The notes beneath the pieces were generated by a model. The model was not told where the DNA came from. It ran no database searches and saw only the letters and a list, made by a program, of their open reading frames with translations. Of a DNA stretch of 64,000 bases, positions 1-64,000 are shown one piece after another. This stretch comes from Bdellovibrionales bacterium. Lineage in GTDB: Bacteria > Bdellovibrionota > Bdellovibrionia > Bdellovibrionales > JAUICD01. The number at the start of each line of letters is the position of its first letter. The first letter of the stretch is position 1. Position numbers and translations under genes: made by a program. The stretch covers positions 2,368,001-2,432,000 of the forward strand of contig OZ241865.1 in assembly GCA_965203275.1 (NCBI GenBank). The letters are read 5' to 3'.

Positions 1-558
1 CCAACCACAGCTAATTATATAGTGATGGCTTCCTTGACGGCTCCTGCTGTGGTTGCTCTTTCTGGTAATTTAGGATTGGTTGTGCCTTTGATTGCAGCTC
101 ATTTATTTTGTTTTTACTTTGGTATTTTAGCAGATGACACACCTCCAGTAGGTTTGGCAGCCTACGCTGCTGCTGCTATTGCTAAAGAAGACCCTATTAA
201 AGTAGGTGTGCAGAGCTTTAAGTATGATATGCGGACAGCTATTTTGCCTTTTATGTTTATATTTAATACAGAGCTTCTTTTAGTGGGTGTGGATTCTGTA
301 TTTTATGGATTGATGGTGTTCCTTACGGCATTGATTGCTATGTGTGCTTTTGTATCTTTTACACAAGGGATGTTTTTTGTAAAGTGTCAATGGCATGAGA
401 GGATTCTTTTATTACTTCCTACCATTATTTTATTTCGACCTGATTTGTTTCAAAGTTGGAATGGATGGGACATCAATGTGTGGCGAGCTATAGGTGTGTC
501 TTTGTTTTTTGGGATTTATGCTCTTCAAAGAACAAGGGTTTCTTTAAAAAAAACATGA
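1..558 (+). CDS. TRAP transporter 4TM/12TM fused permease, C-terminal part (5'-truncated by window)
   Basis: Frame is open from base 1 (PTTANYIVMASL); AHLFCFYFGILADDTPPVGLAAYAAA motif of fused DctM permeases. Confidence 0.9.
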   Translation, partial: PTTANYIVMASLTAPAVVALSGNLGLVVPLIAAHLFCFYFGILADDTPPVGLAAYAAAAIAKEDPIKVGVQSFKYDMRTAILPFMFIFNTELLLVGVDSVFYGLMVFLTALIAMCAFVSFTQGMFFVKCQWHERILLLLPTIILFRPDLFQSWNGWDINVWRAIGVSLFFGIYALQRTRVSLKKT

Positions 559-579
559 AATAATATTCGAATAAAAATT

Positions 580-1176
580 TCATAAACTATGTTGCAAAAT
601 ATGAGAAAAAGCCAAGCACCCTTCCCTTAAACACATCAGACGAGAGCCATCCCATTTGACAACAGTAGAACCTGGGCCTTTAAGAACTTCTTTACTATCC
701 ACACAGTGGGTATTGTCAAAGACCGATTGGATTTGATCAAGCTTATATAAAGGCTCTTGCTTTGAAAGATTAGCACTGGTACTTGTAATAGGTGTCTTTC
801 TCTCTTTCATAACCATTTGCATAAAAGGGTGAGGTGTACATCTTAAACCTACATAACAAGAGCCTGCATGAATTTCTTTAGGTACAGATGGTAGGGCAGG
901 AAGTACAAATGTAACTGGCCCTGGCCATAAAGCTTTCATACAGTTAAGTACTTCTTTTTGAATTAAGGCATATTTTTTAGCCATTTTAATATCTCTGACT
1001 AGCAAACTGATAGGCTCCTTAAAAGGTCGTTTTTTCATAAGGAAAATATATTCAAGGGCATTGATATTTTCAATAGATGCTCCTAGACCCCATAAAGTTT
1101 CAGTAGGATAAATTAAGATCTTCCCTTTACAAAGAATTTGATTGGCTTCTGAGGGTGTTTTAACCAGCCAACTCAT
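580..1176 (-). CDS. tsaC: L-threonylcarbamoyladenylate synthase (Sua5/YrdC)
   Basis: YPTETLWGLG, KxR, WPGP and TSTSANLS motifs; likely ATG at 1176 (ORF track extends to 1212). Confidence 0.9.
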   Translation of the reverse strand: MSWLVKTPSEANQILCKGKILIYPTETLWGLGASIENINALEYIFLMKKRPFKEPISLLVRDIKMAKKYALIQKEVLNCMKALWPGPVTFVLPALPSVPKEIHAGSCYVGLRCTPHPFMQMVMKERKTPITSTSANLSKQEPLYKLDQIQSVFDNTHCVDSKEVLKGPGSTVVKWDGSRLMCLREGCLAFSHILQHSL

Positions 1177-2391
1177 TTTGTCCAATGTCCTTTCTGTATT
1201 GCATCCCTTCAAAATAAATGTTCTCTAGCAAGTGATAAGATTCTTTGAGAGCTTGCCCTTGTGTATCAGCAATACCTACAGCATTTAGGACTCTTCCTCC
1301 ATTTGTTATCCATTGGTTGTTATTATCTTTTTTAGTACCTGCATGGAGGAAATAACAATTGTCGGAGTTTTTAGATAAGTCTCCTAAGATAGGGATGCCT
1401 TTTTCAGAAGATTGAGGATAACCTTTTGTAGCTACGACCACTACACTTGTGAATTGCTTTTTCCAAAGTAGTTGAGGTAAGTCACCTTGAGCTATGCTAT
1501 AAAATACATCAACCCATTGACCTTTAAGCAGTGGGAGAATAACTTGTGTTTCAGGATCACCAAATCGTATATTGTATTCCAAAACCTTTGGACCTTCTTT
1601 GGTCACAATCAAACCTATATAAAGCACTCCATAATAATCAAGTCCATTTTGTTTAAGAGCGTCAAGTGTAGGTTTTACAATTTGTATTTCAATTTTTTGT
1701 TTAAGGTCTTGCGATATAGGAATAGGCCCTATAGCTCCCATACCTCCTGTGTTGGGGCCTTTGTTGCCTTCTAATAAAGGTTTGTAATCTTGTATAAGAG
1801 GTAATGGTGCAAATTCATGTCCATTTGTTAAAATAAGATAACTGATCTCTTGCCCTTGTTGAAATTCTTCAAGGAGGGCTAGTGTATTTCCAAAACGTTT
1901 TTCTTCAAAAACTTCATGGGAAGCTTTTTCTAGTTCATAAATAGAGTGAGAAATATAAACGCCTTTGCCAGCTGCTAGGCCATCAACTTTAAGTACGTAA
2001 GGAGGGTTAAAATATTTTTTAGCTTTTGCAAGAGTATCATTGTGATTATGCACAATATGGTAAGGAGATGTTGGAATATGAACTTTATTCATAAACTCTT
2101 TAGCATAAATTTTAGAACCTTCAAGATTTGCTGCCCTTTTGGAAGGACCAAAGACAGCCATCCCTTCTTTACGTAAATCATCTGCAATGCCCTCAACTAA
2201 AGGGATTTCTGGGCCCACAATCACCATTTTGATACCTAAATTTTTAAGTTTAGATGGAATGATTTGTTTATTTTTGATCACTGAAGGGGGAAGACAGGTA
2301 GCATATTCAAAAATGGCATCACTTCCAGGGAAGCAAAAAACTTCATGATGGCATGTTCTCGTCCACCACTGCCGATAACTAAAACTTTCAC
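1160..2391 (-). pseudogene. purD: Phosphoribosylamine-glycine ligase, frameshifted near 5' end in this sequence
   Basis: GPE, LEGSK, DGLAAGKGV, GPNTGGMG and EYNIRFGDPETQ motifs. The canonical start (GTG 2391, RBS GGAGG, MKVLVIGSGGREHA) is in a different frame from the body. Confidence 0.85.
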
Positions 2392-2505
2392 TACAAAATC
2401 CTCCATTTAAGTTTAAACATATCTCATCAAGGTTAGACGTGACAATATATAACTTCACTTTGTTATAGGTAGCTTTAACGGATGTTCAAATGACTTTTGT
2501 GATAT

Positions 2506-2778
2506 TATGACAATGCTGATGTTTATGGCAAAGCTAGGGTCTTTGGTAATGCTAGGGTCTCTGGCTATACTTGGATCCGTGGCCATGCTAAGGTCTTTGG
2601 CAATACTTGGGTTTCTGGCCATGCTAGAGTCTACGGCCATGCTAAGGTTTTTGGCAATACTTGGATCCGTGGCCATGCTAGAGTCTTTGGTGATGCTTGG
2701 GTCTATGGCGATGTTACAGTTTCTGGCAATGCTAGGATTTCTGATTATACCTGGGTCCATGACAATGTGACATTTTGA
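2506..2778 (+). pseudogene. 5'-truncated copy of the hexapeptide-repeat gene 3' end
   Basis: Near-identical to 3663-3989 but lacking one 54-bp repeat; no start codon or signal peptide in that frame. Confidence 0.85.
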
Positions 2779-2957
2779 GGGAAACAGAAATCCCGATTTT
2801 ATAGTGGTTTTATGAGATTGATCTATAGGTATAATATAGATTTATAGATTTTCTTAGAAAATATTAAAAAATATCTTGACAAAAAGCATTAATAGGTGTA
2901 AAAACAACATATTAATTATGTATGAATAAATTATGAAAAGAATAAGGAGGAAAATTT

Positions 2958-3989
2958 ATGAATTTTATAAATGTAAGTATGATAATGGTATTTTTATTGG
3001 GTATGTCATTGAGTGCATTTGCTTTAGCAGACACACCTTGCGGTGAAGGCGTTGAAGGTTTTTACCATCACAATGGTGGTGGATTTGTAGCAAATACAGC
3101 TTTTGTAGAGGATACAGCTTATGTAGGACGACGTGCTGCTGTTTGCGATGATGCTAGGGTCACTGACAATGCTGGAGTCTTTGGCAATGCTATAGTCTCT
3201 GGCACTGCTAGGGTTTATGGCAATGCTCGGATCTATGTTGATGCTAGGGTCTATGGCAATGCTCAGGTCTATGGTGAAGCTACGGTCTCTGATTATGTTG
3301 ATGTCTTTGGTAGTGCTAGAGTCTTTGACAATGCTAGAGTCTATGGTGGTGCTAGGGTTTATGGCAATGCTAGAGTCTTTGGTGATGCTGAGATTTATGG
3401 TAATGTTGAGGTCTATGACTATGCTGAGATATATGACAATGCTAGAGTCTTTAGCGCTAAAGTCTTTGGCAACGCTGGAGTCTTTGGCAGTGCTATAGTC
3501 TCTGGCAATGCTAAAGTGTTTGGCAATGCTGAGGTTTATGACCATGCTAGAGTCTTTAGCAATGCTAGGATTTCTGGCAATGCTCGGATCTATGTTAGTG
3601 CTAGAATCTCTGGCAATGCCTGGGTTTATGGCGATGCTCAGGTCTATGGCCTTGCTAGAGTCTATGACAATGCTGATGTTTATGGCAAAGCTAGGGTCTT
3701 TGGTAATGCTGGGATCTCTGGCTATACTTGGATCCGTGGCCATGCTAAGGTCTTTGGCAATACTTGGGTTTCTGGCCATACTAGAGTCTACGGCCATGCT
3801 AAGGTTTTTGGCAATACTTGGGTTTCTGGCCATACTAGAGTCTACGGCCATGCTAAGGTTTTTGGCAATACTTGGATCCGTGGCCATGCTAGAGTCTTTG
3901 GTGATGCTTGGGTCTATGGCGATGTTACAGTTTCTGGCAATGCTAGGATTTCTGATTATACCTGGGTCCATGACAATGTGACATTTTAA
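2958..3989 (+). CDS. Secreted left-handed beta-helix (hexapeptide repeat) protein
   Basis: AGGAGG RBS, signal peptide, long run of 6-aa repeats (VYGNAR-type). Confidence 0.85.
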   Translation: MNFINVSMIMVFLLGMSLSAFALADTPCGEGVEGFYHHNGGGFVANTAFVEDTAYVGRRAAVCDDARVTDNAGVFGNAIVSGTARVYGNARIYVDARVYGNAQVYGEATVSDYVDVFGSARVFDNARVYGGARVYGNARVFGDAEIYGNVEVYDYAEIYDNARVFSAKVFGNAGVFGSAIVSGNAKVFGNAEVYDHARVFSNARISGNARIYVSARISGNAWVYGDAQVYGLARVYDNADVYGKARVFGNAGISGYTWIRGHAKVFGNTWVSGHTRVYGHAKVFGNTWVSGHTRVYGHAKVFGNTWIRGHARVFGDAWVYGDVTVSGNARISDYTWVHDNVTF

Positions 3990-4168
3990 GGGAAACAAAA
4001 ACCCCGATTTTATAGTGGTTTTATGGGATTGATTTATAGGTATAAATAGATTTATAGATTTTCTTAGAAAATATTAAAAAATATCTTGACAAAAAGCATT
4101 AATAGGTGTAAAAACAACATAGTTAATTATGTATGAATAAATTATGAAAAGAATAAGGAGGAAAATTT

Positions 4169-4762
4169 ATGAATTTTATAAATGTAAGTATGATAATGGT
4201 ATTTTTATTGGGTATGTCATTGAGCGTATTTGCTTTAATAGACGATGCACCCTGCGGTGAAGGCGTTGAAGGCTATATACATCGTGGTGGTGGGTTTGTA
4301 GCAAATACAGCTTTGGTAGACGCAACAGTTTTTGTAGGGCCGAATGCTACTGTTTGTGGTTATGCTAGGGTCTGGGGCAAGGCTAAAATCTATGACTTTG
4401 CTAGGGTCCATGGCACAGCTCAGGTCTTTGGTGAGGCTGAGGTCTATGGTGAAGCTCAGGTCCATGGCAGTGCTAAGGTCTATGGTAAAGCTAAGGTCTA
4501 TAGTACAGCTGAGGTCTTTGGTACAGCTGAGATCTATGGTACAGCTGAAATCGGTTACAATGATAGAATCAGCAATATTAGCATCTCCTCAAGTAGCAGT
4601 AGCAATCTTAAGAAACTGAGGATACCAAGGACTTCACCTTCACCATCATTGAAGGACTATCTGAATCTTAACGACGAAACTGATGATCTTAACGACGAAA
4701 CTGATGAGGATACCGAAAGTCCGTCACCATCACGGGACCATCCTGTGCATAAACGGATGTGA
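4169..4762 (+). CDS. Secreted hexapeptide-repeat protein paralog with Ser/Asp-rich tail
   Basis: Same upstream 179 bp and signal peptide as 2958; VYGEAQ-type repeats. Confidence 0.85.
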   Translation: MNFINVSMIMVFLLGMSLSVFALIDDAPCGEGVEGYIHRGGGFVANTALVDATVFVGPNATVCGYARVWGKAKIYDFARVHGTAQVFGEAEVYGEAQVHGSAKVYGKAKVYSTAEVFGTAEIYGTAEIGYNDRISNISISSSSSSNLKKLRIPRTSPSPSLKDYLNLNDETDDLNDETDEDTESPSPSRDHPVHKRM

Positions 4763-4767
4763 ATCAC

Positions 4768-5292
4768 TTTTTCTTAACATTTCACTCAAAATACATCATG
4801 CCTTTGTTTCCCTAAAATTGAACTGGCCTCTGTTTCACTAAAAGTGGTCTGACCTCTGGTCACTTTCTGGCGATGACCACGATGGCTTTCGCCATCGGTA
4901 AAATGGTCATCGCCTAGAAAGCCTGACCACTTTTAGTAAGAAGAATCCTCTTGTCTCTTAACATGATGTTAAGGAAACAAAATGCCTTTAAAATTATATT
5001 AAAAGAGCAATGTCTCAAAAGTCCGTTTACTTTTAGTAGGGAGGATATCTTCCTCTCTTTACACGATGTTAAGGAAAAAGTTCCTTTATTGCATTGAGCT
5101 TGCTCTCCAAAAACATTTTAGAGGCATATCTTGTTTCCCTAACATGGTGTAGAGGAATAAAAGGATCCTTCTCTACTCAAAATAAATAGATTTTCTAGGC
5201 AGTTAGCCTTTGATCGACGGCGGTAGCCGTCGGGCTAACTGCCAGAAAACATGCCAGAGGCATGATTTATTTTGAGTGAAATATTAAGGAAA
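4768..5292. repeat. Cluster 1 of ~145-bp nested palindromic elements
   Basis: Full copies 4831-4979 (-) and 5132-5281 (+), plus stacked partial ends. Confidence 0.9.
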
Positions 5293-5295
5293 TGT

Positions 5296-6498
5296 TTATT
5301 GTAAACATTGAGTTGTTTCTCGAATAAGACCTGCTATTTCTGCATACTGAGCATCTATAGGACTCTGCATATCAGCAATCTTCAAAGCAGAATAACCATA
5401 ATCATTTTGATAACAAGGGTCAGCACCATGAGTTAATAATACTTTAAGTCCTTCTATATCTTTTGCAAGAACTGAGTGCATTATAGGAGTATAACCATAT
5501 TCATCTACAATATGAGGGTCTGCACCTGCTTGAAGTAATAGTGACATAATAATTAAATTATTATTTTGAAAACTTTCTATAAAACACTCCATGCAAAAAC
5601 CAAATGCTTCACGAAGCATGGCTGCGTGAGCCATGGATCGACCATTTTCATTAATACTATATCTTCTTTTGATCACATTAGTTAAAGAAGTTTCAATCTC
5701 TTGCAGTGTCACATAAGTACCCACATTCTCCTCTATATTGAACAAATCGAAAATGAATTGAACTGTACTTGCACGGTTACTCCTAATAGCTGTATACAAA
5801 GCCGTTTGATCATTAGAACTTCTAGTATAAGGATCAGCACCATAAGAGAGTAATAATTCCATAAGTTGAATGCTATTTTTAGCTGATACAAGAAATGGAG
5901 TGAGTCCGCTTTTATTTGGCATATTAGGATCTGCACCAAATGCTAAAAGCATTTTCATTATAGGTATATTATGATTCCCAGAAGCCATAATTAAAGATGT
6001 ACTTCCAAGGATTGAATTTGAAAGATTAGGATCAGCACCTGCCATTAATAATTCTTGGACTACTTCTATATGGCCATTAGTCACCGCAGGTATTAAAGCA
6101 ATGCTACCAGTTCTTTCATTAGGTTTATTAGGATCAACACCAAGAGCTAAGAATAATCTCACTATTTTTATATGACCTCTAAGAGATGCTCTCATTAAAG
6201 GTGATGTATTTTGAGTACCATGCGGATTAGCACCAGCATCTAATAAAACCTTTACTGCTTCTATATCATTTAAGCCAGCTGATACCAGTAGTGGTGTTTC
6301 ATTAAATGCATCTTGAAAATCAGGGTTAGCACCTGCGTTAAGTGCATTTTTAATACCTACAATATCTTTCTTTCTAGCTGCATCTATAAGAGCCTGAGAC
6401 TGAGATGGCATATCATCAGCAAGTAAATGATCTTGATTAGCCCTTACAGCCTGTAAGGTAAGTGTGAAGAAAAATATAAAAATAAAAAATCTCACCAT
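5296..6498 (-). CDS. Secreted ankyrin-repeat protein
   Basis: Signal peptide; repeated TPL...GH.EVV.LL..GADPN units. Confidence 0.9.
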   Translation of the reverse strand: MVRFFIFIFFFTLTLQAVRANQDHLLADDMPSQSQALIDAARKKDIVGIKNALNAGANPDFQDAFNETPLLVSAGLNDIEAVKVLLDAGANPHGTQNTSPLMRASLRGHIKIVRLFLALGVDPNKPNERTGSIALIPAVTNGHIEVVQELLMAGADPNLSNSILGSTSLIMASGNHNIPIMKMLLAFGADPNMPNKSGLTPFLVSAKNSIQLMELLLSYGADPYTRSSNDQTALYTAIRSNRASTVQFIFDLFNIEENVGTYVTLQEIETSLTNVIKRRYSINENGRSMAHAAMLREAFGFCMECFIESFQNNNLIIMSLLLQAGADPHIVDEYGYTPIMHSVLAKDIEGLKVLLTHGADPCYQNDYGYSALKIADMQSPIDAQYAEIAGLIRETTQCLQ

Positions 6499-6608
6499 AA
6501 ATATCCTTACATTAACATTAAGAGTTTATTAAAATTCTTAAGAAAAAGGCAATAATAAAAAATAAGTTTTTGACATGGATATAATTTAAAGTTAAATAAA
6601 GACAGATT

Positions 6609-7484
6609 ATGGCTATTTTCATTTCTATTTTTGTGAGTTTATTTTGTTACTTAAGTTGTTTAAGTCCTCATGGTGCCTTAGCTTGGGGGGTAATGGGACA
6701 TCGTGTCATTGGCCAATTAGCCGAAGAGAAGCTAAATGATAAGGTTCTTGCTCAAGTTCAAAAGCTACTAGGCAAGGACAATATGGCAGATGCTTCCTTA
6801 TGGGCTGATATTGTCAAATCTAACCCTGAAAGAAATTTTCAATTCAAATGGCATTATGCTCGTATAGAGGATGGACAAACATATAAACAAAGCAAACAAA
6901 AAGATATTGTGTGGGCTATTAACCTGATGATTGGTATTCTTAAGAATGAACAATCTCACGAAAAAATCAACAAAACCCAGGCACTTAAGCTATTAATCCA
7001 CTTTGTAGGGGACATACATCAACCCCTTCATGCTTCCCGTGAAATAGATCATGGAGGAAGTAAAATCAAAGTGAAGTTTTTTAGTGACCCTCAGTTGTAT
7101 AATCTTCATCGCATTTGGGATAGTACAATCATTGAATTTTTCAGACTAAGTTATACAGAGCTAACAGATTATGTGCAGAGACACTATACAGAGTCAGTGG
7201 CACAAAAATCACCACAGCATTGGATCAACGAATCAGCTCATTTACGTCCTTACGCATATTTTTTTGATAATATCTATATTGAAACTCCGCCAGTGTTGAT
7301 TTCTCACAAAGACCTTCTTAAAAAATACCCTAATATGCTTAAGTTGCAATTTTCTACAAGCAGAAAACCTCGCGGTGTACCTCACATACATTATCAATAT
7401 GTCAACAGAACCCTTCCTATTATGCTCAAAAGACTTCATGAAGCTGGCATGCGACTAGCCCATCTTCTCAATGAGATTTTATAA
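6609..7484 (+). CDS. S1/P1 nuclease
   Basis: WG..GH, WAD, HFVGDIHQPLH and NLHRIWD motifs. Confidence 0.93.
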   Translation: MAIFISIFVSLFCYLSCLSPHGALAWGVMGHRVIGQLAEEKLNDKVLAQVQKLLGKDNMADASLWADIVKSNPERNFQFKWHYARIEDGQTYKQSKQKDIVWAINLMIGILKNEQSHEKINKTQALKLLIHFVGDIHQPLHASREIDHGGSKIKVKFFSDPQLYNLHRIWDSTIIEFFRLSYTELTDYVQRHYTESVAQKSPQHWINESAHLRPYAYFFDNIYIETPPVLISHKDLLKKYPNMLKLQFSTSRKPRGVPHIHYQYVNRTLPIMLKRLHEAGMRLAHLLNEIL

Positions 7485-7650
7485 CCTTAACCTTAAGTTA
7501 TTGAAGTGACAATTATTTAAATAAGTTATGCCAACCTCTATTTTTATTTATATATCAATACAGGGCTTTACATAATGATCTTGAGTTGCTATATATCATT
7601 ATGATATACTTTAGTCATATTAAATAAATGTATTTAAAATAGGAGTCATA

Positions 7651-7959
7651 ATGAAAGAGCGTGTATTAGAAGTTAAAGGTATTTGTAAAGGTACTATACG
7701 TAGGATTATTTCAGAGTTAAATTGTGGTTTTATTTCTAACAAAAAACATAAAGAAGATATATTTTTTTCTGTTCTCACAGAATTTAAAAACACATCCTAC
7801 AAAGCACTGAATGAAGGTGACCCTGTGGAAGTTTTTGTTGTCAGAACTTCTAGAGGCTTATTTGCAAAGAACCTTCTATTAAAAAGAGCTGATGTTTCTC
7901 GATCTAAAAAACACTGCCCTTCTCACAAACCAAAATTGAATCATCAACCCCATCTTTAA
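7651..7959 (+). CDS. Cold-shock-domain (OB-fold) protein
   Basis: GFI...DIFF...L.EGD.V...RGL.A.N pattern; AGGAG RBS. Confidence 0.75.
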   Translation: MKERVLEVKGICKGTIRRIISELNCGFISNKKHKEDIFFSVLTEFKNTSYKALNEGDPVEVFVVRTSRGLFAKNLLLKRADVSRSKKHCPSHKPKLNHQPHL

Positions 7960-8139
7960 ATATTCATTTTTTGTTTGGGCTTATATCTGTTGTTCATCTT
8001 ATTAGCTCGTTAAACCTTGCTTTAGCTGTTTCTTTTATTTTCATTTGATTAATTATGCAACTTAAGGCCTTGCTTAAGTAAAACCTCGACTTACAGTTGA
8101 TTTAACTTTTCCTAAAGTTGAATATTTAGAAAGAAATCA

Positions 8140-10389
8140 TTATTTTAAGAAGTCATTGACCTTTTTGACATCTTTTTCAGAAAAGAAACATCCTTGCACG
8201 CGATCAATATGACCTCCTTGCCTCATAAAAAGCATATCTCCTTTACCTAAAAGTTTTTCTGCTCCTGTTGTATCAAGGATCGTACGAGAGTCTATAGAAG
8301 ATGCCACCTTAAATGCAATACGTGTAGGAAAGTTCGTCTTAATTAAGCCTGTCACAATATCTGCTGATGGCCTTTGAGTCGCCATAATCAAATGAATACC
8401 ACAAGCTCTTGCTTTCTGAGCAATACGTGTGATAGGAATTTCTACAAGTTTGCCTTGGGTGATCATCAAATCAGCTAACTCATCAATGATAATCACAATG
8501 TAAGGCATTTCTGCCCATTCCCACGAAAAAGTTTTTCCCATACGCCTTTGAATAGCCTTTTGAGATTCTTTTTTAATAGTCTCATTAAAAGAATCTATAT
8601 TACGGCTATGCAGGTCAGAGAACTTTTGATAACGTAGGTCCATTTCTTTCTCTGCCCAACAAAGGGCATTTTTAGCTTCTGTTAAATCTGTGACGACAGG
8701 ATAAATAAGATGAGGAATACCATTATAAGGATTCAGTTCAATCATTTTAGGATCTATCATTAAAAATCTTAAATGTTTGGGGGACCTTGTAAAAAGCAAA
8801 CTATTGATTGCAGCATTGATAAACACACTTTTCCCTGAACCTGTACTTCCAGAGACCAATAAATGAGGCATACTACAAAGATCTTCTACAATCACATGAT
8901 CATAAACATCTAACCCTAATGCAAGAGGCAAAGCAGCATTGGTTTTTTGTACAGCCTTGACCATCTCTCTAAAAGAAACTCCATAAGGATTTTTGTTAGG
9001 TATCTCAATACCAACAGTCATTTTACCAGGGATAGGTGTCAAAATGCGAATAGACTTTGCACCTAACAATAAAGCTAAATCATCACTTAGTTTTGCAATT
9101 TTACTGACCTTCACGCCGGGGTCAGGTTGAAACTCATACATCGTGAGAGTAGCACCTACATGAAACTTTAAAACTTGACCAGATATTTGAAAACTTTTAA
9201 AACATTCTTCAAGTTTTTGAGATTGGTTTTCTTGACTTTTAGGCTTTTTACTGACAGGGCTGAGTAAATTCACATCAGGTGTGCGGTAAGTTTTAGTCCA
9301 CTTTTTAATAGAAATTGTAAATGCTTGAGTTTCTGCTTGAGCAGAATCCTTAGGTTCATCTACAGCTTCTGTCTCGGAAGTATTAGATTGTGGTGATTTT
9401 TTTACTTTCTTAGAACGACGTGCATTTTTACTTTGTTGTTTTTTATTTAATGCTAAAGACTCTCCACTAGCCTCATCTGATTGTTCTTGTATTGTTTCTT
9501 CAATCTCTTGAGATGGCATATCTTGAGATTCTGTATTTTGATACTCTGTATCTTGATACTGTGTACCTTGATACTCTGTGTCTTCTTCCTGAATATCTTG
9601 GTCATTATCATTGAGATCATTTGCTCTTTTAGTATTTTGAAGTGGTGGAAGGAATGGCAATTTGATCTGCAAATCTAAGCCTATATTGCGGTTGAATTCA
9701 TTAGTATAAAACAAAATATATTGAAGTCCTTTTTTGAGAGCCAAAAATAAGTAAAAGAAAAAATTATAAATTTGTTCTCTCGTCCATAAGAGAAGATGCA
9801 CAAGAGCAATATATCCAGAAGATATCCCTACAATTAAAATCATGCAAGTTAAGGAGGTTAAAGCACCATAGATACCAAAATTATTATATAAACTTCCTCC
9901 TATCATTTGACCAATCATTCCTCCAGCACCTTGATCTAACCTGGGTGAAATAGTATATTGAAAGTGATATTGAAAAACTGTTAAGAAGCTAGTGATCAAT
10001 ACTAAAAAGCAAGCATGAAAGAAAATTTGCTTAGCAAAAAACACAGTATTTTGAGTCACATCAGATAAACAGTGGCAACGAGCAATCATAATCTCAGCAA
10101 TATAGAGAACACTTATAGAAATCAAAAATGTAGAAAGACCAAATGTATGGAAAATTTGAAAGAAAATTTTTGTCCCTAATACACCAAAAGAAGACTGAAG
10201 GTCTTCACTAGGAATAAATAAAAATAATAAACCACTACTGATGATAAAAGCAGCTGTGACGATTGCAACTAAAAAGCAAATCTCTTGAAGTGGTGTTTCT
10301 AAATGGGCAATTTTTAACTTCATTTTCCTAGACCTTATTATGACCTTATTATATTTATCACATTCATGTATCGATCGCAGTTGTTTCAA
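8140..10389 (-). CDS. ftsK: DNA translocase FtsK (no C-terminal gamma domain)
   Basis: N-terminal TM segments, PHLLVSGSTGSGKS Walker A, IIIDELADLM, ATQRPS, GAEKLLGKGDMLF; true start may be ATG 10323. Confidence 0.92.
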   Translation of the reverse strand: MKQLRSIHECDKYNKVIIRSRKMKLKIAHLETPLQEICFLVAIVTAAFIISSGLLFLFIPSEDLQSSFGVLGTKIFFQIFHTFGLSTFLISISVLYIAEIMIARCHCLSDVTQNTVFFAKQIFFHACFLVLITSFLTVFQYHFQYTISPRLDQGAGGMIGQMIGGSLYNNFGIYGALTSLTCMILIVGISSGYIALVHLLLWTREQIYNFFFYLFLALKKGLQYILFYTNEFNRNIGLDLQIKLPFLPPLQNTKRANDLNDNDQDIQEEDTEYQGTQYQDTEYQNTESQDMPSQEIEETIQEQSDEASGESLALNKKQQSKNARRSKKVKKSPQSNTSETEAVDEPKDSAQAETQAFTISIKKWTKTYRTPDVNLLSPVSKKPKSQENQSQKLEECFKSFQISGQVLKFHVGATLTMYEFQPDPGVKVSKIAKLSDDLALLLGAKSIRILTPIPGKMTVGIEIPNKNPYGVSFREMVKAVQKTNAALPLALGLDVYDHVIVEDLCSMPHLLVSGSTGSGKSVFINAAINSLLFTRSPKHLRFLMIDPKMIELNPYNGIPHLIYPVVTDLTEAKNALCWAEKEMDLRYQKFSDLHSRNIDSFNETIKKESQKAIQRRMGKTFSWEWAEMPYIVIIIDELADLMITQGKLVEIPITRIAQKARACGIHLIMATQRPSADIVTGLIKTNFPTRIAFKVASSIDSRTILDTTGAEKLLGKGDMLFMRQGGHIDRVQGCFFSEKDVKKVNDFLK

Positions 10390-10705
10390 GTTATATCGGT
10401 TATTATGTATGTAGAACTTTGCCTTAATGCGGAGATGATCGTCTGAAAGTTGAGGATTTGACGAAAATATGTCTCATATTGAGAAAATCTTAAACAAAAG
10501 TCTTAAAGTTAGTCACCTTGAAATGCATTATTCTTCTGGTTATTTTGAGCAGAGAATACCCCTTCAAAAGGACTGTTTTTCTGTTATATCTCAATAAAAC
10601 CTAGCAACAAACTAAAAAAAGCCATTGCTCTTTGAAAGAAATGCATACAAATAGACAAAAGTATGCAAAATTTGGTTAGGTATATTTTAAGCAGAAATAA
10701 AAAAA

Positions 10706-11563
10706 ATGAAACACAAAACCATCAAAACTTATGGAAAAGCTATCATTACAGGGGAACACAGTGTTCTCAGAGGAGGACTTGCAGTGGCATTTCCTCTCTC
10801 CCATCAATATTTAGAAATCACAACTTTTTTGAACACATCGTTAAATATTCCCCTACAAAAATCATCAGGTCGAAATTCAAAACAGCAGGTCATAGATCAA
10901 AAATTGCTTCGAAGAGTTTTAGAACTTTGTGGAAAATCTCTTACTGATTTTCAAGGCAATATTTTAATTAAAAATAATCTTGCAGGAGGCGGATTGGGTA
11001 GTAGTGCTGCTTTATGTGTTGCCTTGGGGCGTCTAATGGTCGATTGTGGTTTTCTACACTCAGGTGATCTTTTTAATTATTGTCATACATTAGAAAAATT
11101 TTTTCATGGAGAAAGCAGTGGATTAGATGTTGCAGTCATTTTAGAACAAACGCCTGTTTTTTATCAAAGAGAGCAAGGAACCACTCCTTTAAAGCTTCAG
11201 TGGCAACCTCATTTTTTCGTGTCCTTTTGTGGTCAAACAAGCCAAACTGATCAAAATATAACAAAAGTTCAAGCTCAAAGCACACTGCACATAGATCAAA
11301 AAATGTCTCATGCATCTTCTTTGGTCATACAAGCATTGCAAACAAACTCCACAGATGGCTTGCCTTTATTGATAGAGGCTATTCAAACAGCCAACCTTTG
11401 CTTTGAAGAGTGGTCCTTAATCACAAAAACTTTAAAGGAACATCTAAAGCACTGTCAAAAAGATGGAGCTATAGCTGTTAAACCAACAGGTTCTGGTGGT
11501 GGAGGGCATGTCTTGAGTTTGTTTAAATATCCACCCACATCTTCTATTTATACAAAAATTTGA
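10706..11563 (+). CDS. mvk: Mevalonate kinase (GHMP family)
   Basis: GKAIITGEHSV, GLGSSAA, HGESSGLD and TGSGGGG motifs. Confidence 0.85.
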   Translation: MKHKTIKTYGKAIITGEHSVLRGGLAVAFPLSHQYLEITTFLNTSLNIPLQKSSGRNSKQQVIDQKLLRRVLELCGKSLTDFQGNILIKNNLAGGGLGSSAALCVALGRLMVDCGFLHSGDLFNYCHTLEKFFHGESSGLDVAVILEQTPVFYQREQGTTPLKLQWQPHFFVSFCGQTSQTDQNITKVQAQSTLHIDQKMSHASSLVIQALQTNSTDGLPLLIEAIQTANLCFEEWSLITKTLKEHLKHCQKDGAIAVKPTGSGGGGHVLSLFKYPPTSSIYTKI

Positions 11564-11640
11564 TTAAACTAAAATCTAAAATATTTATAAAATAGCTTAG
11601 CTTCCAGTTATTTTGAGTTAGAGAGATATTCTGATATTAT

Positions 11641-12303
11641 CTAAATTTGATGAAGGGTTTGGATGCTTTTTTTGTAATTATTTTTAAAGATATAATGACC
11701 TGCCACTAGAACATTGGCCCCTGCTTGGATACAGGCTTTTTTTGTCATAGCGTTGACGCCTCCATCCACAGAAATCCAAAGAGGTTGTTTGCAGTGCTTT
11801 TGAATAACTTTGATTTTTTCAAGTGGCTTTGGCATAAAACTTTGGCCAGAAAAACCTGGATTGACTGTCATAATCAAAACAAGCTCTACGTCATTTAAAA
11901 AAGGTATCAATTGCATCACATCAGTTGCAGGCTTTAAAGTAAGTCCTGCCTTCATTCCTAACTTGTGTATTTGGTTTAGAGTCTCTTGAGGATTTGTAAG
12001 GGTTTCTATATGGACTGTTAAAATATCAGCTCCTGCTTTTGCAAAAGGCAAAATATATTTATCTGGATTTTCTATCATAAGATGTACGTCTAGTGGTAAA
12101 GAAGTGATTTTTTTAATAGAGGCCACAAGACATGGACCCATTGTAAGATTAGGGACAAAATGTCCGTCCATGACATCTATATGGAGCCAATCTGCTCCTG
12201 CCACTTTCACAGCCTGCACTTCATCTGATAAATGAGCTAAGTCTGCCGAGAGTAAACTAGGAGAGACTAAAATTTTATTGTTAGTTACTTTTTCTATCAC
12301 CAA
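11641..12303 (-). CDS. rpe: Ribulose-phosphate 3-epimerase
   Basis: SPSLLSAD, HIDVMDGHFVPN, MTVNPGF and VDGG motifs. Confidence 0.97.
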   Translation of the reverse strand: MVIEKVTNNKILVSPSLLSADLAHLSDEVQAVKVAGADWLHIDVMDGHFVPNLTMGPCLVASIKKITSLPLDVHLMIENPDKYILPFAKAGADILTVHIETLTNPQETLNQIHKLGMKAGLTLKPATDVMQLIPFLNDVELVLIMTVNPGFSGQSFMPKPLEKIKVIQKHCKQPLWISVDGGVNAMTKKACIQAGANVLVAGHYIFKNNYKKSIQTLHQI

Positions 12304-13235
12304 ATTTCTCCTACTTGAATATGGTATCCATTAATATACTGATCAGCTGTCATCGTTTGCTTTGACTCTGGTTGTATTTCCAATACATCAATAAAGCCTT
12401 TTTTACAAGACAAAGTGATGGCTTGTGGAGATATATGGACTACCTGCCCAGGTTGATATTTTTGAGAAGAATCTATAGATTGTGTTGTCAGGGTCATTTT
12501 TTTGATTTTGAGTCTTTTCCCTAAGCGTTGAATATAAACTCCAGGCCACATAAACAAACCTCGATATTGATTGAATATCTCTTGGGCCGAAGCTCTAAAA
12601 TCAATACGTCCTTCTTCTTTTTTTATTTTAGAAGCATAGCTTACAAGAGATTCGTTTTGTTCATTTAGCTTTGTAAGATGCCCTCTGAGATATTTCAAAA
12701 AAACATCTTTAATCAACTCAGCCCCCATTTGACTTAAAGTGACATAGAGTTGATCAGCTGTCATATTTACAGGGATTAAATAGCTTTTCTGTCCTAAGAC
12801 AGGTCCTGCATCTAGCTTTTTAACCATTTTTTGCAGACTCACCCCTGTTTGAGTATCTCCTGCCATTAAGGCTCTTTGGATAGGTGCAGCCCCTCTCCAC
12901 TGAGGCAATAAACTAGCATGTAAATTGACAGCTCCTTGAGGGAAAGCATCTAAAAATACTTGCTTTAAAATTTGTCCGTATGCGACAACCATAGCACAAT
13001 CTGCTTTAAGTTGTTGGATTTCCTCTAAAATAATATGAGGGCTATCTGTTTTGAAAGTGGGAATATCAAGTAACAGAGCAGCTTGAGCTATAGGTGAGGG
13101 TTTTAATTTCATTTTGCGACCAGCAGGGCGATCAGGTTGGGTGATCACACCTACCAAGTCAGTTGTTTGGTGGAGTACATGAAGTGATGGTAAAGCAAAA
13201 TCAGGTGTTCCTATAAATAAAATTCTGAAAGCCAT
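12297..13235 (-). CDS. fmt: Methionyl-tRNA formyltransferase
   Basis: FIGTPDFA, TQPDRPAGR and NLHASLLPQWRGAAPIQ motifs. Confidence 0.97.
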   Translation of the reverse strand: MAFRILFIGTPDFALPSLHVLHQTTDLVGVITQPDRPAGRKMKLKPSPIAQAALLLDIPTFKTDSPHIILEEIQQLKADCAMVVAYGQILKQVFLDAFPQGAVNLHASLLPQWRGAAPIQRALMAGDTQTGVSLQKMVKKLDAGPVLGQKSYLIPVNMTADQLYVTLSQMGAELIKDVFLKYLRGHLTKLNEQNESLVSYASKIKKEEGRIDFRASAQEIFNQYRGLFMWPGVYIQRLGKRLKIKKMTLTTQSIDSSQKYQPGQVVHISPQAITLSCKKGFIDVLEIQPESKQTMTADQYINGYHIQVGEIW

Positions 13236-13299
13236 AATAAAAAACCTTTTTATTTATTACTGGACGTTCAATCTATAAAATTTTATTCTACACAATGTA

Positions 13300-14328
13300 A
13301 TGGGTATTTTATCAAAAAAGCTCAAATGCAAGCATGATTTTCAAGGTCGAGATCATATTGATCTTTCTTATACACTGACTGCTTATTTAAAGCAACTGAC
13401 CTCCTCATCATCTCAACAAAATAATATTTTTGATAATCATTCTGATGAAGAAATCCTTTTAGATTTTACTTTTTTATGTTTTTCATTGGCTTATTGGAGA
13501 GGGCATCAAAAAGAGTTTTGGATTCAAATGAAACAAATCCTTGAATCTTTTGAGGATTCAATAGATAGAAGGTTTTGTGAAGCTCTTTACTGTTTGCAGG
13601 TTTGCTCTATTGAAAATCAAAAAAGTCTCTATGAAATAATACAAAGGCAAGTTCAGTCGAAAATAAAATCAAATGATCAGCTACGTATTATACCTAGTGA
13701 GAATGGTTCTATGATTGCTCTTATTTTGTCTGCTGATAAGAGCTTGTTTGTTCAATCTTATTTGCCTTATGGGGTCATTTATCAAGGGGATATTTTGCCT
13801 TTATCTGATGGCACGTCTGTGCAGTACACTCCTGAAATGGATCTTGTGTCTCACAAACTCCATATTTTAAGAAAAAATGCTCAAGATTTTTATTTTATTC
13901 AGAAAATAAAAAATCTCTTTTCTGTTAAAGAGGTATCAGGTGTGACCTTTACTTCTAATGGCTTTGATCAGGTGAAAATGCTTGAAAAACATTTTCAGGT
14001 ATATTATTGTCTCAAGCATTTAGAGCAGTTTTTTATAGATCGGTCGACAGATCCCTATTATAAAAAGCTTGTAGAGCTGTTAGAAACCCAAATGCAATCT
14101 CTTTCAGAAACAGAAACCTTACAACAATTAGAAAGTAGCACAAAAGTTTATGAAAAGTGCAGAGTTATTGTGGATGGCATATTTCAAAATGATAAATTGC
14201 TTTTGCTTTTATTAAGGCAGATGAATGAAAGAATCAATCAAGTCAAAACACTGTTAGGAGAAGTCTGTGAAAAAAACATCAAAGAAAATCAGACTCAATC
14301 ATCTCTTAGCCCAGAGTGGGGTATGTAG
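13300..14328 (+). CDS. Hypothetical protein
   Basis: 342-aa ORF overlapping the rluB start; no motif recognised. Confidence 0.7.
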   Translation: MGILSKKLKCKHDFQGRDHIDLSYTLTAYLKQLTSSSSQQNNIFDNHSDEEILLDFTFLCFSLAYWRGHQKEFWIQMKQILESFEDSIDRRFCEALYCLQVCSIENQKSLYEIIQRQVQSKIKSNDQLRIIPSENGSMIALILSADKSLFVQSYLPYGVIYQGDILPLSDGTSVQYTPEMDLVSHKLHILRKNAQDFYFIQKIKNLFSVKEVSGVTFTSNGFDQVKMLEKHFQVYYCLKHLEQFFIDRSTDPYYKKLVELLETQMQSLSETETLQQLESSTKVYEKCRVIVDGIFQNDKLLLLLLRQMNERINQVKTLLGEVCEKNIKENQTQSSLSPEWGM

Positions 14329-14992
14329 TCGGAGAAAGGCAGATCATCTCTTACAGGCAGGTCATATTCAAGTCAATAAAAAGCGTATTTTACAATTAGG
14401 TTTTAAAGTCGACCCTTTAAAAGATCAGGTTACAGTCCATGGACGTTTGGTTATTTGGAAAGAAGATTTTGTTTATTATCTTTTTAATAAACCTAAAAAT
14501 GTATTGACTACATTAAATGATCCTCAAGGACGTTTGAATATTTCTGATTTTTTAAAAGGGATTCGTAAGAGGGTTTTCCCTGTGGGGCGTTTAGATTGGG
14601 ATTGTGAGGGTTTGTTGATTTTGACCAATGACGGTCAGTTAGCTCATCGCATTTTACATCCTCGCTTTGCTGTGACAAAAACTTACATAGCTAAAATTAA
14701 TGGTCGGATAAAAAGAGAGCATATAAATAAATTAAAAGAGGGTGTCTTTATTTTAGGGAAAAAAGTAAAAGCAAAAGAAGTTATTTATTTAAAAAAGCGA
14801 TCAAGTAATAAGTATGACTGGGTTCAGATCACTATTTCAGAAGGGAAAAATCAGCAAATTAAACGTATGTTTTGGAAAATAGGTTTTGATGTTCTTAAAT
14901 TAAAACGTATTAAGATAGGGGGGCTGTCTATAGGTCGTTTGAAGAAGGGACAAATACGTCAAATGAATGCAAGAGATATATCTAAAATCTAA
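14267..14992 (+). CDS. rluB: rRNA pseudouridine synthase (RsuA/RluB family)
   Basis: S4 domain (SRRKAD), PVGRLD and EGKNQQIKRM motifs. Confidence 0.9.
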   Translation: MKKTSKKIRLNHLLAQSGVCSRRKADHLLQAGHIQVNKKRILQLGFKVDPLKDQVTVHGRLVIWKEDFVYYLFNKPKNVLTTLNDPQGRLNISDFLKGIRKRVFPVGRLDWDCEGLLILTNDGQLAHRILHPRFAVTKTYIAKINGRIKREHINKLKEGVFILGKKVKAKEVIYLKKRSSNKYDWVQITISEGKNQQIKRMFWKIGFDVLKLKRIKIGGLSIGRLKKGQIRQMNARDISKI

Positions 14993-15033
14993 CTTTATAA
15001 TCATCAAGCTTTCTGTTGTATTCATTTGTTGTA

Positions 15034-15822
15034 TTAACAAGTAGGGAATGAGGGTTTGCGTTTTTCTAAAAAGGCAGCAAGTCCTTCTTGACCCTCTGGA
15101 CTTGATTGGCATTTTTTTAATAAAGAGATTGCTTCTGAAAGTAACTCCTTTGGAATATCATCTTGTATTTTTCTAATCAGGGATTTGGTAGCTCTCACTG
15201 CCCCTCTCCCTACAGATGATATGTGATGGCATTTGTCGACAATATATTTATCTACTTCTTGCTCTGTACCTACAAAATTCAAAAGTCCTTTTGATAAGGC
15301 TTTATCAGCATGGAACATTTCACCAGTCAACATGACTTCCAAAAGTGAAGCTGGAAGTGCTTTTTTACAAACAAATAGACTAATAATAGCAGGAAGGACT
15401 CCTAGTTTGACTTCGCTAAAAGCAAAAAGAGTTTCGTGAGTAGCAGCTACAATATCAGAAGCAGCAGTGATTCCAATGCCTCCTCCAATAGTATGGCCAT
15501 GGATACGGCAAATCACAGGATGAGGACATTGATAGATTGTTTGCAAAAGCGTGTAAATAATATCCACAGATGTATTTTGAGGTTTGTGAGATGATTTCAT
15601 CCAATTGATATCTCCTCCCGCACAAAAGCTTTTGCCATTCCCTCTTAAAACAATAGCAGCGATATTGGCTTGAGAAGAGCTACTGTATTTTTGAAACACA
15701 TCAATAAGCTCTTGCATCATATCTTCATTAAGTGCATTGCGATATTTTGGCCGATTAAGAGCAATAGTTAAAATAGATTTTTCTTCTGAGCATTCAATAG
15801 ATGACATGATCATACCTTTCAA
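15034..15822 (-). CDS. Enoyl-CoA hydratase (methylglutaconyl-CoA hydratase-like)
   Basis: LNRP..RNAL, FCAGGD, GGGIG, FSEVKLG and EGLAAFLEKRKP motifs. Confidence 0.92.
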   Translation of the reverse strand: MKGMIMSSIECSEEKSILTIALNRPKYRNALNEDMMQELIDVFQKYSSSSQANIAAIVLRGNGKSFCAGGDINWMKSSHKPQNTSVDIIYTLLQTIYQCPHPVICRIHGHTIGGGIGITAASDIVAATHETLFAFSEVKLGVLPAIISLFVCKKALPASLLEVMLTGEMFHADKALSKGLLNFVGTEQEVDKYIVDKCHHISSVGRGAVRATKSLIRKIQDDIPKELLSEAISLLKKCQSSPEGQEGLAAFLEKRKPSFPTC

Positions 15823-15846
15823 TATAATTAGTTGATTATAGTAAGT

Positions 15847-16803
15847 TTATTTACAGATTTTGTGGACTTCTTCTTCTGATAAGCCAGTGATCTCACAAAC
15901 TTCTTGAATAGTCATGTTTTTTTCAATAAGTTTAAGAGCTACCTCCTGCCGACCTTCCTGCCGACCTTCCTGCCGACCTTTTTGCAGACCTTTTTGCAGA
16001 CCTTCTTGCAGGCCTTCTTGTCTTAATTTAAAAGCGGTACTTGGCATAACTAATCCCTCCTTCTTGGAAATAATCCCACTTTCAATATCACTCAATACTT
16101 TCCTTGAATAATCTGTTACTTGTAACAAATATTCACCTAAAATACCTCCATACTCATTGTACAAAATAGAACCTTTACTACTATTGTAGCAGAGTTCAAG
16201 AACAGACTTAATCGCATCTTTTGTCATATTAGGAGCAAATTTAAAAGCATAACAAAGAGCGGCTATAGCTCCTGCCTCTTCTCTTATATCTTGCTCCGAC
16301 TTTCTATTTAAGTCTACCACATCTAAACCAAAATTCAAGCCCGAAGGCCCAAAAACTCTCTTCATCTCTGATGTCCAGTCAAATGCAGACTGTAAATTAG
16401 TTGCCATATTGAAAGGTGCTTTGCCGTGTAATAGCACAACAGTCATTACAGGATAAATCTTTGCTTCTAAGAGGGCTACATTGTATTTCAAAACTTGAAG
16501 ATAAAACTGTTTTTGAGAACTTATTGAGCTTTTATGTTCTACAATCACTCCCACAAGGGTTTTTGTATTCATCCCCTTTAAACCAATCTGAGCAATCACA
16601 TCCGCACGACATTCTTGAAATATCCCACCTATTTTCTTTTGGATCATCTCTGTTCCAATAAATTCAAACCTATTAAAGTCTAATGCATTAAATTTTTCTG
16701 CACTTAATGCAAATTTTAAAAAACTCTTAAAACGAGCTTTTTGTTTAAGACATAACTTTGCTGTTTTATCAAAATCAATTTGAGAATCACTTACACTTAC
16801 CAT
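15847..16803 (-). CDS. Rpn/YhgA-like recombination-promoting nuclease (PD-(D/E)XK putative transposase)
   Basis: RAD...VEHKS core; C-terminal EGLQEGLQKG..EGRQEG repeats followed by ITGLSEEEV. Confidence 0.85.
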   Translation of the reverse strand: MVSVSDSQIDFDKTAKLCLKQKARFKSFLKFALSAEKFNALDFNRFEFIGTEMIQKKIGGIFQECRADVIAQIGLKGMNTKTLVGVIVEHKSSISSQKQFYLQVLKYNVALLEAKIYPVMTVVLLHGKAPFNMATNLQSAFDWTSEMKRVFGPSGLNFGLDVVDLNRKSEQDIREEAGAIAALCYAFKFAPNMTKDAIKSVLELCYNSSKGSILYNEYGGILGEYLLQVTDYSRKVLSDIESGIISKKEGLVMPSTAFKLRQEGLQEGLQKGLQKGRQEGRQEGRQEVALKLIEKNMTIQEVCEITGLSEEEVHKICK

Positions 16804-16933
16804 AATTATTACTCCTTCTTTTTTAAGGTTGGCTTAAAAGTTTAGTTTAAAAAGTTTAAGATAATCATTAAAATTGATAATGTCAAGAGATTATTGTGAG
16901 TATTATTGACAGTGCTTGTTATTATGGTAGTGT

Positions 16934-16996
16934 TAGGAAACGATTCCTTAACATGATATTTATCCGGGATCCGGGATCTGGCAACCCGGCATTAGG
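16934..16996. repeat. Short GGGATC(C/T)-rich repeat joined to a TTCCTTAACAT element end
   Basis: ttccttaacatgatatttatccgggatccgggatctggcaacccgg; related copies near 18073, 18685, 22850, 24627 and 37401. Confidence 0.75.
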
Positions 16997-17138
16997 TCTT
17001 ATAGCACTGTCATTGAGATATAGGAAATATATCTAAGAGAGAGATAATTTTTTAAAAATCATCAATGTTTTCTAATAAGGTATCAACAACTTCACTTGTC
17101 TAATGTGGATTGACAAATAAAGTTGTTGTCTTCAAAGT

Positions 17139-17720
17139 CTATCTAAGTGATTCGAGTCCTAATTGCCCCGCTACCGTATCATTTGAAATGCTTGAACGAA
17201 TATTGGCTAGAAGATTCCAAAGATTAGTGAAGCCATCCTGTGTCAATACGATAAAGTTTTGCCATTCTCCAGAATTTTTCTGTTGCAAATATGTAAACGA
17301 TATACCTGCTACAATTGTGGAACCTACTAAAAGAGTCCCTGTTTTTGCCACTCTCATAAGATTCCTGAGATTTCTAAAGAAAGCCCTTATAGCAATTGTA
17401 GTAGCAGTAGCTCCTATCCCTAAAGCAGCAAAGGTGTATAGACTATCTTCTGATAACAAAGCTTTAATCTTACCATCATTAGTTAGTGTAGCTCCAGCCA
17501 GATCAGTTTGTAAGGCTCCTGTGTGATGAAGTAAGAACTGAGCTTCTGTCGCCGTTACCCTATCTGATTGAGCTACAGCTCTTCCTTGGGGTTTTTCTTG
17601 TGCTTTTGCACTTTTTGAACTTTGATGATGATCGTGTTTGGCTACTGTCTCTGGTGCAGTCGTGCATCCCACTGATATAGTCACCAAAGCAAATAATAAA
17701 AAGCTTAAATAATATTTCAT
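17139..17720 (-). CDS. Lipoprotein, family X member 1
   Basis: Lipobox ISVGC, GGAG RBS; paralog of 21914-22501. Confidence 0.85.
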   Translation of the reverse strand: MKYYLSFLLFALVTISVGCTTAPETVAKHDHHQSSKSAKAQEKPQGRAVAQSDRVTATEAQFLLHHTGALQTDLAGATLTNDGKIKALLSEDSLYTFAALGIGATATTIAIRAFFRNLRNLMRVAKTGTLLVGSTIVAGISFTYLQQKNSGEWQNFIVLTQDGFTNLWNLLANIRSSISNDTVAGQLGLESLR

Positions 17721-17733
17721 GATTGACTCCTTT

Positions 17734-18006
<273 letters not shown>

Positions 18007-18127
18007 GAATAAGTCCTTCCTTTTGTTTTTCAACATTGTGTTAAGGGAACAATTCCTTCTAATGCTTGAGTGCCGGATCCCGTCCCGGATAAAGTATATT
18101 TAAATACCCTTTCATTACTATTATCGG

Positions 18128-18313
18128 CTCAAAATATTGAATACTTTTATCAACTTTTAATTTTATCTAAAACTTAGTCTTTTGTCTTATGGTTTCTAAC
18201 ATGGAATTCTTCTTGTTTCACTCAAAATATTGAATACTTTTATCAACTTTTAATTTTATCTAAAACTTAGTCTTTTGTCTTATGGTTTCTAACATGGAAT
18301 TCTTCTTGTTTCA
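18128..18313. repeat. 93-bp tandem duplication
   Basis: Units start at 18128 and 18221, bounded by CTCAAAATA microhomology. Confidence 0.92.
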
Positions 18314-19082
18314 CTCAAAATAAATCATGCCTCTGTTTCCCTAAAATTGAACTAGCCTCTGGCTACTTTTGGGCAGTTAGCCCGACGGCTACCGCCGTCG
18401 ATCAAAGGCTAACCGCCTCAAAAGCTTGTTCAATTTTAGGAAGAAGAATCTCTTCGTCTCTTGACCACATGTTAAGGAAAAAGTTCCTTCTTACACCTTG
18501 GGCAATGACCGCAATGGCTTTCGCCATTGGCAAAATGCTCATTGCCTCAAAAATCTATGCATTTTGAGTAGAGGAGGATCCTTTTATTCCTCTACACCAT
18601 GTTAGGGAAACAAGATATGTCTCTAAAATGTTTTTGGAGAGCAAGCGGATTTACGAATAAGGAACTTTTTCCTTAACATGAAATTTATCCGGGATCTGGG
18701 ATCCGGGATCTGGGAGATGTTTCCTTAACATGATGTTAAAAAACGAGGAGATCCTCTCTACTCAAAATGAGCAGTTTTTTGCGGCATTGCTCTTTTTGGA
18801 CAGCGATAGCTGTCAGAGCAATGCCCAAAAACACACCAGAGGTGTGGCTCATTTTGAGTGAAACAACTAACTTCCTACTCAAAGTGAACAGGCTTTTGAG
18901 ACAATGACCATTTTGTCAAAGGCGAAAGCCTTTGCGGTCATTGTCTAAAAGTGACCAGAGGTCAGTTCACTTTGAGTGAAACAGAGGCTGGTTTATTTTT
19001 AGTGAGACAAACGTGGTCATCGCCAGAAAGTGACCAGAGGTCAGTTCATTTTGAGTGAAACAAACCACATTTAGTGAAAAAG
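18307..19082. repeat. Cluster 2 of nested palindromic elements
   Basis: Copies 18334-18480 (-), 18717-18865 (+) and 18871-18983 (+), plus fragments. Confidence 0.9.
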
Positions 19083-19128
19083 AAGGCATGATGGAGCATA
19101 AAGGCCGCTTGCTACGGCCCTTGTATTC

Positions 19129-19851
19129 TTATTGACGTGTCGATCTTAAGAGTGTTTTCACATCTTCTGAAGTCATTACAGTATCTCCTGTTTCTTCTAT
19201 AACTATTCTCACATTTTCTTCAGTTATAACAATATCTTCAGCCTTTAGCATTAATTGGATAATTTCACTATAGCTATTAATTAAAAAGGGGTATCTGAGA
19301 TAGGATATGTAAGCCAGTGCAAAGGCATTCATTAAAGGCGAAGAAGGTTTTATAGTTTGAATGTCAACGTCAGCTCCGGCTACTAGCAATAGCTTGACAA
19401 TCTCAATATAAAGATCGTGGTGGGTATCTTCAGTAGACCTTTGAAGAGCATATATTAAAGGCGGATTGCCATTTTCATTGTCTCTAGTATTAACATCAGC
19501 ACCGGCTTCTAGCAATAGCCTGACAATCTCAATATGGCCTCTATAACTAGCATCTATTAATGCCGTCGTACCATTATCGCTTAGATGATTGACGTCAGCA
19601 CCGTTTGCAATTAAACGTCTTACACCATTAAGGTCGTTAATTATAATGCATTGTCTTAGGGATTCACATTGCTGAGTGTCTACTGCATCTTGAGTGTCTA
19701 CTGCATCTTGAGTGTCTACTGCATCTTGAGTATCTACTGCATTTTGAATATCTACTGCATGTTGAGTGTCTATTGTATTGTGAGTAAATTCTTTATTTTG
19801 ACATGCAACCATGGACAAAAATAAAGATAAAGAAAAAAATATATTTTTCAT
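19129..19851 (-). CDS. Ankyrin-repeat lipoprotein with DTQDAV tandem repeats
   Basis: Lipobox MVAC, 18-bp repeats, ankyrin motifs, C-terminal SEDVKTLLRS. Confidence 0.9.
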   Translation of the reverse strand: MKNIFFSLSLFLSMVACQNKEFTHNTIDTQHAVDIQNAVDTQDAVDTQDAVDTQDAVDTQQCESLRQCIIINDLNGVRRLIANGADVNHLSDNGTTALIDASYRGHIEIVRLLLEAGADVNTRDNENGNPPLIYALQRSTEDTHHDLYIEIVKLLLVAGADVDIQTIKPSSPLMNAFALAYISYLRYPFLINSYSEIIQLMLKAEDIVITEENVRIVIEETGDTVMTSEDVKTLLRSTRQ

Positions 19852-20113
19852 TGTTTATACCTCCTTTTTAATAGGTTTAAAGTTTTAATTTAAAATAATA
19901 CTAAAGGTACATGCAAGATTAAGGCCTTAATTAAATAGGCTTTTCTTATGTTTTAGAAGCAAAACATGACAATTTTTGTCATTATATCTTATTTAGGGGC
20001 CAAAATCAGGCACTTTTTAAGGATTAAGAAAAAAGTGGGTAGAAGTCCCAATCCTTAAGTAAGTCCAAAGAACGGCTTGATTTGTCTAAAATCCTATACT
20101 TCCACTTTTAGGA

Positions 20114-21550
20114 CTACAACAACGTGTCTTCGAGTTGTTTTAATTCTTCAGACATTGCAGGTGTTAAAAAATTAAAACTATCTATTGAGTAAAGATAATG
20201 TAATCGACATAATGGATCTGTTACTGTAGCATCATTAAAAATACACATAAAGTTAGGGTCATTTTCAGAACGCCTGATTAACCTAAGTGTAATAGCCTTT
20301 CTTTGATCACCTTGTGCAACTTCTCTTTCTAACAGCTCTTTTCTAAGTGTGAACATTCCTTTTATTTTATTATAGAGCATAGCATTTTCATTCCCGTATA
20401 TATTTCTTCCTAAATAACCATCTAACTTTCTTTTGACATTCCAATAGTCTACAACGTATATGTTGAGGATTTTGCAAAAGTCTTTCATAACCTCTATGGA
20501 AGGGTCACATTGCCAAAGCATTTCAACGTATAACCTTTTAGGCATATTGTATCTTACTTCTTCTGTTGATTTGATCTTATTTAAATATGCAAGCATGCTT
20601 GTATACATTGAAGTTCGACGTATCCAAAATTGTTCTTCTAAAGTCATGGAGCTTAGGGATTTTGCAAACTCTTCAACCCCCGTAGCAACTTCATTTCCTC
20701 TTTGTGTAGCAGCTATTGTATTTTGTATTGTATTTTGTTGGTGTATTTGTTCATAAGGACTATCTCCTTTTTGAAATAAAATACTGGATACACCAGCAGC
20801 ACCTGCACCCAAACGCCATTTAAGTCTTTGTAAAAAAGTTATTCTTCTACGTAAAGCTTGCATAACTCTTGTTCGTCGAAGCCACCTATAAAATCCTGCA
20901 CTTTGAATAAGTGTTTTACTTAAAGAAAGTCCACGTTTAAGAACACTAAAAAGCTTTCCTGTCACACCGCCTATGGCAACCCATTCTACAGCATACGCAT
21001 CGACAACTCTACTCATATCGACTCTTAAAATAGCGTCTTTTATTTCCTTATGTAATTGTTCAGAGTCTAAATTATTTTCTTTAGCACAATCTTCAATAGC
21101 ATCCGAAAAACCTTCAGTGTCTATAAGAGACTGAACATAATTTGTATTTAAAACAAAAAGTTCATCAGTATCATCGAGTTCATCAGTGTCATGGCTATTG
21201 CTATTTTGACCAAATAATGTGTTTCTAAAAGCCTCATGCTCTAAGGAAAGCCATTGCATAAGCCCATTTTTATATCTTTGATCTCTTATCAAAGGGTTGT
21301 ATACATCCATTATATCCATTACTCCAGGAGTGTGACCTGTCCCGTTGTTGTATGTGAAGACATAGCAAAGGTCATTGGCAACTCTATAAGAGGTCGCCTC
21401 TACTAATAGGTCTATTTTTTTTTTATTAGCTTGTAAAGATCGCTCAGTATTGTGGAACTGTAAATCTTCTAATAAGTTTGAATTATTAGCTTGTGTTAAA
21501 GATGGATAGAAAAAAAGACATATAAAAATAATAGATTTAAAAAGTTTCAT
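20114..21550 (-). CDS. Secreted hypothetical protein
   Basis: 478-aa ORF with signal peptide and GGAG RBS. Confidence 0.8.
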   Translation of the reverse strand: MKLFKSIIFICLFFYPSLTQANNSNLLEDLQFHNTERSLQANKKKIDLLVEATSYRVANDLCYVFTYNNGTGHTPGVMDIMDVYNPLIRDQRYKNGLMQWLSLEHEAFRNTLFGQNSNSHDTDELDDTDELFVLNTNYVQSLIDTEGFSDAIEDCAKENNLDSEQLHKEIKDAILRVDMSRVVDAYAVEWVAIGGVTGKLFSVLKRGLSLSKTLIQSAGFYRWLRRTRVMQALRRRITFLQRLKWRLGAGAAGVSSILFQKGDSPYEQIHQQNTIQNTIAATQRGNEVATGVEEFAKSLSSMTLEEQFWIRRTSMYTSMLAYLNKIKSTEEVRYNMPKRLYVEMLWQCDPSIEVMKDFCKILNIYVVDYWNVKRKLDGYLGRNIYGNENAMLYNKIKGMFTLRKELLEREVAQGDQRKAITLRLIRRSENDPNFMCIFNDATVTDPLCRLHYLYSIDSFNFLTPAMSEELKQLEDTLL

Positions 21551-21623
21551 AAAAGCTCCCTTATATATTATTTTAGGTTGATATTTGTGAATGACTGTCA
21601 GTCATCCTCTTTAATAATTTAAA

Positions 21624-21639
21624 AGCAATTTTCATTCCA
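21624..21639 (-). promoter_or_regulatory. Possible sigma54 -24/-12 promoter
   Basis: TGGAATGAAAATTGCT (GG-N10-GC), 74 bp upstream of the 21550 start. Confidence 0.4.
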
Positions 21640-21913
21640 AAAGTTAAAAACCATCTTATAGCTTTATTTACAATGGAATCAGCAGATATAGCTTTAATCA
21701 ATGAGTGTAAAGGGATATGTCATGTATGAATACAGTGACAAAATTTGTCATTAAGATATATTGTTATTGAGATTAAATGAGGGGAAAATATACCAAAGAG
21801 AGATATATAATTTAAAAGGTCTTAAATAATGTTCTAATAAGATCTCAACAACCTTATTTGTCTAATATGGATTGACAAATAAAGTTGTTGTTGCCTTTGA
21901 GGTCTAAGTGTAG

Positions 21914-22501
21914 TTAGTCGTCGAGGTCGAGTAGTCCTAATTCATTCCTTACCACGCCATTTGCAATACTGGCGCGAATAATACGTATAAGATTCCAAAG
22001 AGTAGTGAGAGACTCCTTTGAAAATACGAGAACACTTCTCAATCCTTCAGGGTCTTTCTTCTGCAAGTATTGGTACGAGATACCTGCTACAATTGAGGCA
22101 CCTAATGAAACAGCCCCTGTTCTTGTCATAAGACGCCTGAGATTTCTATAGAAAGCCTTTACAGCAATTACACTAGCAGTAGCCCCTACTCCTAAAGCAG
22201 CAAAAGTCCTTATACTCGCTGTTGATAACATAACACTGAACGCACCATCATCAGTTTGTGTAGCTGTACTCAGATCACTTTCTAATTCTGTCAATGCTCC
22301 TCTTATAAACTGAGCTTCATCTTGAGTGACAGGTTCTTCATGTTGATCTAATTGAGCTACAGTTCTCTCTTGGGCTTTAGGGGTTTTTGCACTTTTACAA
22401 TTTTGATGATGATCGTGTTTGGCTACTGTCTCTGGAGCAGTAGTGCATCCCACTGATATAGTCACCAAAGCAAATAATAAAAAACTTAAATAATATTTCA
22501 T
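21914..22501 (-). CDS. Lipoprotein, family X member 2
   Basis: First 33 aa identical to 17720 gene; divergent mature part. Confidence 0.85.
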   Translation of the reverse strand: MKYYLSFLLFALVTISVGCTTAPETVAKHDHHQNCKSAKTPKAQERTVAQLDQHEEPVTQDEAQFIRGALTELESDLSTATQTDDGAFSVMLSTASIRTFAALGVGATASVIAVKAFYRNLRRLMTRTGAVSLGASIVAGISYQYLQKKDPEGLRSVLVFSKESLTTLWNLIRIIRASIANGVVRNELGLLDLDD

Positions 22502-22705
22502 GATTGACTCCTTTTTTAATTTATTGTTAGTTTATTGGTTTTTAAAATTGAATTGACAGCAATAAAACTGTCATACAGTAAGCTTCTCTGAAGCTTGCTG
22601 TAAGTTTTAAATAGCTTAAAGCTTATGAAGTATCTGGGATTAAATGAATAAATTGTGATGAGAAGCACTTTGTTAAAGTGTATGTGCTGGCAAAACCCTG
22701 TATTG

Positions 22706-22780
<75 letters not shown>

Positions 22781-22970
22781 GAATAAGTCCTTCCTTTTGT
22801 TTTTTTAACATTGTGTTAAGGGAACAATTCCTTCTAATGCCTGAATACCGGTTTGCCGGATCCCGGATAAAGTATATTTAAATACCCTTTCATTACTATT
22901 ATCGGCTCAAAATATTGAATACTTTTATCAACTTTTAATTTTGTCTAAAATTTAGTCTTTTGTCTTATGA

Positions 22971-23230
22971 TCCCTAACATTTCACTCAAAGTGAACTGGC
23001 CTCTGGCCACTTTTGGACAATGACCATTTTGCCAATGGTGAAAAAAGTGAAATAAACATCTTGTTTCCTTAACATCGTGTAAAGAGACGAGAGGATCCTT
23101 CCTACTAAAAATAAACGGATTTTTGAGGCAATCAGCCTTTGATCGACGGCGAGAGCCGTCGGGCTGATTGCCCAAAAACAGCCAGAGGCTGGTTTATTTT
23201 TAGTGAAATGGACCACTTTTAGTGAAATGG
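22971..23230. repeat. Cluster 3 of palindromic elements
   Basis: Full copy 23062-23208 (+) with GCGAGAGC loop, plus fragments. Confidence 0.9.
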
Positions 23231-23231
23231 A

Positions 23232-23915
23232 TCACTTTGAGTGAGAAAGAAGATTTTCTCTACAGGCCATTAAATTTGCTTCAGGTGACCCTTGAGAGTT
23301 ATAATTTTCTATTGCATTGGCCACTGAGAATTGATGATGGATATTGGCATACTGTGTAGCACTCCAACCGTTATCGTTGATCACATTTGTTCTTGCACCT
23401 ACACTTAATAAAAGACATATTGTTTGCTTATGAGTCATAAGAACAGCTAGCATCAAAGCTGTATTGCCATAGATGTCTGTGTCATTAATCGTTTGATGCC
23501 CACCAGATTGTAAAATCCATGATATAACGTCAATATCATCACTTTGGTCTGTAGCCACCATTAAAGGTGTTTCTTCATACTTGGAAATAGTAAAGTTAAG
23601 ATCAGCACCAAAATCTAAGAGTAATCGAATGATTTTCTTTTTATCATTTTCTGTCTTACAACGTTTACCATAAAGAGCTATTTGCAAAAGTCGATTGCCA
23701 GAAAGATCTACCAAATCAGGGCTTTCACCATAAACAAGTGTAAGTTCTACTCCTTTAGTATTACACAATTCTACAGACCACAATAAGGGTGAGTGTTGGG
23801 TATTGTTGATTGTATGTATTCGATTATTTTCATAAAAAGAATATCCAAAGGAAGGGATAAGGGTCATCAACAGAACATAAATAAAAAGCCTTGAAGTTTT
23901 GTAAAATATCATCAT
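23232..23915 (-). CDS. Secreted ankyrin-repeat protein
   Basis: Signal peptide; ETPLMVA, GNTALMLA and GARTN motifs. Confidence 0.88.
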   Translation of the reverse strand: MMIFYKTSRLFIYVLLMTLIPSFGYSFYENNRIHTINNTQHSPLLWSVELCNTKGVELTLVYGESPDLVDLSGNRLLQIALYGKRCKTENDKKKIIRLLLDFGADLNFTISKYEETPLMVATDQSDDIDVISWILQSGGHQTINDTDIYGNTALMLAVLMTHKQTICLLLSVGARTNVINDNGWSATQYANIHHQFSVANAIENYNSQGSPEANLMACRENLLSHSK

Positions 23916-23956
23916 ATTTTAACATTACCTGATAAAAATTAATTAGACAAGCTTTG

Positions 23957-24819
23957 GTTCACTCAAAATGCATAAATTTTTGAGGCAATCAGCCTTTGAT
24001 CGACGGCGGTAGCCGTCGGGCTAACTGGTATTAGAAAGATATTTTCCTTAACATCATGTTAAAAGAGGAAAGGATCCTTTCTACTCAAAGTGAACAGGCT
24101 TTTGAGACAATGACCATTTTGTCAAAGGCGAAAGCCTTTGCGGTCATTGTCCAAAAGTGACCAGAGGTCAGTTCACTTTGAGTGAAACAGAGGCTGGTTT
24201 ACTTTTAGTGAACCAACTCCTCCAACCTGCCTCCGCCTCCCACTCATAGTATTCTTCATTTTTTTGAGAGTTACGCAGAATCTAAAAGAGAATAAAAAAA
24301 CAACTAGCTTGTTTCCTTAACATGGGGTAAAGAGATGAAGAGATCCTTCTTCCTAAAATTGAACAGGTGTAAAAAGGAACCTTTTCCTTAACATGGTGTC
24401 AAGAAACGAAGAGATCCTCTCTACTAAAAGTAAACGGACTTTTGAGACATTGCTCTTTTTGGACAGCGATAGCTGTCAGAGCAATGTCCAAAAGTAGCCA
24501 GAGGCTAGTTTACTTTTAGTGAAACAAACCACTTTTAGTGAAACAACTCCTTAACATGATGATTTGAGAGTGAAGCATCTTGCTTTTTCCTTTACATGAT
24601 GTTATAAGCTAGAAAGGATTCTCTTTCCAGGATCCGGGATCTGGCAACCCGGGAAGCAGGTGTAAAAAGGAACTTTTTCCTTAACATGGTGTCAAAAAAC
24701 GAAGGGATCCTCCCTACTAAAAGTAAACGGACTTTTGAGACATTGCTCTTTTTAGACAGCGTAAGCTGTCAGAGCAATGTCCAAAAGTAGCCAGAGGCTA
24801 GTTTACTTTTAGTGAAACA
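23957..24819. repeat. Cluster 4 of palindromic elements
   Basis: Copies 24043-24189, 24383-24526 and 24676-24819 (+). Confidence 0.9.
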
Positions 24820-24838
24820 ACTAGAAGGTACAAATAAA

Positions 24839-25924
24839 GTGTTTATTGATGAAGTCCACATTAAAGTATGCTCTGGTAGTGGGGGGGCTGGTTGCGTAAG
24901 TTATCGTAGAGAGAAGTTTCTACCTAAAGGAGGGCCTGACGGAGGAGACGGAGGTCGAGGCGGTGATATGATCTTCAAAACCAATCCTCACCTAAAATCT
25001 TTATTCGACCTCACAAAGAAAAAACATTACAAAGCTGAAGATGGTCAATCTGGAGGAGGACAGAGGAAAACAGGAAAAAACGGCAAGGACCTTGTCATTG
25101 AAGTTCCTGTAGGGACTTTGCTAAAAGATACCGATGGATATATACTCCATGACCTTTGCTCACCAACCAGTCAAGTTTGTCTTTTAAAAGGAGGTAAGGG
25201 CGGAAAAGGCAATCACTTTTTTAAAAACAGCCAAAACCAAACCCCATTTACTGCACAGACTGGTCAAAAAAGTCAAGAAATGTCCTTATGCTTAGAACTC
25301 AAACTGATAGCTGACTTAGGCTTGATAGGGTTTCCTAATGCGGGTAAGTCTAGTTTGCTTTCTCGCATATCTGCAGCCAAACCTAAAATAGCTGATTACC
25401 ATTTTACAACACTTAGTCCTCATATTGGAGTCATTAATTTAGATGCACTTCAACCACAAATCAATGAACCACTTACTGTGGCAGATATTCCAGGTCTTGT
25501 TGTCAATGCTCATAAGGGGGTTGGCCTAGGACATAAGTTTTTAAAACATGTAGAACGTAGTAAAGCTCTTATTTATGTGTTAGATGCTTTATCAGAGACA
25601 AATCCTATCGATGATTATAAAGCCCTTCAAAAAGAGATCGCTTGTTATCAAAAAGGCAAACAGTTTTTTTTAGATTCATCTGATCTTGATCTTCTCAAGC
25701 GTCCTTTTCTTGTTGTACTCAATAAAATAGATGCCTTGCCAAATCAAAAACTTAAGGATATACTCTTGGAATTTAAAGAAGAACATATTTCAGTGATCCC
25801 TGTTTCTGCAAAAGAGGGGCTAGGTTTGCAATCTCTTTTACATCAGATGCAAAACACTGTACAACAAAAAGAGTTCTGTAATGTTATGACTTTCAAACAG
25901 GAGGCTCAAGCTATTGACTTATGA
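24839..25924 (+). CDS. obgE: GTPase ObgE/CgtA
   Basis: FIDEV, GGPDGGDGGRGG, GFPNAGKSS, DIPG and NKID motifs; GTG 24839 is the likely start. Confidence 0.97.
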   Translation: MFIDEVHIKVCSGSGGAGCVSYRREKFLPKGGPDGGDGGRGGDMIFKTNPHLKSLFDLTKKKHYKAEDGQSGGGQRKTGKNGKDLVIEVPVGTLLKDTDGYILHDLCSPTSQVCLLKGGKGGKGNHFFKNSQNQTPFTAQTGQKSQEMSLCLELKLIADLGLIGFPNAGKSSLLSRISAAKPKIADYHFTTLSPHIGVINLDALQPQINEPLTVADIPGLVVNAHKGVGLGHKFLKHVERSKALIYVLDALSETNPIDDYKALQKEIACYQKGKQFFLDSSDLDLLKRPFLVVLNKIDALPNQKLKDILLEFKEEHISVIPVSAKEGLGLQSLLHQMQNTVQQKEFCNVMTFKQEAQAIDL

Positions 25925-26922
25925 ACAATCCAAATCAAAAAATACATCGCATTGGAATTTTTGGAGGAAGTTTTAATCCTTTTCATAAAGGACATCTCAA
26001 TAGTGTTTTATCAGTTGCCACTAAAAAGCACCTTGAAAAGGTTTTAATTATACCTGCCCATCAAACTCCTCACAAAACCTTTATTGAAAATCCTTCTCCT
26101 AAACAAAGATTAAAAATTGCTCAGTTAGGATGCTCAGAATACACAGATATTCTACAAGTCGATTCTAGGGAAGTTAATAGACAAGATATTAGCTATACGA
26201 TCACAACTCTTAAAGAGCTTAATACAAATAATACACAATTATTTTTAATTATTGGTTTGGATTTGTTTTACAGCCTTGATCATTGGAAGGAATATAAAGA
26301 TATTTTAAAGACATCTAATTTATTAGTCACTTCAAGGCCTCATTTTTTCTTTCCAGAATCTATAGAGGAGTTTCCAAAAGGCTTACAGGATGATGTTAAA
26401 AGCTTTAGTTTGCAAAAAGTTGAACTCTCATCAGGAAAAACTATAGAGTTTATTCAAATTGATCAGGATGTTGATATTTCGTCTACACGTTTAAGGAGGA
26501 AAATCCAAAATAATAAATCAACATATCATTATCTTGATGTACAAGTTGAAGAATATATAAAAGAAAACAAACTTTATCAGGAACAACGCAGTAAGGGTGA
26601 CCTTCAACAGATAGTGACCTTTGCTCAAAAGGTGTTGGATGAACAAAAAGCTATGAACATTAAAGCATTTCATTTATCATCCAGAAGTACTATTGCAGAG
26701 CATATATTGATTGCTTCTGGAATGAGTCGGCGACATACTCAGAGTTTGTCTGATATTCTTATTCAGAGGATTAAAGATGAATTTTCTATTGGGCCGATGG
26801 GTGTAGAAGGTATGACTGAAGGGCATTGGGTAGCTATAGATTATAGCTTTTTTATTGTGCATATTTTCTATCATTATATAAGAGATAAATACCAATTAGA
26901 ATCTCTATTTTCCTCACAATAA
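25921..26922 (+). CDS. nadD: Nicotinate-nucleotide adenylyltransferase fused to ribosome silencing factor RsfS
   Basis: GIFGGSFNPFHKGH and ISSTRLR; C-terminal IASGMSRRH..EG..WVAIDY..VHIF..R..Y.LE. Confidence 0.92.
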   Translation: MNNPNQKIHRIGIFGGSFNPFHKGHLNSVLSVATKKHLEKVLIIPAHQTPHKTFIENPSPKQRLKIAQLGCSEYTDILQVDSREVNRQDISYTITTLKELNTNNTQLFLIIGLDLFYSLDHWKEYKDILKTSNLLVTSRPHFFFPESIEEFPKGLQDDVKSFSLQKVELSSGKTIEFIQIDQDVDISSTRLRRKIQNNKSTYHYLDVQVEEYIKENKLYQEQRSKGDLQQIVTFAQKVLDEQKAMNIKAFHLSSRSTIAEHILIASGMSRRHTQSLSDILIQRIKDEFSIGPMGVEGMTEGHWVAIDYSFFIVHIFYHYIRDKYQLESLFSSQ

Positions 26923-27030
26923 AGCCAATGGACAAGATACACTTTGCAGGTCAAAAATACTTGCTATGGTTTATTTTTTCAATTAAGGTATATTATTGAA
27001 CTAGTTTATTGAACTAGTTGTGAATAGCAA

Positions 27031-27104
27031 TGGGGTATAGCCAAGCGGTAAGGCACTGGGTTTTGATCCCATGATCGTAGGTTCGAATCCTGCTACCCCA
27101 TCCA
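27031..27104 (+). tRNA. tRNA-Gln (TTG)
   Basis: TGGGGTA/TACCCCA acceptor stem, GCCAAGCGGTAAGGC D arm, TTTTGAT anticodon loop, GGTTCGAATCC T arm, encoded CCA. Confidence 0.95.
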
Positions 27105-27144
27105 ATGGATACAAAACTTGTCAATGATATAAGAGTTATGCAAT

Positions 27145-28005
27145 ATGCATTTTATAGCTGAAGGTCTAAATGATTCTCATCAGGTTAAATGGCCAACAAA
27201 GTTACTTAATAAGCCTCAAGCTCATCCTTTCGTCAAATGGGCTGGAGGGAAAAGATCTTTAATCCCTATACTAAGTGTTTTACTTCCTAACAAATTTAAA
27301 GACTATTATGAACCATTCGTGGGTGGAGGTTCTGTTTTTTTCTCTTTAGCTCATTGTATCCACAAAGCCTATTTATCTGATTTAAATCAAGTTTTGATGT
27401 ACACCTATCAAATCGTTCAACAAAAACCTCATCATTTGATTAATGCATTAAAAAAGCATCAGAGCAATCATAGCAAAAAATATTATGAACAGATCAGAGA
27501 TCAGTATGGCTTTCAATCTAAGTCCATTGATCTAGCTGCTACATTTATTTACTTAAATAAAACATGTTTTAATGGATTATATCGTGTGAATCGATCAGGT
27601 AAGTTTAATGTACCCATAGGGAGTTATAACAATCCTATGATTTGCAATGAAGCAAATTTACTCAATGCCAGTAGGGTTTTAAAGAAGGCAACCCTTAAGT
27701 CGCAATCATTTGAAGCAATCCATCCTCAAGCACAGGATCTTATTTATTGTGATCCTCCTTATGATGAAACCTTTACCTCATACACTCAAAATGGTTTTAA
27801 TTCTGCCAGTCAAGAGAAGCTAAAAAATTACTGCGATGAATGGAGGAAGCTTGGTGCTTATGTGGTTATTTCTAATAATGATACACCTTTGATCAGGGAG
27901 CTTTATAGAGGGTATCGGTTTATTCGGGTAGAGATGACAAGAAATATCAACAGGGATGGAAGTAAAAGAAATAAAGTCCCTGAGCTTTTAATCTTGGGCT
28001 ATTGA
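27145..28005 (+). CDS. dam: DNA adenine methyltransferase (Dam/D12 class), orphan
   Basis: KWAGGK, EPFVGGGS, FNGLYRVN and DPPY motifs. Confidence 0.92.
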   Translation: MHFIAEGLNDSHQVKWPTKLLNKPQAHPFVKWAGGKRSLIPILSVLLPNKFKDYYEPFVGGGSVFFSLAHCIHKAYLSDLNQVLMYTYQIVQQKPHHLINALKKHQSNHSKKYYEQIRDQYGFQSKSIDLAATFIYLNKTCFNGLYRVNRSGKFNVPIGSYNNPMICNEANLLNASRVLKKATLKSQSFEAIHPQAQDLIYCDPPYDETFTSYTQNGFNSASQEKLKNYCDEWRKLGAYVVISNNDTPLIRELYRGYRFIRVEMTRNINRDGSKRNKVPELLILGY

Positions 28006-28539
28006 TAGTACTTCTTTCATTTGGTTTACTTCTTCTAAATATTTATCCTCATCACTTTGCAGTTCTGCGATTTCTCTTTTTAATCGAGTTATACTAAATT
28101 TTTTCATAATATATACTTCAATACCCATGTCGCTTTGCTTGCCATTACTTCTCATAAAACATTTTGGTGAATGCCATGTACCATTTCTTAGACCGCCGAA
28201 ACATTGATCATTGATCTCGTATTCAAGGGTTTCAATATCTTCTTGCAATCTATTTATTCTTGCTCTTATCGCATAGACCAGTTCTTGAGTTTGATGCATT
28301 TCTTCAATGCTTCTTTCAATATCCGTAGGTATGACGGTTGTGACCACATCTGTGACCACATCTGTGACCACTCGATCATCTCCTTGCTCTTGTCCAGATG
28401 TTGCTTGTCCAAATGTTGTATGAGGTACACTGCAAATCAATATAAGGATGATCAGATATCCTTGAATGGCTATTTTTTGTTTTGAAAACCAAAATAAATC
28501 CATAATTTGTTGGTTTTGTTGGTTGATAAAAGTCATCAT
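27988..28539 (-). CDS. Exported coiled-coil hypothetical protein
   Basis: GAGGT RBS, hydrophobic segment, VVTD 12-bp repeats. Confidence 0.7.
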   Translation of the reverse strand: MMTFINQQNQQIMDLFWFSKQKIAIQGYLIILILICSVPHTTFGQATSGQEQGDDRVVTDVVTDVVTTVIPTDIERSIEEMHQTQELVYAIRARINRLQEDIETLEYEINDQCFGGLRNGTWHSPKCFMRSNGKQSDMGIEVYIMKKFSITRLKREIAELQSDEDKYLEEVNQMKEVLSIAQD

Positions 28540-28896
28540 AATATTACCTCCTATACCTTAAAATTTGATATTTTACTTTACTTGCTTAATTTAAGGATTT
28601 TAAATTATTTTATATGAAAAAGCAACATTTATTTTTGTATTTGTATATATTTAGATAAAAATCGTGTAAAATTTTCTCACTTTGTTTTATTAAAGCTGAG
28701 CCTGTCATTTTTTGTTGCTCTGGGCCTCAAGGTAGGGTTTTTAGGCTTTTTTCAAGGCTAAATATTGCTGGCTTCTTGCATTTTAGGCAATGCATCATAA
28801 TTTCGTATGCCCAGTTGCATTTTTAGCAAAATGAATGTAAAATAAATTTAGGGAAGTAATAGGCAAGTAACAAGTAAAAGTAGAGGTATTAGAAAA

Positions 28897-29286
28897 ATGA
28901 ACGAAATTTTACAAAGAATAAAAAACGACTGGCCTTCTTTTGTATTATGGTGGATTTTTCCACTTGTTTTAACGTCTTTAGGCTACGTTATTAAAGTACA
29001 ATTATATAATCACATACCTACACAGATCAGAGAAGTTAAGACAGAGCTTAGGAGAGATATTAATAGGTTGGATAAAAATATTGATGGGATTGAATTAAAA
29101 ATTGATAGAATGAATCAACGCTTTGATAGAATGGCCGAACAAAACAATCAACGCTTTGATAAAATAAATCAACGCCTTGATAAGATGGCTGAACAAAACA
29201 ATCAACGCCTTGATAAAATGGTTGCACAAAACAATCAAAACTTCAAAGATATGATGTTTCTATTAAGTAATAAAAAATCCAATTAG
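28897..29286 (+). CDS. Small TM + coiled-coil protein (YNHIP family, member 1)
   Basis: GAGGT RBS, one TM segment, QLYNHIPTQI, repeated NQRFDKM heptads. Confidence 0.8.
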   Translation: MNEILQRIKNDWPSFVLWWIFPLVLTSLGYVIKVQLYNHIPTQIREVKTELRRDINRLDKNIDGIELKIDRMNQRFDRMAEQNNQRFDKINQRLDKMAEQNNQRLDKMVAQNNQNFKDMMFLLSNKKSN

Positions 29287-29557
29287 TGTTTGATCTTATA
29301 CTTTATCCCACTAAATTATTTTCTTAAGTTTGCTAATGGTATATCAAGACAGAAAAGCCTCAATGACATTTAGTCATACATCACTAGTCTATTCTGTTTT
29401 GTAGTACCAGCCACTCACAACAACTTTACAACCTAAACTCCTTATACAAGCATGCTTTAAAACCATGTTTATATTATTTCAGAGCAATTAAAGGTGGAAG
29501 CATCACAAATCTCAACGCATCAAATTTTCTTTACAAACTTGATCACAAGATAGAAGC

Positions 29558-29780
29558 CTAGTGGCATAAAAGTCTTGATCTACTTGTAACTAACTGAATT
29601 AACTTAAATTTATTTTTTCTAACTACTTAAGCTCAAATCAATTATTAAAGTTTTTACAACAAATTTTCGATAAGTTATTTAATACTAAAGAGTCTTTAGT
29701 ATTCATTTCAAATCTCTATGCTAAGTTAAAGAGGTATTTATTATGAAAAATTCACTTTCATCTGTCTGCCCCCCCCCCCC
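29558..29780 (+). promoter_or_regulatory. Shared promoter/RBS/poly-C leader cassette, copy A
   Basis: Homologous to reverse complement of 34739-34972; GAGGT RBS, ATG 29743, C12 at 29769-29780. Confidence 0.75.
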
Positions 29781-32117
29781 AAAGCTCTGCGTCATGGCTA
29801 TTTTTTAGCATATAAGTCTTTAAAACAATTTATTTTGCCCATTTATGATCTCAAGCTGATCAAAGCTTTACTTTATTTACCTTACAAAATGGCCATTTCA
29901 CAAAAACAACAAAAAGTTAGTTTTATTCAAAAATGTGTAAAGTGCAGAGGTCAAATATCTATTTTGATGGCTTTGATTTTTCCTGTTTTATTTGTGTTTT
30001 TTGCTATGACCATCAATATTGGTCTTTTGGTGCATGATAAAATTAATTTACAAAACTCAGTGGATTTAGCAGTTTATTATGGGGCAACAAAGCAGGCAGA
30101 AATTCTCAATGCCATCGCTCATATTAATTATCAGTTGAGACAAAACTGGAAATTACTAGCATTTCGACTCAGGGGGTTTGGTGATTTTGGATCTGAAAAC
30201 CACCCATGGCTTTTAAATTCAAAAGTGACAGGAACATTTTCAGACAATGATGATTGGAGACCGCTAAATAATCCTAAATACCCGGGAGAACCCTCACCAG
30301 TATCTGTTTGCACTCAAGTAGGTGAGAATTGGATGCAAAGGTATGTCGGTGATCGTACTATTAACCGGAAAAGAAAAGATTTTGCATGTAATAAACCAGA
30401 TTCAGTGATTTCAGGTGTGCCTATAACTCAAGCTGTTCAAAATGCTCCCTTCACACTCCTAGCTGAAGAGTTCGAAGAGTACACAGTGCATGCACAAAAA
30501 AAAGGCATGGAACAATGTATTAGCCATGGAGCAAGCAACTGGTTTACAGCATCTGTTTGGTTTTTTGCCTATAAATACAATTTAATCATTAGGAAGATAG
30601 CTATTGAAAAATTAGCAGAGCTTTTAGAAAAGGGACAAGACCTAAGTGGCAAAAAGATAGAAGCTGGTGTAAAAAAAACTTTTGAAAATAACCTGACACG
30701 TTCTAATCGAGATGCTGTTAGAAATGATGATGTCCATTGGAATTATTTTAATTCTATGAAGGATATTAATAGGTCTGCATGGCTTGTAGAAACGCCTCTT
30801 TTACCTTTTATTTACTATACAGATAGTGAATATGCGGGTGGTGGGCGTGGTGGAAGTGATCCTAATTGTACTTATATTATTAAGCTTTTAGAAAATGAAC
30901 CTTATCATTTCACACATCCTACTTATAATAATACTCTTGTTTATGATACAGATAGATATCAAGTTATTAAAGAACATCTAAGATATCTTACTGCTGTTGA
31001 ACCGCCGATGGGTGATCCCGGTATACCAATAGAAAATACGAATATGCATATTTCTATTGCCAGTATGGTCAGCTATGAAAAAAATCCTTGGTACATGGTT
31101 TACTCTGGGCTTAATGTACAACTTGAAGCAGGTAATAGAATCTTTAGTCCTTTTAAGCCCGGTTCACCTACTCTTAAAGCAAAGGCTTTTGCTAAACCTT
31201 TTGGTGGGAGGATAGGACCATGGATGTTTCCGACTTGGCCAGAAGGTAGTCGTCGATCTCAAAATAATAATAACCCAATTGATATGATGCTTCAACCTAT
31301 TATAAGGGATGAAAATGGAGATGCAAATACAGCAAGCCTTCTTGATCCTAATCGTGTACCTAATTACTCAAGGTTTCCCGGGGATGAATTCGGATTAAAC
31401 TCTCAAAAAGCACTTGGTGTTTTTCGTTATTTAATAGATCAGATGTCTCATATAGATTTAAGCTATAATGACTTTTTAAAAGAATCCATCTTACCTTCAT
31501 TGGAAGATTTAGGAAACCCTGGACAGCAATATGATCCTCTCGCATGGGATCCTATTAATCAAGATCCTAAAGCAGAAGCTCCTAAATCTCGTGTTTTTGA
31601 AGTTCTCTCTGTAGCACCTGACCTTTTTGACATTACTTATTATTCTATTGATCCACAGTTTCATAAGAACCACAGTAACTTAATTGATCTTAATCTTAAG
31701 TTTGTCACGAGGGCCATTGACTTAGGAAATAAGCCTGGAAGCCAATATGATGGGTTCAATGTATTGGATCAATGGGCTTGGATGCACGACATATATCAGG
31801 GCGGCATATTGCCACCTTATCCATTAATTCCTGGAATTCAAATAGGTAGACATGGGGAATGGTTTGTAAAAAAGTGGACACATCTTTTAACAGGTTGGAT
31901 CCCAGAGAAAATGAGAAATGACAAATTTTTTGGTTCTTGTACAGATAAAGGTGATTTAACAAAAAAAACCAGCGAATCTCTCCCTGGATCTTGTGGTATT
32001 GGTGGCCGGATGGGATATTCTGTTAAGCTTGTTTCAGAAAGATATTTAAAAAGCGATTTGCCATTGGGAGGGGCAAATACAAGCGGGACAATTATTAACC
32101 CACCTGATTCATTATAA
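29743..32117 (+). CDS. TadG-like Flp pilus assembly protein; poly-C tract puts upstream ATG out of frame
   Basis: RGQISILMALIFPVLFVFFAMTINIGLLVHDKINLQNSVDLA Tad N-terminus; main frame open from 29781. Confidence 0.8.
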
Positions 32118-32247
32118 TAAAAACAGTCTAAAGCCAGAGAACCATTCAATTGGATTTTTAACAATAATCCTATATGCCTATAAATAAAGCATGCTTGTAT
32201 GAAAGCCAAAATGAATTTTAAATTTAGGGCTTACTTTGAATCTGCCT

Positions 32248-34775
32248 CTATTGTGTAATTTCCAGGATGCCATCTTGACCTTCTATAAATCCAAGCCTTT
32301 CATTTATAGAAGTCTCTAAACTTTGTATTGTCGTATGCAAATTTCTGATATCTTCGTTGTTTAAGTCCATAACTTTTGTGGTCCCAATGAGTTCATCATA
32401 CCTTGATGCTAACTGAGATGTCAGCTCTTGTGATTCCTTTAAGATGTCTTTCTCTATACCAAATCCATTAATAAACATATCGTGTCGATGTATTTCTGAA
32501 ACTATATGAATACGATTTAAAGTCATCTGTAGATATTCTTTAATAATGTTAGAATATACTGCATTTTTCATAGATTCAGTAATCGCTTCAGCGAGGAGAT
32601 CTTGATCTTCGCCAATGAGCCTTAGATAGCCATTTTCTAAAAATTGACTATCAGTATATAACCCTCCTCCTTTGTGATAGGCTTCTGTATATCCAAGTGG
32701 TTTTATTTGCTTTGTACTTAAAATCAAATCTTCTAAGGTTGTAGCCTCAAGAATGGAAGATGGACTATCAAAATTATTATAATTCCCCCTTAATAACCAC
32801 TTAACATCAATAGACAGTACATTCTCATTCTCAACATCAATAGTAGATCTTTCATTCTTTATTATTTTTCTAAGGTCGCTTAATATTTCTCCTACATTTA
32901 TAGATGCCCTAAGAGACTTTTCTTTTAATGCGTCGAATTTTATCATGTCATTATCAATAAATTTTGTTAATTCATTTACTAATGTCCTATCTTCATCTTC
33001 AAACATTCTTCTTAGATGATCTGCATCTATTCTCTCTACAGCCTCATTTACCTCTGCATAATAATTCTGTGAATCTAGTTTTTTTATTACTTGATGCAAT
33101 TGCAAAGGACCATAATATAAAGGATCATTATTGTTCTTTATTCTTATATTTTCTATTACTCTTGTTGTTATAGGACGATCACGAGATGAAGAATTTGAAG
33201 TCACATCATTAACATCATAACTATCAATTATAAATTGGTCGTCAATATATTCATTATTTATGATTTTTTTACGCAAAGATTCATCTATTACTTCTGCTAA
33301 CGGCCCATTTTCAAATAAAGATTTAAGATGATTTCTCTGTTGAATTAGTCCTCTTATCCTTTCTGCAGATTTTGACGGATGTTTTCCGAATCTATTATCT
33401 CTGATTCTTCCAAGGTAGAATTGTAATTGGGACAAGGGGGTATTTTTTACCCTACCTTCCAGCAGGCTTAGTATTCTTTTATCATCTGTTTCAGTTGTTT
33501 CTAATAAAATATTCTGATACTTTTCCAACAATTCATTTTCTAAAAAAAGCTCTTTTATGGCTTCTTGTTGTGTTGTAATGCTTGTCAATGTTGCTCTTCC
33601 TTCGTTCCATTGATTATCACGAATCATAGCCAAATAAAAATCAGCTTTGACTTGATCCAATTGATGATTCATAGCTATCAGAGAGTTATCAGATACCCAG
33701 AAGCCCTCATCAAATGAACCACGTCCCCTCTCAATTTGTATCCTAGGATTATCTAAGGCTGGTATGTCATTTTCAGGAATCATTTCAAGAGACTCCCCTG
33801 CATTTAGCTGAGAAGAAGCAGATTGCACCCGTGGAAATTCTTCAAAATGTTTAGAAGATTTATGCATAAAAACAAGACCGCGACGAGCTACAAGTATTGG
33901 CCCTATCATTCCCAAAGTGGCAACTTCTATCGCAACCTCTGCCCCCATTTCTCCACTAAACTGAGTTAAAGAAGCCCACTTTTGTCTATAATTAAGACAA
34001 GGAAAGCGATCAATAGCTCCCACCATAGCCTCTTTAATAGAGTGACCTATCAAATAACCAAAATCTCCTACTGTTTCACCTGTGGCAGTTATTGCTACAA
34101 CAAGATCAGGGTAATACACTGCTTGATTTGATCGACGCTCTAACCATTTTTTATAATTTTCTTTGTTTGTACTAGCAAAAGGTTGTATAGCTTCCTGGAT
34201 TTGAGTTTTCTTCGTTTGCATGTCTGTTCCAAAAAGCCAATTCCACAAACCACTAATCATATTAACAGTATTTGTCCAAAGATCAGATGCACCTTCTTTA
34301 ACTCCTAATGCACCTTCTCTAAATCTATTTTCATCTTCTGCAATTTGATCACAAACGATCCGATCTTCTAATGGCACTTCCTGGCAAGTGGGACTATTTA
34401 CAATCCCTTCACACATCCTCACAACATCTGCTATTGAAAGTGGAGCATAAAATCCTGTCAGATCAGGATCCACTACACGTTGATAATGAGCAACAATATT
34501 ACGGCCAAGAGTAGACAGTCCTTCAGACATATCCATCCTTAAAAATAAGCGATTGATTTCATTTTGAGATGGTATGTATGATACTGCATTGGGGTCTATA
34601 GGATCCATCACAGAATGCAAATCTACATGGCCAGAAGAATGATCTTGATTTTGTTTGAAGTCACCTGAAAAATAAACCCCACTGATGACCAATAACAATA
34701 AAGATAGGATAAAAGTATTGACTATGACGCGACGTGTTGGGGGGGGGGGGTGAACAGATTAAATTTAAATTTCAT
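32248..34775 (-). CDS. Large exported hypothetical protein; poly-C tract puts ATG out of frame
   Basis: Long ORF; GAGG RBS and ATG 34775, C12 at 34739-34750, then signal-like RRVIVNTFILSLLLLVIS in the main frame. Confidence 0.78.
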
Positions 34776-34972
34776 AATAAATGCCTCTTGTACCTAGTTG
34801 TATTAGATTTGAAATGAGTATCTAAAAACTTTTTAATATTCAATAGCTTTCAAATAACTTATCGATCATCAATTATAAAAACTTTAATCATTTATTTGAA
34901 TTGAATAGCTACAAAATAATTTTGAGTTAATTCAGTTAGTTACAAGTATACAAAGAGTTTTATGCCACTAGA
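34739..34972 (-). promoter_or_regulatory. Shared promoter/RBS/poly-C leader cassette, copy B
   Basis: CTAGTGGCATAAAA...TACTTGTAACTAACTGAATTAAC...CATTTCAAATCT...GAGG.ATTTATTATGAAA shared with copy A. Confidence 0.75.
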
Positions 34973-35020
34973 CTTTTGTTTTGCGACAGAGTTTGATTGA
35001 TTTGCTGGCTTATTTCTTCC

Positions 35021-35206
35021 TCAGTTTTTTAGCCCATTTTTTATGATGGTGAAGCAAGTTTCCTTATCATCAACGCCGATAATTAACCAGCCACCTTGTA
35101 GAGATTCATGGTTAGCAATGGCTGAAATATCTTTGCCATATTTTTGGTTCCATGTAGATTTTAATTCAAGATAAGGATAGTCGATCTCATGTAAACGACT
35201 TGCTTG
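35021..35206 (-). pseudogene. Fragment of AlbA_2 (Schlafen-like) domain gene
   Basis: Translates to LELKSTWNQKYGKDISAIANHESLQGGWLIIGVDDK; no start codon. Confidence 0.7.
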
Positions 35207-35227
35207 CTACTAAAACTTTAATGTCCA

Positions 35228-36187
35228 TCAAAGGTCAACTTTAACGAATGCTTCATGACGTCTTTGGTCTAACCAAACCCTCAAACGATTTTGAAAAGCT
35301 TCTTGATATAAAACTCTATGAATATGGGCTTTCCTTCTAGTCAAATCAGGGTCTTCAATGAGTTTCTTATCTACTAATTGTAAAATATGAAACCCCCTTG
35401 CTCCCCGAATAACTTTAGAGAATTGTCTAGGTTGAAGTTTTTGTATGGCTGTATCAAAATCTTTTTGCATTTCATTCGATTTAAACTTACCTAAAGCCCC
35501 TGCAACGACAGAAGAAGATTTTTGATCATTGTATCGTGTTATGAGTTCCTCAAAGCTTGTACCAGATTCTAAAAGAGCATAAGCATCTTGAGCTTGTTTC
35601 TGTGTTGCTTGCACATCTTGCAATCTTGACGAAGTCCAACGAAACAAAATGTGTGCTACTGTATATTCAAATTTTGGTACTCTGGCTTGCCCACTTTGTT
35701 CTCGCACATAATAATAATTGGCAATGTCATCATCAGATATAGAGATATAAGGTGTGATGATTCTTTCTATTAAGGCTTGTCTTTCTAATTTTGTTCTAAT
35801 AAATCTGCGATATTCTGGTAAGGAGATATTTTGTTTTTGTAAAGCCTCAATCAGCTGTCTGCGATTAACTCGGTTCATTTGAGCAATGTTATTGATTTCT
35901 TGTTCAATGCGTTCTTCTGACACAGTCAAACTCTGCCTTTTAACTTCTATATCCACAAGCTTTTCGTTGATGAGATGGGTCACCAATTTTTGAGAGTCTG
36001 ATAACAATTCAGGAATGTTTGTCACCAACGTATCATCTAAAAATTGATTATTTCTCAGCTTTTGTTTATAATCATCAATATCCATCTGTGTGATGGTTTG
36101 ATCGTTGACTATGGCCACAATCCGTTCAATTGTTTTACCAAAAACCATTGTAGTATATAATAGAACCACAAGAATTATTCTTATCAT
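35228..36187 (-). CDS. surA: SurA-like peptidyl-prolyl isomerase/chaperone
   Basis: IERIVAIVNDQTIT N-domain; parvulin HIL...GFHILQL. Confidence 0.88.
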   Translation of the reverse strand: MIRIILVVLLYTTMVFGKTIERIVAIVNDQTITQMDIDDYKQKLRNNQFLDDTLVTNIPELLSDSQKLVTHLINEKLVDIEVKRQSLTVSEERIEQEINNIAQMNRVNRRQLIEALQKQNISLPEYRRFIRTKLERQALIERIITPYISISDDDIANYYYVREQSGQARVPKFEYTVAHILFRWTSSRLQDVQATQKQAQDAYALLESGTSFEELITRYNDQKSSSVVAGALGKFKSNEMQKDFDTAIQKLQPRQFSKVIRGARGFHILQLVDKKLIEDPDLTRRKAHIHRVLYQEAFQNRLRVWLDQRRHEAFVKVDL

Positions 36188-36299
36188 AACTGTATCTCCT
36201 TATTTCCCATTTTATTTGTTTTTATCATTCTGCTTGCTACTCTGCTACTTTTTTTAGAGTATTTTTTATACTAACATAATATTTTCTTAATAGCAACCT

Positions 36300-37420
36300 T
36301 GTTTCTTTCACTAAAAGTGGTCTAGCCTCTGGCTACTTTTGGGCAATGACCGCAATGGCTTTCGCCATTGGCAAAATGGTCATTGCCTCAAAAGCCTGAC
36401 CACTTTTAGTAGGAAGGATCCTTTCCTCTTTTGACACAATGTTAAGGAAACAGAGTTTCATTTTTTTGTTTTTTTTATTCTCTTTTAGATTCTGCGTAAC
36501 TCTCAAAAAAACATGAATATTATGAGTGGGAGGCGGGGGCGGGCTGAAGGAGTTGTTTCACTAAAAGTAAACTAGCCGTCTTTTGCACTAAAAGTAAACT
36601 GACCTCTGGTCACTTTCTGGCGATGACCACGATGGCTTTCGCCATCGGTAAAATGGTCATCGCCTAGAAAGCCTGACCACTTTTAGTAGGAAGGATCCTT
36701 TCCTTTTTTGACACGATGTTAAGGAAAAAGTTTCATTTGTAGGCCTGGTTGCTCTTGAGGTAATAAAAGAAATTTTCCTTAACATGGTGTTAAGGGAGAT
36801 GGATATTCTGCCTACTCAAAATGAGCGGATTTTTGAGGCATTGCTCTTTTTGGACAGCGATAGCTGTCAGAGCAAACATCCGAAGGAAATCTTTTTCCTT
36901 AACATGCTGTTAAGAAATGAGGACATCCTTCTTCCTAAAATTGAACAAGCTTTTGAGGGAGTTAGCCTTTGATCGACGACGACAGTCGTCGGGCTAACTG
37001 CCCAAAAGTAGCCAGAGGCTAGTTCAATTTTAGGGAAACAGAGGTGTGGCTCATTTTGAGTGAAATGTTAAGGAAAAAGTTCCTTTATTGCATTGAGCTT
37101 GCTCTCCAAAAACATTTTAGAGGCATATCTTGTTTCCCTAACATGGTGTAGAGGAATAAAAGGATCCTTCTCTACTCAAAATAAATAGATTTTCTAGGCA
37201 GTTAGCCTTTGATCGACGGCGGTAGCCGTCGGGCTAACTGCCAGAAAACATGCCAGAGGCATGATTTATTTTGAGTGAAACAAAGAGCAAGCTCAATTGA
37301 GGACTTCGGAAGGCTCACACTGCCCTATCCTCAAGTAAAAACAAAATGAAAAAGCAGAATCAAGGGTGGGGGGTGGGGTTAGGGATCATCCTTCTGATGT
37401 CAGGATGCCGGATCCCAGAT
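36300..37420. repeat. Cluster 5 of palindromic elements
   Basis: Copies 36306-36452 (-), 36585-36727 (-), 36894-37040 (+) and 37132-37282 (+). Confidence 0.9.
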
Positions 37421-37626
37421 TATGCTCTTCTTCATTTAACAAACTGTGTTTTAAGCATTGACTTTGATGGTTTTAAACATAGAAAATAAAATGAGCTGTA
37501 CTAAACAAAAATATAATAATATTAAAGGGTTTACTTTAAACAATAAAATATTTCATCTTCAATAGGACTTTAATTTTTCAAATGATGGCCTTCAACATCA
37601 AATTTATAGGGAATATTTAAATTAAA

Positions 37627-38406
37627 ATGTCTATTATAATATTTACAATCCTTTTAGGGTCACTTGTGGGGATACTTTCTACTCTTTTGGGATTAGGAGG
37701 TGGGATTCTTTTTGTAACTTTTATACCTCTTTTATATGAAGGTATTGATCATAAAACAGCTATTGGTACAGCTCTTGCCAGTGTATTCTTTATTGTCTCA
37801 CTAAACACATTAAGATTTCATAAAAGAAAACTTGTCAGCTGGAATACTGTCTTTAAACTTACACCTGCTGCTTTAATCACAGCCTTTTTCGCTGGTAAGT
37901 TAGCACATGACATTCCAAATGAAATATTAATTTTATTCTTAGCTGGACTTCTAGGTTTTTTGTCCTTCTCATCTTTTATTAAAAAACCTAAGAGAACAAA
38001 ACCTGCTTCTTTTTTTAAAATTAACTTTTTAGGTATGTATGCAGGAGGCATTTCAGGTTTTACAGGCATTGGTTCTGGTGCTATAACAAGTACTTGCTTT
38101 TTGAATTGGAATCTTTTACCTAATTCAAAAGTATCCCCTACAAGCAATGCTGTTATGGTCATCACAAATTTATCAGGATTGATTGCTTACCTCAACTTAA
38201 AAGAAATATCTTTTGACTGGTCTATACAAATGGGTTACGTCAGATGGGATATTGCTCTTTCGCTTTTTTTGTCTTCATTTTTAACTGCTTTTTTTGGTGT
38301 GCGTTTTCAAAGCCATATTTCAGAAGATCAACGTCGCTTATCCATCGCTTATCTGCTTTTAATTTTATGTATTTATGAATGCTATCAGTTTTATCAATTT
38401 TTATAA
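37627..38406 (+). CDS. Sulfite exporter TauE/SafE family protein
   Basis: LLGLGGGIL..P and GFTGIGSG repeats; multiple TM segments. Confidence 0.88.
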   Translation: MSIIIFTILLGSLVGILSTLLGLGGGILFVTFIPLLYEGIDHKTAIGTALASVFFIVSLNTLRFHKRKLVSWNTVFKLTPAALITAFFAGKLAHDIPNEILILFLAGLLGFLSFSSFIKKPKRTKPASFFKINFLGMYAGGISGFTGIGSGAITSTCFLNWNLLPNSKVSPTSNAVMVITNLSGLIAYLNLKEISFDWSIQMGYVRWDIALSLFLSSFLTAFFGVRFQSHISEDQRRLSIAYLLLILCIYECYQFYQFL

Positions 38407-38668
38407 CAACACTATAACAACAAAAAAGCAACAAAGAAGAAGAACAGAGAAACAAACTTGGTAGTAACTAAAAGACCTAAGGCATAATGCATTTGTGAAA
38501 GCCCTGATACAAGCTAAAACAAAGTAACATTGACTTTGATAATATATATGAATAGAGTAATTATAGTTTTTTAATTTTATTAAGAATCTACAAAAGGACT
38601 TAATGTTGAAAACATTAATATTAACAACATCTATTCTATTACTCATTAGCTTTTAATTTTATATATTT

Positions 38669-40057
38669 ATGAGTACGACTCATTTTATTCATTTTTATAA
38701 TAGTAAAGCCTGTCGATACAATAACTTAACAGGCTTTTCAATAGATCAAATTAAAGGCTATCTTAAAGGATCTTTAATTATATCTTTTTGTATATATATT
38801 CTTTTTTATTCTTTGCTGTCTTTTGCTCTACCTTCTCGCAAGTCAAATTATAAGATAGACAGTCCATTTTTAAACGACAAGACTTGGAGCCAAATTCATT
38901 GGAAACAATCAAATAACAAATCTTCTCAAGCATGGCTTCCTAGTCGTATGTTATTTGATGAGTGGTACTTTGCTAGATATGCTATAGCATCTCAAATGAC
39001 CATTGCTTTTTATACTGATAGCTCTCCAGCTTTAAATCATATTATTAATAAGAACCAAAAACTTAAGATCAATAAAGTCACCCCAACATATATTCAAGTT
39101 CAATTTCAAGGACAAAAACTTTGGGTCTTACGCCATCAGCTCACAATAGATACTGAAGATATTGGGTATCTCGTCTCAAAACACAAAACCCCTTTAAGAG
39201 AAGTCCCATTGCATAAGTCAAAGGTTATAGGATATTTAAAGCCAGGTCTGAGATTGACACCTGCAAATTTTCAAAAGGATTTTGCTCTGATCCACTGGAA
39301 AAATAAACCTTATTTTGTCCCTTTAAGCTATATGCTGTCCCGATTAGATTTTATAAAAAGAGCCAAGATAGATCAACAATGGGTTGATGTATTGTTTGTC
39401 ATAGGACATTTTATTAAAACAATCAATAATCAATTTGTACCCGTAAGTCAAATAAAAGGGATGCAGGGCAGGGAACTTTTAGCTTACACAATGGCTTTAA
39501 AAACCTCTATCCATAGTAGTCCTGATGTGAAAGGACAAATTATTCAAACACTTTCCCCATTTACACCTCTTCTTCTGATAGCTAAAGATCATCTTCAACT
39601 TCATACAAAACCTCAAACTGTGATGACAACTCATCAGCTTTTTGATCGTAAACTATTTGACGTAGCATCTACAAAGGGCTTAATGTTAGCTTCTGCAAAA
39701 GGTATTTTTAAATCATACAATGGTAATTTATGGCAGAGATTAGCTTTTTTTGAGGATAAAGACTTTCCTTTAGCTATTTCACCTGAAGGTAAAATTTATA
39801 TAGGTCCCTATAGAAGTACAGACCTAGGTAAAACATTTCAACAGTACATTCGATGGGATTTTGTTTTTGATGTACTCAAATCCAATGGCATACATGCTGT
39901 CTCTGAATTGAGAATCAAAGATATTGAGTTTTTAAACCACAATGCGAAAAAACTTAGACTTACATTAAATATAGGTCGAGATGGGTCTCAAAAGATGAAA
40001 TTAGCAAAGATTATTAGCTACGACGAAGGAATGACTTGGCAGTCAGAAATCAATTGA
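38669..40057 (+). CDS. Exported hypothetical protein with SH3-like segments and BNR/Asp-box motifs
   Basis: LREVP...VIG.L; STDLGKTF and SYDEGMTW Asp-boxes. Confidence 0.65.
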   Translation: MSTTHFIHFYNSKACRYNNLTGFSIDQIKGYLKGSLIISFCIYILFYSLLSFALPSRKSNYKIDSPFLNDKTWSQIHWKQSNNKSSQAWLPSRMLFDEWYFARYAIASQMTIAFYTDSSPALNHIINKNQKLKINKVTPTYIQVQFQGQKLWVLRHQLTIDTEDIGYLVSKHKTPLREVPLHKSKVIGYLKPGLRLTPANFQKDFALIHWKNKPYFVPLSYMLSRLDFIKRAKIDQQWVDVLFVIGHFIKTINNQFVPVSQIKGMQGRELLAYTMALKTSIHSSPDVKGQIIQTLSPFTPLLLIAKDHLQLHTKPQTVMTTHQLFDRKLFDVASTKGLMLASAKGIFKSYNGNLWQRLAFFEDKDFPLAISPEGKIYIGPYRSTDLGKTFQQYIRWDFVFDVLKSNGIHAVSELRIKDIEFLNHNAKKLRLTLNIGRDGSQKMKLAKIISYDEGMTWQSEIN

Positions 40058-40617
40058 GCTAAAATATATTTTTTGATTTCTGCAACTTCAGCCATACGAC
40101 CAAGTCCTTCTTCTCCACAGGCAAGAGGTCCTTGCTTTCCTAGTATAATCTCTACCCCCCAGTTTTTTAAACTTTGAAGTGCTGTTTGTGTCGCTGGATA
40201 ATTTAACATCTCTTGATTCATTGCAGGAGCAATTAAACAAGGGGTTTTAAAATTATTTGCAATAAAACAACTACTTAAAAGATCATCTGTTATCCCTGCA
40301 AAAACTTTATTAATAAAACAAACAGTTGCAGGGCAAATAACAAATAAGTCAGATTGTCTTACCAAATGAATATGATCCATTTGATGTCCTTTTTGATACA
40401 TTTGTGTCAAAATAGGCCGAGAAGTTAAGCCTTCTAATGTACTACTCCCTACAAATTTTAAAGCTTTTCGAGTGGTCACAATTTGAATCTCATGTCCTGA
40501 CTGCACAAGGTCAGAAATTAACATGCAAGCTTTGTAACAGGCAATAGAACCTGAAAGTCCAAAAAGTATTTTTGCTTTTTTCTGCTTTTTTTGAGAAGAC
40601 ATACTTGATACCTCCAA
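40018..40617 (-). CDS. coaC: Phosphopantothenoylcysteine decarboxylase (stand-alone CoaC flavoprotein)
   Basis: SGSIACYKA, HIHL, PAMN and LACGEEGLGRM motifs; no CoaB half. Confidence 0.9.
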   Translation of the reverse strand: MEVSSMSSQKKQKKAKILFGLSGSIACYKACMLISDLVQSGHEIQIVTTRKALKFVGSSTLEGLTSRPILTQMYQKGHQMDHIHLVRQSDLFVICPATVCFINKVFAGITDDLLSSCFIANNFKTPCLIAPAMNQEMLNYPATQTALQSLKNWGVEIILGKQGPLACGEEGLGRMAEVAEIKKYILAQLISDCQVIPSS

Positions 40618-40671
40618 TCTTTTAAAAAAACTTTACAAAAATTTCATTGTCATCTAAAACCACTATATTGC

Positions 40672-41292
40672 TTATGAACAATCAGAACAATACGATATTA
40701 AGTCTGCAATACAACCTATCTTTAAATGATGCTCCGATGCAAAAATCTTTAAATCTTGAGGTCTTGCCATCTCTCCATCCTCTCTGAGGATCTCACAGAT
40801 CACAGCTACAGGGTTTAAGCCTGCCAATCGAACTAAGTCAATGCTACCTTCTGTGTGACCTGCACGTTCTAAAACTCCACCATCTCTTGCTATAATAGGG
40901 AATACATGACCTGGTATTATAATATCTTTTGGTTGAGAATGCACATCAGCAACAACTTTCATGGTATGCACCCTATCCGGCACAGAAGCTCCTGAGGTAA
41001 TACCACTAGATGCATCTACACTCATTGTAAAATAAGTCTGTTGTGGAAGTCTCTTTTTTTTTTCACTCAAAGGATGCTTCATTAACGGCAATTCTAATCT
41101 ATCTGCTTGTTTTTGAGTTATAGTTAGACAAAGTAAGCCTCTTGCATGATGTAACATGAAATTCACAATTGAAACTGTTGCGTGACAAGCTGCGACAACC
41201 AAATCACCTTCATTTTCTCGGTCTTGGTCATCCATAAGAACTACCATACGACCTTCTTGGATATCTTGAATCAGATGTTTAGGATGATCCAT
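40672..41292 (-). CDS. ribB: 3,4-dihydroxy-2-butanone-4-phosphate synthase
   Basis: DDQDRENEGDL, PGHVFP, RAGHTEG and CEI motifs. Confidence 0.96.
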   Translation of the reverse strand: MDHPKHLIQDIQEGRMVVLMDDQDRENEGDLVVAACHATVSIVNFMLHHARGLLCLTITQKQADRLELPLMKHPLSEKKKRLPQQTYFTMSVDASSGITSGASVPDRVHTMKVVADVHSQPKDIIIPGHVFPIIARDGGVLERAGHTEGSIDLVRLAGLNPVAVICEILREDGEMARPQDLKIFASEHHLKIGCIADLISYCSDCS

Positions 41293-41514
41293 TGAGTTTC
41301 TCTTAATAAGTTAGACTGCATAATAAATTTATAACTTAAGAGATTGGTTTTTTAAATAACATTGTTGCATGAAAAATAAAATCTTTGTTTATTTTTATAG
41401 GCCTTTTTTAAGAAACTAGTAGCTCTATTCTAAAAGGGGATCAATCAAAGGTTGACTGCTGTATACTTTACTTTTACTGTTTGTTAGACATCATTTATAA
41501 TGTCTTTTAAAATG

Positions 41515-42009
41515 TTATGCATTAAAGATTTTTTTCATCTTACCCTCAATGTCAGCCTCTTTACTTTTAGTGGCAATAGCTAGCTCTTTTATAAGAAGCC
41601 CTCTGGCTTTATTTAACATCTTTTTTTCACCAAAGCTTAATTGCTTATCAACCTTTAATAAAAAAAGATCCCTTAGGACTCTTGCTACCTCATAAATATT
41701 ACCTGTTTTGATTTTCTCCATATATTCTCTATAACGACGATTCCATGTTTGATTGTCAATTTTATCAAGCTTATGTCGTTTTAAAAGACTCAATACTTGA
41801 ACGGCTTCACCCTGATTGATCAAAGATCTGACTCCTACATTATGGGCGTTACTCTGAGGGACCATTATTTTCATTCCACCTTCTAAAATTTGTAGACAAT
41901 AAAATGTCTGAGGTTTACCCATGATTTTTTGAGTGTTGATATTTGTAACTCTAGCTACTCCATGTCCTGGATAAACAACATGCTCTCCTATTTGAAACTG
42001 TGTTTGCAT
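41515..42009 (-). CDS. carD: CarD/CdnL family RNA polymerase-binding regulator
   Basis: VVYPGHGV, WNRRYREYMEKIKTG and LSFGEKKML motifs. Confidence 0.93.
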   Translation of the reverse strand: MQTQFQIGEHVVYPGHGVARVTNINTQKIMGKPQTFYCLQILEGGMKIMVPQSNAHNVGVRSLINQGEAVQVLSLLKRHKLDKIDNQTWNRRYREYMEKIKTGNIYEVARVLRDLFLLKVDKQLSFGEKKMLNKARGLLIKELAIATKSKEADIEGKMKKIFNA

Positions 42010-42368
42010 AATAAAATCTCCTTGTATTTATAACGCCTATTGTCAAAAATAAAATATTTACTTAAGCTAGTCATACCATCTATAAAGCTATGAATCAAAC
42101 TTTTATATTTATTTCACAGCATTTTTATTGAAATAACTGTATTTTAGATAATTTTTATAAGGTGTATAAATAAAGAGCTTATAAATTCTACAAAAATCTT
42201 TATTTCTATGTAAAAAATACTTTATATTTATAGCTAGTTTAAATAAATGGTCAGTCCTTAAAACACATAGCCTCAGAATATTTTTTATTAGAAGGGCAAG
42301 TCATTCGTCCAGAGCCAGTTTAATAAATAACTAAAGGTTGTTTATTTTAAGTGAAATAAAGGCATAGC

Positions 42369-43364
42369 TTAATGAAACACAATATCGTTATGAATCAAAA
42401 GCCTATCTTTGACCTGACAGCCTGAAAAGATGACAGAATCATGTACAGCAACACCAGAACCTAATATAACGTTATCTCCTATGACAGAATGTCCACTGAT
42501 TTTAACTCCGTTGCCTATCTTCAGTTTATTTCCTAATAAAACTGTTTGGACATCATCAATGTATGGCAGATTGTGATCTATTTGTGGTTTTAAATACTTT
42601 GACATAATTGCTTTTAAATAAGTATTGTTTTGTTTTAGATTCAATAAAGCCTTTGTAGTCTTCAAAAAATCCACTTTATTGCCTGTTTCAAACCAATATC
42701 CATTTTCATATACACATAACACATTGTCTCCTTTTTGAATTGCCATGGATAAAACATCTTGAAAAATATGAGTGTGTACTTGGACTCGTTTTAGATATTT
42801 AAAAATACGGTTAGAGAGCAAATAATAACCTATAAAATGACCTGCTACATGCATATTTTTTTGAGGTATATTTTGAGGTATATGACCAAAACGCATAATT
42901 TGATGTGTTTTCTTATGAAACCATACCGCAGAATAATGACTAAAACCTTTATAAGGTATTAAAACTAAAGTGGCTAAAGCATTGTGTTGTTTGTGCTTTT
43001 CATAAGCCGTCTTTAAAAACTCTGGATTGTCAGGAAGAAATACAGTATCTCCATTGACAACAAAAAAATCTTTTTCATCTTTAAAATATTTTTTAGCATT
43101 TTGAATGCCAGCAGCAGCTCCTAATAAATAAGGTTTTTCTTCTATAAAGTGCATAGAAGGTGAGATGTCTTTTAAAGTTTGAACCATTTGATCAGATAAG
43201 TGATGTAGATTACAAACAAACTCTTGCACCCCTGCTTTCAAAAGAGGAGTGATCGCATAATACACAATAGGAATGTTCAACAAGGGTAAAGATGGCTTAG
43301 GCCATTTATGAGTAATAGGTTGAAGTCTGCGACCTAAACCTGCTGTTAAAACAAAAGCTTTCAT
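42369..43364 (-). CDS. NDP-sugar nucleotidyltransferase (MurU-like)
   Basis: LTAGLGRRLQPIT...PKP, NGD, C-terminal beta-helix; coupled to AmgK-like gene. Confidence 0.88.
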   Translation of the reverse strand: MKAFVLTAGLGRRLQPITHKWPKPSLPLLNIPIVYYAITPLLKAGVQEFVCNLHHLSDQMVQTLKDISPSMHFIEEKPYLLGAAAGIQNAKKYFKDEKDFFVVNGDTVFLPDNPEFLKTAYEKHKQHNALATLVLIPYKGFSHYSAVWFHKKTHQIMRFGHIPQNIPQKNMHVAGHFIGYYLLSNRIFKYLKRVQVHTHIFQDVLSMAIQKGDNVLCVYENGYWFETGNKVDFLKTTKALLNLKQNNTYLKAIMSKYLKPQIDHNLPYIDDVQTVLLGNKLKIGNGVKISGHSVIGDNVILGSGVAVHDSVIFSGCQVKDRLLIHNDIVFH

Positions 43365-44371
43365 TAAATACAGTATTCCTTATTGACAAGATCATAATTT
43401 GTTAAAATGCTTTTTATAGCTTGATATTCAGGGAAATAAACAAGTGCATCTAGTATATTTTGCAAAGGCTTTGTCATATACTTTAAATAACGAGTATTTT
43501 TGTTTATATTATAAAGAGCAACAAATGTACCACACATTTTAAAACATCTTTGAATACAGTGCAAGTGATAAAGTTGCATAAATTCATCCCTAGAAATATA
43601 CAAGCCCAGCTCTCTTCTTTTTGTAATATAATATTCAATCAATAAATCTTCTAATTTTTGATCTATATCTACATAAGCATCTTTTAATAAACTGACTAAA
43701 TCATATTGACAAAGTGCCATCCTAGCATCTTGAAAATCAATAATATACACTTTATTTGATTTCATCATAATATTGCGAGAGTGATAATCTCTATGAGTCA
43801 TGCATTTTTTTTCTTTATCTAATTGATTGCTAATACTGATAAACTCTTTATTCAACTGAGCTTTCATCTTTGTGGTCAGTGGCATTTGACAGTAATCTTC
43901 TAATAAGTGTTTTTGTGTATAGAGCATTTCATTGGTGAATTTTTCAGTATCAAAGATAATATCAAAAGCAATGCAGGGTAAATATTTTGATCTGACCAAA
44001 CAATGAAACTTCACTAGCTCATTGATAGTTTGTTTATAAAAACTGATCAGCTCAGGTAAACTTTCTTTTTGCCAGAAAATATCTTCTAAGGTTGTATCTC
44101 CTAAATCTTCTAATAATGCCATACCTGACTTTTGATCGTGGTATAAGACTTGAGGGACAGCAATTTGATTGTAGCTTAAATACTTTTGAACACTTAGAAA
44201 AGAATTAAGTGAAGCAAAAGGTTTTTGATAACACATCAAAATAAATGTATTGGATCCTTGGATAACGCGGAAGTAAAGGCGATCAGAAGCATCCCCCTTA
44301 AGAGATTTTAACTGGAAACTTTCTGAATTGTTAAGAGCTGTTTTTAAAAACTTTGTTTTATTCTCATCCAT
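43364..44371 (-). CDS. Anomeric MurNAc/GlcNAc kinase-like phosphotransferase (AmgK-like)
   Basis: GDASDRLYFR, EDLGD, HRDYHSRN, IDFQDA and YDLVSLL motifs. Confidence 0.9.
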   Translation of the reverse strand: MDENKTKFLKTALNNSESFQLKSLKGDASDRLYFRVIQGSNTFILMCYQKPFASLNSFLSVQKYLSYNQIAVPQVLYHDQKSGMALLEDLGDTTLEDIFWQKESLPELISFYKQTINELVKFHCLVRSKYLPCIAFDIIFDTEKFTNEMLYTQKHLLEDYCQMPLTTKMKAQLNKEFISISNQLDKEKKCMTHRDYHSRNIMMKSNKVYIIDFQDARMALCQYDLVSLLKDAYVDIDQKLEDLLIEYYITKRRELGLYISRDEFMQLYHLHCIQRCFKMCGTFVALYNINKNTRYLKYMTKPLQNILDALVYFPEYQAIKSILTNYDLVNKEYCI

Positions 44372-44476
44372 TTAGAGGTTGTCTCAACATTTCTAGTTAA
44401 TAATTAAGAGATTGTTTGGACATTTTTACAAAGCGTATTAAGTGTCTTGAGTTTCAATAGACAAAGATTATAAAGT

Positions 44477-45157
44477 TTATATTTTGAAAAGAATATCTAC
44501 TAAGACAGCCACATCAAAGGTTCTATAATAATAACGACGATACATATAATCACTTCCTTGATAACCACAAGTAGATGCTCCTACTCCTGTCCCACATTGA
44601 ACATCATTAAATAAAAAACTTCTGATTTGCAGACTGGGTCCTAGCCCTACTATAGAGCTAAAAAATTTAATGTACCCTACTTGAACAATAGCACCCATTC
44701 CACTACCCAGATTAAAATCTAAATTTTGCATATGACCTACAGTTAAACGTCGTCCTTCACCTCTATATTCTTGCCTCATATTTCCAGAGATAAAAAATAA
44801 ATAAGTTGCACTACCAAACCAGCCATTATTCATATATCCTGCTGTTAAGCCAACTCCTGTTGTCCTAATATGGGTATAATTACTGAGGTTAATAAAATTG
44901 GTATCAAATGCTGCCCCAACAAATAAACCTGCATTAAACTGAAAATAAACACCTAAGTTGCCAATAAGATTACGAGCAGTGGGTCTAGGATTAGATAGAG
45001 GATCATTTACACCACCGGTACTAGCTTGATCATCGGAGTAATCATTTGAATGCCCCATGTAAGAAATACCAAATGAAGGCTTAATCAAAAGATCAGCATA
45101 AACTGAGCATCCTAAATTCAAAGTAAAAAAGATAATAACAAATAAAAATTTTTGCAT
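44477..45157 (-). CDS. Probable outer-membrane beta-barrel protein
   Basis: Signal peptide; Gly/aromatic alternating strands. Confidence 0.6.
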   Translation of the reverse strand: MQKFLFVIIFFTLNLGCSVYADLLIKPSFGISYMGHSNDYSDDQASTGGVNDPLSNPRPTARNLIGNLGVYFQFNAGLFVGAAFDTNFINLSNYTHIRTTGVGLTAGYMNNGWFGSATYLFFISGNMRQEYRGEGRRLTVGHMQNLDFNLGSGMGAIVQVGYIKFFSSIVGLGPSLQIRSFLFNDVQCGTGVGASTCGYQGSDYMYRRYYYRTFDVAVLVDILFKI

Positions 45158-45318
45158 AATTTTTACACTGTTCCTTTTTACTTATAGCGTTTCAATAAAC
45201 AACAATTTTGTCAAGATTTTGAATAGCAAAGCTAGACTATATCACTAAAAGCCACTCACACTTCCGACGTGTTTTTAGAAAATCCACTGATAGCTTATAC
45301 CATCGTGAAAACACTCGA

Positions 45319-45960
45319 CTATACTATTTTCCCATCAGATAAACGAATAACAAAATGAGCTACTTCATTTATATCTCTTACATCATGTGTGACCATAAGA
45401 GCAGGGATATTAAATTCTTCTACAAGATTTCTAATCAAAGATTGAGCTGCTTGATGTCTCTTGCTATCTAATGCACTGAAGGGTTCATCTAACAATAAGA
45501 TGCGAGACCGACTCATCAAGGCATTAGCAATAGCAAGCCTTTGTTGTTCTCCGCCTGATAAATCTCTAGCCTTTTGTTTTAAAATGTGGTTTATTTCTAA
45601 AACATGGGCTACTTTATCTAAAAGTTTTTTTAAATCTTGTTTAGACTTATGACGTGGACTACCCGCAAATAACATGTTTTGCTCTCCTGTGAGGTGGGGG
45701 AAAATATCATTTTCTTGAAAGACAACTCCAATGCGACGTTTTTGAAGTGATAACTCAGCTAAGTCCTCTCCTTTGAATATCCAAGAAAAAGAAGCACATT
45801 TTTGCACACCTAAAAGTACTTTCAAAAAGGTGGTTTTACCACTACCACTTTCACCCACAAGAGCAGTGATCCCTTCATCTGAGAGAGAAAGATGAGGAAT
45901 ATCCAACTGGAATGAACCAAAATCCACAAAAACATTTTGTATCAAAGACATGATCATCAA
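45319..45960 (-). CDS. thiQ: ABC ATPase, ThiQ-like
   Basis: GESGSGKT, LSGGEQQR and LLDEPFSALD motifs; operon context. Confidence 0.8.
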   Translation of the reverse strand: MMIMSLIQNVFVDFGSFQLDIPHLSLSDEGITALVGESGSGKTTFLKVLLGVQKCASFSWIFKGEDLAELSLQKRRIGVVFQENDIFPHLTGEQNMLFAGSPRHKSKQDLKKLLDKVAHVLEINHILKQKARDLSGGEQQRLAIANALMSRSRILLLDEPFSALDSKRHQAAQSLIRNLVEEFNIPALMVTHDVRDINEVAHFVIRLSDGKIV

Positions 45961-46000
45961 CCTTTTATTTCTAAATGTATCTTTGTTACTTGGACTTGAA

Positions 46001-47458
46001 TCATCTAGGATGTTTTCCTAAAAGCCAAATCTTGGAATTAAATATCCAAAATGCAAAACATCCAACTAGCAACATTAAAAGTAATATCCATGAAGCTCCT
46101 GTGAATTGATAACGAGAGAGCATATTGCTTAAAAGTAAAGGCAATGTACTATTGCTATCTTTAAAAAGCATAAGAGATAAAGTAAAATCACCTACAGCCC
46201 AAAAGGCAGCTAGACCTGCTAACTGCCATGCAAGTCTTTGAGACTGAGGCCATATAATATGTAAAAAAATAGACCAATGATGATGTCCCATAAGCCTTGC
46301 TAATGTCCTCTGTGATTCTAATCTTAAAATCTCTGTTGACCATTTCCAACGATATAATCCGCCTAAAGATAAAAGACATAAACCCAATGAGTTTAGAAAA
46401 GCCACCTGCATAAGTGACCTTAATTCCCAATGAAGATAATAAGATAAAAACAAAAGGGCAAAGCCCATCACAGCTGTACTGGGCATCATAAATAGTAAAT
46501 AAAATTTATCTAACAAAATGCTATATCCTACCAAAGCCATCATGGCTAAGATCAAAAGAACCATCAACCCAGTCAAAAAACCTATCAATAAACTGCCACT
46601 TAAGGGCTTAAATAAAAGCAAAGGTTCTGACAAAAGCGTAGCAAAGGCAGGCCATCCAGTGATCAAATCTCCAAAGCAAGCACAAAGTAAAAGCACAGTG
46701 ATTGATAGCGGTAAATAAATAAAATATTTGAAGCCTATATCCTGACAATTCCATGTTTGTTTTTTCTCTCTAAAGTGAGGAAGTAAATAAATAAAAAAAA
46801 GCAAGATAAAAATCTGATATAAAGAGAGCAAAGCTGCTGCATTGATATGGCCTTCAAATCTTATAAGTTCATAAATAGCCATTTCTGTTGTGACCCATTG
46901 GCCTCCACCTAAAATCAAAGGGATAGAAAAAGACCCTAAACATAAGCACAATAGCATAAGAAAAACAGTAAACAAATCTCTCTTGATGCTTGGAAGTAAT
47001 ACATAAAAGAAAATACTTTTTTGAGAATGTCCAAAAAGTCTTGCTAAGATAGGTCCAGCTCCACAGCTTTCTTGCAAACTCTTTGCTAACATCACAGATA
47101 CAAGACCTGAATATATTAAAGTATGTGCCATAACAATACCTGTGAATCCATAAGGAAAATCAAAGGGCAGAAAGGAAAAAATACTTAACAGAGAAAAAAT
47201 CACAAAAAGAGAAGGGAAAAAACTAGGCAATACAATAAACATTTCTAAAAAAGTTTTGTTACCTTGGTATCTGATCAAACCCAATGCTCCTAAGAATCCA
47301 ATAGCAATTGCTATCAGACTACTCCAAAAACCTTGTAAAAAAGTTTTATACAATATAAGAGCAGGAAAATCCGGCACACTCCAATCATGGAAAGTGGAAA
47401 AAATAATCAAATAAGGTAGGAGTAGAATAAAAACTAAAAAAGTTTTAATAAAAATCAT
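46001..47458 (-). CDS. thiP: ABC permease, ThiP-like
   Basis: Duplicated permease domains; located between binding protein and ATPase. Confidence 0.8.
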   Translation of the reverse strand: MIFIKTFLVFILLLPYLIIFSTFHDWSVPDFPALILYKTFLQGFWSSLIAIAIGFLGALGLIRYQGNKTFLEMFIVLPSFFPSLFVIFSLLSIFSFLPFDFPYGFTGIVMAHTLIYSGLVSVMLAKSLQESCGAGPILARLFGHSQKSIFFYVLLPSIKRDLFTVFLMLLCLCLGSFSIPLILGGGQWVTTEMAIYELIRFEGHINAAALLSLYQIFILLFFIYLLPHFREKKQTWNCQDIGFKYFIYLPLSITVLLLCACFGDLITGWPAFATLLSEPLLLFKPLSGSLLIGFLTGLMVLLILAMMALVGYSILLDKFYLLFMMPSTAVMGFALLFLSYYLHWELRSLMQVAFLNSLGLCLLSLGGLYRWKWSTEILRLESQRTLARLMGHHHWSIFLHIIWPQSQRLAWQLAGLAAFWAVGDFTLSLMLFKDSNSTLPLLLSNMLSRYQFTGASWILLLMLLVGCFAFWIFNSKIWLLGKHPR

Positions 47459-48491
47459 GTAAGCCTTCTAAAGATCTCTTCCAGTTTTTCAGATAAAAGC
47501 TTTCTGGTTTTTGTAATGTATGGTGTGGAATAAGAGATAAATTTGGAAGATCAGCAAAGGCAGTGCCTTCTTCCACATTGGCAATCACAGGGAACATATA
47601 ATTTTTTGTCATTATAAGCTTCTGCACTGGTTGACTATGAAGAAATTTAAGAAATTTCAATGCCATTGGTTTACGAGGGCTATCAGCCACAACTCCTGCA
47701 AATTCTATTTGATAGGGATGGCCAGAATGAAATTCCATAACTTTCAGTGTGTGATTGTTTTCTTCTATTCTATGATAAGCCAGAGAAGTTAAATAAGAAA
47801 AAGCTATATCTGTTTGTTTTTTGGTAAACAATCCGTACATAACTGTCCAAGAAGGAGATAGTAAATAAGCTTTTTGAATAAATTGAGAAAGTGTGTTTTG
47901 TCCAAATTGATTGAGTATCCAAACTAAAAATTGAAACCCTGGGGAGCTACTTCTAGGATCCATTAGTGCATATTTGATATCATAAGTTAAAATATCTTGA
48001 GGTGTTTGAATTGTAGATAATTTATTAGATGGTCTATAAATAAAAGTTAGAGGTGACCAATCAAAAGGCAAAAAGGTATTGTATTCCTGAGAGAATTTAA
48101 TTGCTTGGAATCTTTGTGAAAGCCTTGTGTGGGGATACCATGGTATCTTCTCCCATTGGAGAATATTATAAGCTTGTGAAATAGAAAATTGATCAAGTCC
48201 TAAAACCACATCCGCATCAGTTGTGCCTTTAATTTTTATTTCAGTATTCAATCTTTGCAAAAGAGTTCTCGCATCACCAATATTTTCAAGATGCAATTGA
48301 CAATTTGTTTGTTCTTGAAAAAGAGCTTGGAGATCTCCGCCTACACCTGTGGAGCTAGCAAAGGATGAATAAGTATATACGTAGACGGCACAGGTTTCTG
48401 GCGGTTTGGTTTTAGACCAATAGAGGATTAAAATTAGCAATACAATTAATCCTACAGGTATGTATTTTTTAAGGTACTTGTATTGTGGCAT
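47445..48491 (-). CDS. thiB: Thiamine ABC transporter substrate-binding protein
   Basis: VYTYSSF, ADVVLGLD, DPRSSSPG, SYLTS and NYMFPV motifs. Confidence 0.88.
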   Translation of the reverse strand: MPQYKYLKKYIPVGLIVLLILILYWSKTKPPETCAVYVYTYSSFASSTGVGGDLQALFQEQTNCQLHLENIGDARTLLQRLNTEIKIKGTTDADVVLGLDQFSISQAYNILQWEKIPWYPHTRLSQRFQAIKFSQEYNTFLPFDWSPLTFIYRPSNKLSTIQTPQDILTYDIKYALMDPRSSSPGFQFLVWILNQFGQNTLSQFIQKAYLLSPSWTVMYGLFTKKQTDIAFSYLTSLAYHRIEENNHTLKVMEFHSGHPYQIEFAGVVADSPRKPMALKFLKFLHSQPVQKLIMTKNYMFPVIANVEEGTAFADLPNLSLIPHHTLQKPESFYLKNWKRSLEGLHDFY

Positions 48492-48549
48492 CTTAAACTT
48501 TTTTCATCATGTATAACTATAATTATTGAGAGTACTTCTAACTAAACAA

Positions 48550-49617
48550 TTAGTGGATACATTGACTTAAGTCATACCGGCACATTCCAAAGCGATCTAT
48601 TTCTACAAAAAAAGCCAATGATAGCTTAGCAAAATTGATAGCATGTTTTGCATTATTACCTGAAACTTCAAAAGTATCCGTGGTCTTATGTATGTGAGGA
48701 TTGATTTCACGCAATCTAGCTTCTGTCAACATAGAGGCAGGATATCCTGCAATATACCAAGAAGCATGATCTGAACATCCATAACCACATTGATCATATT
48801 CCCATTGTAATGTTGGAAGATAAGTATTAATGACTCGCTTCAAAAAACTATTTTGTCCAGGGTCTGTGTAATCAGAGATCATCACAAGATCAAGATCCTC
48901 AGATCCTTTAAAATTAACAAGGTCCAAATTAATGCTACCAATAACTTTCTGATTGCTTTCTGCAAAAGAATTAGCTATATGCTCTGAGCCTTTGCGGCCT
49001 ATTTCTTCTGCTGCATAAGCCATAAACATCATCGTTCTTGTTGGACGATAATTGTTAGAAACCAAAACTCTTAAAACTTCTGTAATAGTGGCAATGCCAG
49101 AAGCATTATCATCAGCCCCAGGTGCATTTGTCCTCAAAGCAACCTCTTCATCAGGCATGACACCACGGCCTTCTTTTACAACAGAATCTGCATGAGCACC
49201 TAAAATAATTTTTTCTTCAGGAAACATACTTCCTTGAATTGAAAGAATCAAAGAAGGCATAGGGCTAAATTCTGTATGGTGAAAAAATTCTATGTGAACG
49301 TCATCCCTGTTTTGTGTTATTTGTTCCCATTGAGATTTCAACCATTCTTGTGATTCGATAGCCTCTGGACTTTTATAAAATCTTGAAAACTCTGAAAAAG
49401 ATATTATGGTCTCTGCGATTTCTGAATCACTTACATTCTCTAACATCTCAACGACTTCTGATAATGGTTCTTTAACATTGTCAGAGACTTCACTTTCTTG
49501 AAGTGGTTGTTGTGTGCTTTTTTGATTTTCCTCTTGGTGAAGCTGTGTGGTTTGACTGTTAGCATAAGTTGTACTTAAAATCATCATCCATGATAATAAA
49601 ATAATTGCTGTTCTCAT
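48550..49617 (-). CDS. Secreted M28 leucyl aminopeptidase
   Basis: GAHADS, APGADDNASG, AAEEIG and CGYGCSDHASW motifs. Confidence 0.93.
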   Translation of the reverse strand: MRTAIILLSWMMILSTTYANSQTTQLHQEENQKSTQQPLQESEVSDNVKEPLSEVVEMLENVSDSEIAETIISFSEFSRFYKSPEAIESQEWLKSQWEQITQNRDDVHIEFFHHTEFSPMPSLILSIQGSMFPEEKIILGAHADSVVKEGRGVMPDEEVALRTNAPGADDNASGIATITEVLRVLVSNNYRPTRTMMFMAYAAEEIGRKGSEHIANSFAESNQKVIGSINLDLVNFKGSEDLDLVMISDYTDPGQNSFLKRVINTYLPTLQWEYDQCGYGCSDHASWYIAGYPASMLTEARLREINPHIHKTTDTFEVSGNNAKHAINFAKLSLAFFVEIDRFGMCRYDLSQCIH

Positions 49618-49883
49618 AATTATAACCTCCTATATATTATTTGTTATTTGTAATATTTGTAATAAAACAATCTTGTTGCATGAAAAACAAAATCTCTGTT
49701 TACTTGTACAAAGTTTTGTTGCTTTGTTATACATCATTCATGCTACAAATCCATTAAATATTTTTTGCCATTATAATTAAGAGTTTTAAGAATGCAAGCA
49801 TAAAATATACCTTTTGTAAAATTTACATAGCGATTTTTATTTTAACTTCCTATACCCTTATATTTTATGACACACGATCACAG

Positions 49884-50711
49884 TTATATGATAAAAATAT
49901 GCACTAACCAAACATAAACAGGTATAGCAAATAAAAAGCTATCTATTCTGTCTAAAGTTCCTCCATGTCCAGGCATGAACCACCCTGAATCTTTAACTCC
50001 AGCCTCTCGCTTTAAAAGAGACTCAAAAAAATCACCTATTTGTCCCACAAACCCTGTTATAAGAGATATTAAAACAAATATAGGAAATGCTAGGTGAGGA
50101 AACCACATAAAATAAGCTATACTGCCAGCAAATGCCGAACCTACAAGTCCTCCTAAGCAACCTATTTGTGTTTTATGAGGTGAAATATGAGGGAGTATTT
50201 TCGTCTCTCCCCATATACGACCTGCAACATAAGATAAAGTATCTCCAATAAAAATAATTCCGCAAAGAGTAAAAAATAAATACACGTTCAAATGAAGTAG
50301 GTCAATGATTAAAGAAGGAATATACCCTAGATAAATGATTCCAACAGCAACTACTAAAATATTGTAGATTGTTTGATGGAATTTTTGTGTGACTTTTGTT
50401 AATTCACAAGAAATAAATACAATAAAAAGACAGGCTATAAGTATATATATGGTGTTTTGAGAGAAGATATCTTTATATAAATAAAGATGACAAGCTAAAA
50501 TAAAGCAAAAACGAGTGATAAAGTTAGGTTTTTGTTTGATAAAAAAAGTAACGTTGAGGTATTCATAAGAAGCCATCAGACAAATAAGAGCTAAAAAGAA
50601 CTTAATACCTGTTATACCTAATAAGACATAACTGCCTGAGAGGAGTATAAGCCCTACACTAGCTGAAAAACACCTTAGATAAAAAGGGTTATGTTTGTTT
50701 TTTGAACGCAT
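49884..50711 (-). CDS. cdsA: Phosphatidate cytidylyltransferase
   Basis: ISPHKT and GDFFESLLKREAGVKDSG..PGHGGTLDRIDS motifs. Confidence 0.95.
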   Translation of the reverse strand: MRSKNKHNPFYLRCFSASVGLILLSGSYVLLGITGIKFFLALICLMASYEYLNVTFFIKQKPNFITRFCFILACHLYLYKDIFSQNTIYILIACLFIVFISCELTKVTQKFHQTIYNILVVAVGIIYLGYIPSLIIDLLHLNVYLFFTLCGIIFIGDTLSYVAGRIWGETKILPHISPHKTQIGCLGGLVGSAFAGSIAYFMWFPHLAFPIFVLISLITGFVGQIGDFFESLLKREAGVKDSGWFMPGHGGTLDRIDSFLFAIPVYVWLVHIFII

Positions 50712-50768
50712 ATATTTTTAATTTGTTTGTTAGATAATTTTAGATATTTTATAAAGCTTATTTTTGTA

Positions 50769-51287
50769 TCAAAATGGTAGGCGTTTAAGTTTCATTTGAT
50801 CCATATCATAAGCTCTTATACCCAGCAAAAGTGTCTCTCCACCTGATGTTGGTTCAACTACTGCTTTATTAACATAAGTATTGATAGCTAAAATGCGACC
50901 TTCAAAGCTAGTCCAATGGAACAAAGGGTCAATATGATATAAATCAGAATTTACAAAAACAGGACGATTTGTATTGACACAAAGTTTTGTGCCTATATTA
51001 ATCAAACAGCCATTCGTTCTATATAAGTCCATTTCATTATAGATACCGTAATTGTTATCCTCAAATTGCACAGTGACCATACCATGATTGTCTATAGTCG
51101 AAACTTTAGCTGGCCTTGCTTTGTTACATTGATACCCATAAGTCTGATAGGAGCAATCATCCACAACATAAACTAGATCATCTACATTCAATACAGTTGT
51201 TTCATGGATCTGGGATGAAGTCATTGCAACAGTGTCTAACACAAAACCTTGTATAAAAAATAAACTCAAAATAAATATTTTTAACAT
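50769..51287 (-). CDS. Secreted hypothetical protein
   Basis: 172-aa ORF with signal peptide. Confidence 0.7.
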   Translation of the reverse strand: MLKIFILSLFFIQGFVLDTVAMTSSQIHETTVLNVDDLVYVVDDCSYQTYGYQCNKARPAKVSTIDNHGMVTVQFEDNNYGIYNEMDLYRTNGCLINIGTKLCVNTNRPVFVNSDLYHIDPLFHWTSFEGRILAINTYVNKAVVEPTSGGETLLLGIRAYDMDQMKLKRLPF

Positions 51288-51424
51288 GATGTTTTGATTT
51301 AATTTTTCTTAAATTAATTTTAAATTATTATATTATTTATAGGTTTGTGTCAAATTTTTTATAAGGGGTATGTATTTTAAAGTATATGACAGAGTAAAAA
51401 AGAAGCTTAGCGTGTATATTTCAA

Positions 51425-51508
51425 TATTATATTGGTGGCAGTCGTTATGACGAATGGACCATGAGTGATGCCAAGGTATTAGCAAACGAGGCCAATGGTG
51501 TTGATTAA
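51425..51508 (+). pseudogene. Short pilin-like 3' fragment
   Basis: IGGSRYDEWTMSDAKVLANEANGVD*; inverted copy of 58131-58214. Confidence 0.5.
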
Positions 51509-51607
51509 TCACATAATCCTTTAATTTTAAAGTTTAAGCATGATAGAGCATAAAGGCCGCTTGCTACGTCCCGTATATTCTTATTAAATAGATAGTTATT
51601 GTGTCGC

Positions 51608-51763
51608 CTCTCTTAAGAGTCTTTTTACATCTTCTGAAATTAAAGATAAGGTGGGTGTTGGAACACCGACTCTCTTAAGAGTCTTTTTACATCTTCTGAA
51701 ATTAAAGATAAGGTGGGTGTTGGAACACCGACTCTCTTAAGAGTCTTTTTACATCTTCTGAAA
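51608..51763. repeat. 62-bp tandem repeat of ankyrin gene 3' end (three 32-bp cores, two identical 30-bp inserts)
   Basis: CTCTCTTAAGAGTCTTTTTACATCTTCTGAAA at 51608, 51670 and 51732. Confidence 0.92.
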
Positions 51764-52691
51764 GTGTTCTCTCATAGTCTAAGATACTAAATCCAACATT
51801 GTCTTCAAGATCGACGTTAGCTCCGGCCGCTAGCAATGCCCTTACAACCTCTATATGGCCATAAAGACTAGCCAACACTAAAGCCGTCCGGCCTCTTTTG
51901 CTTTGATGATCGACGTCCGCACCATATTCTATCAATAATCTTACAATCTCTATATCGCCTTCACGACTAGCCCATATTAAAGCCGTCCTGCCTCTGTTGT
52001 CTTCAAGATTGACGTTAGCTCCATATTCTATCAATAACCTTGCAAGAGTTCTAAATTTATCATATTTAACAGCTCTTATTAAAGATATATCATCCACGTT
52101 GGCTCCGGCCGCTAGCAATGCCCTTACAATCTCAATATGGCCTTCATGACCAACCCACATTAAAGCCGTTTTGCCATTAATGGTTTGAAGATGGACGTTA
52201 GCTCCGGCATCTAGCAATACCCTTACAATCTCAATATGGCCATCAAAAGCAGCCCATATTAAAGCCGTCCAGCCAACACTGTCTCCAAGATCAACGTTAG
52301 CTCCGGCCGCTAGCAATGCCCTTACAACCTCTATATGGGCTTCATGACTAGCCCACATTAAAGCCGTCCAGCGATTGTCTTCACGATCAACGTTAGCTCC
52401 GGCCGCTAGCAATGCCCTTACAATCTCAATATGGCCATCAAAACTAGCATTTATTAAAGCCAGCCGGCCATCATTGCCTTGAAGATTGACGTTACCGTTT
52501 TCAATTAAACGTCTTACACAATTAAGATTGTTCCGTTTAACGCATTCTATTAATTCTCTTAGGTCTTCACTTTGCTGAATAACTTGATGTGTTCCTTCAA
52601 CCTTTTGTCCATTTTCTACTGTATTTTGAGTAGCTTCTGAATTTTGACATGCAATCATGGATAAAAATAAAGATAAAAATATATTTCTCAT
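51702..52691 (-). CDS. Ankyrin-repeat lipoprotein
   Basis: Lipobox MIAC; about 8 TAL.WA...GHIE.VR.LL.AGANV repeats. Confidence 0.93.
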   Translation of the reverse strand: MRNIFLSLFLSMIACQNSEATQNTVENGQKVEGTHQVIQQSEDLRELIECVKRNNLNCVRRLIENGNVNLQGNDGRLALINASFDGHIEIVRALLAAGANVDREDNRWTALMWASHEAHIEVVRALLAAGANVDLGDSVGWTALIWAAFDGHIEIVRVLLDAGANVHLQTINGKTALMWVGHEGHIEIVRALLAAGANVDDISLIRAVKYDKFRTLARLLIEYGANVNLEDNRGRTALIWASREGDIEIVRLLIEYGADVDHQSKRGRTALVLASLYGHIEVVRALLAAGANVDLEDNVGFSILDYERTLSEDVKRLLRESVFQHPPYL

Positions 52692-52912
52692 TATTTGATA
52701 CTCCTTTTAAATTGGTTAAAATTTTTAAGTTAAATAACAATAAAGCACATACAAGGTTAAAGCCTTGATTAAAAAGGCTTTTTCTATGTTTTAGAAGTAA
52801 CCCTTGATAATTTTTGTAAAAATATCTTAATTTAGGGGCGAAGTCAAGCATTTTTAAGAATTAAGAAAAAAGTGAATAGGAACATCCTTAAGTAAGTTTT
52901 TTTAGATATACG

Positions 52913-53396
52913 ATGTTAAAGCTCATCAAGACCTCATTTTCACGATGGTTTGACATACTTTGGTCTACATGATAAGATAAATATAAAAATATAAGTTTAT
53001 GCAGAGGGTTAAAGCTTTTATTGATTTTTTAAAAGAATATATATATGGTGAGTGTATGAAAAAGAAAATAAGGGTTATTTTAGTATTTTTTCTATCTAAT
53101 GAGACATTTATTCTATGGCCTTGTCCTAAAGTCACATTCGATGGCATTAAACAATCAATGATGGATAAGTTAGAGAGAACGCTTATAACTTATTTTTTCC
53201 CTTTAATTGTTCCACTGACTCATCCTACCCTTTAAATCAGGTTAGTTCCGGCTGATTAAATCATCACACTTTCAGAACTTGTAAATGCCACTAAACTTCT
53301 TTATTAAAAAAACCGATAGATATTCTGACAGTCCAGTCCATGCCTAAACCTACAACTTGCCTGATAAATAAGAACATGGATGCATGAAAATAAAAC
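52913..53396 (+). repeat. Conserved ~480-bp 5' cassette, copy 1 (contains uncertain 78-aa ORF)
   Basis: Near-identical to 59226-59707. Confidence 0.92.
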
Positions 53397-53409
53397 CTAG
53401 GAGGATATT

Positions 53410-53727
53410 ATGAGTGATTTTTTTAAAAAAATAAGCTGGCCAAATTTTTTTATGTGGGGTGTTTTTGCTATTATTTCATGTTTGGTAGGGCTTGTATCTT
53501 ACCAATTATATGACAATATACCTAAACAGATTGAAGAGGTTAAGATTGATCTTAAAGAGGTTAAGGATGATCTTAGAGCAGATCTTATTAGAGAGATTGA
53601 TAAGCTAGATAAAGATATTAAAATACTTAACACTGACATTAAAGAGATGGATAAAAAGAATGATCGAAATTTTAAGGACATACTTTTGAGATTGCCACGG
53701 AATGAAATAGCATCTATTGATAAATGA
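53410..53727 (+). CDS. Small TM + coiled-coil protein (YNHIP family, member 2)
   Basis: AGGAGG RBS, TM segment, QLYDNIPKQI. Confidence 0.82.
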   Translation: MSDFFKKISWPNFFMWGVFAIISCLVGLVSYQLYDNIPKQIEEVKIDLKEVKDDLRADLIREIDKLDKDIKILNTDIKEMDKKNDRNFKDILLRLPRNEIASIDK

Positions 53728-53768
53728 TTGACTTATAAGTGGATATGAAAAGCAAAGTTTCCATATTA

Positions 53769-53797
53769 AAAGAGGCCCTTGTGGCCTCTTTTTTTTA
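53769..53797 (+). terminator. Intrinsic terminator
   Basis: AAGAGGCC-CTTGT-GGCCTCTT plus T run; same sequence near 60221. Confidence 0.85.
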
Positions 53798-53821
53798 TTT
53801 GAAATTTTCTTAAGATTTTAT

Positions 53822-53850
53822 TTGACAGGAGTGTATCAAACTGATACACT
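53822..53850 (+). promoter_or_regulatory. Sigma70 promoter overlapped by palindromic operator
   Basis: TTGACA-N17-TACACT; AGTGTATCA-aac-TGATACACT perfect inverted repeat. Confidence 0.7.
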
Positions 53851-53865
53851 GATAGTAAGGGATAT

Positions 53866-53958
53866 ATGAGAATTTATATCTCTATTTTTTTATGCAAAGA
53901 ATGTACATTCGTTGCTAATTATTTGAGTGAGTTTTTTAACAAGTTTAAAAAAGCTTAA
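53866..53958 (+). CDS. Putative 30-aa peptide
   Basis: AAGGGA RBS; MRIYISIFLCKECTFVANYLSEFFNKFKKA between promoter and terminator. Confidence 0.35.
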   Translation: MRIYISIFLCKECTFVANYLSEFFNKFKKA

Positions 53959-53985
53959 ATTAATCGTTAATTTTGAGTTTTTTTA

Positions 53986-54021
53986 GGGATGGGTTTTTGT
54001 GAGAAGCCCATCCTTTTTTTT
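53986..54021 (+). terminator. Intrinsic terminator
   Basis: GGATGGGTTT...AAGCCCATCC plus T run. Confidence 0.8.
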
Positions 54022-54352
54022 CTTTATCGGGTTTTATTAAGTTTTACTTTAATTTGTTAATTAATTAAAGTTAATTATACCAAACAAAAAAATAAAGTCA
54101 AGAATAAAGGCAAAAAAAAAGCTTGCAAAGTGGTTTTTAATAAGCACGGGTTATAGTTAGGGCCTGCCAGGGAGCCTGATCACAACACTAAACCACTATT
54201 TTTGATAAAATCTACTTATATATTTAAGTTCTATAGCCTTTTTTCAGATAAATAGGATGATAAACTTCCTTGTGAATTATAAAAAGACCGGCTTGAAAAG
54301 AGCATAAAGGCCGTTTGCTACGGCCTGTATATTCTTATTAAATAGATAATAG

Positions 54353-55276
54353 TTATTCTGCCGACTCTCTTAAGAGTCTTTTCACATCTTCTGAAAGTAC
54401 TCTCTCATAGTCTAAGATACTAAATCCAAAGTTGTCTTCAAGATCGATGTTAGCTCCGGCCTCTAGCAATGCCCTTACAACCTCAATATGGTCTTCAAAA
54501 CTAGCATACATTAAAGCCGTATAGCCATGCCTCTCTTGAAAATCGACGTCCGCACCGGCCGCTAGCAATGCCCTTACAGACTGCAAAAGTCCCTCACGAC
54601 TAGCATACATTAAAACTGTATAGCCGTTTCTGTCTGGAACATCGATGTTAGTACCCTCGTTAGCTACGGCAGCTCCGGCCACTAGCAATGCCCTTACAAC
54701 ACCAAAACAGCCTGCATTATGAGCCGACCATAAAGCTGTCTTGCCTTTTTGGTCTAGCATCTTGACATTAGCTCCGGCATCTAGCAATACCCTTACAACT
54801 TCAATATGGCATTCACGACTAGCATCAGTTAAAGCCGTATCGCCATTTAAAGCCCTTTCGCCAAAATCCGACCTGCCAATTTTTCTTTGAATATTGACGT
54901 CAGCACCGGCCACTATTAATGCCCTTACAACTTCAATATAGCCTCCAGAGCTAGCATCCATTAAAGCAGTATAGCCATAATAAGCTTGAAGATTGACGTT
55001 AGCTCCGGCTGCTAGCAATGCCCTTACAATCTCTATATGACCATATTGGCTTGCTAACATTAAAGCCGTATAGCCATTACTACTTTGATAATTGACGTTA
55101 GCACCTTTTTCTAGCAAATTCCTTATATCCTCTATATCGCCCCATTTAACAGCTTCTATGAAATCCTTATGGATATTTAGAGGTTCATCTCGATGAAAAT
55201 AAAGTTGTGTTCCTTCAACATTTTGACATACAACCATGGACAAAAATAAAAATATAGATATAAAAATATTTCTCAT
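54353..55276 (-). CDS. Ankyrin-repeat exported protein
   Basis: Signal MRNIFISIFLFLSMVVC, ankyrin repeats, LSEDVKRLLRES end. Confidence 0.93.
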   Translation of the reverse strand: MRNIFISIFLFLSMVVCQNVEGTQLYFHRDEPLNIHKDFIEAVKWGDIEDIRNLLEKGANVNYQSSNGYTALMLASQYGHIEIVRALLAAGANVNLQAYYGYTALMDASSGGYIEVVRALIVAGADVNIQRKIGRSDFGERALNGDTALTDASRECHIEVVRVLLDAGANVKMLDQKGKTALWSAHNAGCFGVVRALLVAGAAVANEGTNIDVPDRNGYTVLMYASREGLLQSVRALLAAGADVDFQERHGYTALMYASFEDHIEVVRALLEAGANIDLEDNFGFSILDYERVLSEDVKRLLRESAE

Positions 55277-55614
55277 TGTTTGTTACTCCTTTTAAATGGG
55301 TTTAAATTTTTTTTAAGTTAAATAACAATAAAGTACATACAAGATTAAAACCTTGATTAAAAGGGCTTTTTCTATGTTTTAGAAGTAACCCTTGATAATT
55401 TTTGTAGTTGTATCTTATTTAGGGCCGAAGTCAAGCATTTTTAAGAATTAAGAAAAAAGTGAATAGGAACATCCTCTAAGTAAGTCTAAAGCCCTGCCGA
55501 TAGAGCTTGACGTATTTTGTCTACATTGACCAATTTTGTCTCCCATCAGAAAATCTATTTTACTTAACTTTAGTATTTATAAGGCTTTTAGTCTTTTAGA
55601 CAAAAAGTTAATTA

Positions 55615-55630
55615 TGGCCTATACTTTGCA
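55615..55630 (+). promoter_or_regulatory. Possible sigma54 promoter
   Basis: TGGCCTATACTTTGCA (GG-N10-GC) upstream of 55688. Confidence 0.45.
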
Positions 55631-55687
55631 GGTATATACTTTAATATTATTTTTTTATTCCATAAAACTAAAAAACAAGGAGTTAAA

Positions 55688-56689
55688 GTGAGTATTAAAT
55701 TTTATAAAACCATATTGTTAGTTATATTTTGTTTATCTTTCATAAGTCCTATAAAATTGCAAGCCTATTGTCAATTTGAAGGATGCGGTGTTTCAAGCAA
55801 TTTAGATGAAGCACCTCTTACACTTCAAGAAGCTCAAGAAATAAAGGAATTCTACACGTCTGTTGAACGTGACTTATCAGACAACCTTGAGGTCTTACAA
55901 GATGGTACTTATCAAGTTAGGTTTTCAGACGACGTCATGGTTGCAATAACTTCTGGAGCTTTTTTCAGAGTAAAAGGAATGTTTGATAATAAAGTGACAA
56001 TTGTGGATGAAACACGGATTGAAGAAATAAGGCAGGACAGGATAAGAGACCGAGAGACTAAAGAGATTGTAAAACATGAATATGAAAGCGGTAATAAGCG
56101 TTTAAAAAAGCTTTTAAAAGAATACCCCCGTGTATCTATAGAAGAGACACCTGATAAAATGACCACTTATATTGATGGACCTAGAGGGAATTATCGCATT
56201 GGCATTTTTCGCAAATTAAAACTTTATCCTCAGGGATATGATGAACGTTACAATAACAGTACTTTACGCTTTTATCGTAAAGTTGGTGGGAAATGGATAA
56301 AAGCAACCCAGGATTTGGTGTCAACAGAAATGCATTTGTACTACCTTTTAAGTAAAGAAGACAAACATATAACTACAGCAATAAACTCATTACAGTCAAG
56401 AAGGGGTTTTAATAGGTATCTAAGAGCAAGGAATATCACGTGGCCCTTGAGTGTAAATAGACTTGTAAGAGCTGGCAGATTTGTAGGTCGATGGACCTTT
56501 CGAGCTGTTTTAGCTGGTGCGAGCATTGTAGGTGGTCAATTGCTTTTTGAACATGCTCAAGAGAATCACCCGGAAGAAACAGAGCTTGTTATAAATATCA
56601 CTAAAGAGCAATGGGAAATTTTGTCCACTAACGTAAGAGGCATCATCGAAGAGCTTTCTGAAAACGTCCTTAGTGAACTTGAATTATAA
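55688..56689 (+). CDS. Secreted protein, family X member 3 with internal insertion
   Basis: Signal peptide shared with 57358; N- and C-terminal parts resemble 17139/21914 proteins. Confidence 0.8.
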   Translation: MSIKFYKTILLVIFCLSFISPIKLQAYCQFEGCGVSSNLDEAPLTLQEAQEIKEFYTSVERDLSDNLEVLQDGTYQVRFSDDVMVAITSGAFFRVKGMFDNKVTIVDETRIEEIRQDRIRDRETKEIVKHEYESGNKRLKKLLKEYPRVSIEETPDKMTTYIDGPRGNYRIGIFRKLKLYPQGYDERYNNSTLRFYRKVGGKWIKATQDLVSTEMHLYYLLSKEDKHITTAINSLQSRRGFNRYLRARNITWPLSVNRLVRAGRFVGRWTFRAVLAGASIVGGQLLFEHAQENHPEETELVINITKEQWEILSTNVRGIIEELSENVLSELEL

Positions 56690-56789
56690 GTCCTTATAAT
56701 CATCCATTTATAGGTTTTATCCTTAAGCAAGTCTAAAGCCCGTCTTTAATTTTTCTAAACCCCTATATTTCCATAGTTTTTATAAGGAA

Positions 56790-57278
56790 ATTTTTCCTTA
56801 ACATTTCACTCAAAATGCATCATGCCATCTTTTGCACTTGAAATGAACCACACCTCTGGTGTGTTTTTTGGTGTTGCCTGCAAAGGCTTTCGCCTTTGAC
56901 AAAATAGGCAACACCTAAAAAATCCATTCATTTCAAGTAAGAAAGGATATCCTTGCCACTTGACATCATGTTAAGGAAAATGTCCCTCTAATGGTAGTTA
57001 GCCCGACGGCTACCGCCGTCGATCAAAGGCTAACCGCCTCAAAAGCTTGTTCAATTTTAGGAAGAAGAATCTCTTCGTCTCTTGACCACATGTTAAGGAA
57101 AAAGTTCCTTCTTACACCTTGGGCAATGACCGCGTTTGTTTCACTAAAAATAAACCAGCCGTTTGTTTCACTAAAAGTGGTCAGGCTTTCTAGGTGATGA
57201 CCATTTTATCGACGGCGAAAGCCGTCGTGGTCATCGCCAGAAAGTGGCCAGAGGTCAGACCACTTTTAGTGAAAAAAG
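56790..57278. repeat. Cluster 6 of palindromic elements
   Basis: Copy 56834-56978 (-) plus partial copies on both strands. Confidence 0.9.
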
Positions 57279-57357
57279 CGGCTTGACTTTAGAAAGGTTA
57301 TGTGGTATATTTGCATTAAGTAAAATTATGTAACCCCTAAACAAAGAAGGAGTCAAA

Positions 57358-58044
57358 ATGAATATTAAGTTTTATCAAACCATGGTTTTAGTTGTATTTT
57401 GTTTATCTTTTCTAAGTCCTATAAAATTGCAAGCCTATTGTCAATTTGAAGGATGCGGTGATTCAAGCAATACGACTTTAATAAGTGCCATCCTTAGTGG
57501 AGATATAGAGGCTGTAAGGTCATCTCTAGCGAATGGAGCTGACGCCAATTATCAAGACAAATATAGTGGTTTTACGGCTTTAATGGGTGCTAGTGAGAAA
57601 GGCCATATAGATATTGTAAGGTTATTGCTAGAAAATGGTGCGGACGTCGATCTTTTAAAAGATTTTTATGGTAATACGGCTTTAATACATGCTAGTCGTG
57701 AAGGCCATATAGAAATTGTAAAGATATTGCTAGCGGCTGGTGCGGACGTCAATCATCAAAACAAAATAGGCAGGACGGCTTTATATTATGCTAGTTCTGA
57801 AGGCCATATAGATATTGTAAGGTTATTGCTAGAAAATGGTGCAGACGTTAATCATCAAGACAGTGGTGTTGGCTACACGGCTTTAATGATTGCTAGTTTT
57901 GAAGGACATATAGAGGTTGTAAGGGCATTGCTAGCGGCCGGAGCTAACGTTGATCCTGAAGACATTGCAGGATTGAGTATCTTAGACTATGAGGATTTTC
58001 TTTCAGAAGATGTGAAAAGACTTTTAAGAGAGTCGACAGAATAA
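57358..58044 (+). CDS. Secreted ankyrin-repeat protein (chimeric)
   Basis: Signal/N-terminus of 55688 type; ankyrin body and end of 54353 type. Confidence 0.93.
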   Translation: MNIKFYQTMVLVVFCLSFLSPIKLQAYCQFEGCGDSSNTTLISAILSGDIEAVRSSLANGADANYQDKYSGFTALMGASEKGHIDIVRLLLENGADVDLLKDFYGNTALIHASREGHIEIVKILLAAGADVNHQNKIGRTALYYASSEGHIDIVRLLLENGADVNHQDSGVGYTALMIASFEGHIEVVRALLAAGANVDPEDIAGLSILDYEDFLSEDVKRLLRESTE

Positions 58045-58066
58045 CTATCTATTTAATAAGAATATA

Positions 58067-58090
58067 AAGGCCGTAGCAAACGGCCTTTAT
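58067..58090 (+). terminator. Hairpin shared downstream of ankyrin genes
   Basis: AAAGGCCGT-AGCAA-ACGGCCTTT; related copies near 19100, 51552 and 54306. Confidence 0.7.
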
Positions 58091-58130
58091 GCTCATCATG
58101 CTTAAACTTTAAAATTAAAGGATTATGTGA

Positions 58131-58345
58131 TTAATCAACACCATTGGCCTCGTTTGCTAATACCTTGGCATCACTCATGGTCCATTCGTCATAACGACTG
58201 CCACCAATATAATACCTATTGCACCGATTGTAAATGTCACCGATGTTAAATTGCTATTATTGACTCCACCAAGGTTTGGTGTACACGTATTAGTTGTTGG
58301 TGCAGTATTGCTACAACTGTTTGCACCAATTTTCAAACCTAATTT
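58131..58345 (-). pseudogene. Type IV pilin-like C-terminal fragment, frameshifted
   Basis: ..NSCSNTAPTTNTCTPN..TFTIGAIG / YIGGSRYDEWTMSDAKVLANEANGVD*; no N-terminal prepilin helix. Confidence 0.55.
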
Positions 58346-58380
58346 CCTTATTTTTTAAAAAAATGCAGAGAAATGAAAGC

Positions 58381-59210
58381 CTTGTTTCCTTAACATTTCA
58401 CTCAAAATGAACTGGCCTCTGGCTACTTTTGAGCTGGATCTTCAATTTATTTCTTAAATTTCAAAATCATTTCCCTGAGACCAGACTCTTTCCCATTCAT
58501 ATCATTAGCTTTTACAACCTTTCATCTTATTTGGCTTTGAAATTCTGTGCTTACAAATAAAAAATCTGGATGCGAATGGTAATGGGCAATCAGCCCGACG
58601 GCTCACGCCGTCGTAAAAAGCTGGCTACCTCAAAAGCTTGTTCATTTTGAGTAGAGGAGGATCTCCTCATTCTCTACACCATGTTAGGGAAACAAGGTAT
58701 GCTTCTAAAATGTTTTTAGGGAGCAAACGGATTGCAAATAAAACACTTTTTCCTTAACATGGTGTTAAAAAACGAAGGGATCCTCCCTACTAAAAGTGGT
58801 CAAGCTTTCTAGGCAATGACCATTTTATCGACGGCGAGAGCCTTTGCAGGCAACACTCAAGGTGTAAGAAGGAACTTTTTCCTTAACATGTAGTTATGAG
58901 ACGAGGAGATCCTCCCTTACTAAAAGTAAACGGACTTTTGAGGTAGCCAGCCTTGATGAAGGAACTTTTTCCTTAACATTGTGTTAAAAAAGGAAAGGAT
59001 CTTTCCTACTAAAAATAAACGGATTTTTGAGGTATTGCTCTTTTTGGACAGCGTAAGCTGTCAGAGCAATGCCCAAAAACAGCCAGAGGCTGGTTTATTT
59101 TTAGTGAAAAAGATAAGAAGGCGAATAGCCTTCGGCTGGCTACCCAAAAGTGACCAGAGGTCAGTTTACTTTTAGTGAAACAGAGGTCAGTTCAATTTTA
59201 GGGAAAACAA
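58381..59210. repeat. Cluster 7 of palindromic elements
   Basis: Full copy 58968-59108 (+); interrupted copy 58395-58693 (-); fragments. Confidence 0.9.
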
Positions 59211-59225
59211 CGGCTACTTTTTTTA

Positions 59226-59707
59226 ATGTTAAAGCTCATCAAGACCTTATTTTCACGATGGTTTGACATACTTTGGTCTACATGATAAGATAAATATAAG
59301 TTTATGCAGGGGGTTAAAGCTTTTATTGATTTTTTAAAAGAATATATATATGGTGAGTGTATGAAAAAGAAAATAAGGGTTATTTTAGTATTAGTATTTT
59401 TTCTATCTAATGAGACATTTATTCTATGGCCTTGTCCTAAAGTCACATTCGATGGCATTAAACAATCAATGATGGATAAGTTAGAGAGAACGCTTATAAC
59501 TTATTTTTTCCCTTTAATTGTTCCACTGACTCATCCTACCATTTAAATCAGGTTAGTTCCGGCTGATTAAATCATCACACTTTCAGAATTTGTAAATGCC
59601 ACTAAACTTCTTTATTAAAAAAACCGATAGATATTCTGACAGTCCAGTCCATGCCTAAACCTACAACTTGCCTGATAAATAAGAACATGGATGCATGAAA
59701 ATAAAAC
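59226..59707 (+). repeat. Conserved ~480-bp 5' cassette, copy 2
   Basis: Near-identical to 52913-53396. Confidence 0.92.
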
Positions 59708-59730
59708 TAAAAACTAAAAGGAGAGAAATA

Positions 59731-60078
59731 ATGGAATTAGTATATGAAACTCTACCAATAATAGGTATTCTTGTAGGTATCTTTATAATTGGTGTCTTTA
59801 GTGTTGTAGGCAGTTTAATTATGATAAATAATGTTCTAAATAAACCTATCAAAGCAGAAGTGGATTTTGTTAAGGAACAAGCTATTTCTACAAAAAAAGA
59901 CATGGAAGACATTAAAAAGCAAGTATATAATCATATACCTACCGAGATTAAGAAAATTCAAGAAGATAATGTGAAAATAATAAAAGTTATAGAACTATTG
60001 TCTGAAAATGTTAATAGGTTATTAAAGCTCCAGGAAAAGAAACCTCATAATAATTTGACACCATCAAATATAGGATAA
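59731..60078 (+). CDS. Small TM + coiled-coil protein (YNHIP family, member 3)
   Basis: AGGAG RBS before ATG 59731; TM segment; QVYNHIPTEI. Confidence 0.8.
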   Translation: MELVYETLPIIGILVGIFIIGVFSVVGSLIMINNVLNKPIKAEVDFVKEQAISTKKDMEDIKKQVYNHIPTEIKKIQEDNVKIIKVIELLSENVNRLLKLQEKKPHNNLTPSNIG

Positions 60079-60220
60079 TATACTATAATTAATTTCTACT
60101 GTTGTAGATTAGATACAATTTGAGATTTGGTGATCTCTATCATCTAAAGATCATCTAAAGATAGGGATTGACTTATAAATTGACTTATAAGAGGATATGA
60201 AAAGTAAAGTTTCCATATTA

Positions 60221-60249
60221 AAAGAGGCCCTTGTGGCCTCTTTTTTTTT
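60221..60249 (+). terminator. Intrinsic terminator
   Basis: Same hairpin as at 53769. Confidence 0.85.
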
Positions 60250-60630
60250 ATATACATTAATTGCATGCAGTGTGTCAGTGTTCTACTAAATTCTTATAGA
60301 TAAGGAATTAATCTCTCTAAAATAGCAGTGGTAAAATTGTGGGCAATAGGAGGTTTATATGTTTTTTAAAATTATATTTGTCATTTTATCGACTATTTCA
60401 ATTTTAGTGGCTTGGGCTAAGAATAATGATAAGAGAGAGATTGTGGTTAATATTATTCAATGCCATGATAAACCATCTAAAGTCAGGGCTTAGCGATATT
60501 CCTTTATAAGCATGGCTTATAGTAAGTCCTGAGTTTGATAGCCTGCAAAAATAAAGTTGAGCAGTAGGTTATAAGCGTAATAAGATTTTGTGCCACTAGG
60601 TTTTTGTTTTGTGGCAGATTGAGGAAAGTC

Positions 60631-60957
60631 TTATTTTTGTTGCTTTTTCTGTTGTTGTTTATTGAATTGAGCATAACGTTTTTGAAATCTTTCTACACGA
60701 CCTTCCACATCTACCAACTTTTGCTTGCCTGTATAAAAAGGATGACATACATTGCAAATATCTAAGTATATCTCTGGGAGAGTAGAACCTGTTACAAAGG
60801 AGTTTCCACACACACAAGAAACCTTTGCTTGTGCATGCCATTGGAGCTTAGGGGCTTTTTTCTGACTTTTTAGCTTGTCTCGTTGTGGTTTAGAAGGCTT
60901 TGAATCTGAAGCCTTTGATTGTAATTTTTGTGGAGATTGATTTTTTTGTTTTTGCAT
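60631..60957 (-). CDS. rpmE: 50S ribosomal protein L31 (Zn type) with Lys/Gln-rich N-terminal extension
   Basis: [20 protein letters not shown] and GRVERF motifs. Confidence 0.93.
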
Positions 60958-61052
60958 GATAATACCTTTTTATATTTTGATCCCTTTACTTTTTTATCTT
61001 TTTTAAAATCTTTTTCATTAAATATAAATGCTATAATGTAATAAAATAATTT

Positions 61053-61466
61053 TTAATTTTCTAATTTTTTGTCTTCAACAAGAGCAAGCCTCAATCTTGC
61101 CTTTTGAGCTTTGAGGGCATTGCTCTCAAAGTTTTTCCCTTTTTCCATAGCATCTGTAGCCTCTTTCAATGCTCTCATAGCTCTTTTTTTATCGATGTTT
61201 TCTGGAACTTCTGCTGTTTCAGCTAATACATTCACAGTATTATTGAAAACCTCTAAATATCCCCAAAAAATAGCAACCTTATGCACAAAAGACTGCCTCT
61301 TTTGTTTATACTTTAAAAGCCCTACACCTAATGTAGTCAATAAGGGAGCATGGTCTTTTAAAACCTCAATTTCCCCTTGAGTGGCCACAGCTTGAAGGCT
61401 TTCAATGGGTAGATTGAAGGCTAGCTTTTGAGTAGGAGTCAATAAAGTCAACTGAAGATCACTCAT
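61053..61466 (-). CDS. atpC: ATP synthase epsilon subunit
   Basis: LLTP, GEIEVLKDHAPLLTTL and GYLEV...VLAETAE motifs. Confidence 0.93.
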   Translation of the reverse strand: MSDLQLTLLTPTQKLAFNLPIESLQAVATQGEIEVLKDHAPLLTTLGVGLLKYKQKRQSFVHKVAIFWGYLEVFNNTVNVLAETAEVPENIDKKRAMRALKEATDAMEKGKNFESNALKAQKARLRLALVEDKKLEN

Positions 61467-62876
<1,410 letters not shown>

Positions 62877-63025
62877 TCAAAGCTCCTTCTTTTTAGCTGA
62901 TAACAGTTCTTATACTATAAGGCCTATTTTTGTATCAAATAGTTTATAAAGGCAAGAAAAAAATTAGATTTTAAAAGGTTTTATTTTATTCCAAGCAAAT
63001 CTAAAACTACAAAGCTAAAATTGAT

Positions 63026-64000
63026 CTATAAATTAAATTCTAAAGGCTTGCCGTAAGGTCGGCCAATAAACTCTTCATCCCATAAGGCAACATGGCCTTC
63101 AATGATAGAAGCTACAGGCCAGCCATGAACAGTCATGCCATCGTAGGGTGTCCACCGACATTTGCTTTCAATCCAATCATTTGTAATTGTTTTTTTCTTC
63201 TTCAAATCAACAATACTCAAATTTGCTAATTGATCGGGTGCTATAAAACCCATACCTTGAATACCATAGATCTTTGCAGGATTTATACAGAGAAGTTCAA
63301 CAACTCGTTGTAAAGTGAGTTTTTTTTGAAAACACATATTGAGCATCACAGGTAATAAGGTTTGTACACCCGGCATACCTGAAGGACTCTTAGGATAAGA
63401 CTTTTGTTTCTCACTTAAGAGATGCGGAGCATGGTCAGAACCTATCACGTCTACCGTGCCATCTAAAACAGCTTGCATGATACGTTCTTGATGTCTCTTT
63501 GAACGGATAGGAGGGTTCATTTGAATTAAACTACCTAAGCGATCATAATCCTCTGGAAAAGAAAATATCAAATATTGTGGTAGAGTTTCAACAGTCACAA
63601 GATTGTCTTTATAACGTTTGAGAAAGTTCATTTCCTCTGCGGTAGAAACATGTAAAATATGAATCTTTTTTTTGAAAGTTTTAGCTAGCTTGACAATACG
63701 TCGGGTGGCTATGAGAGCTGTTTGTTCATTTCTCCACTCAGGATGAAAATGACTTGTTGCCTTATGAGGGATTAACTTTTCTCTTTCATTGAGCAAATCT
63801 TCATCTTCACAGTGAAAAGCTGCTCTCCTTTGGATCACCTGTAATAGTTTTTTGAGGTCTTCTTGTTGATGAACACAAAGACCACCTGTGGACTTCCCTA
63901 AAAAAACCTTTACACCACAGCAACCAGGAGATTGCTCTAATTCGCCTAGTTGCTCTATATTGAAAGGCAAACAGCCCATAAATAAGGCAAAATCTACCCA
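63026..64000 (-). CDS. pyrC: Dihydroorotase (type I), 5'-truncated by window
   Basis: HCED, HILHVST, MNPPIR, GSDHAPH, SGMPGVQT and NPAKIYG motifs. Confidence 0.9.
   Translation of the reverse strand, partial: WVDFALFMGCLPFNIEQLGELEQSPGCCGVKVFLGKSTGGLCVHQQEDLKKLLQVIQRRAAFHCEDEDLLNEREKLIPHKATSHFHPEWRNEQTALIATRRIVKLAKTFKKKIHILHVSTAEEMNFLKRYKDNLVTVETLPQYLIFSFPEDYDRLGSLIQMNPPIRSKRHQERIMQAVLDGTVDVIGSDHAPHLLSEKQKSYPKSPSGMPGVQTLLPVMLNMCFQKKLTLQRVVELLCINPAKIYGIQGMGFIAPDQLANLSIVDLKKKKTITNDWIESKCRWTPYDGMTVHGWPVASIIEGHVALWDEEFIGRPYGKPLEFNL

Follow-up and report, generated by a model that had tools for sequence, protein, structure and literature searches.

In the small, closed, Bdellovibrio-related genome studied here (Bdellovibrionales; G000), a ~145-base non-coding repeat unit, here called element A, is present at high copy number between genes, in mosaic clusters, and has a strongly covarying three-way junction. 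Element A is a new REP/BIME-like family. Our preferred reading, to which we give about an even chance, is that it is a selfish, non-autonomous DNA element whose folded single strand is the form that is copied, with short A-rich microhomologies allowing the copy to be pasted in where DNA is nicked or broken, possibly at Rpn nicks. Copy number, covariation, linkage by pairing, the lack of target duplication, base replacement, nesting, tandem arrays, and the lack of strand preference were seen directly. In the proposed mechanism, element A would pass through a single-stranded DNA intermediate; its kept bulges, AGA loop, and TTAACA-N3-TGTHAA head are putative protein-recognition sites; template switching or microhomology joining would paste it in; and tandem amplification and whole-helix exchange between copies would follow. 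The nicks could be supplied by expanded Rpn nucleases, a step that we consider unlikely when taken alone.

Genome-wide, a strict parser recovered 696 full cores (602 distinct) in G000, where element A makes up 6.3% of the DNA; nhmmer gave 1,602 matches, 807 of which cover >130 model positions. In the window (the whole 64-kb stretch of G000 that was analysed), the parser gave exactly 14 full cores, and all 14 copies listed in the preliminary description lie where it had placed them; about 15 partial copies are also present (Table 1). In short-read contigs from four runs (at most three samples from two studies, one possibly the source sample), element A bins were >100 times deeper than unique DNA, so the repeat is not an assembly artefact. 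Among the genomes searched, the only clean carriers were G000 and its sister G001, and element A was otherwise found only on mis-binned contigs of a third genome. It is almost wholly intergenic, with only 5 of the 696 cores inside ORFs of 200 aa or more, and shows no preference for a gene strand (221 copies in the same orientation as flanking codirectional genes and 207 in the opposite one). Tandem arrays with a 147-bp period are common, as are larger duplicated units. The GC skew of G000 shows no replichores. The Rfam search proposed in the preliminary description returned no family at the gathering score, and we found no description of element A in the literature searched.

Table 1. Element A, element G, and associated features in the window
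Feature	Coordinates	Strand	Basis
Full copy, element A	4832..4978	-	Strict parser, alignment
Layout: head TTTCC(C/T)TAACA-N3-TGTHAA, purine/pyrimidine linker, three-way junction, end TTTTAGTG plus A-rich tail	4832..4978		
3'-truncated element A (model positions 2-84)	5001..5083	-	nhmmer
Full copy, element A	5133..5282	+	Strict parser, alignment
Rpn/YhgA-like PD-(D/E)XK nuclease gene, candidate partner family	15847..16803	-	
Orphan element A head joined to heptamer run (CCGGGAT/CTGGCAA type)	16940..16997	+	
Full copy, element A	18335..18481	-	Strict parser, alignment
3'-truncated element A, interrupted by leader of next copy	18498..18614	-	
Full copy, element A; orphan head and heptamer run before it	18719..18864	+	
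5'-truncated element A copies, joined via A-rich tails to 3' end of preceding copy	18871..19076	+	
Full copy, element A	23063..23209	+	Strict parser, folding
Full copy, element A	24042..24188	+	Strict parser, folding
Full copy, element A	24382..24525	+	Strict parser
Full copy, element A	24675..24818	+	Strict parser
Full copy, element A	36305..36451	-	Strict parser
Full copy, element A; outer stem chimeric between two alleles (one per arm)	36582..36728	-	
Full copy, element A	36893..37039	+	Strict parser
Full copy, element A	37132..37281	+	Strict parser
Full copy, element A; rare outer-stem allele	56831..56980	-	Strict parser, folding
Two truncated element A copies, opposite orientations	56992..57281	.	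nhmmer
Element A interrupted between positions 107 and 108 by element G	58394..58695	-	
Element G, 152-153-bp repeat, precise ends, CA core; nested at base of long stem of element A	58432..58584	-	
Two 3'-truncated element A copies, each cut by leader of next copy	58745..58954	+	
Full element A within T-rich bulge of older copy (3' part at 59117-59184)	58967..59110	+	

The conserved branched fold with covarying stems that had been proposed earlier was borne out: in a 37-copy alignment from three species, 31 of the 42 pairs of the three-way junction change on both sides, and 95.1% of paired cells can pair, compared with 78.7% after shuffling and 34 to 50% in slid controls. The 13-bp outer stem is perfectly complementary in 565 of the 696 cores and in 80% of 578 distinct parsed cores, versus 14% expected from allele frequencies. 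Folding z-scores were -6.7 to -9.3 in 10 of 10 folds (five copies, both strands), and the predicted fold spans about 110 nt, with the 5' 40 nt of element A outside it. Each helix has about ten freely exchanged alleles, and the stems occur, as had been noted, as modules in different combinations. Linkage (normalised mutual information) follows the pairing partner and not distance. It is 0.74 between the outer 5' and 3' arms, which are about 100 nt apart, 0.63 between the outer 3' arm and the adjacent triloop arm, 0.85 between the inner arms, and 0.90 between the triloop arms. Because paired arms are linked more tightly than neighbouring segments, whole helices appear to have been swapped between copies. 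The single-base bulge, T-rich bulge, junction geometry, AGA loop, and unit length are kept in the three species while the stems change; the kept bulges and AGA loop argue for selection on shape.

In the 519 of 602 distinct cores that were parsed (unparsable cores and those with >2 mismatches in a stem were dropped), 17,543 of 17,771 stem cells (98.7%) are Watson-Crick. Both strands fold equally well (-59.6 versus -59.4 kcal/mol as RNA, n=120), and the apical loops are GNNA rather than GNRA, with 199 GNYA beside 332 GNRA among 588 read. Watson-Crick stems, similar strands, GNNA loops, and an orientation that ignores genes thus speak for a DNA element and against an RNA gene. On the given strand, mismatches comprise 126 G-T versus 41 A-C cells (43 versus 19 distinct variants), and the G-T excess fits a single-stranded form of that strand, DNA or RNA. 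The two 5' hairpins of the preliminary description did not hold up as part of the conserved fold: RNAalifold leaves columns 1 to 44 unpaired, the head palindrome TTAACA-N3-TGTHAA lacks covariation and loses one of its pairs in 22 of 37 copies, and the arms of the GGATCC hairpin fold no better when taken from the same copy than from different copies (-2.86 versus -3.02 kcal/mol, n=582). Similarly, GAAAC, with which the layout in the preliminary description ends, is only the commonest of many A-rich tails following the fixed TTTTAGTG. With the two 5' hairpins removed from the fold, the earlier interpretation of a structure-conserved, non-autonomous, mobile, recombining, and modular element stands.

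The proposed comparison of filled and empty sites, made on paralogues and not on strains, revealed no target duplication; target bases are replaced, mostly within older copies. After 19 tandem rows had been set aside from 54, 27 of the remaining 35 rows, many of which are amplified copies of one event, show 2 to 43 target bases replaced (median, 16; gaps inflated by paralogue divergence), and 8 show overlaps. One row is a clean insertion, and the rows at Rpn genes are readable as an 11-nt duplication. The flanks show no excess of duplication, either in G000 (longest common stretch, 4.86 versus 4.71 shuffled; n=643) or in relatives (4.45 versus 4.46; n=33). Both ends of element A recur at the same positions in distinct contexts (336 right and 432 left), AA is enriched 1.7-fold at the junction ends on both sides, and leaders of 12 to 20 nt and tails of 3 to 8 nt are carried along. 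The fixed 3' end is followed by A-rich tails, to which 5'-truncated co-oriented pieces are attached. Copies are nested in older copies of element A and in other repeats, and genes are also disrupted.

Element A itself hosts a nested repeat, element G, which contains no ORF. All 15 full-length element G sites in G000 lie at one exact position of element A, with a CA core; in G001, where element G mostly sits in heptamer runs, all seven right ends read are followed by CAA. As described in part for IS110 elements inserting into REP (ISPpu9), element G is precise, uses one palindromic-repeat position and a two-base core, and occurs in head-to-tail joined forms (PMC12288879). Unlike these, it is devoid of an ORF, and the IS110 transposase domain (PF02371), matched in 6 of 14 control genomes, was found in neither G000 nor G001.

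Rpn genes of the family PF04754 (TIGR01784), with stand-alone C-terminal RpnS-like pieces, have element A within 300 bp in 31 of 33 cases, in 8 of 9 sequence clusters, in G000. The corresponding figures are 256 of 956 (the 27% background) and 175 of 681 for single-copy genes, 29 of 66 for ankyrin genes, and 60 of 124 for other multicopy genes. The Rpn gene in the window is without a full element A; about 140 bp upstream of it lie only a head and heptamers. Within the order, few genomes contain Rpn (9 of 151), yet both carriers do, as does a carrier contig. However, it does not track element A across genomes, since element A is at 0 of 14 examined loci in G003 (20 Rpn matches), lies within 700 bp at only 5 of 15 loci in G001, and is lacking from six further Rpn-bearing genomes. 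RpnA cleavage products are described as priming polymerase and permitting joining by template switching (part of PMC5350276), which would predict imprecise microhomology junctions such as those proposed for element A. Escherichia coli RpnA is non-specific, and the case has been made that Rpn proteins are anti-phage toxin-antitoxin pairs, not transposases (parts of PMC5350276 and PMC10400941); on that view, the Rpn genes could be cargo, or sites at which landing is tolerated. These parts of the two papers tie Rpn genes to no structured repeat, unlike the situation here, and PMC10400941 finds no evidence of Rpn transposition. That four-helix-bundle genes also adjoin element A, in 9 of 9 cases, likewise weakens the case for Rpn. 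It is quite unlikely, in our view, that PD-(D/E)XK Rpn nucleases, alone or with an Avd-like four-helix-bundle protein, recognise single-stranded DNA with a three-way junction and use nick-primed template switching to copy and paste it without HUH, DDE, IS110, or reverse transcriptase, with element A in turn amplifying flanked Rpn defence genes and hosting a site-specific hyperparasite, element G.

Recognition of the folded strand by a HUH enzyme (RAYT or IS200-type Y1) whose cuts fall at varying distances to either side would make element A a REPIN/BIME-type family whose enzyme has been lost, is too divergent, or acts in trans. This is possible but unlikely. Its density and mosaic clustering are those of REP/BIME, leaders and tails travel with it, and TnpA-REP, as partly described in PMC8266576, cuts single-stranded REP at CT or CA on either side of the hairpin and depends on a bulge. 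CA stands at the start of 36 of the 336 distinct right junctions (a 1.7-fold enrichment) and forms the precise core used by element G; however, the right-junction excess comes mostly from overlap with the AAACA tail of element A, and left junctions show no significant CA enrichment (40 of 432, 1.3-fold, P = 0.06). CT at right junctions is 1.4-fold enriched (P = 0.05). GTAG is absent 5' of the stem on either strand. The HUH/RAYT partner sought in G000 did not emerge with Y1_Tnp (PF01797), a profile matched in 6 of 14 control genomes; the single match in G001 is bounded by short hairpin ends of its own, and its 3.4-kb locus contains no element A. Near-identical copies of element A, which imply recent activity, also count against this reading. 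The Y2 transposase of IS91/ISCR (PF04986) had no match, likewise with 0 of 14 control genomes matched, and the best integron integrase score (TIGR02249) in G000 was 33 bits against a cut-off of 265, which no control genome passed either. A partner-specific tyrosine recombinase was also not found: of the two in G000, one is Xer-sized and the other is short and present in 32 of 41 relatives.

We regard it as rather unlikely that no dedicated enzyme is involved and that the fold is read by no protein, with slippage, break repair, and recombination spreading the palindrome and template switching between arms keeping the stems perfect. Such switching can yield near-pure Watson-Crick stems and multibase compensated alleles (PMC8794818, in part), IS copies can patch breaks without duplication (10.1101/2024.06.02.596822, in part), tandem arrays and larger duplicated units are common, and no candidate transposase was found in G000. 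However, arm-to-arm copying should erase bulges, so their retention, with that of junction geometry, AGA loop, and unit length, counts against this explanation, as do the recurrent ends.

Four-helix-bundle genes (PF05635/TIGR02436), presumably kin of Avd, adjoin element A in 9 of 9 cases in G000, and fragments of them are fused to its 3' end. They could point to a SINE-like retroposon, in which a structured, A-tailed RNA is reverse-transcribed at nicks with an Avd-like cofactor and template jumps give 5'-truncated chains; the fixed 3' end with its tails and truncated pieces, as well as the one-strand G-T excess, would fit. We consider this decidedly improbable: reverse transcriptase (RVT_1) had 0 matches in G000 (3 of 14 control genomes matched; 3 matches in G001), the adenine-biased mutagenesis of a DGR is lacking, A being the least changed base (5.9 per 1000 versus 10 to 14), and element A has no promoter excess (2 found versus 5.3 expected). 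Of the 151 genomes of the order, 47 contain four-helix-bundle genes; these genes are also numerous on large contigs of G004 devoid of element A, and are oriented mostly as element A in G000 but oppositely in G001. Among the genomes searched, both they and the Rpn family are expanded only in G000 and G001.

That the host has amplified a small RNA gene, or an RNA structure that functions in cis as a terminator, stabiliser, or processing signal, is very improbable. The fold is very stable, covarying, and intergenic, and terminator-like matches number 9 versus 1.3 expected, but strand preference is lacking, truncation, nesting, and disruption of genes and other repeats are frequent, G-U pairs are few, and many loops are non-GNRA. 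An MITE moved by a resident DDE transposase via the imperfect terminal inverted repeat TTTC(C/A)(T/C)TAA (about 10 nt) is extremely improbable and largely refuted, as the ends of the two multicopy IS types examined in G000, which we take to be IS256-like and IS1634-like (several near-identical copies each), differ from those of element A, leaving the suggested DDE partner with matching ends unsupported. In addition, all 8 sites shown for the IS256-like copies carry a clean 8-bp duplication, versus none for element A.

RAYT-linked REPs aside, most of the abundant bacterial palindromic repeats are without a known mover. A genome that lacks the usual single-strand transposases here contains about 700 recent copies of element A, with hundreds of distinct junctions and a second element nested precisely inside it. 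This yields a short list of candidate movers (Rpn nucleases and four-helix-bundle proteins) and a ready substrate for binding and cleavage tests. Element A bears on whether Rpn proteins ever mobilise DNA and on whether a strongly covarying repeat has to be a functional RNA. Even as just another lineage-specific selfish repeat, it would show with unusual clarity how copies exchange whole helices.

Integron attC sites share with element A the retention of pairing and of unpaired bases in stems of varying sequence, and the element A head reads like RYYYAAC...GTTRRRY. Unlike in attC, the two halves of this palindrome are just 5 nt apart and leave the long stem unclosed, and there is no cassette array or integron integrase; whereas attC sites lie between single-ORF cassettes and cross over precisely at G/TT, copies of element A are clustered and nested with imprecise junctions. 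Like the bacterial MITEs Correia/NEMIS, ERIC, RUP, and Rickettsia RPE, element A is <200 bp, non-coding, and abundant in one lineage, with long stable stems, and its ends form an inverted repeat, though only an imperfect one of about 10 nt; unlike these MITEs as partly described in PMC2229807, it lacks TA termini, target duplication, and a resident IS with matching ends, and its 5' 40 nt lie outside the fold, and unlike RPE, it is almost never inside long ORFs. REP is a 20- to 50-nt hairpin, and the REP/REPIN palindrome is preceded 5' by a conserved tetranucleotide, usually GTAG (parts of PMC8266576 and PMC3116915), whereas element A is about 145 nt with a three-way junction and a 5' foot of CTAC/CTCC on the given strand and CAC/CCC on the other; it also differs from REP/RAYT in the lack of a Y1/RAYT gene in G000, the about ten alleles per helix, and the replaced target bases. 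Like REP/BIME/REPIN as described in part in the same two papers, element A forms hundreds of intergenic palindromic copies in mosaic clusters and both orientations, is restricted vertically to a small lineage, and combines kept bulges with variable flanking linkers and no target duplication.

All 14 copies of element A listed in the preliminary description lie where it placed them, and a strict parser returned the same 14 full cores in the window. In the closed source genome (2.57 Mb, 35% GC), a profile built from the window copies gave 1,602 matches, 807 of them near full length, spread evenly over the chromosome and over the two strands (823 versus 779). Strict cores number 696, of which 602 are distinct, and the family makes up 6.3% of the genome. 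The element is more than 100 times deeper than unique DNA in short-read contigs of four public runs and is thus not an assembly artefact. An intergenic (GA)n microsatellite in the window adjoins a degenerate reverse head motif (see the table).

The 5' part of the element consists, in order, of TTTC, the head palindrome (C/T)TAACA-TNN-TGTHAA, a purine tract, and a pyrimidine tract. It is followed by a three-way junction built on an outer stem of 13 bp. The long arm of the junction has one bulged A, a T-rich bulge, and a GNNA loop, and its short arm carries an AGA loop; the 3' end, TTTTAGTG or variants of it, leads into a tail rich in A. The proposed conserved fold with covarying stems was borne out in 37 copies from three species, in which both sides change in 31 of 42 pairs and 95.1% of cells pair, compared with 78.7% in shuffled and 34 to 50% in slid controls; the margin over the shuffle is large, yet it is not a probability, since the copies are related. 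The two 5' hairpins did not hold up as structure. The first 44 alignment columns gave no consensus fold, no covariation was found in the head, and the GGATCC arms showed no within-copy matching, which makes a sequence motif plus a linker the better reading of these "hairpins".

Stem types do occur in different combinations, as had been noted: among 400 perfect-stem cores, the alleles number 11 for the outer stem, 16 for the inner stem, and 7 for the short arm, and they form 63 combinations. Linkage between segments tracks the pairing partner and not distance, being 0.74 for the outer, 0.83 for the middle, and 0.85 for the inner paired arms and 0.90 for the short-arm halves, whereas most non-partner segments reach 0.41 to 0.64 (one adjacent non-partner pair, 0.74). 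This pattern would reflect either the exchange of whole helices or the removal or repair of mismatched recombinants. According to the available text of PMC8794818, stems can stay perfect through template switching alone, and covariation by itself is therefore no proof of recognition. The kept bulges argue for recognition of the fold.

In the 519 of 602 cores that were parsed, Watson-Crick pairs occupy 98.7% of the stem cells. The two strands give similar folds, and the apical loops include 199 GNYA beside 332 GNRA sequences. Orientation relative to genes is indifferent (221 to 207), long ORFs contain 5 of 696 cores, and an Rfam search returned nothing at the gathering score. No RNA run with this stretch was listed among public data, a result that carries no weight on expression. 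We infer that element A is a DNA element and not an RNA gene. On the given strand, mismatched cells are G-T in 126 cases versus A-C in 41, which points to this strand as the folding one.

A covariance-model survey of 151 order and 151 phylum genomes (overlapping samples, with 20 candidates scored per genome) found the element in 3/151 and 1/151 genomes, respectively; the three from the order are the source genome (G000), its sister in the same genus (G001), which has at least 150 copies, and a further relative (G004). In the whole of G004, all 15 profile matches are on three small contigs on which ribosomal-protein, recG, and dcd genes occur a second time. These duplicates are nearer to G000 than to the large contigs of G004, so the three contigs belong to a third carrier species and were mis-binned. 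A scan of 185,579 species with exact, strict patterns, in a set from which the source genome itself may be absent, gave four stretches in one record, titled Bdellovibrionales bacterium; the same patterns had no match in viral contigs or in JGI metagenome contigs.

The commonest neighbour of the 3' end is a 5'-truncated piece of another copy, while a 12- to 20-nt leader, joined to a 3'-truncated piece, lies before the 5' end. No excess of flank duplication was detected in G000 or its relatives. Empty paralogous sites were found in 54 rows, of which 19 were tandem and set aside. Among the 35 rows kept, which are partly non-independent and carry added noise from paralogue divergence, target bases were replaced in 27 (2 to 43 bases; median, 16) and overlaps occurred in 8; two of the overlaps are artefactual and caused by element G, a second repeat nested inside element A. 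AA is enriched at both left and right junction ends and CA at right junctions only, mostly overlapping the element's own tail; neither a fixed core nor a fixed duplication was seen. No bridged empty site was present among the matches listed in contigs of other samples, which break at repeats. A frequent landing site is family B, a further structured repeat of ~65 to 75 copies that starts with CCCTAACC, resembling the element A head, and ends in an A-rich tract. Neither GC skew nor gene strand reveals a two-replichore pattern in the closed G000 chromosome, a state that frequent rearrangement between repeats would lead one to expect.

Element G is present in G000 as 23 full-length copies at 15 sites, with nine head-to-tail units at one of them. 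At 15/15 full-length sites it occupies the identical position in element A, with a CA core and no target loss, and several different A alleles flank it on either side. A single insertion followed by allele shuffling could have produced this pattern. Against that reading, the G001 copies that were read (26 matches in that genome) lie in other surroundings, mostly heptamer runs, with precise ends, and CAA follows 7/7 of the right ends read. Searches of G002, G003, and G004 gave no element G. A circle intermediate of element A was rejected: an apparent circularly permuted monomer is explained by tandem A units split by element G, and the 122 head-to-tail joints can arise when a copy lands ahead of an older head.

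The mobility genes envisaged in the preliminary description, namely, a co-occurring HUH/RAYT, tyrosine recombinase, or DDE gene flanked by the element, did not emerge as partners from the searches of G000. There was no Y1 HUH match (in the Y2 search, the control itself was silent), no match to a reverse transcriptase or an IS110 transposase, and no integron integrase above the cut-off. DGR-type mutagenesis was likewise rejected. A short, 187-aa tyrosine recombinase was dismissed as a partner because it is order-wide, being single-copy in 32/41 Bdellovibrionales genomes searched; PF00589 had no match at all in G003 and G004. The two multicopy IS types examined have other ends, and one of them makes clean 8-bp duplications. 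Two of the eight IS256-like copies shown have inserted into element A or into the tail of the element, and both are flanked by a duplication of 8 bp. GIY-YIG gave one match per genome, in a 612- to 653-aa frame taken for UvrC, and was discarded. A Pfam scan of thirty hand-picked proteins, most of them drawn from the 429 candidates that lack a homologue in the G004 main contigs (the other candidates were looked at by their first residues only), gave no HUH, RT, or integrase partner. The occurrence of a precise element G in a genome without an IS110 or Y1 enzyme strengthens the case for an unrecognised enzyme at work now or recently.

Four CRISPR-cas-like clusters were noted in G000 on the basis of neighbouring arrays and of protein starts and sizes alone; an element A copy at 242899 adjoins the first. 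Some of a set of multicopy coiled-coil proteins start directly behind an element A 3' end, and their C-terminal part is DUF8196/DUF3782-like (Atlas score 0.95, a lead only).

Two multicopy gene families stand out beside the element. In G000, it lies within 300 bp of 31/33 genes for Rpn, a PD-(D/E)XK nuclease family, and of 9/9 intact four-helix-bundle genes (PF05635), against a background of 26 to 27% of single-copy genes and 44 to 48% of other multicopy genes. The Rpn adjacency holds in 8/9 sequence clusters, and RpnA is described in the available part of PMC5350276 as a non-specific nuclease, with cuts that prime polymerase and permit template switching; on both grounds, Rpn is the best resident candidate for the nick. 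However, only 5/15 Rpn loci in G001 and 0/14 in G003 have the element, and Rpn is present in 9/151 order genomes, most of them without it, which counts against the link. In the accessible text of PMC10400941, Rpn proteins are argued to be anti-phage toxin-antitoxin pairs and not transposases, and Rpn may be cargo. Some element A copies sit within Rpn genes, immediately 5' of the internal start of a small C-terminal protein, which they separate from the nuclease domain; several stand-alone C-terminal Rpn pieces have flanking copies.

The four-helix-bundle gene initially appeared to be a dedicated partner, with perfect co-occurrence in G000, G001, and G004. This was ruled out, as the G004 carrier contigs are mis-binned and the family occurs in 47/151 order genomes; where element A is absent, the genes keep their own heptamer arms. 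The 101-aa gene lies between heptamer runs, and the element A head motif also starts several of its cassettes. Genome-wide, 113 of 1,407 heads lead into heptamers instead of the fold. The main contigs of G004 (L021, L024), which lack element A, carry another dispersed repeat, with TCAAGGTCTTCC at its start, next to four-helix-bundle genes.

Coordinates of features mentioned in the text (G000, source genome; G004, relative; C, contig; L, locus)
Feature	Location	Detail
Element G	window 58432-58584 (-); also G000:C1:467085-468461	152-153 bp
(GA)n microsatellite	window 17923-17979	~35 bases
Degenerate reverse head motif	window 18035-18050	
Element A within Rpn genes	G000:C1:2025610-2025756, 893172-893318, 1707812-1707961	
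Four-helix-bundle gene	G000:C1:819120-819425 (L196:621-926)	8 further intact copies
Family B	G000:C1:1391902-1392137	example copy
IS256-like insertions into element A or tail	G000:C1:626507-627742 and 432252-433487	
Tyrosine recombinase	L019:1417-1980 (G000:C1:2047789-2048352)	catalytic domain only
CRISPR-cas-like clusters	G000:C1:238802-244554, 370504-376815, 1990534-1994921, 2268955-2278444	
Coiled-coil proteins	L184:270-7134 (G000:C1:2031769-2038633)	
G004 carrier contigs	C1, C4, C11 (L068, L071, L078, L082, L122)	second ribosomal-protein, recG, dcd copies

We found no description of element A among the papers listed by the literature searches or in the available part of a paper on sponge Bdellovibrionota genomes (PMC9944714). 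The element differs from attC sites in having no integrase and from MITEs, as characterized in the accessible portion of PMC2229807, in having neither a duplication nor a matching IS. It works like the REP/BIME mosaics described in the available text of PMC8266576 but is not a member of that group, as it lacks both a RAYT and a GTAG on the 5' side of the stem. Element A is a real, lineage-restricted DNA repeat, probably selfish, of a familiar general kind. Its fold is unusual, its junctions are imprecise and self-targeting, a precise element is nested in it, and it has no recognisable mover.
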